The translations under genes and the position numbers were made by a program. A stretch of 63,431 nt of DNA, from contig RSEE01000031.1 of assembly GCA_003971905.1 (NCBI GenBank), forward strand, positions 620,001-683,431. The letters are read 5' to 3'. Below the pieces are notes generated by a model. The model searched no databases, was not told the DNA's origin, and worked only from the letters and a program-made list of their open reading frames with translations. The DNA comes from Moniliella sp. 'wahieum' (Eukaryota). The number at the start of each line of letters is the position of its first letter. Within the stretch, counting starts at the first letter, position 1. Shown one piece after another: positions 1 to 63,431 of this stretch.

Positions 1-3000
1 GCCGATGCCGACTCGACGCTGAATGCCAACCCCACCGCCCATCCCATCGCCAATCCTCTTGTTGGGCATGGTGGTGCCGATACTGGCGCCAATCCTGGTC
101 CCGACCCTGGTCCCGATGGCGGTCCCGAGGCGGTGCGGAGACGGATGCTGGTGCTGCGCCTGCTGCCCCCTCCTCGTCGTCCGCTCCTGCCGCTGCGGTC
201 CTAGGCATCGGCCGCCGCTTGGCTGCCCACCCTGTCCGCCACGCTTCCAACTTGTCCACCGCATCCAGCCTCTCCACCACAAGTCCCCGCCTCTCCCACG
301 CCGCCTCCACTGCGTCGATGATTCTCCCTCTTCCCCCTGTCCTGCCTCCGCCACGCCCGTCGCGTTGGCCCCTGCCCCTCCGTCGACTGCGGCTGCGCCC
401 GCGGCACTGGCCGCCCCTGCGGCTCCCCCCGCCACGCCAGGCGCGCCGATCCCCCTTGCTCGTACCACCTCCCATGCTCGCCGTCCCACACTCGATCGTC
501 CCCGCGCTGCTCAAATCGTACCCGGGCGCCGCAGCCCTTCGGTCCACGCCGGCATGGCCGCCAATCCTCCTCTGCTGGCCTCGCTGCACCTTGGACCGAT
601 GCCGGACTGGGACCAGACCAGTCGTTGTCTTGCGCCCCTCGCCCACGCTGCGCACCCGTGATCTACCCCACTGGGTACTGCCCTTTCGCCCTCCCTTCCT
701 CCGCAAAGAATCGCATCAAGCACGCGGCTCATGGCCAGCCATCGTCGGGGGACTATGCCAGCTCGGTGGTTGGCTCGCCCAGCCAAAACTTTGCGCCAAG
801 CACGTCTATTCCTCGCTTTTGGGGCATGCCCCATCCTCTCACACTCCCCCTCTGTCTCTGTTGGTGGCCCCGACGGCGTGGATCCGGACTTTATTGCTGC
901 TGTATCGGGTCTGACCCCTGCTACAGGGCGGCGCCCACCTCGGTTGCTGATAATGTGTCCCCATGGTGCCTTCTGCCCTGCCCAGTGCCATGCCTTCCAC
1001 TGCTTCCTCCGGTCCGGCGTCCTACCAATCGGCCATTATGGGCTCAGCACAGGCTCCCCCCTTGTCGGCTGGGTCTGGGTCAGGGTCCGCTTCGGGGTCT
1101 TGGTCAGGGTCCCATGACGAGCCACTTCCCACCGCTTTGTTATCCCCTGCCCATGTGGCACCTTCGAGCATGCCTTCTTCTTCCGGTCCTTCCTTCAACC
1201 ATCCACATTACCCCCTTCACTCGGCTGTTCCCATGCCACGTCCTCGCCCTCCCTCTCCTTTCGACATGCCCACTCTCACGTGCACTCGGCCTCCCACCTG
1301 GGATCGAATCCATCGTCAGCGGCGGGCTCCCTGCCCACTTGGGACTCGGGCTGTCGATCATTTCTCCATTTGCGTCCGTCCACTCACCGACGCTCGGAAA
1401 GGCACCCCTTCCTGACTTGGAGCGATCGCCGGATCGGAGGGGCGAGGCAAGGGATGAACCCGAGTCGGCGCCGACAAGTGAGATGCGCTTGCAGAAAGTT
1501 CCCGCCCATGTGCACCGAGCGGGGGATCTGTTCAACCCTTCGCCATTGCCAGCAGCCCGGCTGCCCTCGACCATGGCTGGTTCTTCGGGGATCGGCACCC
1601 CGACCCACGAGCGGCAGAGGATGTACCCGGCAGACGTCCAGGTCGAGCACACGTTCCCGTTCCTCTTCATCGGCGTACCATCATTCACGGCATCCCCCGC
1701 CACCCACTCCCAGGGGATCTCGCAATCCCTCTCCGGAGCGGGAGGGTGGGGCGCCTCGCCGCCTGTGGAAAACGATATTCTTTTGGCATTGACGGGCTCG
1801 GCAAGGAGCCCTGCTTCATCCCCTGCGTCATGGGGGCGAACGACTCCGGATCCACCCCCGCGGCCAAGCGGATTACCGGGTAGCCCTTCTCGCTCTCATC
1901 TTGCAGAACCGATGAACCTTCCTGGACTCCGTTCTGGCCAGAAAGCCTCAGGTCTGAGTCTCAGCCGGAACAGCTCCTCGCCTTCGCCTTCTTCCCTCCC
2001 CGCAGCAAAGACTTGGGACGATGGCACGATCCGCGCCTCGATGCCCCGCAACCGGTCCTCCACCGGGCCCAAGGACTCTACTCCACCCCAATCCCTTTCT
2101 CCCCCAGCCAACTTGAACGTGCTGCTCCCACCAAGCAGCGTCCCCAACCAGGACAGCGCAGCCGTGGCCATCGGTCGAGCGGACAATGTATTGGACACGC
2201 AGGCTTCTCTTACCGCCCTCATCCACCCCACCAACCATCACCCCGAGTCCAGCTCCTCCACCCATGTTGGCGGCTTCGACTGTGGCCCGTACAAAGACCC
2301 CGAGTCCCCCCACACATCGACCACCTTGGCAATTGCCTTGGGAGTCACAGGGGCCAACCCGCTGCTCGGCTGACCTCCGGACCTAGCTCGCCGAGCAAAC
2401 CCTCGGGGGCGCTACCTGTGCCCCGCGCCTCACCCACCCACCCGCAACCATCCTCTCGTCAAGCTAAAGGGGGCATCACTTCGTCTCATATGAGTCGCTG
2501 ACTCGGCCCGTTGGGCTCTCCATTTCCCGCGGGACATCACCAGTCCCAAAATGGTCCGACAGCCAGTTTGACCCTCTTCATCTCGCCTTCGCATCGCGGT
2601 GGTTCGCCCATACGGAGGTGGATCATACCGGTGCGTTTTTGTCCACCCCAGCCAACTCGCCTCAGGCGTCGGACGAGGAGCAGGAAGATCAGCAGGGTAC
2701 GATGCGGGAGCAGGCGCGAGAGCGGGAGCAGAGGAGGAGCAGGAAGATGCAACTATGTCCGCCCCTCATCGCGGTCGTCTGCAACGATCCCCGCCTCGTT
2801 CCATTCGCCCGTTATGTCGACGGTGGGAATGATGGGTTTCACCTGCTTTGGGCGTCCCCCCCCGCGGACGGGAAACCGGAACTACGACATCGAGTAGCCG
2901 AGGGACCAGCCCGACGGGTACATTCAAGCGCTTGCGCCACCGTCAGTCGACCGCAGCTTTGGGCCACTCTTCTCCCTTCCCACCTCGCCCACCCAGGGCC

Positions 3001-6000
3001 GACTCACCCAACCTGTTCAACGATCGATCCATCCAGCTGCTTCGCTATCCTCCCTGACAAGTACTGGGCAGAAGATGGAGATCCATCTGCATCCGTGCCG
3101 GAAATCCCACGTGCCCGGCCTTGGCGACGCTTGCAGCTCTTCCAGTACAGGTGCCCGACCGCCTGCTCTGCCAGCCCCTTCTTCTGCCTCCTCTGGTACC
3201 GATAAGTTTGGCCGTGCCCTTCAGCGGCGATGGACGGACGACGGGGAGCACTCGCCGCACACCGCCATCGGCCCGTCGCCCTGGATCGAGTCGTCGGTCC
3301 ATGCGCGGGAGCTCCCGTTGCTGGAAAGACAACCGTCGGAACAGGCGGACAGTTTTGCCCATGTCATTCTCCGTTCTCGTGCGTCCAAGGTGCGGCAATG
3401 GAAGATTCCCCATGAGCCCATAGGGTGCGCAGTCTCTCAACGTCGGGGCCCAGCTCCTTATCCAGCAAGCATGGGACACGACCGCAGAACAGGTCTGTGC
3501 CGCGCCTGCGCTCTTCCGAATCGCACTTCCAGGGCACTGGGGCGGGAGGAACGGGCAACCCTTCGGCGGCCGTTCATTCCTCGGGGACTACTACGCCAGC
3601 AGCATTACAGGATGACATTGCTTGGGTGGATTGGATGGACGAGTACGAGGGCTTCAAGCGCTCCCGGATGCTAATTCAGCAACGTAAACGGACCTCCTCA
3701 GGGCATGACACAGAGGGGATTCAAGATTCCCATCCCCCTGTTCCTTCCTCGGGGGCACAAGGCGTTGGGCTTGGGGCGCGCAGGCCATCAGCTCTCGCCA
3801 TGCCTCCCCCGGGGGGGTTCCAAGTCGCTGGGCAGACCGACCAACAGGGGTTCTTAGCCCCCTCCCTGCCCACACCCGAACAACAGCGACGGGCCGTGTC
3901 CATGCCAGGTGCACTTTCCTCTGCCCCGCCCCCGTCCGCGCCCATCTCTGCTTCGGCGACCACTCCCCATGGTCTCACCGGGCGCGTCACGCCGGATATG
4001 GGGGCCAAGTCGCGCAGCATCAAGGGCCAAGTCGAGGCATGGTGGTCTGCTGTCAAGTCCGGCTTAATGGTCCTCACCCTTCCTCGGACCGGCAGACACC
4101 TCGACCGGGTGGACTGGCCTCGTCTCCATCTGCCATGCTAGGCGGTGCCCCTGGCAGGACCTCGACGAGCAGTGACCGTGCAGCCCACCCATCGCCTGCG
4201 CTCGACCTGAAGGAAAACCACTGACGGGAGTGGCATACTACTCGGCTCGTGGCTCACCCCGCCCACTCCAGAATACCACCGCGTCGAGTCGTCTGTCGTA
4301 CTCGACGGACGTGGCGCCTTCGGATGTGGACTCGGATGTGGACAACAAAGCCTCCTCGCACGGGTCGAAGCCAGCGTCCGTGCAGCCTTCGACTTCGGCG
4401 CGCAACTCCTTTGCCACGGTCGCGTCATCCCACTGTCTGTCCGACCCATTTGCTACTCCTCATCGGTCGGTGGCCTCGCGCGTCTATGGGGCCAGTCCAG
4501 CCTCGAAGCAGAGCCCCTCCGATACCCTGGCGGCCCTTCCGGTTCGGACTCGGCCAAGTCGCCCTCGACTTCCCCTGTGGTGCGGAAGCTTGGCTTTAAC
4601 CCCCGTCCCAGCCCGACCTTGTCGGGTTCGACCCCTGCCTCTCCCGGGTCCGTGGGAGCAGCGTCCCAGCGCGTACTTTCCGGTTCTGCGCCCGATCCCG
4701 CGGGGCAAGATGGGGACGACTTTACCATCACTGTTATGTGGCAGACGATCCGTCATCGCTTGCAGTCCTCCAAGCGGGCTTGCGATGCAGGCTTGCGCCG
4801 TGTGGTGGCCGATGTAAATGCGTTTGTGGAGGAACGACTCCACCCGCCCCCTCCGGAGGCGGACGACGAGGATGAGGGTGACGCAGATGACCGCGTGTCT
4901 GAATTTTCTTCTCCGGACGAAGATGAAGTGATGCGTGTCCCCCCCAACTCTGCCCTCTTTGCTCCGCCTGGGACAGAGGCCATGTTTCAGGCTGATGTGC
5001 AGAGACGAAGAGATGCCGAGCGGGGAATCACAGAAGGAGAACCGCAAGCCGATCCAGATGAGACCGCCCATGGTACGTCCCATTCTTCCGTTTGGAACGC
5101 GCTGACACCCTGCTGACCCTTTGTGCTTGCCTTAGCATCTGAACCCGTCCAACTTCCCCCCAACCCTCTCCTCCTGCTGCACATTCCGAGCTGCAGCTCG
5201 CGAACCTCGAGCTTCCTTCCGAGCCCACGTTGACTGTGGAATCCACCCCTTCCAGGGCACTCCCTCTAACCTCCACATCCCCGCTCCGTTGATCCGGCCC
5301 CGATCCGCTGCCCGGTCTGGTACGTTGCTTCCCTTGGGAGTCTTGCGTTGTCCTGCCACTAACACTCCTGTTTCAGTGTCTGAGCCGAACCAAGAAGCTC
5401 ATACATCCCCAGAAGCTCAGAAGGCCGAACCTCGTGTTCTTCCTGTGGATATTGCTTCACCGTCTGACATTGAGACGAAGGGAACGAGTGTTGCAGAAGG
5501 ACCAAACCACCTGTCCACGCCCCCTCCCGCCCAATCGATCCGGCACGTTGGTCCCCTCGGAGCAGGGGCCCATCAGCAACTTATCGTCGAACCCCAGTAG
5601 CCACAGTGGCGGACCCCGGGTGATCTGACGCCCTCTCGGCTGCCGGCAAGGGCAGTGTACCGCCCGCGTCTACCTTGGGCCCGACCGCAGTTCCCTGGCT
5701 CGGGCGGCGTGTCGAGCACCACATCGCGATCCACATCCCGTTCCCACTCCCCTACCCGGCTCGCCAGCGCAGCCTATGGCCCTCGCCGCACCTCCCCAGC
5801 GCGGAGAGTGCGGTCGGAAGAGCCATCGGCCGATTTGCCCTATGTGCCCGTGTTGCAACAACTCGTCGTCTTGGCTGTGAGATGATCGATACGCGCTCAC
5901 GACCTTGACCCAGCGAGCGGGGATGTGCTCCGAGATTATTTCCAAGCTGCAAACGCTGGGACAGACATGGGATGTGCACCCGGATTGGCCTGGGCGCAGG

Positions 6001-9000
6001 TGGTATGTGGACATTTTGTTGCACATTGCCTCCCTCAGCCGGGTGACCGAGTGGTGGGCGGCCGAGAAGGCGGATTGGCAGGGAATGGGGCTGGAAGATG
6101 AAGATCCGGATCAGGACAAGGATGCTCACCCGTTCGCTTTTTCCTCCGTCCGCGTAAAGACCAGCGCGACAGCTCCAAGAGCGGCTCTGGCGTCGATTCC
6201 GGCGACGCCAAGTCCACCCCTGGCGTACGAGGGCAACGGTCACAAGAACTCCAAAAAGGTGCGCGCCATCATGGGTCGCCAGCAGCCGGGGCGAGGAAGG
6301 TTCGCCACTGGCTCCTCCGCTGAACCAGGCAAAAATCGAGCGCAACGTCGCACGCGCGGATCGAGCAAATCGTACCGCGTGGCTAGTGGCGAAAGCCGTA
6401 CGGCCGGCCAAGGCAAAGATGCCAAGGAGACCAAGGAGCCAAGGCGCCCATTGACGCCAACGTCTTGATGGAGCTTGGTTTGGATGGAGATGAGATCCTG
6501 TATCTTAATCCGGCTTGGAGCAGTATTGTCGGTACGGATGCCGCTCAACACGTTCAAACTCCGTCTCGCCCCTCCTGGCTGAGGCAGATGAGGATGTGTT
6601 CCGTACTGCGACCAAAGAGTTGCTCGCGCATCCAGCCACACGATCGAGATTATGTTCCGTCTTCGTCTTCCCCAGGTGGCCCCTGTGTTGGACGAGGAGG
6701 GCAATGTCGTGCAAGAGGTGGCGCTCTTCCAGCGCATGGAGGGCAAGGGCATGCTCATGCACGACCGTGCCACCGGTGAAAAGACGCATACGATGTGGGT
6801 CTTCAAGCCTACGTCCCCGCCAGAGCCTGAAGAGGCGTTGGTTATGCGTCCCCAGGCGGGTGGCGTGCCCATCGATCAGCATCTTATCGCTACGCTCCAC
6901 ATGTCTCCCATCATGTGCCGCATCTGCGAACGCTTTGTGCCTGCGTTTTTCTTTGAGAAGCACAGCGAAATCTGCAACGAGATTCACCGTCTTGAGATGG
7001 AAATTGGGGAACGCAACGAGCTGCTTCAGGAGCTGCGGCGCAACACGCAGAGCATCATCACGGCCATTGACAACCCATCGGAGGGTCATGAGCTGCCAGA
7101 GTACCATGGTGTCAAGGTTAACACGCCGCCCCCTTCCCTGCAACCGCCATCGGCGCTGGAGGGATTGAATCGGTCCTTATCTTTGCGCCAGACCCAGCCC
7201 GCTCTGGTCCGCAAGGCTCACGCTCGTGCGTTGGACGGCACGTTGCATGCCCTAATTACCGCCGCAGCGATCTCCACGCCGGCAGTTAAGGATGAGCAGG
7301 AGGACATGCCCATTGAAGAACAGCAACTTCTCTCGCCGGCCTCGGAGGAAAAGGCATTTGAAGTCTCGACGTGGGTGAAGCCACAGGTGGATGACATTGC
7401 CTTGGACGCGCTCATGATCGATAGCGAAGCGGCCATTCGGCCAAGCTCAACGGGGTAAACCGAATGATCAACACCATTGTCTACTGTGAAACCGTCCGAA
7501 AGGAATGGGAAGGCCGTGCAGAAAGTCTGCTGAGACGATGACGGATGTTGCTACCAATGCGGGAGGGGAAGAGGATGACCGCCAGCCCCAAAGCGGCACC
7601 AGCTCCTTTCGCTCCGGCCCCGGAACAGGCGTCCCGGGATTCATTCAGCACCGTCGGCCGTGGCTCAATGGGCAACATGGACGATATCCTCAGCCGGACA
7701 GGCGGGTTGTTGCTTGAGGATCGTGCTGACACCAACGAAGGCATCGACGCAGCTTCGCCCGCTTCGGCAGTCCCCAGTACCACGCCTCATGCCGATCAGG
7801 AGGTTCCGCCAATGGAGGAAGGCATGATGAGCGAGTCAATCAGTAATTTGGCAGCTATCCCCATCCCGTCCAACTCACACAACAACTCGTCTCGCCCCGA
7901 ATCGACCGAGTCAGGTACTCCCACCATGCCTACCTCAGCCCCGCTCATGCCCTGGGCACCCGCGGCTCTTTTGCCATGGACCATAGTCCGAGTCGTGGGG
8001 ATGCCTTCTCGGCTTCCTTCTCGCCCCAGTCGTTGGCCCGATGGGCAGGGATGGCTGGGACCTCGGACGCTCAGCATGTCGCACTCGAGTGGGAACTTTG
8101 GTCGCCCTTCCTTCGTGGCCAGTTCGATTCCCATGTCACCACGCCTGCCATCCATTGCGCCTGCTTCTCGTCCAACGTCAACGACGATCAAAGACTTCAA
8201 GTTGATCAAGCCGATCAGCAAGGGTGCGTTCGGCGCGGTTTACTTGGTCAAAAGCGCACGACGGGCGATTACTTTGCCATGAAGGTGCTCAAAAAGTCGG
8301 ACATGATTGCCAAGAACCAAGTGCCCAACGTCAAGGCGAGCGACAGATTCTCATGACCCAGACGCAGTCGCCATTTGTTGTCAAACTTTTCTTCACTTCA
8401 ACGACTCGGACAACCTCTATTTGGTTATGGAGTATCTTCCTGGTGGAGACTTGGCATCCCTCGTCAAGACCCTCGGTCCTCTCGGAATCGTGGACGACGC
8501 AATACGTGGCGGAGATTGTTAACGGGATCGATTCATTGCACCAACGTGGTATCGTTCATCGGTACGTCATTCCATGTTCAGCGTGTGCACAGCTGACACC
8601 CTTTTCTTGCAGTGACCTCAAACCTGACAATGTCTTGATCGACATGAAAGGCCATCTCAAGTTGACCGATTTTGGTCTTTCTAAGATTGGTCTGCTTGGC
8701 CGTCAGCAGGATCAGCGCAGTGTCACGGTAATGGGGAGCGGCTTGCGCAAAGAGTCGTGGCCCATCAGCGCTAGTGACAGCGTATCCAGCTCGCCGGACC
8801 AAGGCAAAGGGTCTGGCTTCTCCCAGCTTGCTGTTCACAGTCCAAGCCAATTGCGTCAAGGCGTTGATGCAGGGAGTGACACCAACTCGTCCGATGGTGG
8901 TCTCTTGCAATCGACTCGGTCTCGTTCCCGTCCGATGGAGAGTCCTCAGCACCCTCTTCGACGTCTCCAAGTGGTGGGCAAGGACTCGGACGGCACCCCA

Positions 9001-10951
9001 ACACGGCCAAACACTTTGTTGGTACCCCTGACTACCTCGCGCCTGAGAGCATTCGGGTTCGGGATGGACGATATGGCCGTTGATTGGTGGGCGCTGGGTG
9101 TGATGCTTTACGAGTTCCTTTACGGCATCCCCCCGTTCCATGCACCACAAGTGGACCGGGTGTTTGATAACATTCTTAGTCGCCGCTTGCAGTGGATGCC
9201 CGAAGAAGAAGAAGAGGAACTTGGTGTGACGCCTGAGGCCAAGGACCTGATCGAGAAACTACTCACGTCGGCCACAAAAGCGTTTGGGTGCCAATGGGGC
9301 AGCTGAGGTCAAAGCCCATCCGTTCTTCAATGGCATCGACTGGGCCAATCTAACCGCCAAAGAGGGCCCTTTGTCCCTCAAGTTGACAATCCAGAATCGA
9401 CTGACTACTTTGACCTCCGTGGGGCCAGAAACCCGACTTTGAAACGGACAAGGCCGCGTGACGACTTTAGCAAAGCAATTGACGATCGCAACCAACGCAG
9501 TCGCATTCGTCAAGATGGGGAGCACGACACGAGCGTTGACCAGTTCGGCTCGTTCCGTTTCAAGAACTTGCCCGTGCTCAAGCAGGCCAACGATGAAGTT
9601 GTACGCAAGATGCGGGTGGATTCGCAGCGGTGCTACCCAATCTTCCCGCCAGTCCCATCGCCGAGACATTCAATATGCCTCCCTCTCCCACCAAGCACGC
9701 CGCTTCAGCTCAAGTCACCCCTGTCCAGCCCCGTGCGCACCTGCAAGGCCAACAGGCCCCGCTCCATCCACCCATGGTCCCTCAACAGCTTTGTGCAGCG
9801 CAACCGCAGCCTTTCGTCTCGAGCTCCCCCCAGTCATGCGGGCCGGCTGAGTTTTGCGGGGCCTGCGTCACCTTCAGGCTCAGTCTCATCCCAAGGGTCA
9901 AACCCATCGCGTTCTACCGCCCCCACCTCGCCGGCCGTGGCGGCGCACTCTGCTCATCGTCGTGTCGAGGGGTACCAGCCCAGCGCATTGTCTGCCTCAA
10001 GTGGCTCTCCGAGCAGTGGTATGGCGGGCCATCCAGCCAGCTATTCGGCTAGGAGGTTTGCCGAGTCACCCCTATTGGCACCCATTCAATTGGGGGTTCA
10101 ACCACGGAGCAGGCCCCTTTGCAGTCTCCCTTTGCCACTCTCGGCAATCACATGCGGCACATGTCCATCAGCAGCAACACGTCGGAGCGTCCGGGCCTGT
10201 CTACTCTCCATGATCCTCGACGGTCCAATAGCGATGAGCTTCATTCGCCATCCAGCAATCGGGACCCCGAACCGGTACGCCACCGTCTGAAGGAGCCTCC
10301 GCGACTGAGCACGTGAGCACGTTGGTGGTGAGGTGGCGGGGGACGACGAGCGATGGAGGAGATGCGATCCGAAGGTGACGACCACCCCGTCACGTTCACG
10401 ATCCATCTCTGATGAAGGGGAAAGTTCATCCTCATCGGGTCGGTCGAGTCCATCGACGGTGCGCTGTTTGATTGGTGAAGACAACCCCATTGCCCAGTCT
10501 ATGCTGGAGAGTGTGCTTAACAAATTGGGTGCGAGTGTGTGTGCGTGAAAGATGGCAGCGCGGTCATTACGGCTGCCATGGGCAATTTGGCGTTCGTCAT
10601 GATCTTTGTCGACCTGACGCTGCCGGTGGTGGATGGTCAAGACGCGGCACGGATGATCAAGTCGACCCGCAACATCAACTCTGACGTTCCCATGGTTGCC
10701 TTGGCCAGTGTTGAGCAAGCCGAGCCTTACTTCCCCGAGGGGATCGATCGAGAGGCAGTCTTGTCGGGTGAGTCTCGTGGGGGGTGCTCGAGCTTTCCAA
10801 CAGTGTCTTTAACGCAATCATCACCAAGCCCCTCGAGACGGCTGATGTGGTAGAGCTCATTCGCCGCCTCGGCATTCGTGCTGGCGACCCGAGCAGTTCC
10901 CCTGACCGGACGATTCAGGAGGACGACGTTCTTCGGATAGTGGCGATGTGA
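1..10951 (+). CDS. RIM15: Rim15/Cek1-like Ser/Thr kinase with PAS, zinc-finger, split kinase and C-terminal receiver domains; 5' end probably upstream of the window; multiple frameshifts
   Basis: Across frames: PAS-like 'LMELGLDGDEILYLNPAWSSIVG' (~6465); 'CRICERFVPAFFFEKHSEIC' (~6910); kinase 'IKDFKLIKPISKGAFGAVYL', 'LYLVMEYLPGGDL', 'HR|DLKPDN', 'LTDFGLS', 'VDWWALGVMLYEFLYGIPPF'; receiver 'LIGEDNPI...MIFVDLTLPVVDG...ITKPL'. Introns 5073-5135 and 8562-8612. Ends approximate. Confidence 0.88.
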
Positions 10952-11759
10952 CCACGGTTGTCACCAATCCACCCCGTCTCGTGGAAGACCCTCTCTCCAC
11001 CAGCCAATGAGCATACATACATTTGATCCTTTCCCTCTTGGGCCAACCCCCCTAACAATTGTGCATTGATTCTTTGCTCCCACCCCCCCATCCCCCCATC
11101 CCCCCACGTACCCATCGTCCCATCCTCCCGTTTACCCTACCTCTTTTTGTACATCGCATCCCGCATTGCATGACCACCCACTTCAGTTGCTCTGTCTCTC
11201 GCGCCCATTTCATCTGCTTCGGGGACCATTTTGGTTGGGGGGTGGGCTTGTGGTCACCGCGTCTCCAAAAGCCTTGGAGGTCTATCATCATGTTGACGAT
11301 GAGAGCTCATCCCGCTCCGCCTGTCTCTGGAGATCTCTCCCATCGATCAATGGCATTACGCATCTCGTTCCACCACAATACTATACTTAGACTGTTGACG
11401 ATATGCATCGGTCCTCTCTTTTACGACCCTAAAGATGGTTGGATGGCCAACACTTGCATCATGCATCATTGGCGAAAGTATTGACAGGAGAGAATAGCCG
11501 ACCACCATTCAGCCTAAAACGACGTCATGCATCATGTGTCATGCTGCCTCTCATGTGTCTGTCATACACGCAAAACACACCTTCCCAAGCCGATAAATTA
11601 TTGCATCAAACAGGTTTTACCGGCCCTGAGTACTCCCAGGCTCAGCGCTCAGGCTGAGCGCTCAATAAGCTCTCAAGATCGCAAAAGAACATCATTGATC
11701 GGGATATGGCAAATCCATATCACGAACGCTGGTCGGCAACAGCCTCAGCCGCAACTCCG

Positions 11760-12542
11760 CGACGGTTCTTATTGGTGTGGCGGGTAGAGCGACCGGCGGG
11801 AAGGCGAGGTTGAGAGGGCAAATGGGTAGGCTCCGCCCGGCGAATGGGCATGCTCCCACGGCGATGAAGCTCAGCAGATCCGCCACAGCAATTTCGTCCG
11901 CTTCAGCATCGTAGACGTATTGGTTGATCTTTGAATCGATCTTGTCCTTGATCGATGATCCGAGCTGCTTGAGCTCCTGTGCAATACTGTCGCTGGGGAT
12001 TCTGCTCCGCGGCTCCGTTTAGCACCAGCCAAGGGGGTTACCTCAGGATCGGCGTCGTGGGGGAAGAGCACTGAGAGAGTCAGGAAGCGGTTGGTCCAAT
12101 GCGGCATTGAGCGATGGCCCTGAAGGAGTGGGAGGCTTTGGGGGGACAAGTGAATGGGAAGAACGGATCCGTCAGTAAAAGAGGGGCCTTGCGTTCGATT
12201 AGGGATTCAAACATGGCGTACCTGAACCTGAGGCTGCGCCTGTGCGGCCATGGCTAGAAAGAAGATGATACCAATTAGACCCAAGAGGATTCTGGAAGAC
12301 AACCGTATAGGAGAATGGCCAGAGGAATGGTAAGAGTCCACGCTTGCACAAGCAATCTTTAGCTTCGCCAGAAGCAGCGAGCACTGATGAATGACCTCAC
12401 GAGAGAGAGCGCGCGTGACGTACTTATTGGTTTGGTTCTTCTTGCTTCCGCGCGTACGACGCGAGGGAGAGGACGCAAGACGCGGTGCGACGGAAACGGG
12501 CTCGGATGCCCCAGGAGCAGTTGCGTTGAAGGGCGAAGACAT
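11760..12542 (-). CDS. Hypothetical small spliced protein
   Basis: ATG at 12542 (MSSPFNATAPGASEP...), minus-strand TATAAA at ~12633-12638, canonical intron GTACGC...TACTGAC...TTCAG at ~12120-12220. No family recognised; 3' end uncertain. Confidence 0.35.
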
Positions 12543-15500
12543 GGCTAAAAGAAAGTGAGGACGTGAGAAGGGCGGTGGTGTCGATGATGGAGAAGCCAGA
12601 GTGTCCCATACCCCTGGGCGGATCGGATCGCCTTTATAGAAAAAGAAGGTAAGGATAATGGCGCGTATACAGCCACGCCAACCTGCACGACGCGGGGGGT
12701 AGTGGCTAGTGGCCGGTGATCATCTGATCCGCGAGGAGGGAGCGAATGAGGCCTGGTGGTTACTGAGTAGTACTGACTCAGATCTCTGGCCGTCGGAGTG
12801 GCGGGGAGACACGCGGACGCGCCGCCACAGCTTCTGCGCGCGCAGGTGTGCATAAAAGCCTCACGAACGAGCTCTGCCGCAGTGCCCAGGCGGAAATCCC
12901 TGCCGCCCCGTGCTGTGCGCATACCCCGGATAAATGTCATCTGTGCGCTCCAGTGCTGCTGTCTGTGCGCAAGCCTGTGGCGGGCGTCAGCGCGTCAGCG
13001 CGCCAGAGCGTCGGCTCGTTAGCGCGTTGGCGCTCATCTGAGCGAATAAGCTCTAACGAAGCGCTACCCTGCGCTGCCCCTGCTGAACGCTGGCCGCAGG
13101 GGGGCACTGTTCACCGCTTCTGCATCATGCATCGTATACATACGTCATGCATCATGCCGAATGCCGAATGCCCGTGGGAGACCAGAAAACGGGTCTGCAT
13201 ATCTGGATGGGTTCTGATCGATCCCTGGACATGCACATGCTCATGCCATGATCCATGGATCGGCTTCTGAAAGCATGGCCTAGCTCATCAAATACTGTCT
13301 TCCTGCATCTGTAACAGAGCGAGAGGGTCGCTCCACTTGGGCGCCAGCATATGAGCGCCTTCAAGCTAGTTTCAAGCTTCAAGCTTCGTAGCTACAGTAG
13401 TACAGCGAGTCAAAAGTGTAAAGAGTATAGTAAAGCTATAATAGTAAAGCTGGTTATAACCAGTTTAAGCGCCATCAGTGCATCAGTGCATCAGCGTCAG
13501 CGGTAGGAGACATCAGATACGCAGGCGTCAGCGCGTCAGATGTCTCAACGTCTCAACGTGCAACCACAAGTACATGCATACCGGTAGCCCCTAAGGCCTA
13601 AGACCTAACATGTCACAGGCCCATCAAACACTCAATATTCCCTCTCCGATCCAATTCTCCCACTGCGCGGCGGTTGGACCCTCGCCTTCGTCCAGCACGA
13701 TTGGTGTATGTATGCCAATTATGTGCATCACGCGCCACCACGTCACTCGAGAATATGACAGGGGCATGTAAAACTGGCGTCCGAACAACTTCAAGTTCTT
13801 CAGCAGGTTCTCTTCTCTCGTCAAAAGAATGTGGCTGTTGCAGAGCGGCCCGTTGTCAATAACGTCTACGGTACCAGGCCATATCTTATCGTACCGGGGA
13901 AGAATTACATGCGATCACATTTCATTACGTCCCGCACGCGCCTCCCTCCTGCGAGGTGCCACAACAGATGCTCACACAGCGCTCACGCACCAAAGGTACA
14001 CTACCTGAGGCCCTGAGGCCTGAGGCTCAGGCCCCAGGCTCCATGGAGTGTGACATGATGTGAATGTGAACATGCGGCATGCGACAATATGAGGCCTGCG
14101 AGGGGGCTGTATATAGGTTGGCACGGGGCAATGTATTCCATGTTACATCCTGCTCTCGAAGCCAAAAAGTCATGTGAGGCGAAGAAGACACGCGCATCGC
14201 AACAAGAATTATAGCAGCTTGGAATGGGCAGAGAATAGCCACTGCAAGACTGTGAATCTGGGGGCCAGTACCATGCTCCATCACTTCCCTGATTGTAACC
14301 TCTCGGTGGCTCCATTTCTTTCTCTCGATCGCCACTAAGTACTAAGCCCATTATCACCATCTCTCCCACAATCAACTGCATATGATTGTGGTTGATTAAT
14401 GATTAGCGCGCGCTTAGCCCTTCCTCTTCCCCCCCTTCCCCCTACCTATGGTATGTGCGTGTACAAAACGCCTCTCCTGCCGTGTCTTGTGGTATGACGG
14501 GGGGTGTACTGTGTCCCAATTTTGGTCACTTTCCAGTTAATAGTAGTAGTAGATAGGAGCACCTTCCCTCTACTCGATATTGAACAGATACCACACCCCC
14601 ACCCTACTATTGGAAAAATGTATGTTCTAGAAGTGGTAATCATTCGTGGAGATGGAGCAAGAGCAGAGAACTTGGTGCGAAGTGAAGAACCAGGGAAAGA
14701 GTGAAACGCTGGGGACAAAAAATTGGAAATGGGAGCGAGATCACCAAACTATGATACTCAACGTTCAACGCCCTCCATCAGCGCAGCAACTTGAGAATAG
14801 TGACGTCTTGCTGTTGCTGTTCTTGTTGCTGTTCTTCAGACTTTTTCCCTCCTGAATATACCATGATAACCAGCGATATGTCAGTGTATATAGTCCCTAG
14901 TTACAAAAAGGCAATAGTGATATGCCTGTCTGCATGAGAGGAGACGCACATCATCGTGTGTACAAAAAAGGTGCCAACTGGAAAGGTTAAACGAACAGGA
15001 GATGAAGATGAGGAATGGGATGAGGCTCATATTATTTTAGTGGAGAGAAGGCGAGGTAAATGTATACCTCAGAAAAGGTGGACTGAGTCACACGGAGAAA
15101 AGAAAGGGTCAGAGCATAGGCAAGAGGGGGGAAACAGGGGTTAGCACAGATCACACGATCCAGGCAACCTGACAACTGTGTGTGACCAGGTGTATCTGAT
15201 TTCTAAGGAGATGTGATGGATGCGAACTCTGTTGAGAACCTTCGGTTTTTTTGGGACTTGTGGTCATGGTCATATGGCAAAGAGCGTGCCCGCCGCCCCC
15301 TCCTGGCCAGCTGTATCAGCTTAGTAGGATCAGTGTCGTGATGGAAATTTTCGGTAATAATACCCCATCCGTGACGAGATGTAACAGGAGATATGGAGAT
15401 GGGGGAAAGGATGAGGATCATATTCATCGAGTGGAAAGAGGGCGAGGTATCTATGTGCCTCAGAGAAGAACATGCGAGTTGAGTCACACGGAGGAAGAAG

Positions 15501-16642
15501 GGGAGTATAGTCAAAGGGAAAAACAGTGGGGTCTAATAGAACAAATCAGGGACCAGTCAACTTTGGGATCAAACGGGGTGACCAAAAGTTGGTTTGATCC
15601 CGCTACTCCCACCGATCCTCTGTGGACGCCTTTGGGTCATCTTCTTCGACAAAAATCGCCGTGGAGAAGACTTGTCGCCTCCCACCGAACCAAAGGTTGC
15701 CAGATCAGGGTGAGAGCTTGAGCAGCGCGCGGGCTCGTGTCAGCACGACCCTTCTTCCCGTGGAATGGTGAGGTTCATCTCCCTTTTTCCTGTGCGGCAG
15801 GGGGGCGATGGGGAGTGACCGAGGAGACCCCTGGCCATGGCGCATCTCGGCGTCCACACCCTAATAGGATGTCACGAGACCTGAGGAAACATGGGAATGT
15901 AGTGAGAACCGGGTCGTTCTTCACGTTTTCATCAAAGGCGGAGCCTGCCGTCCATCACCATCCTTGGTACCACTATTCGACTATCCTCTGCTCCGTTTGC
16001 ACCACCACTCTCCTTTGAGCCAGTCGCGGAAAAGGCGCCAGAGAACGCTATCAGATAACTGAGCTCTTGAACGTTCAACTGAACGTTGAACATATGAGAT
16101 CGGATATCCGGAGATCGGAACGCCGGTCGGGACGTCTTGCACCGAGTGCCGGCACGGCGGTACAGAACAGATTGAGTGGGGCAAACGTCGACGTTAATCT
16201 CCCCATCAATACCACTGTTTGTACGCATCCCACACCCCCACATTGTGTGGCTAAAGCAGGGGCCCGTCTGCTTTTTAATTGGTGTGGGGCGGTTGGGATG
16301 TACCGATGCGCTGTGGTATTCTAACTGAGTGTTGTCTGTTGAGAGTCGGACGGGGTGAGAGGATGCGAGCAAAAGGGCAAGCGCACACGCTGTCGTTGTT
16401 AGATGGGGCCATTGGTTAACCCGGTGATGCAGCCTTCTCCGGCTTTCGAGCCGCACTCTCTGCCGAGGAGATAGAAGAGAGATGTTCTGATTTAAAAGCA
16501 CACTATTCGAAAGTACCACTTGGGCTTACCGCCAACTCCTGTGTCAGTGCTTATTTAGTCTCACCAACCCCACCACCACCCACACACCAGCACCCGAGCT
16601 GTTGTGAATTTGGTGATCTCCACGTCCTCTAGACAACTGGAG

Positions 16643-18561
16643 ATGCGTCGTCAGTTCGTTTCCACTTTCAGGACATTTACCACTACGAGTGCTTCCCTCC
16701 GGGCGACTACAAAAATGGATCGCGTGAGCAGTGCCGACATGTTCAAGGGAGCCGACACGGCCGCGATGGACCGCAAGGGTCCGCTGTTCGCCGGACAAGC
16801 AAACTTGCCCCACCTCCCGGTCCCAAGTTGGAGGAAACTCTACCCAAGTACCTCAAGTCGACCAATCCCTTCCATAAGACACGGGAAGAGAAGGAGACGA
16901 CCGAGGCCGCGGTACAGGCTGCGCTTGAAGGCTCCGAGGCCCAGCTCTTTCAAAAGTTGCAAGCTCGCCTCGAGGCCCGGGCAAAAACCAAGACGAGTTG
17001 GTTGGCGGTGTGGAATGATATGGCGTACTTTGGCTATCGTGATGCCTTGATGCCCAATGTCAACTACTTTTACTGCCATCACAATGACCGCACCCGAAAG
17101 AGCAACCTTCTTCGTGCCCCGGTCTTGGTAAAGGCCTTCCTTGCTTTCCGCCGCCTCGTGGAAACGGGCCAGCTGGACCCTGACATGGGGAAGCATGGCC
17201 CGCTGGACATGAGCTCCTTTGTCTGGCTCTTCAATTCCTGTCGCATCCCCCGGGCCGAGTGGACTATGCTGTCAAGTTTGATCCGGCCACCAACAATCAC
17301 CTCGTCGTGCTCCGCAATGGGCACTGCTGGTCCTTCGATCTCCTTCATCCCACCTCGGGAGAGGAACTGTCGGAGCTGGAAATTCGATCGCAGCTTCAAC
17401 GTATCCTCCAAGACCCGGAGAGCAGCAAGCCCGCGACCTATTCCCTAGGTGCTCTCACTGGAGGCAACCGAGACGGGCCAAAGCCCGGGAGCTGATCGTG
17501 GCCCATTCTCCTCTTAATCGCAAGGCGCTGGAGAAAATTGAATCATCTGTCTTCATCTTGGCTTTGGACAACGACTCGCCTGTCACCCCAACCAGAGGGC
17601 GTGGGCAACGTGGACAGGTGGCAAGGGGGGATTAAACCGATTCTTTGACAAGCAGCAACTTGTTGTGTTTGAAAATGGTGTGTCGGGCTACAATGGTGAA
17701 CACAGCACCATGGATGGCACACCCACCCTACGCCTTAATGACTTTTCCCTCGCCGTTGTGGCGGAAGGCAAGATCAGTATGGGGACGAGCGACAGTGGGG
17801 CTTCCCTCCCTCCACCCGAGCGACTTGATTTTGACCTCCCTCCACTCAGTAAGGAGGCAATCAAGACGGCGCAGGCTGAGTTTGACTCCACCATGGGCCA
17901 GTGTGAAGTGGTGGTACAGAACTTTATCGGGTACGGCAAGGACACAATCAAGAACTTTGGTGTCTCCCCGGATGGCTGGGTGCAGATGGTGATTCAACTG
18001 GCCTATCACAAGTTGCATGGCGGGCCTACGGCGGGTGTATGAGAGTGCGCAGACACGCAAGTTCCTCCATGGAAGGACTGAAGTTGTTCGTTCATGTTCG
18101 GATGAAAGTACTGCGTTCTGCCGTGCCTTCCTGGACCACACTGTGCCTGACCAGGAGATCCACCAGCTCTTTCAAGCGGCAGTCACTCAGCACATTCGTT
18201 ACGCAAAGGCTGCCGCCGACGGCAAAGGAGTAGATCGCCACCTGCTTGGTCTCAAGAAGATGGTAGGGTCAGATGAGCCCTTGCCTGCCCTCTTCACTGA
18301 TCCTGCGTTTGAGCAAAGCTCGCACTGGCGCTTGTCCACTTCCCAGATCTCGTCAGAGTATCTTGCTTTCCTTGGCTTTGGACCGGTCGTAGCCGATGGA
18401 TATGGGGTAGCGTATTGCATCAAGAAGAACCACATTGAATGGTGCGTTTCCTCTCGCGAATCCGATACAGCCAAATTGGCGTACTACCTCCAAGAGTCGG
18501 CGTTGGAACTGCAGGCCATGTTCATCCGTTTGCTAAAGAATAAGGACCAGGCCCAGTGTGA
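16643..18561 (+). CDS. CAT2: Carnitine O-acetyltransferase (choline/carnitine acyltransferase family), frameshifted
   Basis: Motifs 'LPHLPVP', 'FNSCRIP', 'NRFFDK', catalytic 'GYNGEHSTMDG', 'SPDGWVQMVIQLAY', 'YESAQTRKFLHGRTE', 'GVDRHLLGL', 'LSTSQ', 'GFGPVVADGYG'. Arg/Ser/Thr-rich N-terminal presequence. Confidence 0.93.
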
Positions 18562-19490
18562 AGTCGGGGAAGAATACATTTTTCTGTGGACTCTTCTTCG
18601 TCATTCACGTCCGTCCGGCATAAAGACTTATTCTTTCGTAGCATTGGCGAGGTAAGGTCGGTAAACTTCCCAAGAGAGGCTTATCGAGCGGATATAGGGC
18701 TCGGTGCTTCCCGTTACAGCACCTGCTCCTTCGGGAACTTTGAGTTGCGGGCCGTCGTGCCCGATGCACATCCCCCCATTGAACCCGCCTTGTTCACTTG
18801 CTCGGTAGGGATGATGGTGAGCTGGGAGGTGTGGCCCCGTTGTTCCACAATCGTCGGCTCAAAGAATGTATGAACCGAGTCTGCACCTCTTCCATCAGCC
18901 TCGACCGTTGTGCCTCGACTTATTGGCCGGTGTAAAAGGGCGAAACCAGCCCATCTTCCTCGTTTTACAGGCAGGTCCGCTGTCCCCATCAGATCGCGTA
19001 CCCTAAAGTTATAGACAGTAGAACCTATTGCCTCTTAGTCTTGTTTTCGCTCGACTTTCAGTGGTATGTACTGGTTAATGCATCCCTGAAGACTATGGGA
19101 AGAGACGTCAGTCGTGCAGAGTTCTCCCATGTGGTCTTGATTCCTGGTCGAGTCTCTCCCTTTTCCTGATTACCGCCACCATCACCCGGGATTGCACCAT
19201 CGCCCTCTCAGCATCGATCCCTCATCGCCATCATGAGGACGTTGATCATATTGGTTTTTACAGCGCTGGCATGAGTAATATACAGAGACTCCTATGAATC
19301 GGGCTGCGGCACTGGTTGTACAGGTCGTCAGAGGGATATATTCGCACACAAAAGGAAACGAGCGGCACTCTTGCGTACCGCACAAGGACCATGGCGAAGC
19401 CAGCAACGGTGGGCCATGGGATAAACGCCAAGATAACGGATACAAGTATCCGAATGCCTCAAAATAATGCAGAAAAGTAAAAAGTGCGAA

Positions 19491-20910
19491 TTAAGCAGTC
19501 GTCACAGCTGGACCATCTTTTTCGGTCGAAACCGAGTGGCCGTCGGGGTCGGGAAGTACCGTCTCCGCAAGGTGAGTTCGTTGGCAGCTGGGACTCCGAT
19601 GGCTGGTACATGGCCTCCTCGCCGATTTGGGCGAGGTCAATACCAAGAAGTTCCTCCTCTTCGCTCACGCGAAGTTGCAATAAGGGATGCGATCAATGAG
19701 GAAGAGAAGGATAAGGGTCAGGGCGAAGCTCCAGCCCACACCGTAGCACGAGTCGGCCAGTTGGTACCCCAGTTGAATGTAATGATGGTTGATCCAGCCT
19801 CCTGGAATGGGGTCGGACAGATCGAATGAAGCAACCCGGTTGTCGGCAAAGAGCGCAGTCAAACGTTACCGGCCACCCCGCCAATCGCATGCGCAGCAAA
19901 AATCGAGTGAATCATCAATCTTCAGTACCGTCTTGAGTCCCGTACCGAAGTTGCATACCGTCGCGCCCACCACACCAAACACGAGACTGGAAGGGTGCTA
20001 ACATAGCCCGACGCGGGAGTGATGGCCACCAGACCGCTGATGACGCCCGAACAGAACCCAACAGTAGACCACTTCCGCTCCAAACGGTAGTCCAACACAT
20101 CCAGTGTGATTCCACCCATGGCGACGCGACAACGGTAACCATTGTGGCTTGCACCGCGCAAGTTGGCTCCCGGCCGAGCCACCGTTGAAGCCAATCCATC
20201 CGACCCAAAGGAACACAGTGCCAAGAACGACGTAAGAAACATTGTAGGGGCGATACGCGAGGCGCTCAGTTCCATACCCGCTGCGCTTCCGAGGAACAGA
20301 CTGATGGCGAGCGCAGCCACTCCTGACACGTGTGTACGGGCGTGCCACCGGCGAAATCGAGACCACCCATCACGTTGCCCCAGCCCACGCCATGTTCCAG
20401 GTTGAGTTGGCCAGGGGAGAGTACACAATGGTGCTCCAGCAAAAGGTGAAAATCAGGATCGGACCCAGCCGCGCACGGTCGGCGAAGGCGCCGCAAGCAA
20501 TCACGGGCGTGATGGCAGCAAACATGCCTTGGTAGAGGCAGAACAGCAGGGAAGGGATGCTCGCTGACCCGACCGACGGGCCCAGGTCGACTTTCATCAG
20601 ACCAAAGTGGCGCAGGTCGCCAATGAACGCCGAGCCGGTTTCGGAAAAGGAGAGAGAAAAGCCCCAGAAGAACCACTCGACAAGTACGACCGACATGACG
20701 GCCATGCTCATCCAGATCATCGACAAGGCATTTTTGCGGCGAAGCAGGCCGCCATAGAAAAACCCAGACCGGGAATCATGAGCATGACGAGTGCCGAGGC
20801 AGTGATGACCCAAGCAATGTCGCCCAGGTTGTATACCTGGGCCTGCCATCAACCCAGATTTGAATGTTACCCTCGGAGGTGAGGGTTGCGTTGTACGTGT
20901 CGGCAAGCAT
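19491..20910 (-). CDS. MEP: Ammonium transporter (Mep/Amt family), frameshifted
   Basis: 'GFFYGGLLRRKNAL', 'WFFWGFSLSFS', 'YQGMFAAITP..ACGAFADR', 'LDFAGGTPVH', 'LWVGWIGFNGGS', 'GLVAITPASG', 'LRVSEEEELLGID'. 3' end approximate. Confidence 0.94.
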
Positions 20911-21042
20911 GCTGTGAGTGCCCACGACAGATGTGGGGGGTGCGAACGCTAGGGTGTACGCGGGTGGAAGAGGTGCCAGGCGGGCGCAATAACTGGGTGG
21001 GGGTTTTGGGTGCCAGGTCGTGGCACATGTGGAGGCAGAGGG

Positions 21043-21049
21043 TTATATA
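21043..21049 (-). promoter_or_regulatory. Putative TATA box of the ammonium transporter gene
   Basis: TTATATA about 135 nt upstream of the ATG at 20910. Confidence 0.45.
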
Positions 21050-24000
21050 ACAAGCGGAGCGCAAAGGAGAAATGGCGCGCGGTAATCGATAATCGATGAT
21101 CGCTGATGAACGCTCAGCGCTCAGCCTCACGGCCACAAGTGGAGCCTTGGCTTCATCGCTCAGAGCGTTGTGCATCCCGGTGGAGAAAGACGCCCAGGGG
21201 CAGAGGAGCAGTGTGCCAACTACCCCGACTCAGGCCCAATCTTGAAGCTTGACTTGAAGCTTTCTTATCTGCTCTTATCGAGTCTCGGACAGCTTGGGGC
21301 TGGGGGCCTGGGGGGCTTGGCGCTTGGAACGCAAGTATGGCAACACTGTCTGCTACTGCCCCCCTGCGGCACCAAAACATCATCAACATTGGACCTCGAT
21401 GATCGATCGATGAACATGAATCGCGACCCCCTAGGAACCTAGGTACCACAAGTTGCCAATAGTGCGTTGGTGCCGAGCCCAGGACTGAGTACTGAGGGGA
21501 CTGGTACGGAGGTACTGAGGCACTGGGGCATCAGACCGGGGGCCTGCTGGGACCGAACAAGCAGCACTGGTGCTCTACTTGCGGATTATTCAGCTTTCCG
21601 CATCAGATGCACCAGGAGGCAGTCATTACTCCATTCAAGGGTGAGCCGGTGAGAGCTAGCCCACCGGTCACATGCAACGTGCGCACGCAAGCGCACAGAA
21701 TCATGCATGATGATCGATGAGCATGATGCATGGTGCGGAGAGCTTTCCGGGGACGGGGCTGGTGTTCCTGTTCCTGTCCCTCCCATACAGAGCGAGCGAC
21801 TCCATAGATGCACATTATCATAGTCACGCGTCACGCCTCCGTCCCAGCACGTCTCTCAGCCGGCCCTCCATCGGGCTGCCCCGGGCCTCAGAATCAAGCT
21901 TCAAGCTTTCAAGCCCAAGCGCGCGCTCAAGCGCTCAAATATCTAGTGCTTGTGACCTAGTGACCGTCACGCGTCACGCGTCACGCGTCACACGTCACAC
22001 GCCATCAGCAGTCCTATATCCTAGTCCCTACTCCCTACGCTGCGCGCTACTGCCGAATTGGATCGAACTCAGTTACTCAGTTACTCAGTAACTAGTAACT
22101 CAGGACTTTTGTACTCCCGTTCTCCTCCTTCAGGCCTCAGGCACAGACTCCACAGTGGGTGCCACATGTGTCATCTCCGTTGTATAATCGCAAGCGATAA
22201 TCGATAACAGGTTTAATAACTCCGCGCTTGCCTCTCTGTATCGAAGAGTACACTCGAGTACCACGCACGCATCGTGCAATCCATGGTTAATCCGGTTAAT
22301 GATAATCGATTATCGATTCCCAGTTACCCATCGAATATCATCGATCGTCCCGTCCCCTGTCGGGTACCCCATATACACGACGATGCCCCACGTCGTCCCC
22401 GACGAATCGATCGTTTCAGATAAATTCTCGATAATCGATCTTTTGCCCAACCCGATCATCGATCATCGATCATCGACGATCAAAAGCCCAGGGCTAAGAT
22501 TTTTGTTCCTTCAGCGGTTCAGCCGCAGGGCTCTATATGTATGGGCGACGACGGGCAACAAAAATTAATGACCAGAATAGGAATGGGAATGGAGATGATC
22601 GAGATGAACGTACGGGATGGTCGATAAATTAAAGCTTCGATAAGTAGATTAAAAGTGAAATGAAATGAAAATATCTCAGTTGTCTGTGACGCATATGACG
22701 GAGTTAGGTAGTTATTCATTACTGCATGCATATCTCGTTTACGAAGCTATTCAGACCCAAGGGACAACGAAAAAGCGCGCCTACCATACAGGCTCGTTCA
22801 TCGTCCGGCGCGTGCTACTAGCCAACCCAAGCAGGAAAACCCATTGGTGCCTTTATCGCCAACAAGTCAGGACCATCTGGCTCCCACCATTCGCTTCCAA
22901 ACCGAATGCAGCGCAATGAGTGGAGGGGAATGAGCGCGGTAGTAATAGAGACACTACACATATGTGAGCGTTTCGATGAGCCATCTCCAAATATGTCATG
23001 CTGTTCAGAAAGTCCAGCTTTCAGCACACAAAAACCTGGTCGGCCGTCTTTTGGCCTAATGCCCCGTGCGTGTCCTCACAACTGTGAAGTGAAGAGCGGA
23101 TTCTGAATCGTCCCTGATGGTACCTGTCGTTTCTTCCTTCGCATTCTGCGTATTTAGCTCCAAAAGAAAAAACAGTCGATAATGCAGACCTGTACCTTCT
23201 TTGTACCCGAACTCTCCCTCAGAGTGTGGCCCATCTGTTCCATACGCTTGTGGCCTTCTTCCCTTTCCATTTCCCCCTTCTTCCTCCGAAGTGGCCGCCT
23301 CTCTTTGGAGAAGTGGTGGATGCCATCCCGAAAATGGAGAGCGAAAAGGCCTAAAAGCCTTTTATAGTCTTTTAGTCTTAGTCTTAGATTTATCGTTTAA
23401 GCATTAGAATCGAAGTCATGAGCTGACGCCGGACTGGACCTCGACCCGCCTGAGAACAGGGGTACTTTCCCTTGCAGGAGGACGGACCACTCACGGTTAA
23501 TTGAAGCTGAATAGTTTTTTGGTAGACTGGAACGGCGCTAGAGACGAGGTGAGACATCCTATTCGAGCACGGCTGGCAAGTTCTCGCATGTGCCGGAAGG
23601 AGCAATCCTATTATAACCTCTTCCGCTTCCTGCTACTTCGGCTTTGCCCAACAGAGCCAGAAAATCGATAAGACTTCCTATCTGTGGCGACACCTCTTAC
23701 ATCTCTTTTTGGCATTAACGTTATTTACAGAAAGTTGAAGGGCATTCCTGGCATCAGCATTATCCATCCCTCCGTACTATATACATGAGGCGTTGCTATG
23801 CGCAGATGTAATTTCGGAAGTCGAGAATATCTTCGCCAACAATCTAATAGACTGCATAGCACACTCTCTGTGACTGAAAGTCACATTGGTACAGAACAAT
23901 TGACAGAACTGCACTGTGTGGTGGAAGACTCACTAAAATAAGGAAGGGAGAAGGATGAATGGGATTGCATGGGAAACGGTTACCCAACCATGATACGGCT

Positions 24001-24231
24001 TTCACGGAGGTCAAAAGAAACGAATGGGGGTATTGAACGCAAAAGGGCTTCAGTGGCTAAGGTGTTGTCCGTGATCGGTACAGCGCTTTCCAGAATACTA
24101 TACGCGATGCATACGTCACGCCTGTTTAGCTTTAATTGCTAGTGTATACAAGAAAAATGGATATGTTTTGCAGACAAGCAGGATCGTCATGAACTCATGA
24201 GAGGCGTTTCGTGAGCAGCAAACCGGTATAC

Positions 24232-25622
24232 TTAGGCCTTGTGCTGGTTGGTGAGGACCTTGGGGGGCTGGTTGTTGCGGGTGAACGAGTCAATGCCAGC
24301 GTAGGTCGAGGTGGGCTCGAGGTGCTCAATGCGGAGGAGCTGGTTGTACTTGGCAACACGCTCCGAGCGGGCGGGCGCACCGGACTTGATCAGGCCCGCG
24401 CCCAGACCGACAACCAGGTCGGCAATCGACGTGTCCTCCGTCTCGCCCGAGCGGTGGGACACCATGACGGCCCAGCCGTCCGACTGGGCCAGCTTGGCGG
24501 CCTCAATCGACTCGGTAATGGTGCCAATCTGGTTGATCTTGAGCAAAAGACCGTTGCACGACTTCTTGGCAATCGCATCCTTAATCCGCAGCACGTTGGT
24601 GACCGTCAAGTCATCGCCAATGACCGTCACGCCAGCGTTGGCACGGAAGTAGCTCCACGCCTCCCAGTCGTCCTGCTCGAAGGGGTCCTCAATTGACGCA
24701 ATGGGGTACTTCTTGATATAGCCAAGGTACACATCGGCCAGCTCCTTGCCCGTGAGCCACTTGCTCGGGTCCGAGTTGGGATTCTTAAAGTCCAAGTCGT
24801 ACTTGCCGTCCTTGTAGAATTCGGACGAGGCAACGTCGAGCGAGATGTGGACCTTGCCCGTGTAGCCAGCCTTCTCAATGGCGGCAGTAAGCAGCTCCAG
24901 CGACTCCTCGGCACCCTCAACGTTGGGAGCAAAGCCGCCCTCGTCACCCACGTTGGTAGCGTCAATGCCGTACTTGGCCTTGATGACCGACTTGAGGTTG
25001 TGATACACCTCAGTAGCGACCTGCATGGCCTCTGTGAAGGTCTTGGCACCCGTAGGGACAATCATGAACTCCTGGAAAGCCAGGCGGTTGCCAGCATGCT
25101 CACCACCGTTGATGACGTTGCAAGCAATGCTAGGCAAGACGTAAGGGGGAGCAATACCAGCCAGCTTGGCGTAGTACTTGTACAGAGGAAGGCCCTCCTG
25201 GGCGGCACCAGCCTTGGAGACGGCCGTGGAGACACCAAGGATGGCGTTGGCACCGAGCTTGCCCTTGTTGGGGGTACCGTCAAGCTGGTTGAGGAAAGCG
25301 TCAATGCCCTTCTGATCCGTGACGGCAAAGTTGGCCTTGATGAGGGCGGGGGCAATGATGTCGTTCACGTTGGCAACAGCCTTAGTGACGCCCTTGCCCA
25401 TGTAGGCCTTGCCGCCGTCACGGAGCTCCACCGCCTCGTGGATACCGGTCGAGGCGCCCGAGGGAACCGCAGCGCGGAAGAGGCCCTTCTCGGTGGTGAG
25501 GTCAACCTCGACGGTGGGGTTACCGCGCGAGTCGAACTGGAGACAGAGTCAGCAGGGAGGTACAACGTAATAGGGTAGCGAGGACGCACGATCTGACGGG
25601 CGAAGACGCTGGTGATGGGCAT
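24232..25622 (-). CDS. ENO1: Enolase; exon 1 25622-25590, intron 25589-25537, exon 2 25536-24232
   Basis: Spliced N-terminus [22 protein letters not shown]; motifs '[11 protein letters not shown]', 'VGDEGGFAP', 'SIEDPF', 'LLLKINQIG', 'VSHRSGET', '[15 protein letters not shown]'; intron GTGCGT..GCTGAC..CCAG. Frame intact. Confidence 0.98.
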
Positions 25623-26585
25623 GGCGAAGGGTGGGAGGTAGATGTTGATGTTGAACGGATCCGTACGGTATGGTGCGTGGTTATATACACAACCAGGAGG
25701 GTAGCTAGCAGAGAAATGTGGGCCGAAGAAGCTAGAAAGGTGGTCGATCTGATTGAGGCATGGACAGGAACGCATGAGCGCAGTTAATCCAGCGAGGGTG
25801 AGACTGGTCTAGTGCGGCGCCCCACGCTAGTTGTGTGCCCGGAGTGCACGGTCCCTTGACTGATGGCGCCAGACCACGGTTGGTAGGGATCAAACTTTAT
25901 TAACTCTCGGCATTGCAACAGGGACAACTCGCCCTGGGCGGAGCATGTTCGAACAGGTGACTTCGCCGAGTTCCGTGCCGGCAAATCAAACTTGGTGCGC
26001 GGCCACCACAACCACCTGCCAACTCTGCGTCCCGCATGCCTCATCGTTCTTCCGCTCGTCCGCAGTACTACTAATGCACTCCATGATCATTCTTCCATCG
26101 ACATCCAACTGCCGGCGGGAGGATGTTGGAGAGGCACATATGATCAGCTTCAATTGATGGATCCACATGCACGCGTGCCATCTGTATATCATCTGTTTAC
26201 TGTCATCGATAATCAACGTTCAAAGCCAAACAATACATTTGGGTAACCAGTAACATCAGACCAGCTGTGAACTGCTGTGGAAGGGAAACACCGGTACATC
26301 GGGGACATTTTGGGAATGGTGCACAAGGTCGATAAGTTCGATATCATCCAAAAGGCTTTAAAGCTTTTGATACTTGAAGCCCCTGCCGAGATTGGAACAT
26401 GCTATATCACGACGGCTACCAGTCGAAAGTCTAAAGGCCATGTGGGTAGAAATGCAAAAGTAAGACTCGAGGACGGTGTGCGAGCTCGCACACTTTTTTA
26501 CCACATCTTCCACATGCATATACCATCTGTTAGATAGAAAGCAGAAGGAACAAGGAGAGGAGAGAGGGGAGGGGGTGCGGCGAAA

Positions 26586-29059
26586 TTAAGCCTTGCCAGC
26601 TTGAGCAGCCATCAGATTCAGCGCCGAGCCCGCCTTGAACCAGCCAATTTGACCCTCGTTGTAAGTGTGGGCAAGGGGAATCTTGTCTTCCGAGCCGTCC
26701 TCGTGGTGGGCAACCAGCGTGATGGTCGAGCCAGGCGCCATCTCCGTCACGCCCTCAAGGTCGACCAAGTCGTGGGCTTGATCTTGTCATAGTCCTTGGG
26801 GTCCTTAAAGGTAAGCGCGAGCATGCCCTGCTTCTTGAGGTTGGTCTCGTGGATACGGGCAAAGGAGCGGGTGATGATCGCCCGGCCGCCGAGGTAGCGG
26901 GGCTCCAAAGCAGCGTGCTCACGCGACGAGCCCTCACCGTAGTTCTCATCACCAATCACAACCCACGGCTTGCCGTGCTCGCGGTAGTAGATGGCCGTCG
27001 CTGGCACAGCCCCCATTCGCCAGTGAACTTGTTCTGCACCTCGTTGGCCTTACCGTTGGCCTCGTTGATCGCGCCAATCAGACAGTTGTTCGAGATGTTC
27101 TGCAAGTGGCCACGGTACTTGAGCCAGGGGCCACCAGCCGAGATGTGGTCGGTGGTGCACTTGCCCTTGGCCTTGATCAGAATGGGCAGGCCCGTAGGGT
27201 TCTTGCCATCCCACTTGGCAAACGGCGCAAGCTTCTGCAGACGGTCCGACTCGGGGCTGATCGCCACGTTGATCGAGGCACCATCAGCAGGAGGAGCCTG
27301 GTAAGTGTTCTCACCAGGGTCGTAGCCCTTAGCCGGAAGCTCAATGCCCTTGGGCTCAGAGAACTTGAACTCCTTTCCGTCAGCGCCCTTGAGCGAGTCG
27401 GTCAGGGGGTTGAAGGTGAGGCGGCCGGCAAAGGCCATGGCCGTCACCATGTCGGGCGAGGCAACGAACGCGTGCGTGGCAGGGTTGGCGTCGTTACGGC
27501 CAGTAAAGTTACGGTTGTACGAGGTGATGATCGAGTTCTTCTCGCCCTTGGCAACATCCTTGCGGTCCCATTGGCCAATGCAAGGGCCGCATGCGTTGGC
27601 AAGCACGATACCACCCGCCTTCTCTAGCGTCTCCATCTGGCCATCACGCTCAATCGTAGCGCGGATCTGCTCCGAGCCGGGCGTGACAGTGTAGCCCGAA
27701 ACGGTCTTGAGGCCGTGAGATTCAGCCTCGGCAGCAATGTACGCGGCACGGCTCATGTCCTCGTACGACGAGTTGGTGCACGAGCCAATGAGAGCCACCT
27801 TGAGCTCCTCGGGCCAGTCGTCTTCTTGACCGCCTCAGCAAACTTGGAGATGGGAGTAGCAAGGTCAGGGGTGAAGGGGCCATTGATGTGGGGCTCGAGG
27901 TTGTCAAGGTCAATGGTGATGTGCTTGTCGTAGGAGGCGTCGGCGTCGGGAAGGAGGTACTTCTGGAACTTGGAAGCGTACGCAGCAATGTCACCACGCT
28001 TGGTCGCCTTGAGGTAGGCCTCAGTGCGCTCGTTGAAGGGGAAGAGCGAGGTGGTCGCGCCAATCTCAGCACCCATGTTGCAGATCGTGGCCATGCCGGT
28101 AGCCGAGAGGGACGAGACCCGTGCCCTTGTACTCGATGATGGCACCAGTGCCACCCTTGACAGTGAGCTCGCCGGCGACCTTGAGAATGACGTCCTTGGG
28201 CGCCGTCCAGCCCGACAGCTTGCCCTTCAGCTCCACACCGACCACCTTGGGGCACTTGAGCTCCCAAGGCAGGTTGGCCATCACATCCACCGCATCAGCT
28301 CCACCAACACCGCAGGCAATCATGTTGAGACCACCAGCGTTAGGAGTGTGCGAGTCGGTACCAATCATCAGACCACCGGGGAAGGCGTAGTTCTCGAGAA
28401 TGATTTGGTGGATGATACCCGAGCCAGGCTTCCAGAAGCCAATGCCGTACTTGGCCGTGCAAGTAGCAAGGAAGTCGTACACCTCCTTGTTGATCTGCTT
28501 GGCACGAGCAAGGTCGGCCTCACCGCCCACCTGAGCCTGGATCAAGTGGTCACAGTGCACAGTAGTAGGAACAGCCGTCTTGGGCAGGCCAGCCGACATG
28601 AACTGGAGCAGGGCCATCTGGGCCGTAGCGTCCTGGCAAGCGACGCGCTGTATAGGCAAGAAAAAAAGTTAGCGCCTAGCCCAGGGACGCGTGTCAGAAC
28701 AGAGGCAAGATACGCACGTCCGGGCGCAGCTTGAGGTACGAAACGCCACGCTCAATGTCCTGGGTGTGGGGGTTGTCCAAATGGCCGTAGAGGATCTTCT
28801 CCGACATGGTCAGTGGGCGATTGAGACGTTCCTTGACAATCTGGAGGTTGTCGTAGATGCGCTTGTAGTTGATAAAGTGGCCCTTGCCGACCTCGAGAGG
28901 CGACATCTCGACCTTCTCGCTGAACATCGCGGGGTCCACGTCGGGGACCTGCTCAGCGACAGTGGCCGAGGCGTACCCGCGGGTGGCAGCAGGGACGCGA
29001 GTGCCGGCCAGGGCGGCACCACGGCGAGCGGAAGTGCGGAAAAGCTGGGCAGCGAGCAT
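26586..29059 (-). CDS. ACO1: Mitochondrial aconitate hydratase; intron 28717-28648; several frameshifts
   Basis: Presequence '[13 protein letters not shown]'; '[20 protein letters not shown]', 'HCDHLI', '[11 protein letters not shown]', '[11 protein letters not shown]', '[10 protein letters not shown]', '[11 protein letters not shown]', '[10 protein letters not shown]', 'WFKAGSALN'. Confidence 0.97.
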
Positions 29060-31755
29060 GACTACGACTGCGCGGGGGTGGTGGTGAAGGGGAAGAAGGC
29101 GCGGAAGGAGGCCCCAGCTTTATGAGGTTCGAGAAGGAAAGCCCAGAAAGACGAAGTGTGCCTGGGCGGTGCGGTGCTGTGCTGTGCTGCCCTGCCAGGT
29201 GCAACTATCCACCCAGCGGCGGATGCGGGGAAACGGGCGCCATGCCACAGTGCTCACCCATCATCCCGCACCCGCCCACTGTAGCACACGGGCGCCACGC
29301 TGCAGAGCCCATAAATTCTGGCTCGCATTGGGCTTCTCCTGCATGCATCATGCATCATGGTGCACCAGCCATTTCACGCAGACAGCCCCCGAGCTGGGGC
29401 GCCCGCAACCCTACCGAACGCTTACAAATGATTGAACAGCGGCGGCTACAGCTGCGGCCTACTGCCCGCTTCCCCATTGGCGGAAAGCGCACCCGCATGC
29501 AGGAACTCATGGCAGCACATGGCCGGTGTCCTGTTCGATCCCCTGACGTCATGTGTGTAAACACGCCTGTGTTGCAGACCAACTTCGGTCACCTGGTCAT
29601 CCCAGTCATCGCACTTGACGCGAACGTGCCTACTAAACGAAGACCTTGGCATGGGGCATGTTTGCTGAAGGGAGTTTAGGGTTACATCACACATCACATG
29701 TGATTGCCAGTCTGAGCATGGCGCTTCTTGTGCGGCGTACGCGGGTGGGGTCGCGAAGAATACAACAAGATGGATCTGTCGAAGAGCGCATTCTGCCTTG
29801 CGCTTTCTGGTGGGTGGCGGGCAATTAGACAAGGCGCACCACTCAATCCTATATTACGATCCCAATTTGGACCCTGAAGAGCGGTGGCTCAGGTACGCAC
29901 GCCACACTGATGGTGTGGGCATATGCAGAGAAGAGATATAATCTCTCTTCGGGATTATAATCAACACAGAGATCTATACTGTTTTGCTCTGTCAAGCGTC
30001 AAAAGCTTCATCCATCTTCTGGTGTATTGTTTCCACATCCCTCCCATCTCTCTTTCCTTGATCGCTTTGCACAATACGAAAATCGGAGACCAGGCAAACC
30101 AGGCAGACGCCAAAAATTCGGGTCGGGAAGTTCTTGAGGAGTGTCAGGGCACCGCCAGAGGGCCGGGGGGGGTTAGGGCCACAATCCCTTTTTGAGGTCA
30201 TAAGGCAGACTCACGGTTTTTACGCGCTTGGGCTGGTTGGTGAGTACGAGCGGGGCTAAGGCAAGGAGAGGCCTCTCGGTGTGTAGCAGATGCGGCTGCA
30301 AGCCTTGTGGCGAGGCTACGTAGCACAGGTTTGGGGGACAGTGGCGTATCTGAAGCCTTCGGGCTCAGAGAATGGGAGTAGTATAACGGAGAACAAACCT
30401 GCTAGGCTTCAGCTGAACTGGGACTGAAGGCGGCGTGGCTATTAGAAGCGGGATCACATGCGGTTAAACTGAGCTGGGTGTCGACGTCGCAAGGGAATGT
30501 ATGCGCGAACGGGATTAACTGAGGGACGGAGAGCTGAAGACGGGAGCTGGAGTGATCGGTCACACACACATGTCCACCGGCTGTGTGTATGACCCCGTTC
30601 CAGATCTTCTTTGACCCCTTTGTGTCTCTCCCTCATCACGATTCGTTTACCCTGTGATTGCATCGCCTTCTCTGGTATATAAGACACCATTCCATCCAGC
30701 CTAATGAATACCATCGGCATCCAAAACAATCCCCTTCCTACATGATGGATGAGGTTGAGCAGCTGAGGGGCTACTAAGAGAAGGAGTTGCCTGTGTTGGT
30801 TGATCAATTGGTGAGGAAAGTAGGGAGAGACGCCGATGGACCGTGGGGGGAAATCACGAACCATTGCTAACAGACAGGGACTAAAAGGGAAATAACGCAA
30901 TCGAGGAAGAGTGAGGAACGTAGGGAGGGGGAAACAAGAGACGGTTGCCGCACGGACAACCTATAGAAAGGTAAGGTAAACGGCTCCGGGGGGGACTATC
31001 GTCGTAAAGGAAACTACTGACAATTGGGTGGCCATGCGGTAGCAACCAATTCACTCGTGGGCAAGAGGCGACTATTGTCGCTCGGATACGTGGAACAGGT
31101 AACCGTGCTGGCGGTCTTGCCAGCCGCGATAGATCTGAGTTGAATATGGGAGTGTGCTATATTGTTGGGCAGAGCGCACGGGCCTCAGTTGAGATAGGGT
31201 CAGATCGAATCTGACCCCATAACCAGTCGGGAGACGGGGTTAGGAACGCGAAGGGGGCGCATAATAGGCTCCGCCGGGCATACCAGCCCGTCTTCTCCAG
31301 TGACAGTTATAATGGATTATAGAGGTCGCACCCAGACGACATGACCCACCACCATCCTCGCCAGCACCTCTCCCGCTCGGCCACATACTTCCTTCTCCCC
31401 ATCGTCCCAAGCACGAGCCGCGCTTGACACGTGACGAGAATTCTACCGATCTATGATCGGACCCGCCATGTGGTCGCCGCGCATGTCTCTTCCAGACACC
31501 TTGTTTGCAACTACATTATTCTTTTGGCTCTTTTTTGGATGACACCATTCCCTCCGCTTGACATCTGACCACGAAAGACCCTCCTCGAATTGCACATATG
31601 GATGCTTCCTTTGCCTCGGACAAGCGGTGTTCAAGGTCTGTTTCTGGGTACTTGGCCATACACGGGCGGGTGTAAAAATTAATATATAATTTTGCTTAGA
31701 TGACCACATCACCCAAAAATGCGTAGAATTTGGTGCGGAACGTTTTTGACATTGC

Positions 31756-31893
31756 GGCCACATGAGGTTAAGCGCTTTGGCCCAAGAGGTCAAGCGCTTT
31801 GGCCACATGAAGTCAAGCGCTTTGGCCACATGCGCTCAATGGCTTTGGCCACATGCGCTCAAGCCCTTAGCTCAAATGTGCCCAAACGCTTAG
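31756..31893. repeat. Minisatellite, ~23-bp unit, about 6 degenerate copies
   Basis: GGCCACATGAGGTTAAGCGCTTT / GGCCCAAGAGGTCAAGCGCTTT / GGCCACATGAAGTCAAGCGCTTT / GGCCACATGCGCTCAATGGCTTT / GGCCACATGCGCTCAAGCCCTTA / GCTCAAATGTGCCCAAACGCTTA. Confidence 0.9.
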
Positions 31894-31999
31894 CTGTTGA
31901 TTGGATGCGTGCTTGTAGGCTCTCCAACCGGCTGGCTGGCATCGATCCAGAACAACTAGATTTATAGGCAGGGTAGGTATTTTTTAGGTATGGAATGCA

Positions 32000-33160
32000 T
32001 TCGAAGATCGTTGGGAAGCGATGACACGGCAACCACGGTTAGGTGTGACGTCAGACGGAAGCACCACAACGTAGTAGAGCAGCGAGCGGTTCAGAAAGTG
32101 GCAGGTTAGTGTGAGGGGAGTGCGCACTAGGGAGAAGCTGGCCAAGTGAGCAGCAGCATAGGGTTAGCGAGAGACACAGAAGATGTGCGACGGACTCACG
32201 GGTCAGGCGATCAAGACGCCCAGTAGCGAGGGCAAGCGGGATGAAGTCGGAATGTACACTGGTAGGGCGAACAAGGTTAGGAACAGCGTTGGCATATAAC
32301 AGAGAAGGGACGTACGACGGCGAAACAGGTCAGATGAGTCGAGGCGAACAAGACGAGACGAACCAACCGTGGGATTCCGTGCATGCAGCAGCTGGGTAGA
32401 CAGTGTCAGTGGCAGGACAACTCCAAGCGCGAAGCACGGGCGACGTACGATGGCAAGGCAGACCAGCCAAGCGAGAGGACCTCAGGCGAGGCAAAATGGA
32501 ACCAGACGGAGAAGGCCGAAGGTGAGCGAAACGGTGCATGCACGTCATGCATGCGACCCACCAGGTCAGCGGAAGTGTGGGGAATGCGGAGGAAGCGGGC
32601 ACGTACGATGGCGCTGCGGATCAGGTGAAACGAGGGCAAGATGGCCCGCGAGGGGGAGTCTGTGTAGGCGGGGTCGCAACGAGCGCTGGTGGGAAGAGAA
32701 CACATACGACAAAAGCAATGCAGACAGTGAGAGGGGGCCGGGCGAGAGGCAGAGGGGGCGTTCAACAGCTACTGATGACGAGGCGAGGAGGACGGAGTGT
32801 GGCGGGAGAGGGAATGGAGACGTGCGGCAGCAATGCAGACCAGGCGAGGAGAACCGAGCGATGGGGGCGGGACTAGCAAAAGGCGGTCAGTAAGCAGTGC
32901 ATGCAGGCAGCAACGATGGTGATGTTGATGTCCAGGGGAAGAAGATGGTGCTGTTGCGCCGTGGCACAGAGCACTCTGCGATGTGCTGGCTGCAGAGATG
33001 GGATACTGGTTGCTACGGGCGCAATGAGGGGCGGTGGTGAGGGACAGGATGCAACCACAGAGGAGCAGGAGGTTAAAAGGAGGCGCGTGTGGCGCATCCA
33101 ATCTGTGCGCACAGGCCAATCTGGGCCACGCCAGGGGCCTATAGGTAAGCTATTATATCT
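32000..33160 (-). ncRNA. Putative multi-intron transcript with no evident ORF (lncRNA, spliced leader or micro-exon gene)
   Basis: Minus-strand canonical introns 32707-32660, 32448-32392, 32315-32259 and 32199-32138 (GTAYGT/GTGAGT donors, mostly with CTRAC branch, CAG acceptors); TATA-like site at ~33153. Boundaries approximate. Confidence 0.45.
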
Positions 33161-34229
33161 GTCTAACGCCTCAACACTAGCGGCCCCCTGCAGCAGTGTT
33201 CGAGGGTCTAATCATCTCAATCAAGAGCGGCATTTTGACTTTGCCTATTTGCGACTTGCTGCGGTACGCCTGTTGCGACGGTGACTGGCTTCACCGAACG
33301 CGGCGCATGTGCCCTCTCTAGCCCCGAGACTCCAAGGGCTCCCCGAAGATTGCTGATGCGCGCGTAAGTCAACGACTAGTAGCCTTGTCCAGTAGCCCTC
33401 GTCCTGCTTCCTACCACCAACGCCTATCTCTCGCCCGCAATCGATCGCCTACGCTACTGTCCCAAACGCTTCAGCATCCAATGCGGTCTCCATAGCCGGG
33501 TGAATCGCTATACAGGTCACGATTATCCTCACTTGAGCTTTACTAGTGACTAGTGACCTACGGTGTTACATCAAGTGTTACATCAAGCTTCAAGTGAATG
33601 GGCACCACATGACTTTTTACAAGCTGGGGCGAAGCCCCACTTTCCCTGGCCGTAGGCCCGGTGGTCGCCTCGTGACTTGTTATGTTCACGCGTTCACGCA
33701 CGATGCACCAAAGTGCTTGCGATATACGGTGAGACGAACCGCATCAGTATGGTCTGTGTGTTTCGACCAGGGGCTATCGCCCCTGGTCGAGGTCAAGGAA
33801 CTCCGACGTTGTAACCATTCCATTTAGCTTTTGTGTTGGCTTTGTCCATGATCTCCGCAGCCCTAAGGTATATAGCCTCTGTTGCTCTTTCATGCTCCCT
33901 TGTATTTGGCGTGTCGTTGGCTGGCGTATTCGACCATCACACTACCAACACTATAGTGCTACCGCATCACCTATCAGGGTGGCCATCTGGACTGCGCCAC
34001 TCTCATCTTCAGATAGGGGATCACGAATGTAATACGCCTTGGAAGAGCATCAAAGAAGCGGGAGAGCGTGCGTCTCTGGGAGGGGGGCAAGTTTTTAAGG
34101 TTGAGGGGACAAGGTTTAAGGTTAGAGGGGGCCGCGATCGTCTGCCGGACCTGTGACAAAAAGCACCCACTAATGCATATCATATGTACAACTCATCTCG
34201 CCCATCCTTTTACCAAGTCGCCACCGCCA

Positions 34230-35433
34230 TGTTTCGACGTCGGCTCACAAAAATGCCGATCGATGGAACGAGCTCGCACGCGTGCACAATAGGACAGACG
34301 CATCTGCTGTACCTTTTCCCGCGGCCTGGTTCATGTGAAGCAGGACGAGAGGTTGCTGTATCAGTTCCCTGCTTGCCCAGTTCGACCGATGTCCGGTTTC
34401 ATGCACTCAACAGGTACAGCCACAACGTGGTGCTGGGTGCGAGGATGGGGGCCAGTCACGCCATTGACGAGGTGGCCGAAGAGCGAGCATGCCCCAGCCA
34501 CCTGACGCATGCTCGCCTTCCCCTGCTTCCCGTGCCTCCTCGCCTGTAGACACTACCATGGCCGAGGACGAGTTATGCCAGACGTAGCCCAGTGTTTCCT
34601 TTGGACCACCTTCAAGAGCCCACGGGCGTGTCCTTTGCCGCCGCGGGCGCATGACAACCCGCTCGGCGCCCCGAATGAGCGTGTCGAGCAAATCCGCAAC
34701 CAAGAGACTGATATTCATCAGCGATCTCAATACGGAGGGTATCCCTGGCGCAGAGGGCACCAATATCCGAGCTAGGGGTTTGTTGGCTAACCTAAAGACT
34801 GGGGTTGGGAAGGATGTGCGCACTATGCTTGTGGCTCTCCCATTCGCGGCACTCCCCATCCTTGAGACCGGAAAAGAGGCCAACGATGAGAAGGAGCTCA
34901 CGTTTCCGATTCCGGTTTATGACGCTATCGTCGCGGCAGCCGACCTGCATGGTTTGCTTTCCCGGATATCGTACCCTGCTGCCGGGCAGGCCAGGGCGCA
35001 GTTCATGGTACGTCCCACAGCCTTGATTGATATACGGGTTTAGACCCTGACATGCCTGTTATGGCTGGAATAGTACCGGGCGACCCAGACTGCATACCGA
35101 CTGATCGAACGCCTTTCGAGACTCGGCCCCGACAGCGCCATGATCGCGACCCGACCGAACCCCCATCTCCTCCTGGCGCATACGTCTGATGCGCTCGAAT
35201 TGTTCGGCCCTCTCCAGAACACGGACGCTGCCAGATTCGAGGGTCGCGTGAAGCACATCTGTGCGTCCGTTGCCCATTGCAACTTCTACAAGCTCCCGGG
35301 TGACACCTTTTCGTACAACGTCATGATCTCCGAGAAGATTCTGCACCACTCTTCACCGGGGTACGATGTGTCTATTAGTGATGGCTCGGTGGTGGCTCGG
35401 CCTGGGGCTCTTCCCGGGGTGCTGGAGCAATAA
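34230..35433 (+). mobile_element. Transposase-derived ORF, C-terminal part of a CMC/EnSpm-like basidiomycete transposase, with intron 35008-35073
   Basis: Spliced ...AQFM|YRATQTAYRLIERL...; 'PNPHLLLAHTSDALELFGPLQNTDAARFE' resembles the H-L-x-H...FGP...FE motif of CACTA/CMC-type transposases. No terminal inverted repeats identified. Confidence 0.55.
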
Positions 35434-37048
35434 GGGAAGGAAGAGCCCACTACGACTCTGATGGCATCGATATTCCACGAGTAGTGCTGGCCCCATCCAA
35501 TAACAGGATTGCAACGAACGGTGCCATGCACCTGTGGGACGAGCGCGCGCCAAGAAGAAAACACCTGCCGTGGTCGCTGTCGGAGGAGGGGCAACAGCGA
35601 CGACTCTTCGGACAGTGATAATGATTGATGCGAGTATCAAATGGACATGCATTGCGCGATGAGGATGAGTATAGGTTTGGTGGCAGTCGTCAGTCATCAG
35701 TAGCCAGGCCATAGGGTGGTGCGCATCCCGGACACATCAGCCGGAACCTCTCGAGACGTGAGATGGGGCCATGGGCGGCGCTTTGACATGATGCGCATGC
35801 GCACATAAGCTTCTTTTGCCGGCGAACGAGCCAGGTGACGGATGACTGTCATGCGTCCCACCCGCAGGGGCATGGCCGAAGCGAAGGGGCGGTTATGGAG
35901 TAAGAGGCCAGACGGTGAGGCGTGGGTTGCAAGCCCCAAATGACTGTCGCCACAAGCGTCGGGTCTCTGCCACCAGCCTCTTCAGCCCCACTCCGCTTAT
36001 CCAGCCGATCTACCCATTTTCCAATCCCGCCATTACCCATATTTCAATTTTTCACACCCGCCCGTGTAGGTGATGGACCGAAGCACTCTTTGTGCGCAAC
36101 ATTCTTTTGAGCTGGGTATCTGCTCCAGCACTTACCCCATCCATCTCTTTTTTGTGGGCAGCATTGCAGGCACAATGCGCTATCAGAGAAACTCGGAAGC
36201 CGGGGTAACATCCGCGAAATCGACATGCAGTATCACAGATGCGAGAACCCATCCATTATCGCGGCGCATATGTGTGGTTCCCCAAGTCCCTGCGGTCGTT
36301 CATCTCCCTGATTGTCTCACCAAACCTCTGTTGGTATCCCCAAACTCCTTTCTACTTCTCAGCAATTCGTTTGCTCCTCTTTCTTCTCGACTGATGATTC
36401 TTTCTTAACACATTTGGGCCTACGGATTTCTTGTGGTCCTTTGGCCCGGAGCAGGTTGTTCGTGTTGTGTTTTTCGGAAAACGCCCCTTCAGTTCCCCCT
36501 CAAGCCTACGAGTTTCGTTGTTTTCTCTCGCTTCTGTTGTTTTCCTTGTTCCGTGGCCTGACCCGTGGCGGCGACGGGCTGCTTCGTGGTTCATGTTGCT
36601 CTGCAGGCTTTGCTGGTTTTGGCTTACACCATCACCACCACTGGTGCGATTGCATACCCTCGAAGATCTTCAGGACTCCTGATCTCATCACGCGAAGATA
36701 GCGCAAAACTTTTTGGACCGCAAGTCGATGAACTAATACTGATGAGTGAATGTCACTGTGTGCATGGTTTAGTAGGAGCTGGGCAGTGGAGCTAACAGAA
36801 TGTGTGTGAGCGACACCGTTGGTTACCCAACTTTTACCAGTACCTTGCCTTGATTGGTAACGGCATCGGGGCTCAGCTGTGCTGTTGTAAGCGCCTCGTT
36901 AATGTGTAAGGGAGGGGTGAAGTGTATAAGCGCTAAGCACAGAAGGTCGCAGGACGCTCATCATGCATCATGCATCATCGACCACTAGACCACTAGTAAT
37001 TAGTCACGGGTCGTTGGTACCCGGTCCCCGGTCAGGTCAGTCACCTAG

Positions 37049-37159
37049 TCACCGGTCATCGGTCATCGGTCATCGGCATCGGTCATCGATCATCAGTCAC
37101 TAGTCATTAGTCATTAGTCATGCATCATACATCATGCATCATGCATCATGCATCATGCG
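37049..37159. repeat. 16-unit (TCA-N4)n heptad array
   Basis: tca ccgg|tca tcgg|tca tcgg|tca tcgg|ca tcgg|tca tcga|tca tcag|tca ctag|tca ttag|tca ttag|tca tgca|tca taca|tca tgca|tca tgca|tca tgca|tca tgcg. Confidence 0.92.
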
Positions 37160-37932
37160 CCGTGTACCATGCATATATGACTGTGGGACATGTGGGACGG
37201 CAAGTGAGGGCCTGAGCGTGCGAGCAGCGACTGCAGTGTTAATGACCGATGACCGAGTGACCCTAGTGAAATAGTGGTATTGGCACTGGGGAAGCGCCAA
37301 GAGGCAAGGGACTGCATACTGCACCCTATGCATTACTACAGGGTACTGGGGGTTGCTGCACTCTAGTGCTTGGTCCTTTTTGGGTTGCACCCTGTCTTTG
37401 AAAATGTCCGATGAGTACGTGGGTTGTTCGAACATGTAAGTGGACAGCTTGGCTGTTTGAATTGCATCTGCGTTGCATTGATGAATTGTGGATTGGAGAG
37501 GATTGGATTGCATTGCGTTCAAGTGCCTTGCGTTGCAACGCACGGTATATCCGTTGCAGTAAGTACTAAGTTGCCTTCCTTAACATTTAATTCTACCAAC
37601 ATGGCTGCGTCGGGAAGGCGATTTTCTGGCTGGCTGCCTTGCGCTGCTCCAGTGCAAGCTCAGCTTGCAACTCGGGTTGTCTTCCCCAGCCATGCCTTGA
37701 CTAACCCGTACACCTCGCCACCATCCCCTCTTGCCGCCTTCCAGCCTCTGCCAAGCGTCTGCACAGCAGCAACATTGCTATCCAGTCCTCAATTCGGCTC
37801 AACACGGCATCACACTGTGTCTCTGTGATAATCGATCACGGCCGGCAAAACCATACGGCGGTGGTACAGATTTTCTTGCCAGAGGGTCGGCGATCTGTGC
37901 CCAGTAGCTAGCTACCTCTGGCGGAATCTGCC

Positions 37933-39500
37933 ATGTTCGGTGCACCCACTGTTCTTCCATCCCCGGCCGCTGGGATGAACAGCGTCGCTGCCTACTTGCA
38001 CGCCGGTATTGATCGCAACCACCTGTTTGTACTCTCTGACCCCCGTTGGGACCGATTATGTGAGCGCGATCTGATTCACACGTCTCTCCCGTCCGTTTCC
38101 CAGAGAATTCGAACTCACGCTACAGCAGCACCCCCAGTGCCATACATCTTACCCATCTGCATCCGGTGCGTGCAGCCTTTTTTGCCCACCTCGTCTCCTT
38201 ATAGAGGAACGTGCTGACCTTCATTCGCCTGTGCCTCCATAGGCCAACAGCCCACGGCCTCCATCCAGCCTCCCCCTATAATCCAACTGCGGGTCATTGT
38301 TCACGATCACAGCGTTTGCCCCGACATCACTGATCCCCCCACTTGCCCCGCCCATACCACCTCGGCTCGTTCTCTCGCCTCCTCTGGTCCTGGTCGAACA
38401 AAGGTGACCACCGATCTGGGTACCGGGTGGATAGACCCATCCTGGTACCTCGCCAGTCCTTCATTTCTCCTCGTTGCCTCCTTGGTTCCTCACGCCGTGG
38501 AAGAGACTTCCTTTTCCTCGACTGATGAACTAGGTCTCCTACCCGATGGCTCCGGTCGGGCATACATGACGGGAACCACCGTCTCTTCACTATACCAGCT
38601 GGAAGATTCTTCTTCCCCCCACCCTTTGGGTATCTTTGTCTTTCCCGCCTTGACCATCTGCGCTGAGGGAAGGTTTCGACTCAAGTTCCATCTATTTGAG
38701 CGCATCGGGAAAAGCCTCTGCCACTGCAAGGCTATCTACTCTTCTCCTTTCAGAGCTGCCTTCCCTATCTCGGTAGAAACTCCCGAACCTAGGCCACAGG
38801 GAGACGGTACCCCCAATCCCATTGCCCCGTGCGATCTCGAGCGTCCACCCGGCACTTACGACGCCAACAAAGGGGGAGGGTTCACTCAGAAAGCCCATCT
38901 GGTGTATCAAGCGGAGGCTGGATGAACACAGCTGCTGGCCCCAGCAATGTGTCACTTCGGGCAAGGGACACTATTTCGTCACCTCGGAAGCTCAGAGGAA
39001 CAGCTGTTCCTGCTCGAAGAAGGGGCAGTGTCCCGTTATCGGCCCAGTTTCATCCGTCAGGGGGTTCACGTCCACATCCTCATCGTACTCCCTTGCCCAA
39101 TAGCACCGCCCCCGTGCAGGTTGAGTCAGCTGGGCGAGCCACGACTCCGGGATATTTCCACCCCGAAACCGCCCTTCTTCCATCAGAATACCCCTCGGAC
39201 CCCTTTGCTGCACCTGGGCGAGCCCAGGCAGGGCCAGGATTGACCCACCGCCCCGATCAGCTCAACCCCCATGCTACGCATCATACTGCTCCCTCGCCTT
39301 TGCCCCCTTGTCCTGCTTCGCCCGCCGCGCCTCACCCTCCCATCAATTGGGACATGCATCGGCACGGATGGGAACAGGAGCGAGAGCGTGAGTTGGACCG
39401 GGGGCGAGACTGGGAGCGGGTCCCGGAGCGGGGCCCGGAGGGGCGCACAAGCATATCTCCCTTACCCCCTCGTCTACCCCCAAACTCAAGGGGGCGGAAG
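37933..39500 (+). CDS. Divergent velvet-domain protein (VosA/VelC-like), spliced and frameshifted
   Basis: 'FELTLQQHP' (cf. YELxVRQQP), 'IQPPPIIQLRV' (cf. DPPPIIQL), 'MTGTTVSSLYQLED...GIFVFPALTICAEGRFRLKFHLFE...IYSSPF' (cf. LxGxxVSSL..L.D..G.FF.F.DLSVR.EG.FRL.F). Pro-rich tail; ends approximate. Confidence 0.82.
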
Positions 39501-41281
39501 GAAGTCACTTTCATCTTTGGCCTCCAAGGCAAGAGTCGGATCAGGTTGATCGGAAGGAATGACGATCCTCCCCCAAAACACAAAAGTGCCTTTTCTCTGT
39601 CTTTACCCCGTGCTCACGCAGCCGTATTTGAGCCCATCCTTCCTGTGCACAGCGGTTTCCACACACTGTTTTTATTATGTATCCTCTCTATTCAAGGACT
39701 GAGGGCGAGGCCAAAAGTTTCGTCGCTTGTGAAGGGGGGGACCATGATAGAAGATGTATCAGCTAGGATTACGCCTGGCGTATGTCAACATGGGATTGGT
39801 TAGAGATGAGGAGGACAATGTTCTTTGGTAGATCTTCATGAACCATCATATTTGAAGAATGCCCCGTCTCATTGGGTGTTTAACGTTAAACCAAGGAGAG
39901 CCCACAGAGAAGACTCCGATTGAGAACCCACTCCCTCTCCATCCCATACATTCCCACAAGGCATTAAAACCTCTGCCCATCCGCCCCGCCTGCCCTTTCA
40001 CCAAAAACCCTTCGGCATCTAGTAATGTGTGTCCTTTGGAAACCTACAACCCCACTCATTGCCCATATCCAGGAGGCGTTCCGAGATACTCGTCCGCGAG
40101 GACAGAGGCATAATAAATCAACGTGCTTGAACCCTAGAGAGTCTCTCATCATATGGGGACTGGCAAGTGGCAATACATGGGATAAGGGGCATCGTCTCAC
40201 CACGTAGTCGGTTTATGTCCAGCAGAACCGGGACTAGAGGTGATGGCAGGTTGGACTGAGATACCTAACCCGATCCGAAGGACACGATCCGAGCACGATC
40301 TGCGCCTCCGACGATAACTGAGTGTATTTTTTGGCAGAGTTTTCAAGTAGCTTGCCATTAGAAGAGCTGGAAGCGTCCTTGCCGTGTGGGGAAATCAGGT
40401 CGGTGCGCTTGGCCCAATAGCACCAGGCGTTCTGTTGGTACAGACAATGTCCACATGCAAACGCACGAAATACAAGTGTTACACTAATGCAGTTGAGGAT
40501 ACGTTTGCAGGACTATACCTCACGCGTTTTGCCCCATTTGGAAAAGCGTCTACTGTTGTGATAGCCTCGGCTTGATTCTCTTCTCATTCCTTCTTCCCTT
40601 CCCTCGTTCTCCCTTTCCGCTAGCCTCTACTGTCACACTCACTGCCACAGCGATGTAACCCTTGCTACCATCTAACCGAATTCAACCGTCTCTCGCTCTC
40701 TTGATGACGGATTGTTCCGCTTTTCGTCTTTTGGCATCGCGATTCGTCGGTCACTTCGCTTTGTAGGTCCGTCGGTGCGATGAAGCCATAGGCCTTCACT
40801 CAGTGTGGCTCCCCACTGATTTCTCATATATCTTTTGTCCTTTTAGCCTTGCGCCCATCGTCCATCCTCACCTGCTGCCGTTTCCTCTCTGGTATTCTCG
40901 CAGCCTGCCATAGTAGCAACCAACGTACAAATAGAGCCAATCCATCATCATTGATCATCATCGACCCATGTGTTATCCATCCTTTGCTCCCGCAAGACCT
41001 CACCAGGCGCGATCTGCATGGATGGAAACGACACGCGCCACGCGGGGGAGGCCCGTGGCGATATGAATGAGACAGCGCACGGGCGTGCTTGAGTACTTGA
41101 CACTGAACTGCTGCTGTCAAACGGCCAGGCGTGATGCATGATGCATGATGGGCCCGCACATGTAGCTAGCAGGCCCTGCCGGCTGGCCGCCGCTTCCAGT
41201 GACGTCAACAAGTTTTTATCCATTACATTGCCATCCATCCTATAGCATTCTCTGTGGCAAATCAATGTAGGGCTCGTGTGG

Positions 41282-41288
41282 TATAAAT
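41282..41288 (+). promoter_or_regulatory. TATA box of the pyruvate decarboxylase gene
   Basis: TATAAAT about 70 nt upstream of the ATG at 41355. Confidence 0.5.
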
Positions 41289-41354
41289 GTCTCTACCTCC
41301 TCTTCTCCCGCGGTCCTGGTCCAACCATCTTTGTCTTCCACGATCGATCTCGTC

Positions 41355-43372
41355 ATGACTTCTGTTGAAGGCACCATCACGCTCACAGACTACCTTGTCA
41401 ACCGCTTTAAGCAACTCGAGGTGGAGTTTGTCCAGGGATTGCCAGGCGACTTTACACTGGCTATGCTCACTCGCTGGCGCGAGGGCGGCCTGGGCTGGAT
41501 TGGTAACTCCAACGAGCTTAATGCCGGTTACTCGGCTGATGGCCTGGCTCGTGTTCTGTCCGATGGTCACCCCCGCCCGGCCGTGCTTACCACAACGTTT
41601 GGTGTCGGCGAGCTGAGTGCCTGCAACGCCTTAGGGGGGAGTATGGCCGAGCGCCTACCCGTCATCCACGTTGTTGGCACCCCTTCCACCAACGCGCAAG
41701 ACGAAGGCTTGATACTCCACCATACACTCGGTACGTGCTGATGAAACCCCCTTCGTTACCTTGTCGCCCCATTAACTCTTCCGTCGGTCTCTCTCGCGTA
41801 CTCTTCACAGGCGATCACAAATTTGACGCGTTCCTTAACATGGCGCGACAAATCACGGGGGCCCAGCTCGACTTGTATCAGATGCATCGGGAGGGTCGCC
41901 TACCCCTCATCCCCAAGGGGACCAAGGCTGAAGACATCCCTACCGGGTTGGACGCTTGTCGGGCCATTGACTCGATCCTAGAGTTCTGCATCACTCGTTC
42001 GCTCCCAGTTTACATTGCCTTCCCCTCCAACATGGTCGACCTTCCTCTGCCATTGTCTGCCTCCAAGCGCCTTACAGAATACCAGCTCAAGACCAATATG
42101 CCGGAGAATGATACCGAAGTCGAGGCCATGTCTTGCAGGGAATTTTGTCGCGTATCAAAGCGGCCAAACAGCCTATATTCTTGTGGATGCCTGTGCATCC
42201 CGGCACAATGTGGTCCCCGAAACCCGTGAGTTTGTGGAGGCCACGGGTCTCCCAGTTTTCTCGACCCCCATGGGTAAAACCACCGTTGACGAAAAGGACA
42301 ACCCCCAATTTGGTGGTGTATACCTGGGTGCCCTGACCAAGCCGGCAATCAAATCGATTGTTGAATCCTCTGACCTTATTCTCTCGATTGGGGCGTTGCA
42401 ATCGGACTACAACACTGGCTCGTTCACTTATCACACTAACCGTGCCGCCACGATTGAGCTCCATTCGGACCACACCAAGATTGGCTTTGCCATCTTTAAG
42501 GACATTAAAATGAAGTGGCTTCTTCCCAAACTCACTGCGGCGCTTGCTGATGAAGGAGTTGGGCGCCTGGCCGAAACCAAAAAGCTCCTGGCTCCTGTCC
42601 GTCCATTTACCCACAACGCCATCCCTTCTGAGGAGGAGCAAATTGCTGAACTCGACGAGGTTACCATTTCTCGCCTGGGAGGGGCTGAGGGTTTCCAAAA
42701 GAATGGCATCTTGTCACAGCTACTTCTGGCCCCGCATGGGCCAATTCTTCCAGGAGGGTGACACCATCTTGGGAGAGACAGGTACTTCCGAGTTTGGGCT
42801 GATCGACGTCACCTTCCCCAAACACTCCAAGCTGATTGCTCAGATTCTGTGGGGCTCGATTGGATACACGGGTGGTGCGGTATTGGGTGCTGCACTGGGC
42901 ATGCGCCCAACCAACTCAAGAAACACGACCCTTCGCGCCCTGGACGACACGGTGCACTTCATTGGCGATGGATCTCTTCAGCTCACTGCTCTCAAGAACT
43001 GGGTACTGTCTTTCGTCATGGACTGACGCCCCTTATCTTATCCTCAACAATGACGGATACGAGATTGAGCGTCAAATCTACGGTCCCGACGAGTTTACAA
43101 TGACATTGGGATCTGGAACCACTCGAACTGATCGATTTCCTCACCCCCCTCCCACGTGGACCAAGCCCAACGTCCCTCCACGACAGCGACCCCGTCCCAG
43201 CCAGACGAAGTACCATGCTGTTCACACCAAGACAGAATGAGAAGCTACTCACGGACCCGAGTTTATAAGGCCGACAAGGCTCACGTCGTGGAGATCTTCC
43301 TCCCCTCGTGGCGATGCTCCTCCTGCCCTGAAGCGCCAGGCTGCCTTGTCGGCAGCCAACAATGCCGCCTAA
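41355..43372 (+). CDS. PDC1: Pyruvate decarboxylase / 2-oxoacid decarboxylase (TPP-dependent); intron 41731-41810; frameshifts
   Basis: 'GLPGDFTL', 'WIGNSNELNAGYSADG', 'TTFGVGELSA', 'LHHTLG|D', 'STPMGK', 'SDYNTGSF', 'ETGTSEFG', 'QILWGSIGY', 'FIGDGSLQLT', 'LNNDGYEIER'. Substrate specificity (PDC versus Aro10-like) not resolved. Confidence 0.93.
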
Positions 43373-43855
43373 CTGGACTAGTTTATATATATTGCTTTTC
43401 TGTGCCCCATCAAACATGACACGGGACAGCAATGACGATCCGATTTTCCCTACTCACCAACAACTACACATTGATCCCATGTGTTCTACTATAATGGAGC
43501 TGATGTTCTATCTGTTTTAGGCGTGAAGCCTGAAGACGAGCCTTATATCTATGAGCTTGGTGAGGAGGAGACGGGATGCATTCGAGAAAGTGCGTCTTTT
43601 TGCCTTTCCCGCCGGGAGTCAAGTATAGTTGGGGAGATGACCGTCATCGGCCAGGCGGCTGAGACACTTGTGGCTCCCGCTTTGGCCAGATAGCTATTTT
43701 GAAATGTCAAGGGGGAAATCGTTTAGTGAGCGAACACGGGATTGCCGGGGGAAATAAACGGCCAGTAAAAGCTTGAATCAGTACCAACCAGCCTCCTATC
43801 TCCGTCCAACGCTCTTCTCCACCTGGATCAAGCGTCGACGGCACGCGTCCAAGCC

Positions 43856-45634
43856 ATGGCCTTGCCTTGTACATTGGAATTGACGTGTGAGCCCCTCCTT
43901 TCCGCTTGCTGGACTAATCGCTCACAACCGATGCAGGGGCACCTCGTCTGTCCGCGCCGTGGTAGTGGATGAGCGCGGCGAATTGCGGGGCACGGGAGTG
44001 GGTGCGACCCGAACGTGGACCGACGCCCCGCCCGGGCTAGAACACGTGTATGAGCAGAGCGGATCCCAGATCTGGACGCAGCTTGGTCATGCGGTGCGGG
44101 AGGCATGTAAGGCGGCCAAGGTGGAGAAGGACAGATTCGAGGCATCGGGGTGGATGCGACTTGCTCCTTGGTGACGACCACCGCCCAGGGAGACCCACAG
44201 TCTATCTCACCTATCCAGGGCCAGTGGGGATCAGGAGAAAGGAACGTGATGCTGTGGCGTGACTTACGAGCCGAGGAAGATGCGAAATCATCTCCGCACG
44301 GGTCACCCCCTTGGCGCTGACAGGAGGAAGCATGGGCGCAGAGATGATTCTCCCCCGTCTACGCTGGTTGCAGCGACATATGCCATCTGACGAATTTGAC
44401 CAACTCGCTTCTTTCTGCTCCCGGACTATTTGACTTGGCGTATGACCGGCTCCAGGGCCCGGTCTCATGGTAACCTGCTGCCTGTGGCTTGGGTATCGAC
44501 ATGCAATGGCCGTGCCCAGCCAGACCCGACGTTCTTCACCGAGATTGGATTGGAGCGGATCGTCCAGACGTCCTTCCGGTCCCTGGGGGGGGTTCCGGGG
44601 GAGGATGGATCAGAGCTTGTCCTCTTTCCCGGGACGCCCGTTGGACAGGGGCTAAGCCCTGAAGCAGCGGGCGCTGGGGTTGGAGGTAGGAACCCCTGTG
44701 GCAAGCGGGTTGATCGATGGGTACGCCGGGTGGCTAGGGACTGTGGGTGCGGGCGCCCCTGCACAGCTCGAGGCAAGTCAGCACCGTCTGGCCCTTGTTG
44801 CTGGTACATCGGCATGCATTGATGTCCAAAGCCCCAAGCCTCTCTCGGTCCCAGGGTTGTGGGGACCATGGAATGTTGTCTTTCCTGACATGTACATGTC
44901 TGAGGGGGGGCAGCCGGCTGCAGGGGCGTTGGTGGACCACTTTTTCGTACTCATCCCGCCTACCCTCAACTTACCGGGACAGGTGATGTCCATGTCGAAA
45001 TCACCAGGCGGTTGGGCACGATGGTGACTGCTCGTGATTGAGGGCCATTACGGAACTCAACGGGACCGATTGTTTATCCTGACTTCCACGGCAACAGGGC
45101 ACCGCTGGGAGACGATCAGATGCGAGGGATGATGGTGGGGCTTCGGCTGGATGGGACAGTGGATGATATGTGCCTGTGGTACTGGCTGCTTGAGAGTCTG
45201 GCCCTGCAGATCCGCCACGTGTTCGATACCTTGACCAAGGCTGGGCATGAGATCAAGATGATTGTGCTCAGTGGGGGCATGGCCGAGAGCGATCTTTTTG
45301 TTAATCTTTTGGGCAAGAACCTTGGTCTTCCCATTGCTCTGCCCACCAACACCGAGGCTGCTGTTCCCCTTGGATCGGCCATCTTGGCACGGCACGCGGC
45401 CCAAGTGGGTACAGCTCCGTGTTCCCAGATGGAAGCTGAGGCGCTTGCACATAATGGGGCCCAGCAGCTCTGGGCTACTGCTACCACCATGGCCAGAGCA
45501 GGCAAAGTGGTGCACGCACAAGTGGAGGCTGGGAGGCCGAGCTGCTCCAAGCAAAGTACGACGTCTATCTCGACATGATAGTTGCTCAAAGGAGATGGCA
45601 AAGGCTCGCGGACGCAGCCGATACATCCGCTTGA
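43856..45634 (+). CDS. FGGY-family carbohydrate kinase (D-ribulokinase-like); intron 43887-43936; frameshifts
   Basis: 'YIGIDV|GTSSVRA', 'YEQSGSQIW', 'GVDATCSLV', 'SGLIDGYAGWLG', 'LVAGTSAC', 'VPGLWGP', 'EGGQ', 'YPDFHGNRAP', 'LSGG', 'LGSAIL'. Confidence 0.88.
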
Positions 45635-46099
45635 GCGTACCAAAACAGATGAGCATCATACCGCAGCAGATACCATGCGGGGGTACATTGCGTCAGGCGT
45701 CATTAATTCAGGCGTCATTATTGATCCAATACAACTGACAACCTCTTCATTGATTTGGGTGGAAGTGCGAGAAGTGTACAAAGTTCGGCATGATACTCTT
45801 TTGGTGCCGTATCTGCGTTTGTCTATGTCAATGGCAGTGTGAAACGACAGGGGGGGTTCTGTCGCCCAAGACCAACGTCAGTATACGCGAAACTACCCAC
45901 GCAGGCACACATGAAGAACAGCAGAATTCTGGCATATATCCATCTCTTTTTGCCATCTCGCTTCACCACCTCCCGTATGTAAGTTCCGTTGCGTATCCAA
46001 TCCTAGTGACGGAAATGAAAAGAGTCGAGAAGAACACATTCACTCTCGCACACCTTATTCGTGGCCAGAGGCGAGAAAAAAACATCGGGTACGGGAAGC

Positions 46100-48234
46100 A
46101 GGATGCCAAAGCGTGAGATCCATCGAACCCCTTGCCCCCAGCTTCAGTAGAGATGGACCATAAGGGAAGACATACTACTTGCGTAACAATGTGACCATCC
46201 TCATACTCCGATGGGGGTTTCGGGCGGTAGGAGAGGCCCCACCCTTTTCTGCCTTGATGTTTCGTCGCATCAGAGGCGTACACCCCATTGCCCTCTTGCC
46301 CCATCCGCTCGCCAATTTTGTCCCGCGTTTGCCTTATCATTGGGGCGCAGAGTAGAAATGTTGTTGCCCGCGACGAACATCTCGTTCTTCGCACTCATCA
46401 ATGATTTGAACTTCTTCAAAGGTTTTAGGTAGAGCACTTTAGGACGCGTGACTTGCGCGCACCTCTTCTTGTCCTTCCTCTTCTGCCGGAGGCTCCTCCT
46501 GCGCCTCCGGGACTTCGGTTTCTGCAGGTTCAGTTGGCCATACGGGAATGCCATTGGCCCTTGGGAATTTGCGCCACGCCAAAACGGGCCCAATAGGGTT
46601 CATAGCCATTGTCGGCTCGGGCTTGTTACGCCGTCCGAACCGCAGACGTTGCATCGTTCGCAACTCGTCAGACCCGGGCGCAACAAACTTGACTGATGTG
46701 ATCCGGAACCAGCCAAGGAAGGAACCTTGGCCCTTGGTGTTGTTACTCTGGTTCGGTCCCGCTTTGTTGGTCTGAAACCAGACTTGCTGCCCACAAAAGG
46801 GATTGGGCGGTTGAAGTTGCTGGCACTTCCTCAATCCCAAGCGCCTTGGCATCATCCTGAATGTTGTTAAAGTACCATGTTCGGGTAAACATTCGTCAGC
46901 CAGCGAGATCAGAGGGTCGTCCTTGGTCTCTTGCACCAGTTCTTCCAACTTGCGCCGTGCCTCGGCCAGCTTACCGCGCGGAACGGTTCCCGGGGCTGTC
47001 GCTCCAAAAGAGAAAGCTCCATGCGCTTGCGGGCTAGGCCCCAGCGCCTGCAGCGCAAGCGGGAGCAAGCTATGAGCAAAGGACTTGACCCAAAATTCAC
47101 CCGATAAGCTTCGGCCAAAGATCGTCCACCATCCGCATCAATCCACATCGTTCCGGCGACCCGAACCCAATGCCCGTCGCATCCACAGCGGCCGCATCGC
47201 AACCTTGAATCCCGCGCATGGGACGCCAGATGAAGTCCATGTTGGATCGATTGTTCTTGAATCCGTTCCACACCCGGCTCGCCGCTGCACTTTGTGCCAG
47301 TTTGAGCCCTGGCGGCGGCGCATTGACAAACAAGGTTGATGACCATGGTCCCACAGGTTGCAAAGCATCAGCAACGCAGGCTTCTTTTGTTCGATTCCCT
47401 CCTGGCGCACCCGCTGCCAAACGCGATACCGTTGCCGCATCTCCTCTGCCTCGGTCTCCAGTCGCTTCAGGGGAAATTTGCACCCCATTCGCACTGGGTT
47501 GCTGCACCTGCTCCACAGGAGGCGTGCCCTGATCCACTGAGTTGGCAGCGAGCTCGTTGAGGGGTTGGATCTCCTCACGGTAGGACGGTTGCGCTGCCGC
47601 TCAGATTCGTGGGCCGCCTTCCAGGCAGCGATGAATTGATCCTCGGTTGTGTCCTCCCTGGCGGCCAGGAAGGCGAGACCATGCATCTGGGGTCCGCCGT
47701 TATCGGAACCCCACCAGCTCCAAGGCGAAGGCTGCAGTGCTCCATCACCTCCACAATGTTCTGAAAAAAGACGAGGGTAGAGTGATTGGGGAACCGGGCC
47801 GGCGGAGCCGGTGTTCCTTCTCTTCTCCTTCTCCTTTCCCTTCTCCTTTTCCTTTTCTTTTTCCTTGTCCCTACTCTTCTTGTCCTTGCTTGCTCCGCGC
47901 TCCCGACCCATCTCGGCCGCCTTGGCCATGTTGGAGAGGTTATCAGCACGAGTTTCCTGGCGCTTCTTGAATGCATCCTTAAATTCGGCACTTGCTCCGA
48001 TGTGGGCACAGCGGGCCTGCGTTCGTGCCCTGCCAAAACCAACTTCGCCCGTGGTGGGTGGGCCAAACGGCTGGCGAAAACTGGGCAGCCAACCCTCAAG
48101 CTCGCCGGCAGGCGGCGGCGTGGCGGAAGGGGGAGTGGCGGTGAGGTCGGGCAAGGGATCGAGACGACTGCGTGGGTCGCGCGCAGGGAGGCAAAGCTCC
48201 CGCGGGCACGCAGAGCAGGCGGAACATACGACAT
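46100..48234 (-). CDS. Hypothetical protein (~600-700 aa across frameshifts) with a KEKE low-complexity tract
   Basis: Starts MSYVPPALRAR; overlapping minus-strand ORFs 48268-47138, 47537-47097, 47068-46439 and 46593-46270 form a plausible chain. No family recognised. Confidence 0.55.
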
Positions 48235-49205
48235 GGCTCACGCAGACACACAGCGGGCCGGTAGGCAAGACTCAGCGCACGCACCAACGCCGGAGCGATG
48301 GACAGAGTCGAGGGCTCGATAGAGGGGTCGACAGATGGTGGCCGCAAAGCTCTGCGGTGGCGAGATTCAGCTGCAAGCTTCAGCGTGATTGGACGTGGAG
48401 CTTGAAGCTTGAAGCTTCAACTTGAGGTGTCAAGCTAGACTTCAAGCTAGCTTCAAGTTACGCTTCACTTGAAGCTTGAAGCTTTGCAAAGCTGGCCCAA
48501 CTCCTCAGCTCTCTCTCCAAACGCAGAGCAAAGCCCCAGCGGCTAAACCAGCCAAGCGAATCTCGACTCCACTCTCACTCCACTCTTGCTCTCAACTGCG
48601 CTGGGTCTTTCTGCCCTGTCTTTGTTCTTGCCCCGTCCCCGTCCCCATCCCTTTCTCTCGTCTTCGTCTTCGTCCCAATCCCAGCCGCTATCAGCTATCA
48701 GCGCTGGCGCCTCAGTCCTGCCCTCTTGACTCAGTCCGGCCTAATCGCGACTCCAGCGGTATGACCCACCCGCACCTGCATGGCCCAGCCGTGGCATGCC
48801 CTGGCCAGCAACTCACTACTCACACTGCCACCATGCGGGCAATTGTGAAGAAGAAAGTGTGTGATTTAGATTTTGTTCTTCGCAGCACGTATTTATGACA
48901 CCCTATGGCCTGCCCACACGCACCACACCTCAAGCTTCAAGTGAGACGAACAGCAACCGATCCAGCTTCATGAGTAAGAGCAAAGTAGTGATTACATCGT
49001 ACACGGTCGAGCATGCATGAGGGGAGGTTGTGGGTAGCAGAGCAAGAGGTGGATGGGAGTAAAGGGGGGCGGGGCGAGGCAAGGCCAAAGGAGATGCCAG
49101 CCAACGGCACGCGCCCCATTTTGGCATTGGTATTTCAAAGGCGCTCTCCCAGTGTGGGCCGCGATACAGTTGGGGAGGCGATTGGTTCAGGCCTGGGCGA
49201 GCGTC

Positions 49206-50058
49206 TTAGGACGTGTCTTGCACCACACCCACCTCGGCAGGACGGAGAATACGCTCCTTGATTTGTACCCGACCTTGGAGACGGACAGAACCGTACCGGC
49301 TCCTTGCCCGGCACGGGCGCCTGGAAGAGCGCCTCGTGCTGGTTAGGGTCAAATGGCTCGCCGGTCGGGTCAAAGGAGGTGATGCCGTGCATCTTGAGCA
49401 TGTCCAGGATGGCCTTTTGGGTCAGGGCCACGCCGGAGTACAGCTCGGCCACCGCCTTATGCGGGTCCTCCACGCCAGCATCAGCAGGGGCTCGCGGAAC
49501 GCCTCCGGAACACTCTTCAGCGCCAGCTGGAGAACGTCGAGCGACGAGGTCAGGTCCTTGGCCAGCTTCGTGATCCCATAATCAGAAGCCTTGGCTTTTC
49601 CTCCTGGCTCCGGCGCTCGAGGTTCTGCATGTCAGCCTTGGTGTAGAGGACGGCCTTCTGCACATGGCAAACAACCAACAGAGGCCGAGGGGTTAGTAAA
49701 CACAACACGAGACGGGAAGAGGGGAAATTCCACCAAGGCGGAACCAGGAACGGACGCACCTCGAGGTCCTTGATCCGGCTCTCGCGCTCTCCACGAGCTT
49801 GCGCAACTTGGCTACCTCTTCGTCGCCAGCGGTGGCAGCGTCGTTCTCAGCGGCCTTCTCGGTGGCATTGGCGGGTTGCTCGCTCTCGGCCTCGGCGGCA
49901 CGGAGAGGGGAGGTGGCAAAGGAGCGCCATGCGGGCGCACGGGCCAGGGCAGGGGCAGGAGCAGAGGCCACGACGCGGGCCAGAGGCCGAGCGGCAGAAA
50001 AGCTGCGCAGGACAGAGGGCGCAGTGAGGCGGAGGGCGGGGCGCAGGACAGCAGGCAT
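49206..50058 (-). CDS. MGE1: Mitochondrial GrpE nucleotide exchange factor; intron 49759-49658
   Basis: Arg/Ala-rich presequence; 'ADMQNLERR', 'FAKDL', 'GVALT', 'FDPTGEPFDPNQHEALFQAP', C-terminal 'GY..KERILRPAEVGVV'. Confidence 0.93.
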
Positions 50059-50497
50059 GGCGGTGGGTTGTAGGAAGAAAGAGAAGCGGTGCTTGTTTCG
50101 AGCCCAGAACGGAGCGCTGAGAGACTGCATCTGATCGAAATTCCAAGAAGGCGCGGCCGTTGCACCGACCCTCCTTGCGCATCATCTTGGACCATGCGAG
50201 CATCAAGGTCAAGTTTCAAATTCAAAGGTCAAGCTCCAAGCCTCAGGAACAACAGTGGGTCAAACGTTCAAATTCTCCGCCGCCCCCGTTGGTAACCCAG
50301 GGGACCAGCGCCTCTCGACCAGTTATAGTTAGTTCCGTTTCCCCCTCTCGTCCTCAGAGCACCAACGAGCCAGGCTATGGCATTCCAACATGGTCGAGAG
50401 CTGATGAATTCAGATGGTATGCAGGGACGGCGGATCCCCGGAACCCAGTCATGGACGAGCAGGGCAGAGCAGAAGCGCAAGAATGGCATGCAGGTGG

Positions 50498-53090
<2,593 letters not shown>

Positions 53091-54613
53091 GGCGGTGGTG
53101 GCGGTGTGGACAGCAGCGGGGTGCGTGGGGACGGGTGGATGGCGGCGGGGAGGCAGCCTGGTACCGGAGCCTCTCCATCACCAGTCGCCCGTCGCTGCTT
53201 TGTGGTCGTGGGAAGAAAGGACCAGTGTGGACAAATCACACGTCACGCATCACGCGGCCCACAAGCCACGCGGGGGGCTACGCAGGGCTGAAATTCCCCG
53301 TCCCACCTGCTGGCCCATCGACAGTGAGTGGGCCACGCACTGACTCTCGCCAACCCCCTGTCCACGCCATCCACATCCCCCCTCCATGCCATCTTCGCCG
53401 TCGCTGAACGTTAATAAACGTTGAATGTGGATCTGGACCAGGGATCAATATCAATACCCCCCAAGAATGAGAACAAGACGGATGATCGTGGCCACCGCCA
53501 CGCCACCCTTCCACCACATCCAACCTCCTGTCTCTTTTGTGATGCGGTTGATATCTACTACTCCGCTCCCTTTGTTGTCTTGTGTGCGCGATCGATCGAC
53601 AAATCATATAGTCTCTGCTATAGTCACTTGGACCGCCCTACCCGGCGGGTCCTTAGGCTGTTGTAACACCTCTTAACCTTAGTGCTCGTTGATAACGTCA
53701 ACACGTTCAACGTTCAACGAAGCAAAGGGGGTTTCAGTCTATTTGCACTTTTTCCAAGCTCTATTGGAAAAATACGAGATTGAGGGAATGGCCTTGAAGC
53801 TTGAGCAACACTGGTTGCTGCGGGAGGTAGTGCTATATAGGGTTCACCGCAGGCCCTTAGATTGTTTGGAGCAGGATGAAGGATCGATGAAGCTCCTGGT
53901 GAAGCTCGCTTTTAGTCAGACGACTTCCGCTCGCATAGGCTGAGCATCCCCTGTGCTCGCCCCATCCCTCTTTTCTGTCTCCTGTCTCCTTCCCTTTAGA
54001 CGTTCAAGCTTCAATAGAGCTTAAAGCTTGACGGAAGGTTGCGGCTCACAGCGTTGCCTTCACGCCTTGTCCGAAGGCTGCGTTGCGGCTGATCCATACG
54101 ATCGCGAGTGCTCCCAAGTCCCACTCGATAGATCGTGTGGCTCACCAGCGATACCTTCACGTTGTCTGAACTTGAGGCGGCTTTGCAACGCTGATGCCGC
54201 AGAGTCCCCAGTGGTGCTCCGAGTCGCACTAGTGACTTGAGAGATTCGTGACTTGGCAAGTGACTGACAAGTGACGGTGACTGGTGACATGGACATCCCT
54301 GCTTCCAAGCAGTGAACAATACGAGGAACGCAGCTGCGGTGGCGACTGCTTCTGCATTATTTCACAGCCTCGCTTCTGGGCTGGTGCTGAGCTCAGCCTG
54401 CACGCTCTGGCCTTCCCTTACGTCACCGGCAGCATGCACAGCCTGTGCGGCAACACGCAAGCGCTAAGTGCGGGGGCTTGGCTTGGCAAATAATACTCTG
54501 ACCTGACAGCCTCTAAGGCCTGACTGGGTTGGGGCCGGAGAGGCCTGTAAGGCCTATGGCTCAGCCCTGACCGCCGACCTGCTCGTCGCCACCACCGCAT
54601 CCCTCACAACCGC

Positions 54614-55328
54614 ATGGGTCTCTTTTCCCACTCGAAGAAAAGCTCCGCCAGCGGGGCTCCGCCGCCTACCAGCAGCAGGCCTCACCGGCTCCCTCTGCGC
54701 CGTCGGCCACCCGGGAGAGGACAAGCGCCCTCTCCCGCCCGGGTGGACCAAGCAGTTCAACACGCAGTAAACCGTTGGTTCTACGTCGACACGCGTGCCC
54801 CCCTCCTCGCTCCATCTGGGTGCACCCACTGGACGAACAGGCGCAGCAGGGCGGTCAAGGTCAAACCTATGCGCCTCCTCCTGGCCCGCCACCCAGCCAC
54901 GGCGGACCTCAACGTCAGGCTCAGGGCTATGCGCCCCAAGGCTACGCACCGCAGGGCTATGCGCCGCAGGGGTACGCCCACCCGCAGCAGCAGTACCACT
55001 CAGCAGCCTGTGATTGTGCAAGCGCAGCCGCCCAGGCGCCACGGGCTGTTTGGAGGCGGAGGCGGAGGCGGAGGCGGCATGGGCCCGATGGGGGGCGCAG
55101 CGCTGGGTCTGGGCGGTGGGTTGCTCGGGGGTATGCTTTTGGAGAATGCACTGGGTACGTTGGCTGTTCCGTCTGGGTGGGATGCAGGATGCGGGGCACG
55201 CGACTGACTGACGAGGGCGGGCAGACGACCGGGAGGATGACGCGTACCAGCAAGGGTTTGACAATGGCCAGATGGACAACGGAGACTATGGGGGCGGCGA
55301 CATGGACTTTGGCGGGGGCGACTGGTAG
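54614..55328 (+). CDS. WW-domain protein with Gly/Gln/Pro-rich C-terminus (Wwm1-like); one intron near 55155-55223
   Basis: 'PLPPGWTKQF...RWFYVDT....SIWVHP', GYAPQ repeats, 'GLGGGLLGGMLLE', acidic GGDW end. Confidence 0.8.
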
Positions 55329-55925
55329 CAGGCGGCGTGAATGCACTGGACCTTGGGTTGGACGGAGGAAGGAATGGTGGGCGGGTGCGGAGCGAGGAGA
55401 GGCAGGAATGGGACGGGAGTGGGCAGCAGGTAGTGGGTAGTGGGTTCAACGAACGCTTACTAGTGCTCGTGAGTGCGCAGCCGGGCGCCAGCGGCGAGAG
55501 TTGCACCGATGTGAAGCGCGCGGTCAGGTGATCGGGGGTGCAGACACGGGCGGCGCGCGGGTGAGGCGGGGCACGGGGGCAGTGCTGGGGCGAGCGCAGG
55601 GGGCGGCGGCGAGCAGAGTCGGAGTGCCCAGACGAGTGCTGGGTTGTGCAGCGTGTTTAGCGCGCCTAATTAATAGACTGCCTTTGCTTGCGCTTCCTCC
55701 TCTGCCATCTGCATCCGACCGACCGGCCACGCCCCCCCGTCTGGAAGCAGCCGCCGGGCCCCCGCCGCACCCACCGCCCTCCCCATCGCCTCCACCACCA
55801 CCGCCACCGCGCCCCGCTCGACGTTCCTTGCCCACCACAGTCCCCGCCCCCTCCTCCCCCCCGGCCATGGCCGCAGCCGCCGCCACTAAGCGTACTGTGC
55901 ACCGATGAACACATCGCCGCCGCAG

Positions 55926-58900
55926 ATGCTTGCGCCGCCTGCTGCGCCCCATGCGCCCTCCACCCGCCTCGTACCCCACCCACCCGTCTCGATCGACGAC
56001 TTTGAGCTGGTGCGCGTGCTTGGAAAGGGCTGTGCGGGCAAGGTATGTCCCCTAACCCCGTCCCGGCAGCACCCAGCGGCCGCACCTGACGCCCGACTTG
56101 CTGACTTCTTTTTGCACCCAGGTCTTGCTCGTACGCCAACGGAAAACTAACGATGTTTTCGCTCTCAAGGCCATTCAGAAGGTCATTTCTTGCGCACAGG
56201 AACTGCACCATACCCTTACTGAGCAGGCTGTCTTAGCCCGCACCTCATCCGCCTCTTCCAGCGGAGACCCCGTGCCCGGGAACGGGCTTCCCTTCATTGT
56301 CAAGCTGTGGTACAGCTTCCACGATGCCCTCAACCTTTATCTTGTCATGGACTTTCACCCTGGGGGGTGACCTGGCTACCCAGCTGCTCGTTGGGGCCGT
56401 CTTGGCACTGATCGAGCTCGCTTCTACGCTGCTGAGATTGCAGAAGGGTCGAGGCCCTGCATGGAGCTGGCATCATATACCGCGATCTCAAGCCAGAGAA
56501 TGTGTTAATTGGCCAAGACGGCCATATTGTCTTGTCCGACTTTGGCCTGTCGAAAGAATTCCCTCGTGCTGGAGTGGAGGTTCGATCGCCCCACTGGTTG
56601 CTGCCTTCTGATACCAGTTCCAAGAGTCTGCAGGAGGAGAACAACAAGCTTCCCAAGGACAATTCGGCCGAGATGACGTCCACCTTCTGTGGCACAGCCG
56701 AGTACCTTGCCCCCGAGGTCATCTCCGGCCAGGCGTACAGTTACCAAGTGGATTGGGAGTTTTGGAACAATGCTGTATGAAATGCTGGCTGGGTACACTC
56801 CCTTGCTGGGGAGAGCCACACTGAGATGTATGTGCGTGTGTTGCGGGAACCTCTCTCGTTCCCTGAGCCCACGTCGAGGGGGTACGACCCTACAGCGTGG
56901 GACAGGATACCCGCGGCTCCTTCGTGGCTTGCTGCAAAAGGACCCTGGCTTGCGCCTACAGGAGCCAGACTGAAACGTCATCCGTACTTTGGCATGATTG
57001 AAGACCACATTCACTACCGCCGGTACATCCCTCCTATGTCCCACACACGGATCCTTGCAATCAAGAGGACACGCGCAACTTTGACGAGTCTTTCCTTGGG
57101 CTCCGTCCCAACTTGGACTTTGACGAAGGCGAATCGGATGATCCGGACACCGACGAAGTCTCTGGTGAAACCCCCCAATCTCGCGCCCGCCGTCGGAGGG
57201 AAAAGGACGAAGCGACTGCGGAAAGGAGCGTGTCCGTCTGTTGGACAAGTACCGACAAGCGGTTGCCGCACAGGGGACAACCCAGAGGAGGTTAGCAGCT
57301 ATTTGAAGGGTACAACTTCACTGCCTGCCCGGATTCAGAACCTGGGTCAGACTTCCTTTCGGACGAGTATCCGGGCCGGATGCACATGGCGCGATGGACT
57401 TGGATGAGGAAGACCAGGAACACGTGCTCCCGCCAGGCCACTCTGATGAAGATGCACGCATGTCGGATGCGGGCATGGCCCGAGAACAGAGCGCATGGGA
57501 TACCGCAGAAAGCATGGATCTTTCCCCTCGATTCCCTCGAGCAAGTTGGGAGAAGAGATCTGTCGCAAGGCTCGAACGCTGAACCACCACACCCAAGTCA
57601 CAGTCATCGCTATCGTTCCCTCTGCCCCGCGCTCGTGGGGTTGCCCACGGTGCAAGAGCCCACACACGACCCTCGTGGTACTTCTCATTCCCGGGAACGA
57701 AGGAGCAGGAGCATACCCAAACCAGCATATGCCCCAGGAAGCGTGAAGCACGCCTTGCTGCTTTCGAGGCCGCTCAAAACCGCTCGTTGCAGTCGCATGC
57801 ACCGTTGCCTCGTGGTCCGCTCCATGGGAGGTCCAGTATGTACGGCTCGTCCTCAAACACCTCCATCTCCCTCCTACAGGAGGAAAAGCAAAGCACCGCC
57901 CGTCCTACTCCGCGGGCCACCACACCGGCTACTGCGACACCAGCCGTGCCCGAGACTAGCCCGTCGCTGTCCAGTGGGGTGGTCGCTACCGACTTTGCTA
58001 CAGCTTCGGTCCGGGATCATGGACCGGTCGACGCTTACCCATCCTCGTCCCTTACGCGCTCCACAGCTTCGGCTCTGATTGACAGAGAACAGAGTCATGC
58101 GGCAACGAGCGGGATGGCCTCAATTGCAGAACCCCTGCCATCGGCACCGTCTGGCCTCCCATGCCCACGCCCCCCGGCGTCCCATCCCTCGCCTCAGGTA
58201 TGCTCGACCCCTACTTCTGCTGGACCAGGTTCGTCTGGTGTGGCTCTTGCCGCTCCCGAACCATCCACCATTCAGCAACTCGTCCCGCCTTCCAAACGCT
58301 CAACGGCTGATGTCCCGAGCATTGCATCAGAGCGTATGGATGATGGGGAGCCATCACTCGCGCGCCGCCCATGGTCAGCGCGATTGAGGACGAGGCCCCC
58401 ACCGCCCCCCCCCGCCGTAGACACCACCATTCCCGCCCCAGTCTTGGATACCACGCCGTCTTACCCACCAAGCAGCCTTGAAAGGCATGCATCGACCATC
58501 GTCTCCTCCCAAAGTCGTCACAAACCCAATGCGCCCTCGGTCTCCTCGTCGCTCGCTACCCCGTTTGGGTTCCCGCCCCGGCTGGGACGACAGTCAAGAT
58601 TGTGGAATCCTCTCGCCAGTCCTCTGGCGGACCTGAGCAAGTCTCGCTTCCTCGCCGACCTCGCCTGTGCCGGCTTATGTACCGCTCGTCCACACTCCGC
58701 CCAGAGTCCGCGCCCCGTCCCATCCCTGTCGGTCAGGTGGTCCCTTGCCGAGGCCGCCGAGTTTGAAGAGTACCAAGCGTCAGCGCTGTTGGCTTATGCA
58801 GTACTGGAGGAGCTGGACCGCCAAGCCAATGCATCGGAAACCAGCCCAACCACCTCGGTGCCTGTGGCAGTCGATCCGCTGCTACTTCTGCTTCCGTCCC

Positions 58901-60570
58901 CCCCACTTCTGCGCCAGCCATTGGACCCGACCTAGTCGGAACGGGATTGGACTCGTCAGCCAGCTTCTCGGGATGGACAAACGACCCCTTGATCTCGGAC
59001 GTGGGTAACACGACTGCTACAACGGGAAATACAACGGCGATCACTACCTCCTCGCATGTGCCCCATCATCCCTCTCATCCCGGCCACAAGCCCCACGAGC
59101 AAACCCCCTCCTACGCTTTCTACTTCCGGTTCGATCAAGCGTGCCTTCACTTTCCGCTGGCGTCCATCCTCGGGTCGGCACTCGCAGCAGGGGTCTATCT
59201 CTGAGGCAGGCCCCGTGGCGCCCACGGCACCACTGCATCCGCCAGCTCGCCCATTGCTCCCACCACCCCGCTCATGCCCGACTCTGCTTCTCCCTCGACG
59301 CCTCCCCCTGCCGCCGAGGTGCCCCGGCTTTCCCTGCCTCCGATGTGGAGGAGGCACAGATACCCGAGTCCACGACTCTTCCCCCGTTCCAACCGGGACG
59401 GTTGGGGCGCAGCGTGTCGGCGCGCAAACCGACGGACATTGTTTCTCTTGCCGCTGCCGCCGCGCAAGCGAGTCTGGACAACCCGAATGTGGTGCCAAGT
59501 GCTACCTTTTCTCCGTCCCGCCGAGGCTCCCGCTCTCTTCACACCTCCATCCATTCCTCGCACCATAGTGCTCATCCTTCCTTCCCCCTTGGACGAGGAC
59601 GACGACTGGGACTTGTTGGACGATGTGGATGCGGATCTTTTGGCCGAAGGCGAGGGGAGAAAAACGGCGGTGGACGCCTGTCCACCTTGCCGCCGCGCGT
59701 GTACAGTTCGACGCCCGCCGTCTGCGCAAATCCAGGCAAGCGCTGTATGCTGCCCACATTCGCGTTGTCAAACGGCCAAGAGACCCCGACATACCGGTTG
59801 CGCAAATCGGAACCAGCTGTGGTCCCGCCGCGATTCAGGAGGAGGAGGAAGAGGGCGAGGCAGGGCATGGGGTTTGACCTCCACGGCCTCGGCCCCGGCC
59901 CCGGCCGGCCGCGGAAGCAGGTAAGGAGGCCCCCTCTGGTCCTACCCCAAACGACCAAACGTCGTCCGCCCCGTCCAGCACCACAGCTGCCACCGGCCCC
60001 GAGACGGCCACCCCCGCCGCCCCCCACACCGGGCCCCGGTACGAAGCAAGCGTCTCCGTCCACCGCACCTTCCGCACGGCGTGACAAGTCGGGTCGCAAG
60101 CGTGCGTTGTACCGGTTTGGGAATGATCTCGCCTGCCTCGTTGGCCACCGTTTCTCTTCTCGTCTCGTCATGACAAGGCGATGGATAAGATTCCGGACAA
60201 GAAACAGGACAAGGACAAGAACAAGAACAAGGACAAGGAGCAAGATGAAGAAGGCGATACCAGGATGGATCCCGATCCCGTTCGTGCTTCCCAACCTTCC
60301 TCCTCCCCGCCGCACCGTCGCCCGGGCCGGACCGCGGCTCGCTCCGGCGGCGCCGCGGGGCAAAAAGATCCGCCGCTTTTCTCTGTGGTGTGTACCCCAG
60401 CACGTTGTCGGGACCCGCAACTCGCCTGTGACATGCGACCCAGGTTCCGTGCCCCCTTAACCACTAACCTCCTCCACTCCGACTCGCCCCCCCTTGGATC
60501 CGTCCCCCTTGGATTCCTACTGGCCCTCACGTGCTAGCCAATATCCGATTGGCACCGTTTCCAACTTGAC
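55926..60570 (+). CDS. AGC-family Ser/Thr kinase (Akt/Ypk-like) with N-terminal kinase domain and very long low-complexity tail; intron 56044-56121; frameshifts
   Basis: '[23 protein letters not shown]', 'FALKAI', '[10 protein letters not shown]', 'IYRDLKPEN', 'LSDFGLSK', '[13 protein letters not shown]', 'NFDESF', 'FEGY'. 3' end approximate. Confidence 0.85.
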
Positions 60571-60599
60571 TTGCTCCCGCCCACTCCGCCTGCCCGCCC

Positions 60600-60683
60600 T
60601 TACCCTTCACATTACCCTTCGCTTTACCCTTCGCTTTACCCTTCGCTTTACCCTCGCTTTAACCCTCCGCTTTACCCTTCCGC
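60600..60683. repeat. 12-bp tandem repeat (TTTACCCTTCGC)n, about 7 copies
   Basis: tacccttcac attacccttcgc tttacccttcgc tttacccttcgc tttaccctcgc tttaaccctccgc tttacccttccgc. Confidence 0.88.
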
Positions 60684-60696
60684 CTCCCGCGCTTGA

Positions 60697-60825
60697 TTTC
60701 CTTCTTCTTCTTCTTCTCTTTTCTTCTTCTTCTTCTCTTCTTCTTCTCTTCTTCTTCTTCTTCTTTTTCTTCTTCTTCTCTTCTTCTTCTTTCTTCTTTC
60801 TTCTTCTTTCCCGCTCTTCTTCTTT
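60697..60825. repeat. (TTC)n / polypyrimidine microsatellite
   Basis: About 125 nt that are almost purely C/T, dominated by TTC. Confidence 0.92.
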
Positions 60826-61884
60826 GGCTTGTGCTTCCCCACTGTCTCGGGCCCTGCCTCGGCCAGACCCCACATTCGTTTTCCGTATACCCGCTTTTTC
60901 CCATCTTGGACTCTCCCGACCCCACGCCTTGTGCGGGTGCAGCCGCGCCCCGCTCCGCGCCGCGGCCTGCGCCTGCCAAGCCTGGCACCCCACTCGTTTT
61001 TGACCGCACCCCTTCGTTGCCTGGGAGGCTGGCTGGGAAGCGTCAAGCTGCGCCCATCCCACTGCTCTTGCTGTCGGCTGTCGGCTGTCGGTTGTCGGTT
61101 GTCGCTGTTTGGCTGTCTGCCCTTCCTTCCTCCTTCCGCCTTGTCCTCACCCTAGTGGCTGGTCCCTTTTTTATTCTCGCTTCTTGTGCGGCGTCGTCTT
61201 CGTCTTCGTCTTTGTCCTTGTGATTCCATCTCGTTCGTGTGGCGTGTGGCGTGTGGCGTGTGGCGGTGGTGGGGCACGGAGGGTTGCCTGATGGATCAGC
61301 TGGGAAGGGAGAGAGTGGTGTGTGTCCATAGTCTCTCTCTCGTGAGGCTGCTCGTGCAATTTAATGCGCCCCGCTGAGGCGGGGTGCGCGCGCGAGACGA
61401 AATGCGCCGGAGAAAGACGAAATGCGGGGCAGTAGCGGGGTTGAACGTACGTTGAACATTGACCGTTGATGCATGATGGGTGAAGCGATGGATGATGGAT
61501 GACGGATACGATGACGTTCATATGTGACACGTGACACGTGGCACGTGACAGTCACTCTCATCGATCGACGTCATCACTCATCGATCAACGAGCATCCCAG
61601 ACGCGGCTGCTGCGGTGCCGCGCTGGCCTTGCAGCGTGAAGGCGTAGGCGCTTACGGACGACGCAGGGCCCAAGGCGCAAGCACAAGGCGGGTATTTTTG
61701 GGGCGGGCGGGAGGGCCAGGCAAGGACAGTGCGCGCAGAAGCGCCGCCTCCCCACACCTCCCCGACCAGGCCTCTCCCACCAGCCCACGCCAGCCGCACC
61801 GCACGCGCCGCCCACGCATCGCCCTTTATACCGCTCTCCACCAGCCCCCCGGGCGCCCACCCACCCCCACCCCCACCTGCGCCC

Positions 61885-63431
61885 ATGCCACCCCCCTCCA
61901 CACGCACCCCCCCAAGCAGCCCCTTCCTCTCCGCGCCCAGGACCCCTGGGCTGCCTGCTGCCCCCCGAGCTGTCCGACATCATTGCCGCGAACGCCGCCG
62001 CATCGATGCGCTCCAAACCGACTTGGAGCAGCATGTCGCCCAGCCGGATCGCCCTCGCTCCCAGTCAATAAGCACCCACCGCTCTGCCCGTCCTCTTCCC
62101 CCCGATCCGGCCCCACAGCTACTCTGCCAGTTACTCGAGCAGCGAGAGCGACTATGAGTCCATCGTCGCCGCCGACCCAGACGCGCAACTGCGTCTGCTG
62201 CAGACGCGCTTGGCGCATGCACAGCTCGAGCGCGGGTCCGTGTCTGCCACACCGCGCAAGATTGACACGCCGCGGGACATGGCACTGGACATGAGGCACG
62301 CAACAAGGCGTGACGGAAAGCGAGATCATTTTGACTCCCGAGCAACGGCATTACCTCGTTCGTGCCCTGGTCAACATTCAGATGGCCGACGAAAGTGAGC
62401 AGATGTTCAAGGTGGGTGCCTTGACACGGTACGGGCCTCCCTTCAGTTCCTCGCCGCCCCCGAGATGCGCACCCTGCGCAACGAACTCGACAATGAGTAT
62501 ACCCGTGCTGGCCCGGCCAACCAGGATTCAGCCAAGACCCTTCTCCCGAGCCAAAGTGACTTGGTGGAGCACACGGAGCGCATTCAAGATCCCATCCGTT
62601 TGAACAGATGATGCACACCAGTCTGCTCACCATTCCCTTCCTGTGCGACCTGCCCGACCATTTCTGGCACTCGCGGGTGCAACCGTTTCTGGACGAGGTC
62701 GCGGTTCGCAGCTTGTCTTCTCCCTCGAGGAGCCCAGATGCCCCCCATTCGGTACATCCTCCTTCTCTTGTTGGCCTTGTCGGGCCACTACTTTGCACGT
62801 GGTGTGGGAGTACGCGGGAAGGGGGAGCTGGCAGCCCCGGCCGAGGACCTCCTGCATCTGAAGCATGGGGATGGGAAAAGCGTGGGGGTGGGAACGGTCA
62901 AGCGTGGCTTGGACCGACCGGCTCGGATCGACAACCAAATGCAAGAAACAATCAACAATTTGTTCCTCCCTGGTTCGGATCTCAACGTGAAGGCAGCCGG
63001 GAGAGGCAAGAACGGATCTACCACCAGTGGAAGCGGGCCGGGCAGCACGTTCGTCAAATCAACGCGGACTTTCATGCGTTTTGGGAGCGCATCATTGAAC
63101 AGCCAGCCGGGCTGAGGGATACGTGGCGCTACAGCAGCATTCCTACCATCTTTGAGCTTCCGCCCGGTTCCAGAGCGTAGCCGAGTTTCTCCGGGATACA
63201 ACGGCTGGATGGTTGCGCAAGCTGCTGACTCAGGGTCCTCATGCTGATTCCATCTTCCGCTTGATCAAAGGCGTCAATACGCTCTTCCCTTGGTGGGCAG
63301 CCAAACAAACGCTCAAGGTAGCGAATGCGCGCGTGATTATCCAAGGCTTTCCTCACCTCATCCTTCTCGCCCGGCCGGGGGGAGCCAAAAGTCTGATTCA
63401 GCGCATCGTTGGTACGTCTTTCATCGCGAGA
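61885..63431 (+). CDS. PXB/PX-associated domain protein (YPR097W/Lec1-like), truncated by the window end
   Basis: 'EIILTPEQRHYLVRALV' resembles the PXB N-terminal motif, followed by 'GALTRYGPPF' and 'PFL....FW..RVQPFLD'; TATA-like TTTATA at ~61825. Confidence 0.6.

Follow-up and report, generated by a model that had tools for sequence, protein, structure and literature searches.

Seven-base T-N-A direct repeats with palindromic spacers in gene-free DNA of a basidiomycete fungus, possible scars of a templated mutational process

Features of the repeat elements

The gene-free DNA of the 63-kb window analysed here (the whole stretch of DNA under study) contains short repeats of one common architecture. 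The unit is a T-N-A triplet plus a self-complementary 4-mer, the units are arranged head-to-tail, and the period is mostly 7. A palindromic spacer is present in 53 of 123 T-N-A pairs, as compared with 2.2 of 41 in shuffled sequence. Neighbouring units share their middle base in 53 cases and differ in it in 16, against a chance ratio of 1:3. The elements occupy 46 loci of the window. Twelve distinct palindromic 4-mers are in use as spacers, all self-complementary; at least ten had been claimed in an earlier, sequence-only reading of this DNA. The pattern is not generic, because 1.05 Mb of unrelated metagenome loci have neither a comparable density (0.79 per 10 kb, against 8.4 per 10 kb in the window) nor a comparable ratio of same to different middle bases (83:209, against 53:16). 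No description of the pattern was found in the literature searched. The window gave no Rfam match at the gathering score and no tRNA.

Counts and controls

The counts are from one 63-kb window of one fungus, and the controls for the triplet pairs were 200 dinucleotide-preserving shuffles in 1-kb blocks. TCA-N4-TCA on the same strand occurs 63 times, against 19.1 (sd 4.4) in the shuffles, and with a palindromic spacer 31 times, against 1.05 (shuffle maximum 6). The corresponding numbers are 37 against 15.8 for TGA-N4-TGA (14 against 0.82 with a palindromic spacer) and 16 against 3.0 for TAA-N4-TAA (8 against 0.15). Of the TCA to TCA spacings, 63 are at lag 7 and 10-31 at each of the remaining lags between 3 and 21; for TGA to TGA the values are 37 at lag 7 and 9-28 at the other lags. 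The 7-nt periodicity of TCA and TGA and the abundance of palindromic spacers, noted in the sequence-only reading, are thus borne out, as is the excess over dinucleotide-shuffled controls that it had named as a check, and its 11 quoted examples were all located where it had placed them.

The period is also seen without reference to the triplets. Lag 7 has 188 exact 7-mer self-matches, and lags 6, 8 and 10 have 102, 64 and 14. Exact arrays of at least two units number 39 at period 7 (about 4.5 expected by chance, an arithmetic estimate), 13 at period 8, and 0, 1 and 2 at periods 9, 10 and 11. Of the 39 period-7 arrays, 20 have an odd palindrome as their unit (chance 0.108), centred on T-N-A in 19 of the 20. 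Elements bounded by T-N-A (T-N-A / palindrome / T-N-A) number 53, as against 23 for palindrome / T-N-A / palindrome. Spacers of the form WSSW are exact palindromes in 34 of 40 cases, where composition alone would give 25%. The choice of spacer is skewed, with a central AT in 1 locus against 9.7 expected and with AGCT, TGCA and TCGA over-used; selection could be a cause of this skew. Tandem pairs of palindromic 4-mers are found 27 times against 12.4 expected.

Enrichment is confined to the direct repeat and the palindrome in combination, and neither is enriched singly. Hairpin-type 11-base palindromes around T-N-A with non-palindromic arms are at the control level (12 against 11.2), so that hairpin or cruciform elements as such were rejected; with palindromic 4-mer arms the same palindromes occur 23 times against 0.9. 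A-NNNN-T hexamers alone are barely enriched (254, with 216 expected from a Markov model). The inverted arrangements are at chance, with 15 TGA-N4-TCA against 16.5 in the shuffles (3 against 1.0 with a palindromic spacer) and 17 TCA-N4-TGA against 17.0; the full TGA-N4-TCA 10-mers, which had been counted as part of the pattern, are no more frequent than chance predicts. Single-strand folding of six T-N-A arrays gave z = -2.1 to -3.5 for three and z = -0.4 to -1.0 for the other three, and in the predicted folds T-N-A forms 3-base loops on 5-base-pair stems.

Position relative to genes

All 53 elements lie outside the 12,584 bases of Pfam-supported ORFs, into which uniform placement would put 10.5 of them, and 10 of 13 mapped gene-free intervals contain at least one. 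Scarcity in exons and presence in most intergenic regions had been noted by eye and agree with these counts. Nine of the ten element-bearing intervals are outside the three labelled convergent, and two of the three convergent gaps are without elements. Elements are nevertheless present in one probably convergent, probably promoter-free gap (gene orientation weakly supported) and about 30-55 bases 3' of a stop codon. Neither strand polarity nor an orientation bias relative to genes was found.

The gap in question, with its weakly supported 3'-3' orientation, holds a cluster at 11455..11664 that includes (TGCATCA)2 at 11455, TCA-TGCA-TCA-TGTG-TCA at 11523-11544, TCAGCGCTCA at 11642 and TGAGCGCTCA at 11655. 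The period-8 variant, consisting of TCA, a palindromic 4-mer and one extra base, is represented by GCGTCAGC units at 12984..13033. Small arrays stand in series at 13121..13608 (TGCATCA x5, degenerate; ATGCCGA; TTCAAGC x2.4; the 8-mers CATCAGTG and GTCTCAAC; TAAGGCCTAA), and TGA-GGCC units with mixed periods of 7 and 8 are located at 14004..14026. Upstream of a carnitine acyltransferase gene, TGAACGTTCA and TGAACGTTGA occupy 16068..16091. The in-phase run at 21083..21129 (T-A-A x2, T-G-A x2 and T-C-A x3, with spacers TCGA, TCGC and GCGC) adjoins a minus-strand ammonium transporter gene on its upstream side. The densest region, 21823..22476, contains GTCACGC x2, TCAAGCT x2, (CGTCACG)3.9 followed by (CGTCACA)2, the 8-mers AACTCAGT, AGTAACT x2, ATCGATT x2 and (CGATCAT)3.4.

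Between the enolase and aconitase genes, TCATCGATAA is followed by TCAACGTTCA (26203..26222), and (CATGCAT)2.6 and (ACATCAC)2.1 are found upstream of the minus-strand aconitase gene (29342..29698). TTA/TGA-CTAG-TGA units and TCAAGCTTCAAG lie at 33540..33594. The largest composite, 36927..37262, comprises TAAGCGCTAA, (CATCATG)2.9, about 17 in-phase TCA units (37031-37160; spacers CCGG, TCGG, TCGA, TCAG, CTAG, TTAG, TGCA, TACA and TGCG) and then (ATGACCG)2 in opposite orientation. About 120 bases upstream of a thiamine-pyrophosphate enzyme ORF, (TGATGCA)2.7 is located at 41132..41150. Arrays based on AAGCTT occur in both orientations at 48399..48702, with (AGCTTGA)2.7, TCA-AGCTAGCT-TCA, (CTTGAAG)2.4 and (GCTATCA)2.3, and elements based on AACGTT and AAGCTT, including (ACGTTCA)2.4, lie upstream of a PAK-type kinase gene at 53405..54031. 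A mixed group at 61442..61587 contains TGA-ACGTACGT-TGA, TGATGCATGA, (GATGGAT)2.3, (GTGACAC)2.4 and TCATCGATCA. The (GTGACAC)2.4 array had been quoted as TGA with the spacer CACG; the array is real, but that spacer is not palindromic; the palindrome in the unit is CACGTG, to which an A is added.

Proposed origin of the elements

We give about even credence to the reading that a templated mutational process peculiar to this lineage left the elements as scars, and that they are not a protein-recognition code. Equality and complementarity between arbitrary bases go beyond what a protein reads and therefore point to templated copying. In the elementary event, 7 bases would be gained beside an existing T-N-A, namely that T-N-A once more and, between its two copies, a self-complementary 4-mer. 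Mostly, one half of the 4-mer would repeat the bases adjoining the element and the other half would be their reverse complement; in a minority of events, 8 bases (4-mer plus one base) would be gained. Short in-phase arrays may then grow through repeated events or ordinary replication slippage, later point mutations would erode every position, and elements would survive only in DNA that can accommodate 7 extra bases, i.e. in non-coding DNA. Candidate agents are a nuclease or transposase preferring T-N-A, or a replication or repair fault. The pattern, its counts and its restriction to gene-free DNA are observed directly; the copying, the order of these events and their neutrality are what we infer.

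Of 41 single loci, 35 have a 4-mer half that agrees fully with the flank, on one side only (28) or on both (7), and 6 have no such match; the one-sided signal is modest (odds ratio about 0.2, p about 0.03, from 2x2 arithmetic). Among lag-7 runs, lengths 5 and 6 are in excess (75 and 32 runs; the control lags 5, 8, 10, 11 and 13 have 49-55 and 14-23), but a length of exactly 7 is not (8 runs; 4-9 in the controls). Sites with no violation of the seven constraints number 53 against 2.1 expected, those with one violation 115 against 52, and those with two 507 against 507. The single violations are distributed across all seven constraints, and the decay looks neutral. As plain hairpins are not enriched and palindromic arrays do not exceed the others in length (means of 17.9 and 17.8 bases, by arithmetic on array lengths), the palindrome appears to be tied to the birth of the element and not to hairpin-driven expansion. 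The same two results speak against part of the hairpin or template-switch footprint suggested in the sequence-only reading, the general direction of which is favoured.

Counted against templated insertion are the fixed T and A on either side of a variable base, which demand a sequence-specific step, and the location of element-bearing intervals mostly (9 of 10) outside labelled convergent gaps, which also fits promoter function. Furthermore, from the replication and repair schemes known to us we could derive no product of exactly this form.

Alternative explanations and related systems

It is unlikely, in our judgement, that the A-NNNN-T palindromes are sites of homodimeric transcription factors that were multiplied in promoters and are under selection. 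GATAA within TAA-TCGA units, ACGCGT, ATGCAT and CACGTG would be examples of such sites. The distribution over intervals just described, the GATAATCGAT-type units upstream of the ammonium transporter gene and the preference for AGCT, TGCA and TCGA with avoidance of central AT are consistent with regulatory sites. However, 12 different palindromes share one architecture (A...T hexamer, one-base gap, period 7), lone hexamers are barely enriched, elements occur in the probably convergent gap and beyond a stop codon, orientation relative to genes is unbiased, decay affects all positions, and the pattern is missing from the 1.05 Mb of metagenome loci. A factor that reads degenerate half-sites would tolerate mixed halves, and the 34 of 40 exact WSSW palindromes argue otherwise. 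The sites of bZIP-type dimers are palindromes, TGA-C/G-TCA and TGACGTCA; the TGA and TCA triplets are shared with them, but bZIP half-sites are inverted, an arrangement that is at chance here, and the centre is T-N-A rather than A-N-T. The abundant dimeric factor proposed in the sequence-only reading is not supported, because TGA-N4-TCA is at chance, and direct repeats are enriched, with identical middle bases prevailing and WSSW spacers mostly exact palindromes.

Footprints left by excision of cut-and-paste transposons of the PIF/Harbinger type ('PHIS' superfamily) are likewise an improbable source. Each visit would leave a duplicated 3-base T-N-A target plus two bases per inverted terminus, which gives 3 + 4 = 7, and repeat visits would give arrays. 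Target-site duplication is consistent with the identical middle base, two inverted termini would yield a palindromic filler, and surviving footprints would again be restricted to non-coding DNA. Yet no transposase family was matched among 235 ORFs of at least 110 residues in the window, no terminal-inverted-repeat element was present among the longest 25 of 83 inverted-repeat pairs, and the arrays themselves are the only dispersed family in the window. The 12 fillers would require about 12 families with different termini, and bases derived from termini would not agree with the host flank, as the filler does at 35 of 41 loci. Excision footprints of Tc1/mariner elements consist of a target-site duplication and remnants of the inverted termini. 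The elements resemble transposon footprints in the short target repeated directly around a short palindromic filler; they differ in that the 63-kb window holds no parent element, the fillers number 12, and the filler copies the host flank. T-N-A corresponds to the PHIS target specificity, and PHIS groups that target T-N-A, among them NuwaII with the target C|TNA|G, are reported from fungi (PMC4482050); the G...C filler predicted by the NuwaII target was found at only 9 of 46 loci.

Quite unlikely, too, is ordinary micro- or minisatellite slippage with a lineage preference for 7-base units, in which the hairpins of palindromic units would escape flap or mismatch processing. The period-7 excess is general (19 of 39 arrays have non-palindromic units, and 13 arrays have period 8), the predicted folds offer such hairpins, and tandem palindromic 4-mer pairs are enriched. 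Palindromic arrays are no longer, however, hairpins lacking direct repetition are not enriched, and slippage accounts for none of the T-N-A anchor, the T-N-A-bounded edges and the absent excess at run length 7. An ordinary microsatellite was rejected on the steep step from 39 and 13 arrays at periods 7 and 8 to 0, 1 and 2 at periods 9-11, instead of counts falling with unit length, and on unit sequence and edge phase, which should be free (20 of 39 odd palindromes, 19 of them T-N-A-centred; 53 T-N-A-bounded against 23). Features in common with microsatellites and 'indel slippage' proto-repeats are the non-coding location of short arrays, with 2-5 units head-to-tail, and the variant-repeat structure of the longest array; the period of 7, then 8, the rule of T-N-A plus palindrome and the phase-specific edges set the elements apart. 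It is highly improbable that the pattern is an assembly or sequencing artefact, as the elements are varied, partly decayed and confined to gene-free DNA over 46 loci, and systematic read errors do not give such a pattern.

P-nucleotide additions arise at hairpin-opened DNA ends, as in V(D)J joints and at hAT or Transib excision sites. The elements share with them two bases that reverse-complement those directly before them, between two direct copies. In the present elements, however, the addition is always about 2 bases, the T-N-A anchor is terminal rather than central in the copied 5 bases, plain 5-base duplications are without excess (85 arrays at period 5 against about 70 expected, by arithmetic), and no hAT or Transib transposase was seen in the window. 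Intergenic direct repeats with a 7-base unit are reported from bacteria, as cyanobacterial STRR and as TAACTGA repeats of Beggiatoaceae; as covered by the accessible text (PMC4679880), these differ in being prokaryotic and dominated in each genome by one or few fixed units, with long arrays and no palindromic-spacer rule.

Implications

More speculatively than the templated origin itself, and with considerable doubt, the lineage might possess an undescribed break-and-repair or domesticated-transposase activity that acts on T-N-A where intergenic DNA is open and adds 7-base units of T-N-A and palindrome, thereby steadily making palindromic hexamers (GATA-, ACGCGT-, ATGCAT- and CACGTG-type) as raw material for promoters. 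If true, this would amount to a built-in source of variation in cis-regulatory DNA, bearing a mutational signature of its own. Should the pattern be genome-wide, it would represent a new small-insertion signature, a T-N-A-anchored direct repeat with palindromic filler, which may lead to the responsible enzyme. It would also show the build-up and turnover of non-coding DNA in a compact fungal genome, and that palindromic transcription-factor-like sites can arise in bulk via mutation and not selection. Motif-discovery tools would mistake the scars for regulatory motifs, and repeat surveys limited to hexamers would overlook what may be the dominant repeat class of this genome. In their available text, microsatellite surveys across eukaryotes (PMC11686069) and of Tilletia indica (PMC10374028) both end at hexamers. 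The host of the present window is also a basidiomycete fungus, whose enolase shares no more than 79% identity with that of Tilletia.

Period-7 repeats in the window

The intergenic sequence had been read, from sequence only, as carrying TCA or TGA at every seventh base with self-complementary 4-base spacers. All eleven examples quoted in this sequence-only reading were found at their coordinates (11/11), and the observation as a whole, a 7-base direct repeat combined with a palindromic spacer, was confirmed. Autocorrelation peaks at lag 7 both for TCA..TCA (63, against 10-31 at other lags) and for TGA..TGA (37, against 9-28). Exact self-matches of 7-mers also reach their maximum, 188, at lag 7, with 102, 64 and 14 at lags 6, 8 and 10. 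Exact arrays of at least two primitive units number 39 at period 7, against about 4.5 expected by chance from arithmetic on base composition, 13 at period 8, and 0, 1 and 2 at periods 9, 10 and 11, respectively.

Counts of two triplets separated by four bases were compared with 200 block shuffles. TCA-N4-TCA occurs 63 times (19.1 in shuffles), TGA-N4-TGA 37 times (15.8) and TAA-N4-TAA 16 times (3.0); with a palindromic spacer the counts are 31 (1.05), 14 (0.82) and 8 (0.15). The inverted forms are at chance level, with 15 against 16.5 for TGA-N4-TCA (palindromic spacer 3 against 1.0) and 17 against 17.0 for TCA-N4-TGA (2 against 1.1). The periodic direct repeat with its palindromic spacer is therefore real, whereas the full TGA-N4-TCA 10-mer, singled out earlier, is not special. 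Between T-N-A pairs, spacers of four bases number 123 against 41 in shuffles, and 53 against 2.2 when palindromic. Five-base spacers number 48 against 41, with 20 against 4.4 consisting of a 4-mer palindrome plus one base. Eight-base spacers number 41 against 41, with 4 against 0.14 palindromic; all four of these are one 4-mer doubled in tandem (GCGC, TCGA, AGCT and ACGT).

The element is defined here as two T-N-A triplets with identical middle base enclosing a self-complementary 4-mer, and all statistics on it come from one 63-kb window. It occurs at 8.4 copies per 10 kb, against 0.79 per 10 kb in the negative control, 1.05 Mb of unrelated metagenome loci. These came from a metagenome scan with enolase, which returned 80 loci (47-66% identity, mostly bacterial-looking) and served as negative control only. 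Among 69 10-mers of the form T-N-A / palindrome / T-N-A in the window, the middle base is the same in 53 and different in 16, where chance gives 1:3; the corresponding counts in the control are 83 and 209.

Structure of the unit

When all 64 triplets were scanned, palindromic spacers were near-exclusive to the T-N-A class (53 of 123 pairs); they make up about 5% in the other triplet classes, phase-shifted readings of the same arrays excepted. An unbiased scan for a triplet, a palindromic 4-mer, the same triplet and the first half of the 4-mer gave T-N-A in 63 of 104 cases. The triplet bounds the element, with 53 copies in this phase against 23 in the opposite one. Its T and A are required by the unit and the base between them is free: C or G in 45 elements and A in 8, near the background frequency of these triplets. 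A shift of phase turns the unit into an odd palindrome of 7 bases, nnT-N-Ann. Of the 39 exact arrays with period 7, 20 have a unit of this kind (chance fraction 0.108), in 19 of them with T-N-A at the centre.

Twelve distinct palindromic 4-mers were counted as spacers in the common frame, in line with the earlier estimate of at least ten. AGCT, TGCA and TCGA are over-used. Relative to the frequency of T-N-A-nn 5-mers, spacers with central GC are found 22 times against 12.7 expected, and spacers with central AT at one locus against 9.7. The same palindromic 4-mer twice in tandem (TGCATGCA, GATCGATC, TCGATCGA and others) occurs 27 times against 12.4 in shuffles, and four such pairs lie directly between two identical T-N-A triplets.

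Gene content and location of the elements

The window has an overall G+C content of 57.5% and its content is eukaryotic. Pfam matches identify a carnitine acyltransferase (16633-18652, plus strand), an ammonium transporter (19925-20948, minus strand), enolase (24235-25548, minus strand), aconitase (26589-29119, minus strand), a velvet protein (38218-38922, plus strand) and a thiamine-pyrophosphate enzyme (41271-43100, plus strand). An FGGY kinase, GrpE, a PAK-type kinase with a P21-Rho-binding domain and other kinases also lie within the window. The nearest relatives of the enolase are those of Tilletia species (78-79%), followed by Sporisorium, Violaceomyces and Malassezia (about 77%), which places the source among the basidiomycetes, probably within Ustilaginomycotina. 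Positions 1-10850 have 60-65% G+C and long overlapping ORFs on the plus strand, with a kinase domain at 8206-9303 and, in a plus-strand ORF, a weak receiver-domain match at 10521-10850 (E 0.0013, under the Pfam cut-off). This stretch may represent a single very long gene or a pair of them, possibly Rim15-like. Scans of the window gave no Rfam families and no tRNAs. Pfam-supported ORFs were used as the gene mask, in place of masks built on codon usage and on 3-base periodicity, which were not strong enough.

The scarcity in exons that had been noted by eye holds under this mask. Pfam-supported ORFs make up 12,584 bases; uniform placement would put 10.5 of the 53 elements there, and the observed number is zero. 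Of the 39 exact arrays with period 7, a single one falls in these ORFs. The first 10.85 kb, with their plus-strand ORFs, contain no element. At least one element is present in 10 of the 13 mapped gene-free intervals; the others are 18653-19924, 43101-44399 and 45576-46441, two of the three being convergent gaps. The interval 10851-11694 holds three elements and one array. It is flanked by the plus-strand ORF with the weak receiver-domain match and by the stop codon of a minus-strand ORF, and probably lies between two gene ends, as judged for orientation from ORF reading and codon score. Elements prefer promoter-containing gaps, yet are not confined to them. No convincing strand or transcription polarity of C versus G as middle base was found in the window.

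Decay and growth of arrays

Sequences with no violation of the seven constraints on an element number 53 against 2.1 in shuffles, those with one violation 115 against 52, and those with two 507 against 507. Single violations are spread across every constraint, each with 11-24 observed against 6-8 expected, and the inner A and T are violated about half as often as the spacer positions. This looks like the pattern of fairly young elements under near-neutral decay. The periodic signal persists outward at 35-50% identity over seven more bases per side, so many elements lie within older, eroded arrays. The longest composite, at 37031-37160, contains about 17 TCA units in phase, with neighbouring spacers one to three substitutions apart; the longest exact chain runs to 11 TCA triplets at a spacing of exactly 7 bases. 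At 21083-21129 the middle base goes from A to G to C without any loss of phase in the anchor. Non-palindromic arrays of CGGTCAT (37053-37076) and its reverse complement ATGACCG (37242-37256) lie inverted, about 190 bases apart.

Origin of the elements

At 41 loci with a single 10-mer, the two outside bases were compared with the periodic continuation. A full match was seen on exactly one side at 28 loci, on both at 7 and on neither at 6. This one-sidedness is moderately significant (odds ratio about 0.2, p about 0.03, by 2x2 arithmetic) and is taken as a lead; after orientation, 15 loci have the flank extension on the right and 7 on the left. Because the match is mostly one-sided, the typical element is a 12-mer: T-N-A with two further bases, then the reverse complement of those two, then the opening five bases once more.

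A templated mutational origin is favoured, and the mechanism as stated here is given about an even chance. A new element would arise by templated copying beside T-N-A, with 7 (in a minority 8) bases added, half of the 4-mer copying the flank, and direct repeat and palindrome made together. The building blocks are not enriched alone: A-NNNN-T hexamers number 254 against 216 in a Markov model, and T-N-A-centred 7-base palindromes 247 against 186, an excess roughly matching the number of repeated elements. Direct repetition and palindromy thus arise together, which is the mark of templated synthesis. Plain slippage with a preference for 7-base units appears rather improbable. The lag-7 run-length spectrum agrees with the 12-mer, at 75 against 49-55 at control lags for length 5 and 32 against 14-23 for length 6; simple duplication of 7 bases would give its peak at length 7, where there is no excess (8 against 4-9). 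Runs of at least 9 bases, which are the arrays, are again in excess. Palindromic arrays have a mean length of 17.9 bases (n=20) and the others 17.8 (n=19), which rules out a greater expansion of palindromic arrays and places palindromy at the birth of the element. The suggestion of a hairpin or template-switch footprint is favoured in its templated part and falls as regards hairpins alone: 11-base hairpin-type palindromes with non-palindromic arms are at chance level (12 against 11.2), those with palindromic 4-mer arms at 23 against 0.9. In single-strand folds T-N-A forms a 3-base loop atop a 5-base-pair stem. Of six T-N-A arrays folded, three gave z-scores of -2.1 to -3.5 and three of -0.4 to -1.0; two control arrays without T-N-A (GCTGTCG and CGTGTGG, 61070-61269) gave +0.3 and +0.5, with no folding. 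Break-and-fill with staggers of 3, 4, 5 or 7 bases, flap ligation, snap-back synthesis and small inverted triplication were each set aside, as the observed product needs extra assumptions. We know of no scheme among staggered breaks, flap ligation, snap-back, P-nucleotide addition and inverted triplication that yields it.

The only enzymes known to us with a T-N-A target are IS5 / PIF-Harbinger-type transposases, and the elements could be footprints of PHIS-type transposons, a reading that we consider unlikely. Fungi are reported to carry PHIS groups with T-N-A targets (PMC4482050). A simple footprint accounts neither for fillers that copy the host flank nor for fillers of twelve kinds. No transposase was found among 235 ORFs of at least 110 residues in the window, no terminal-inverted-repeat element among the 25 longest of 83 inverted-repeat pairs, and no dispersed repeat family in the window beyond the arrays themselves. 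Similarly doubtful is an origin as regulatory arrays under selection. The dimeric factor reading TGA-N4-TCA, proposed earlier, is rejected by the chance level of the inverted forms. The rules are not a binding-site grammar, because they concern base equality and the complementarity of arbitrary pairs, whereas proteins read fixed bases. Exact palindromes account for 34 of 40 WSSW spacers, where composition alone predicts one quarter, and for 11 of 15 SSSS spacers; a degenerate half-site dimer would tolerate mixed halves, unlike what is seen here. A role as stop codons in all three frames was also discarded: T-N-A gives stops on one or the other strand, and the palindromes and the identical middle base are left unexplained.

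GATAATCGAT is spelled out by TAA-TCGA units at five places (21083-21097, 22198-22207, 22303-22318, about 22430 and 37829), giving GATAA motifs that are inverted or set at a 7-base interval. Several of these sites lie upstream of the ammonium transporter gene. Sites for GATA factors at nitrogen-regulated genes would have this appearance.

Comparison with known repeats

The elements are like microsatellites in form and like transposon footprints or P-nucleotide joints in logic, but each of these has defining features that the elements lack. Bacterial heptamer repeats (STRR, TAACTGA), as far as the available portion of PMC4679880 describes them, have the period alone in common with the elements. 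The hexamer is the longest unit covered in the available portions of a eukaryote-wide repeat survey (PMC11686069) and of one on Tilletia indica (PMC10374028). The sequence-only reading knew of no description of the pattern, and a search of full-text papers likewise found none.

Other repeats

Arrays of GCTGTCG (6.9 copies) and CGTGTGG (5 copies) at 61070-61269 have period 7 with neither T-N-A nor a palindrome; as they fall outside the T-N-A rule, period 7 is favoured beyond that rule too. The 15-mer TCAAGCTTCAAGTGA is identical at two unrelated loci, 33583 and 48930. At 31756-31868 a 23-base unit with the consensus GGCCACATGAGGTCAAGCGCTTT is present in about five tandem copies, each holding a TCA-AGCGC piece that resembles the period-8 elements. 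The region 60600-60808 contains 6.8 copies of the 12-base repeat TTACCCTTCGCT followed by a long CTT-rich tract, to which a CT-rich tract at 47814-47870 is similar. The TTACCCTTCGCT repeat and the CT-rich tracts are a different repeat class, without T-N-A.
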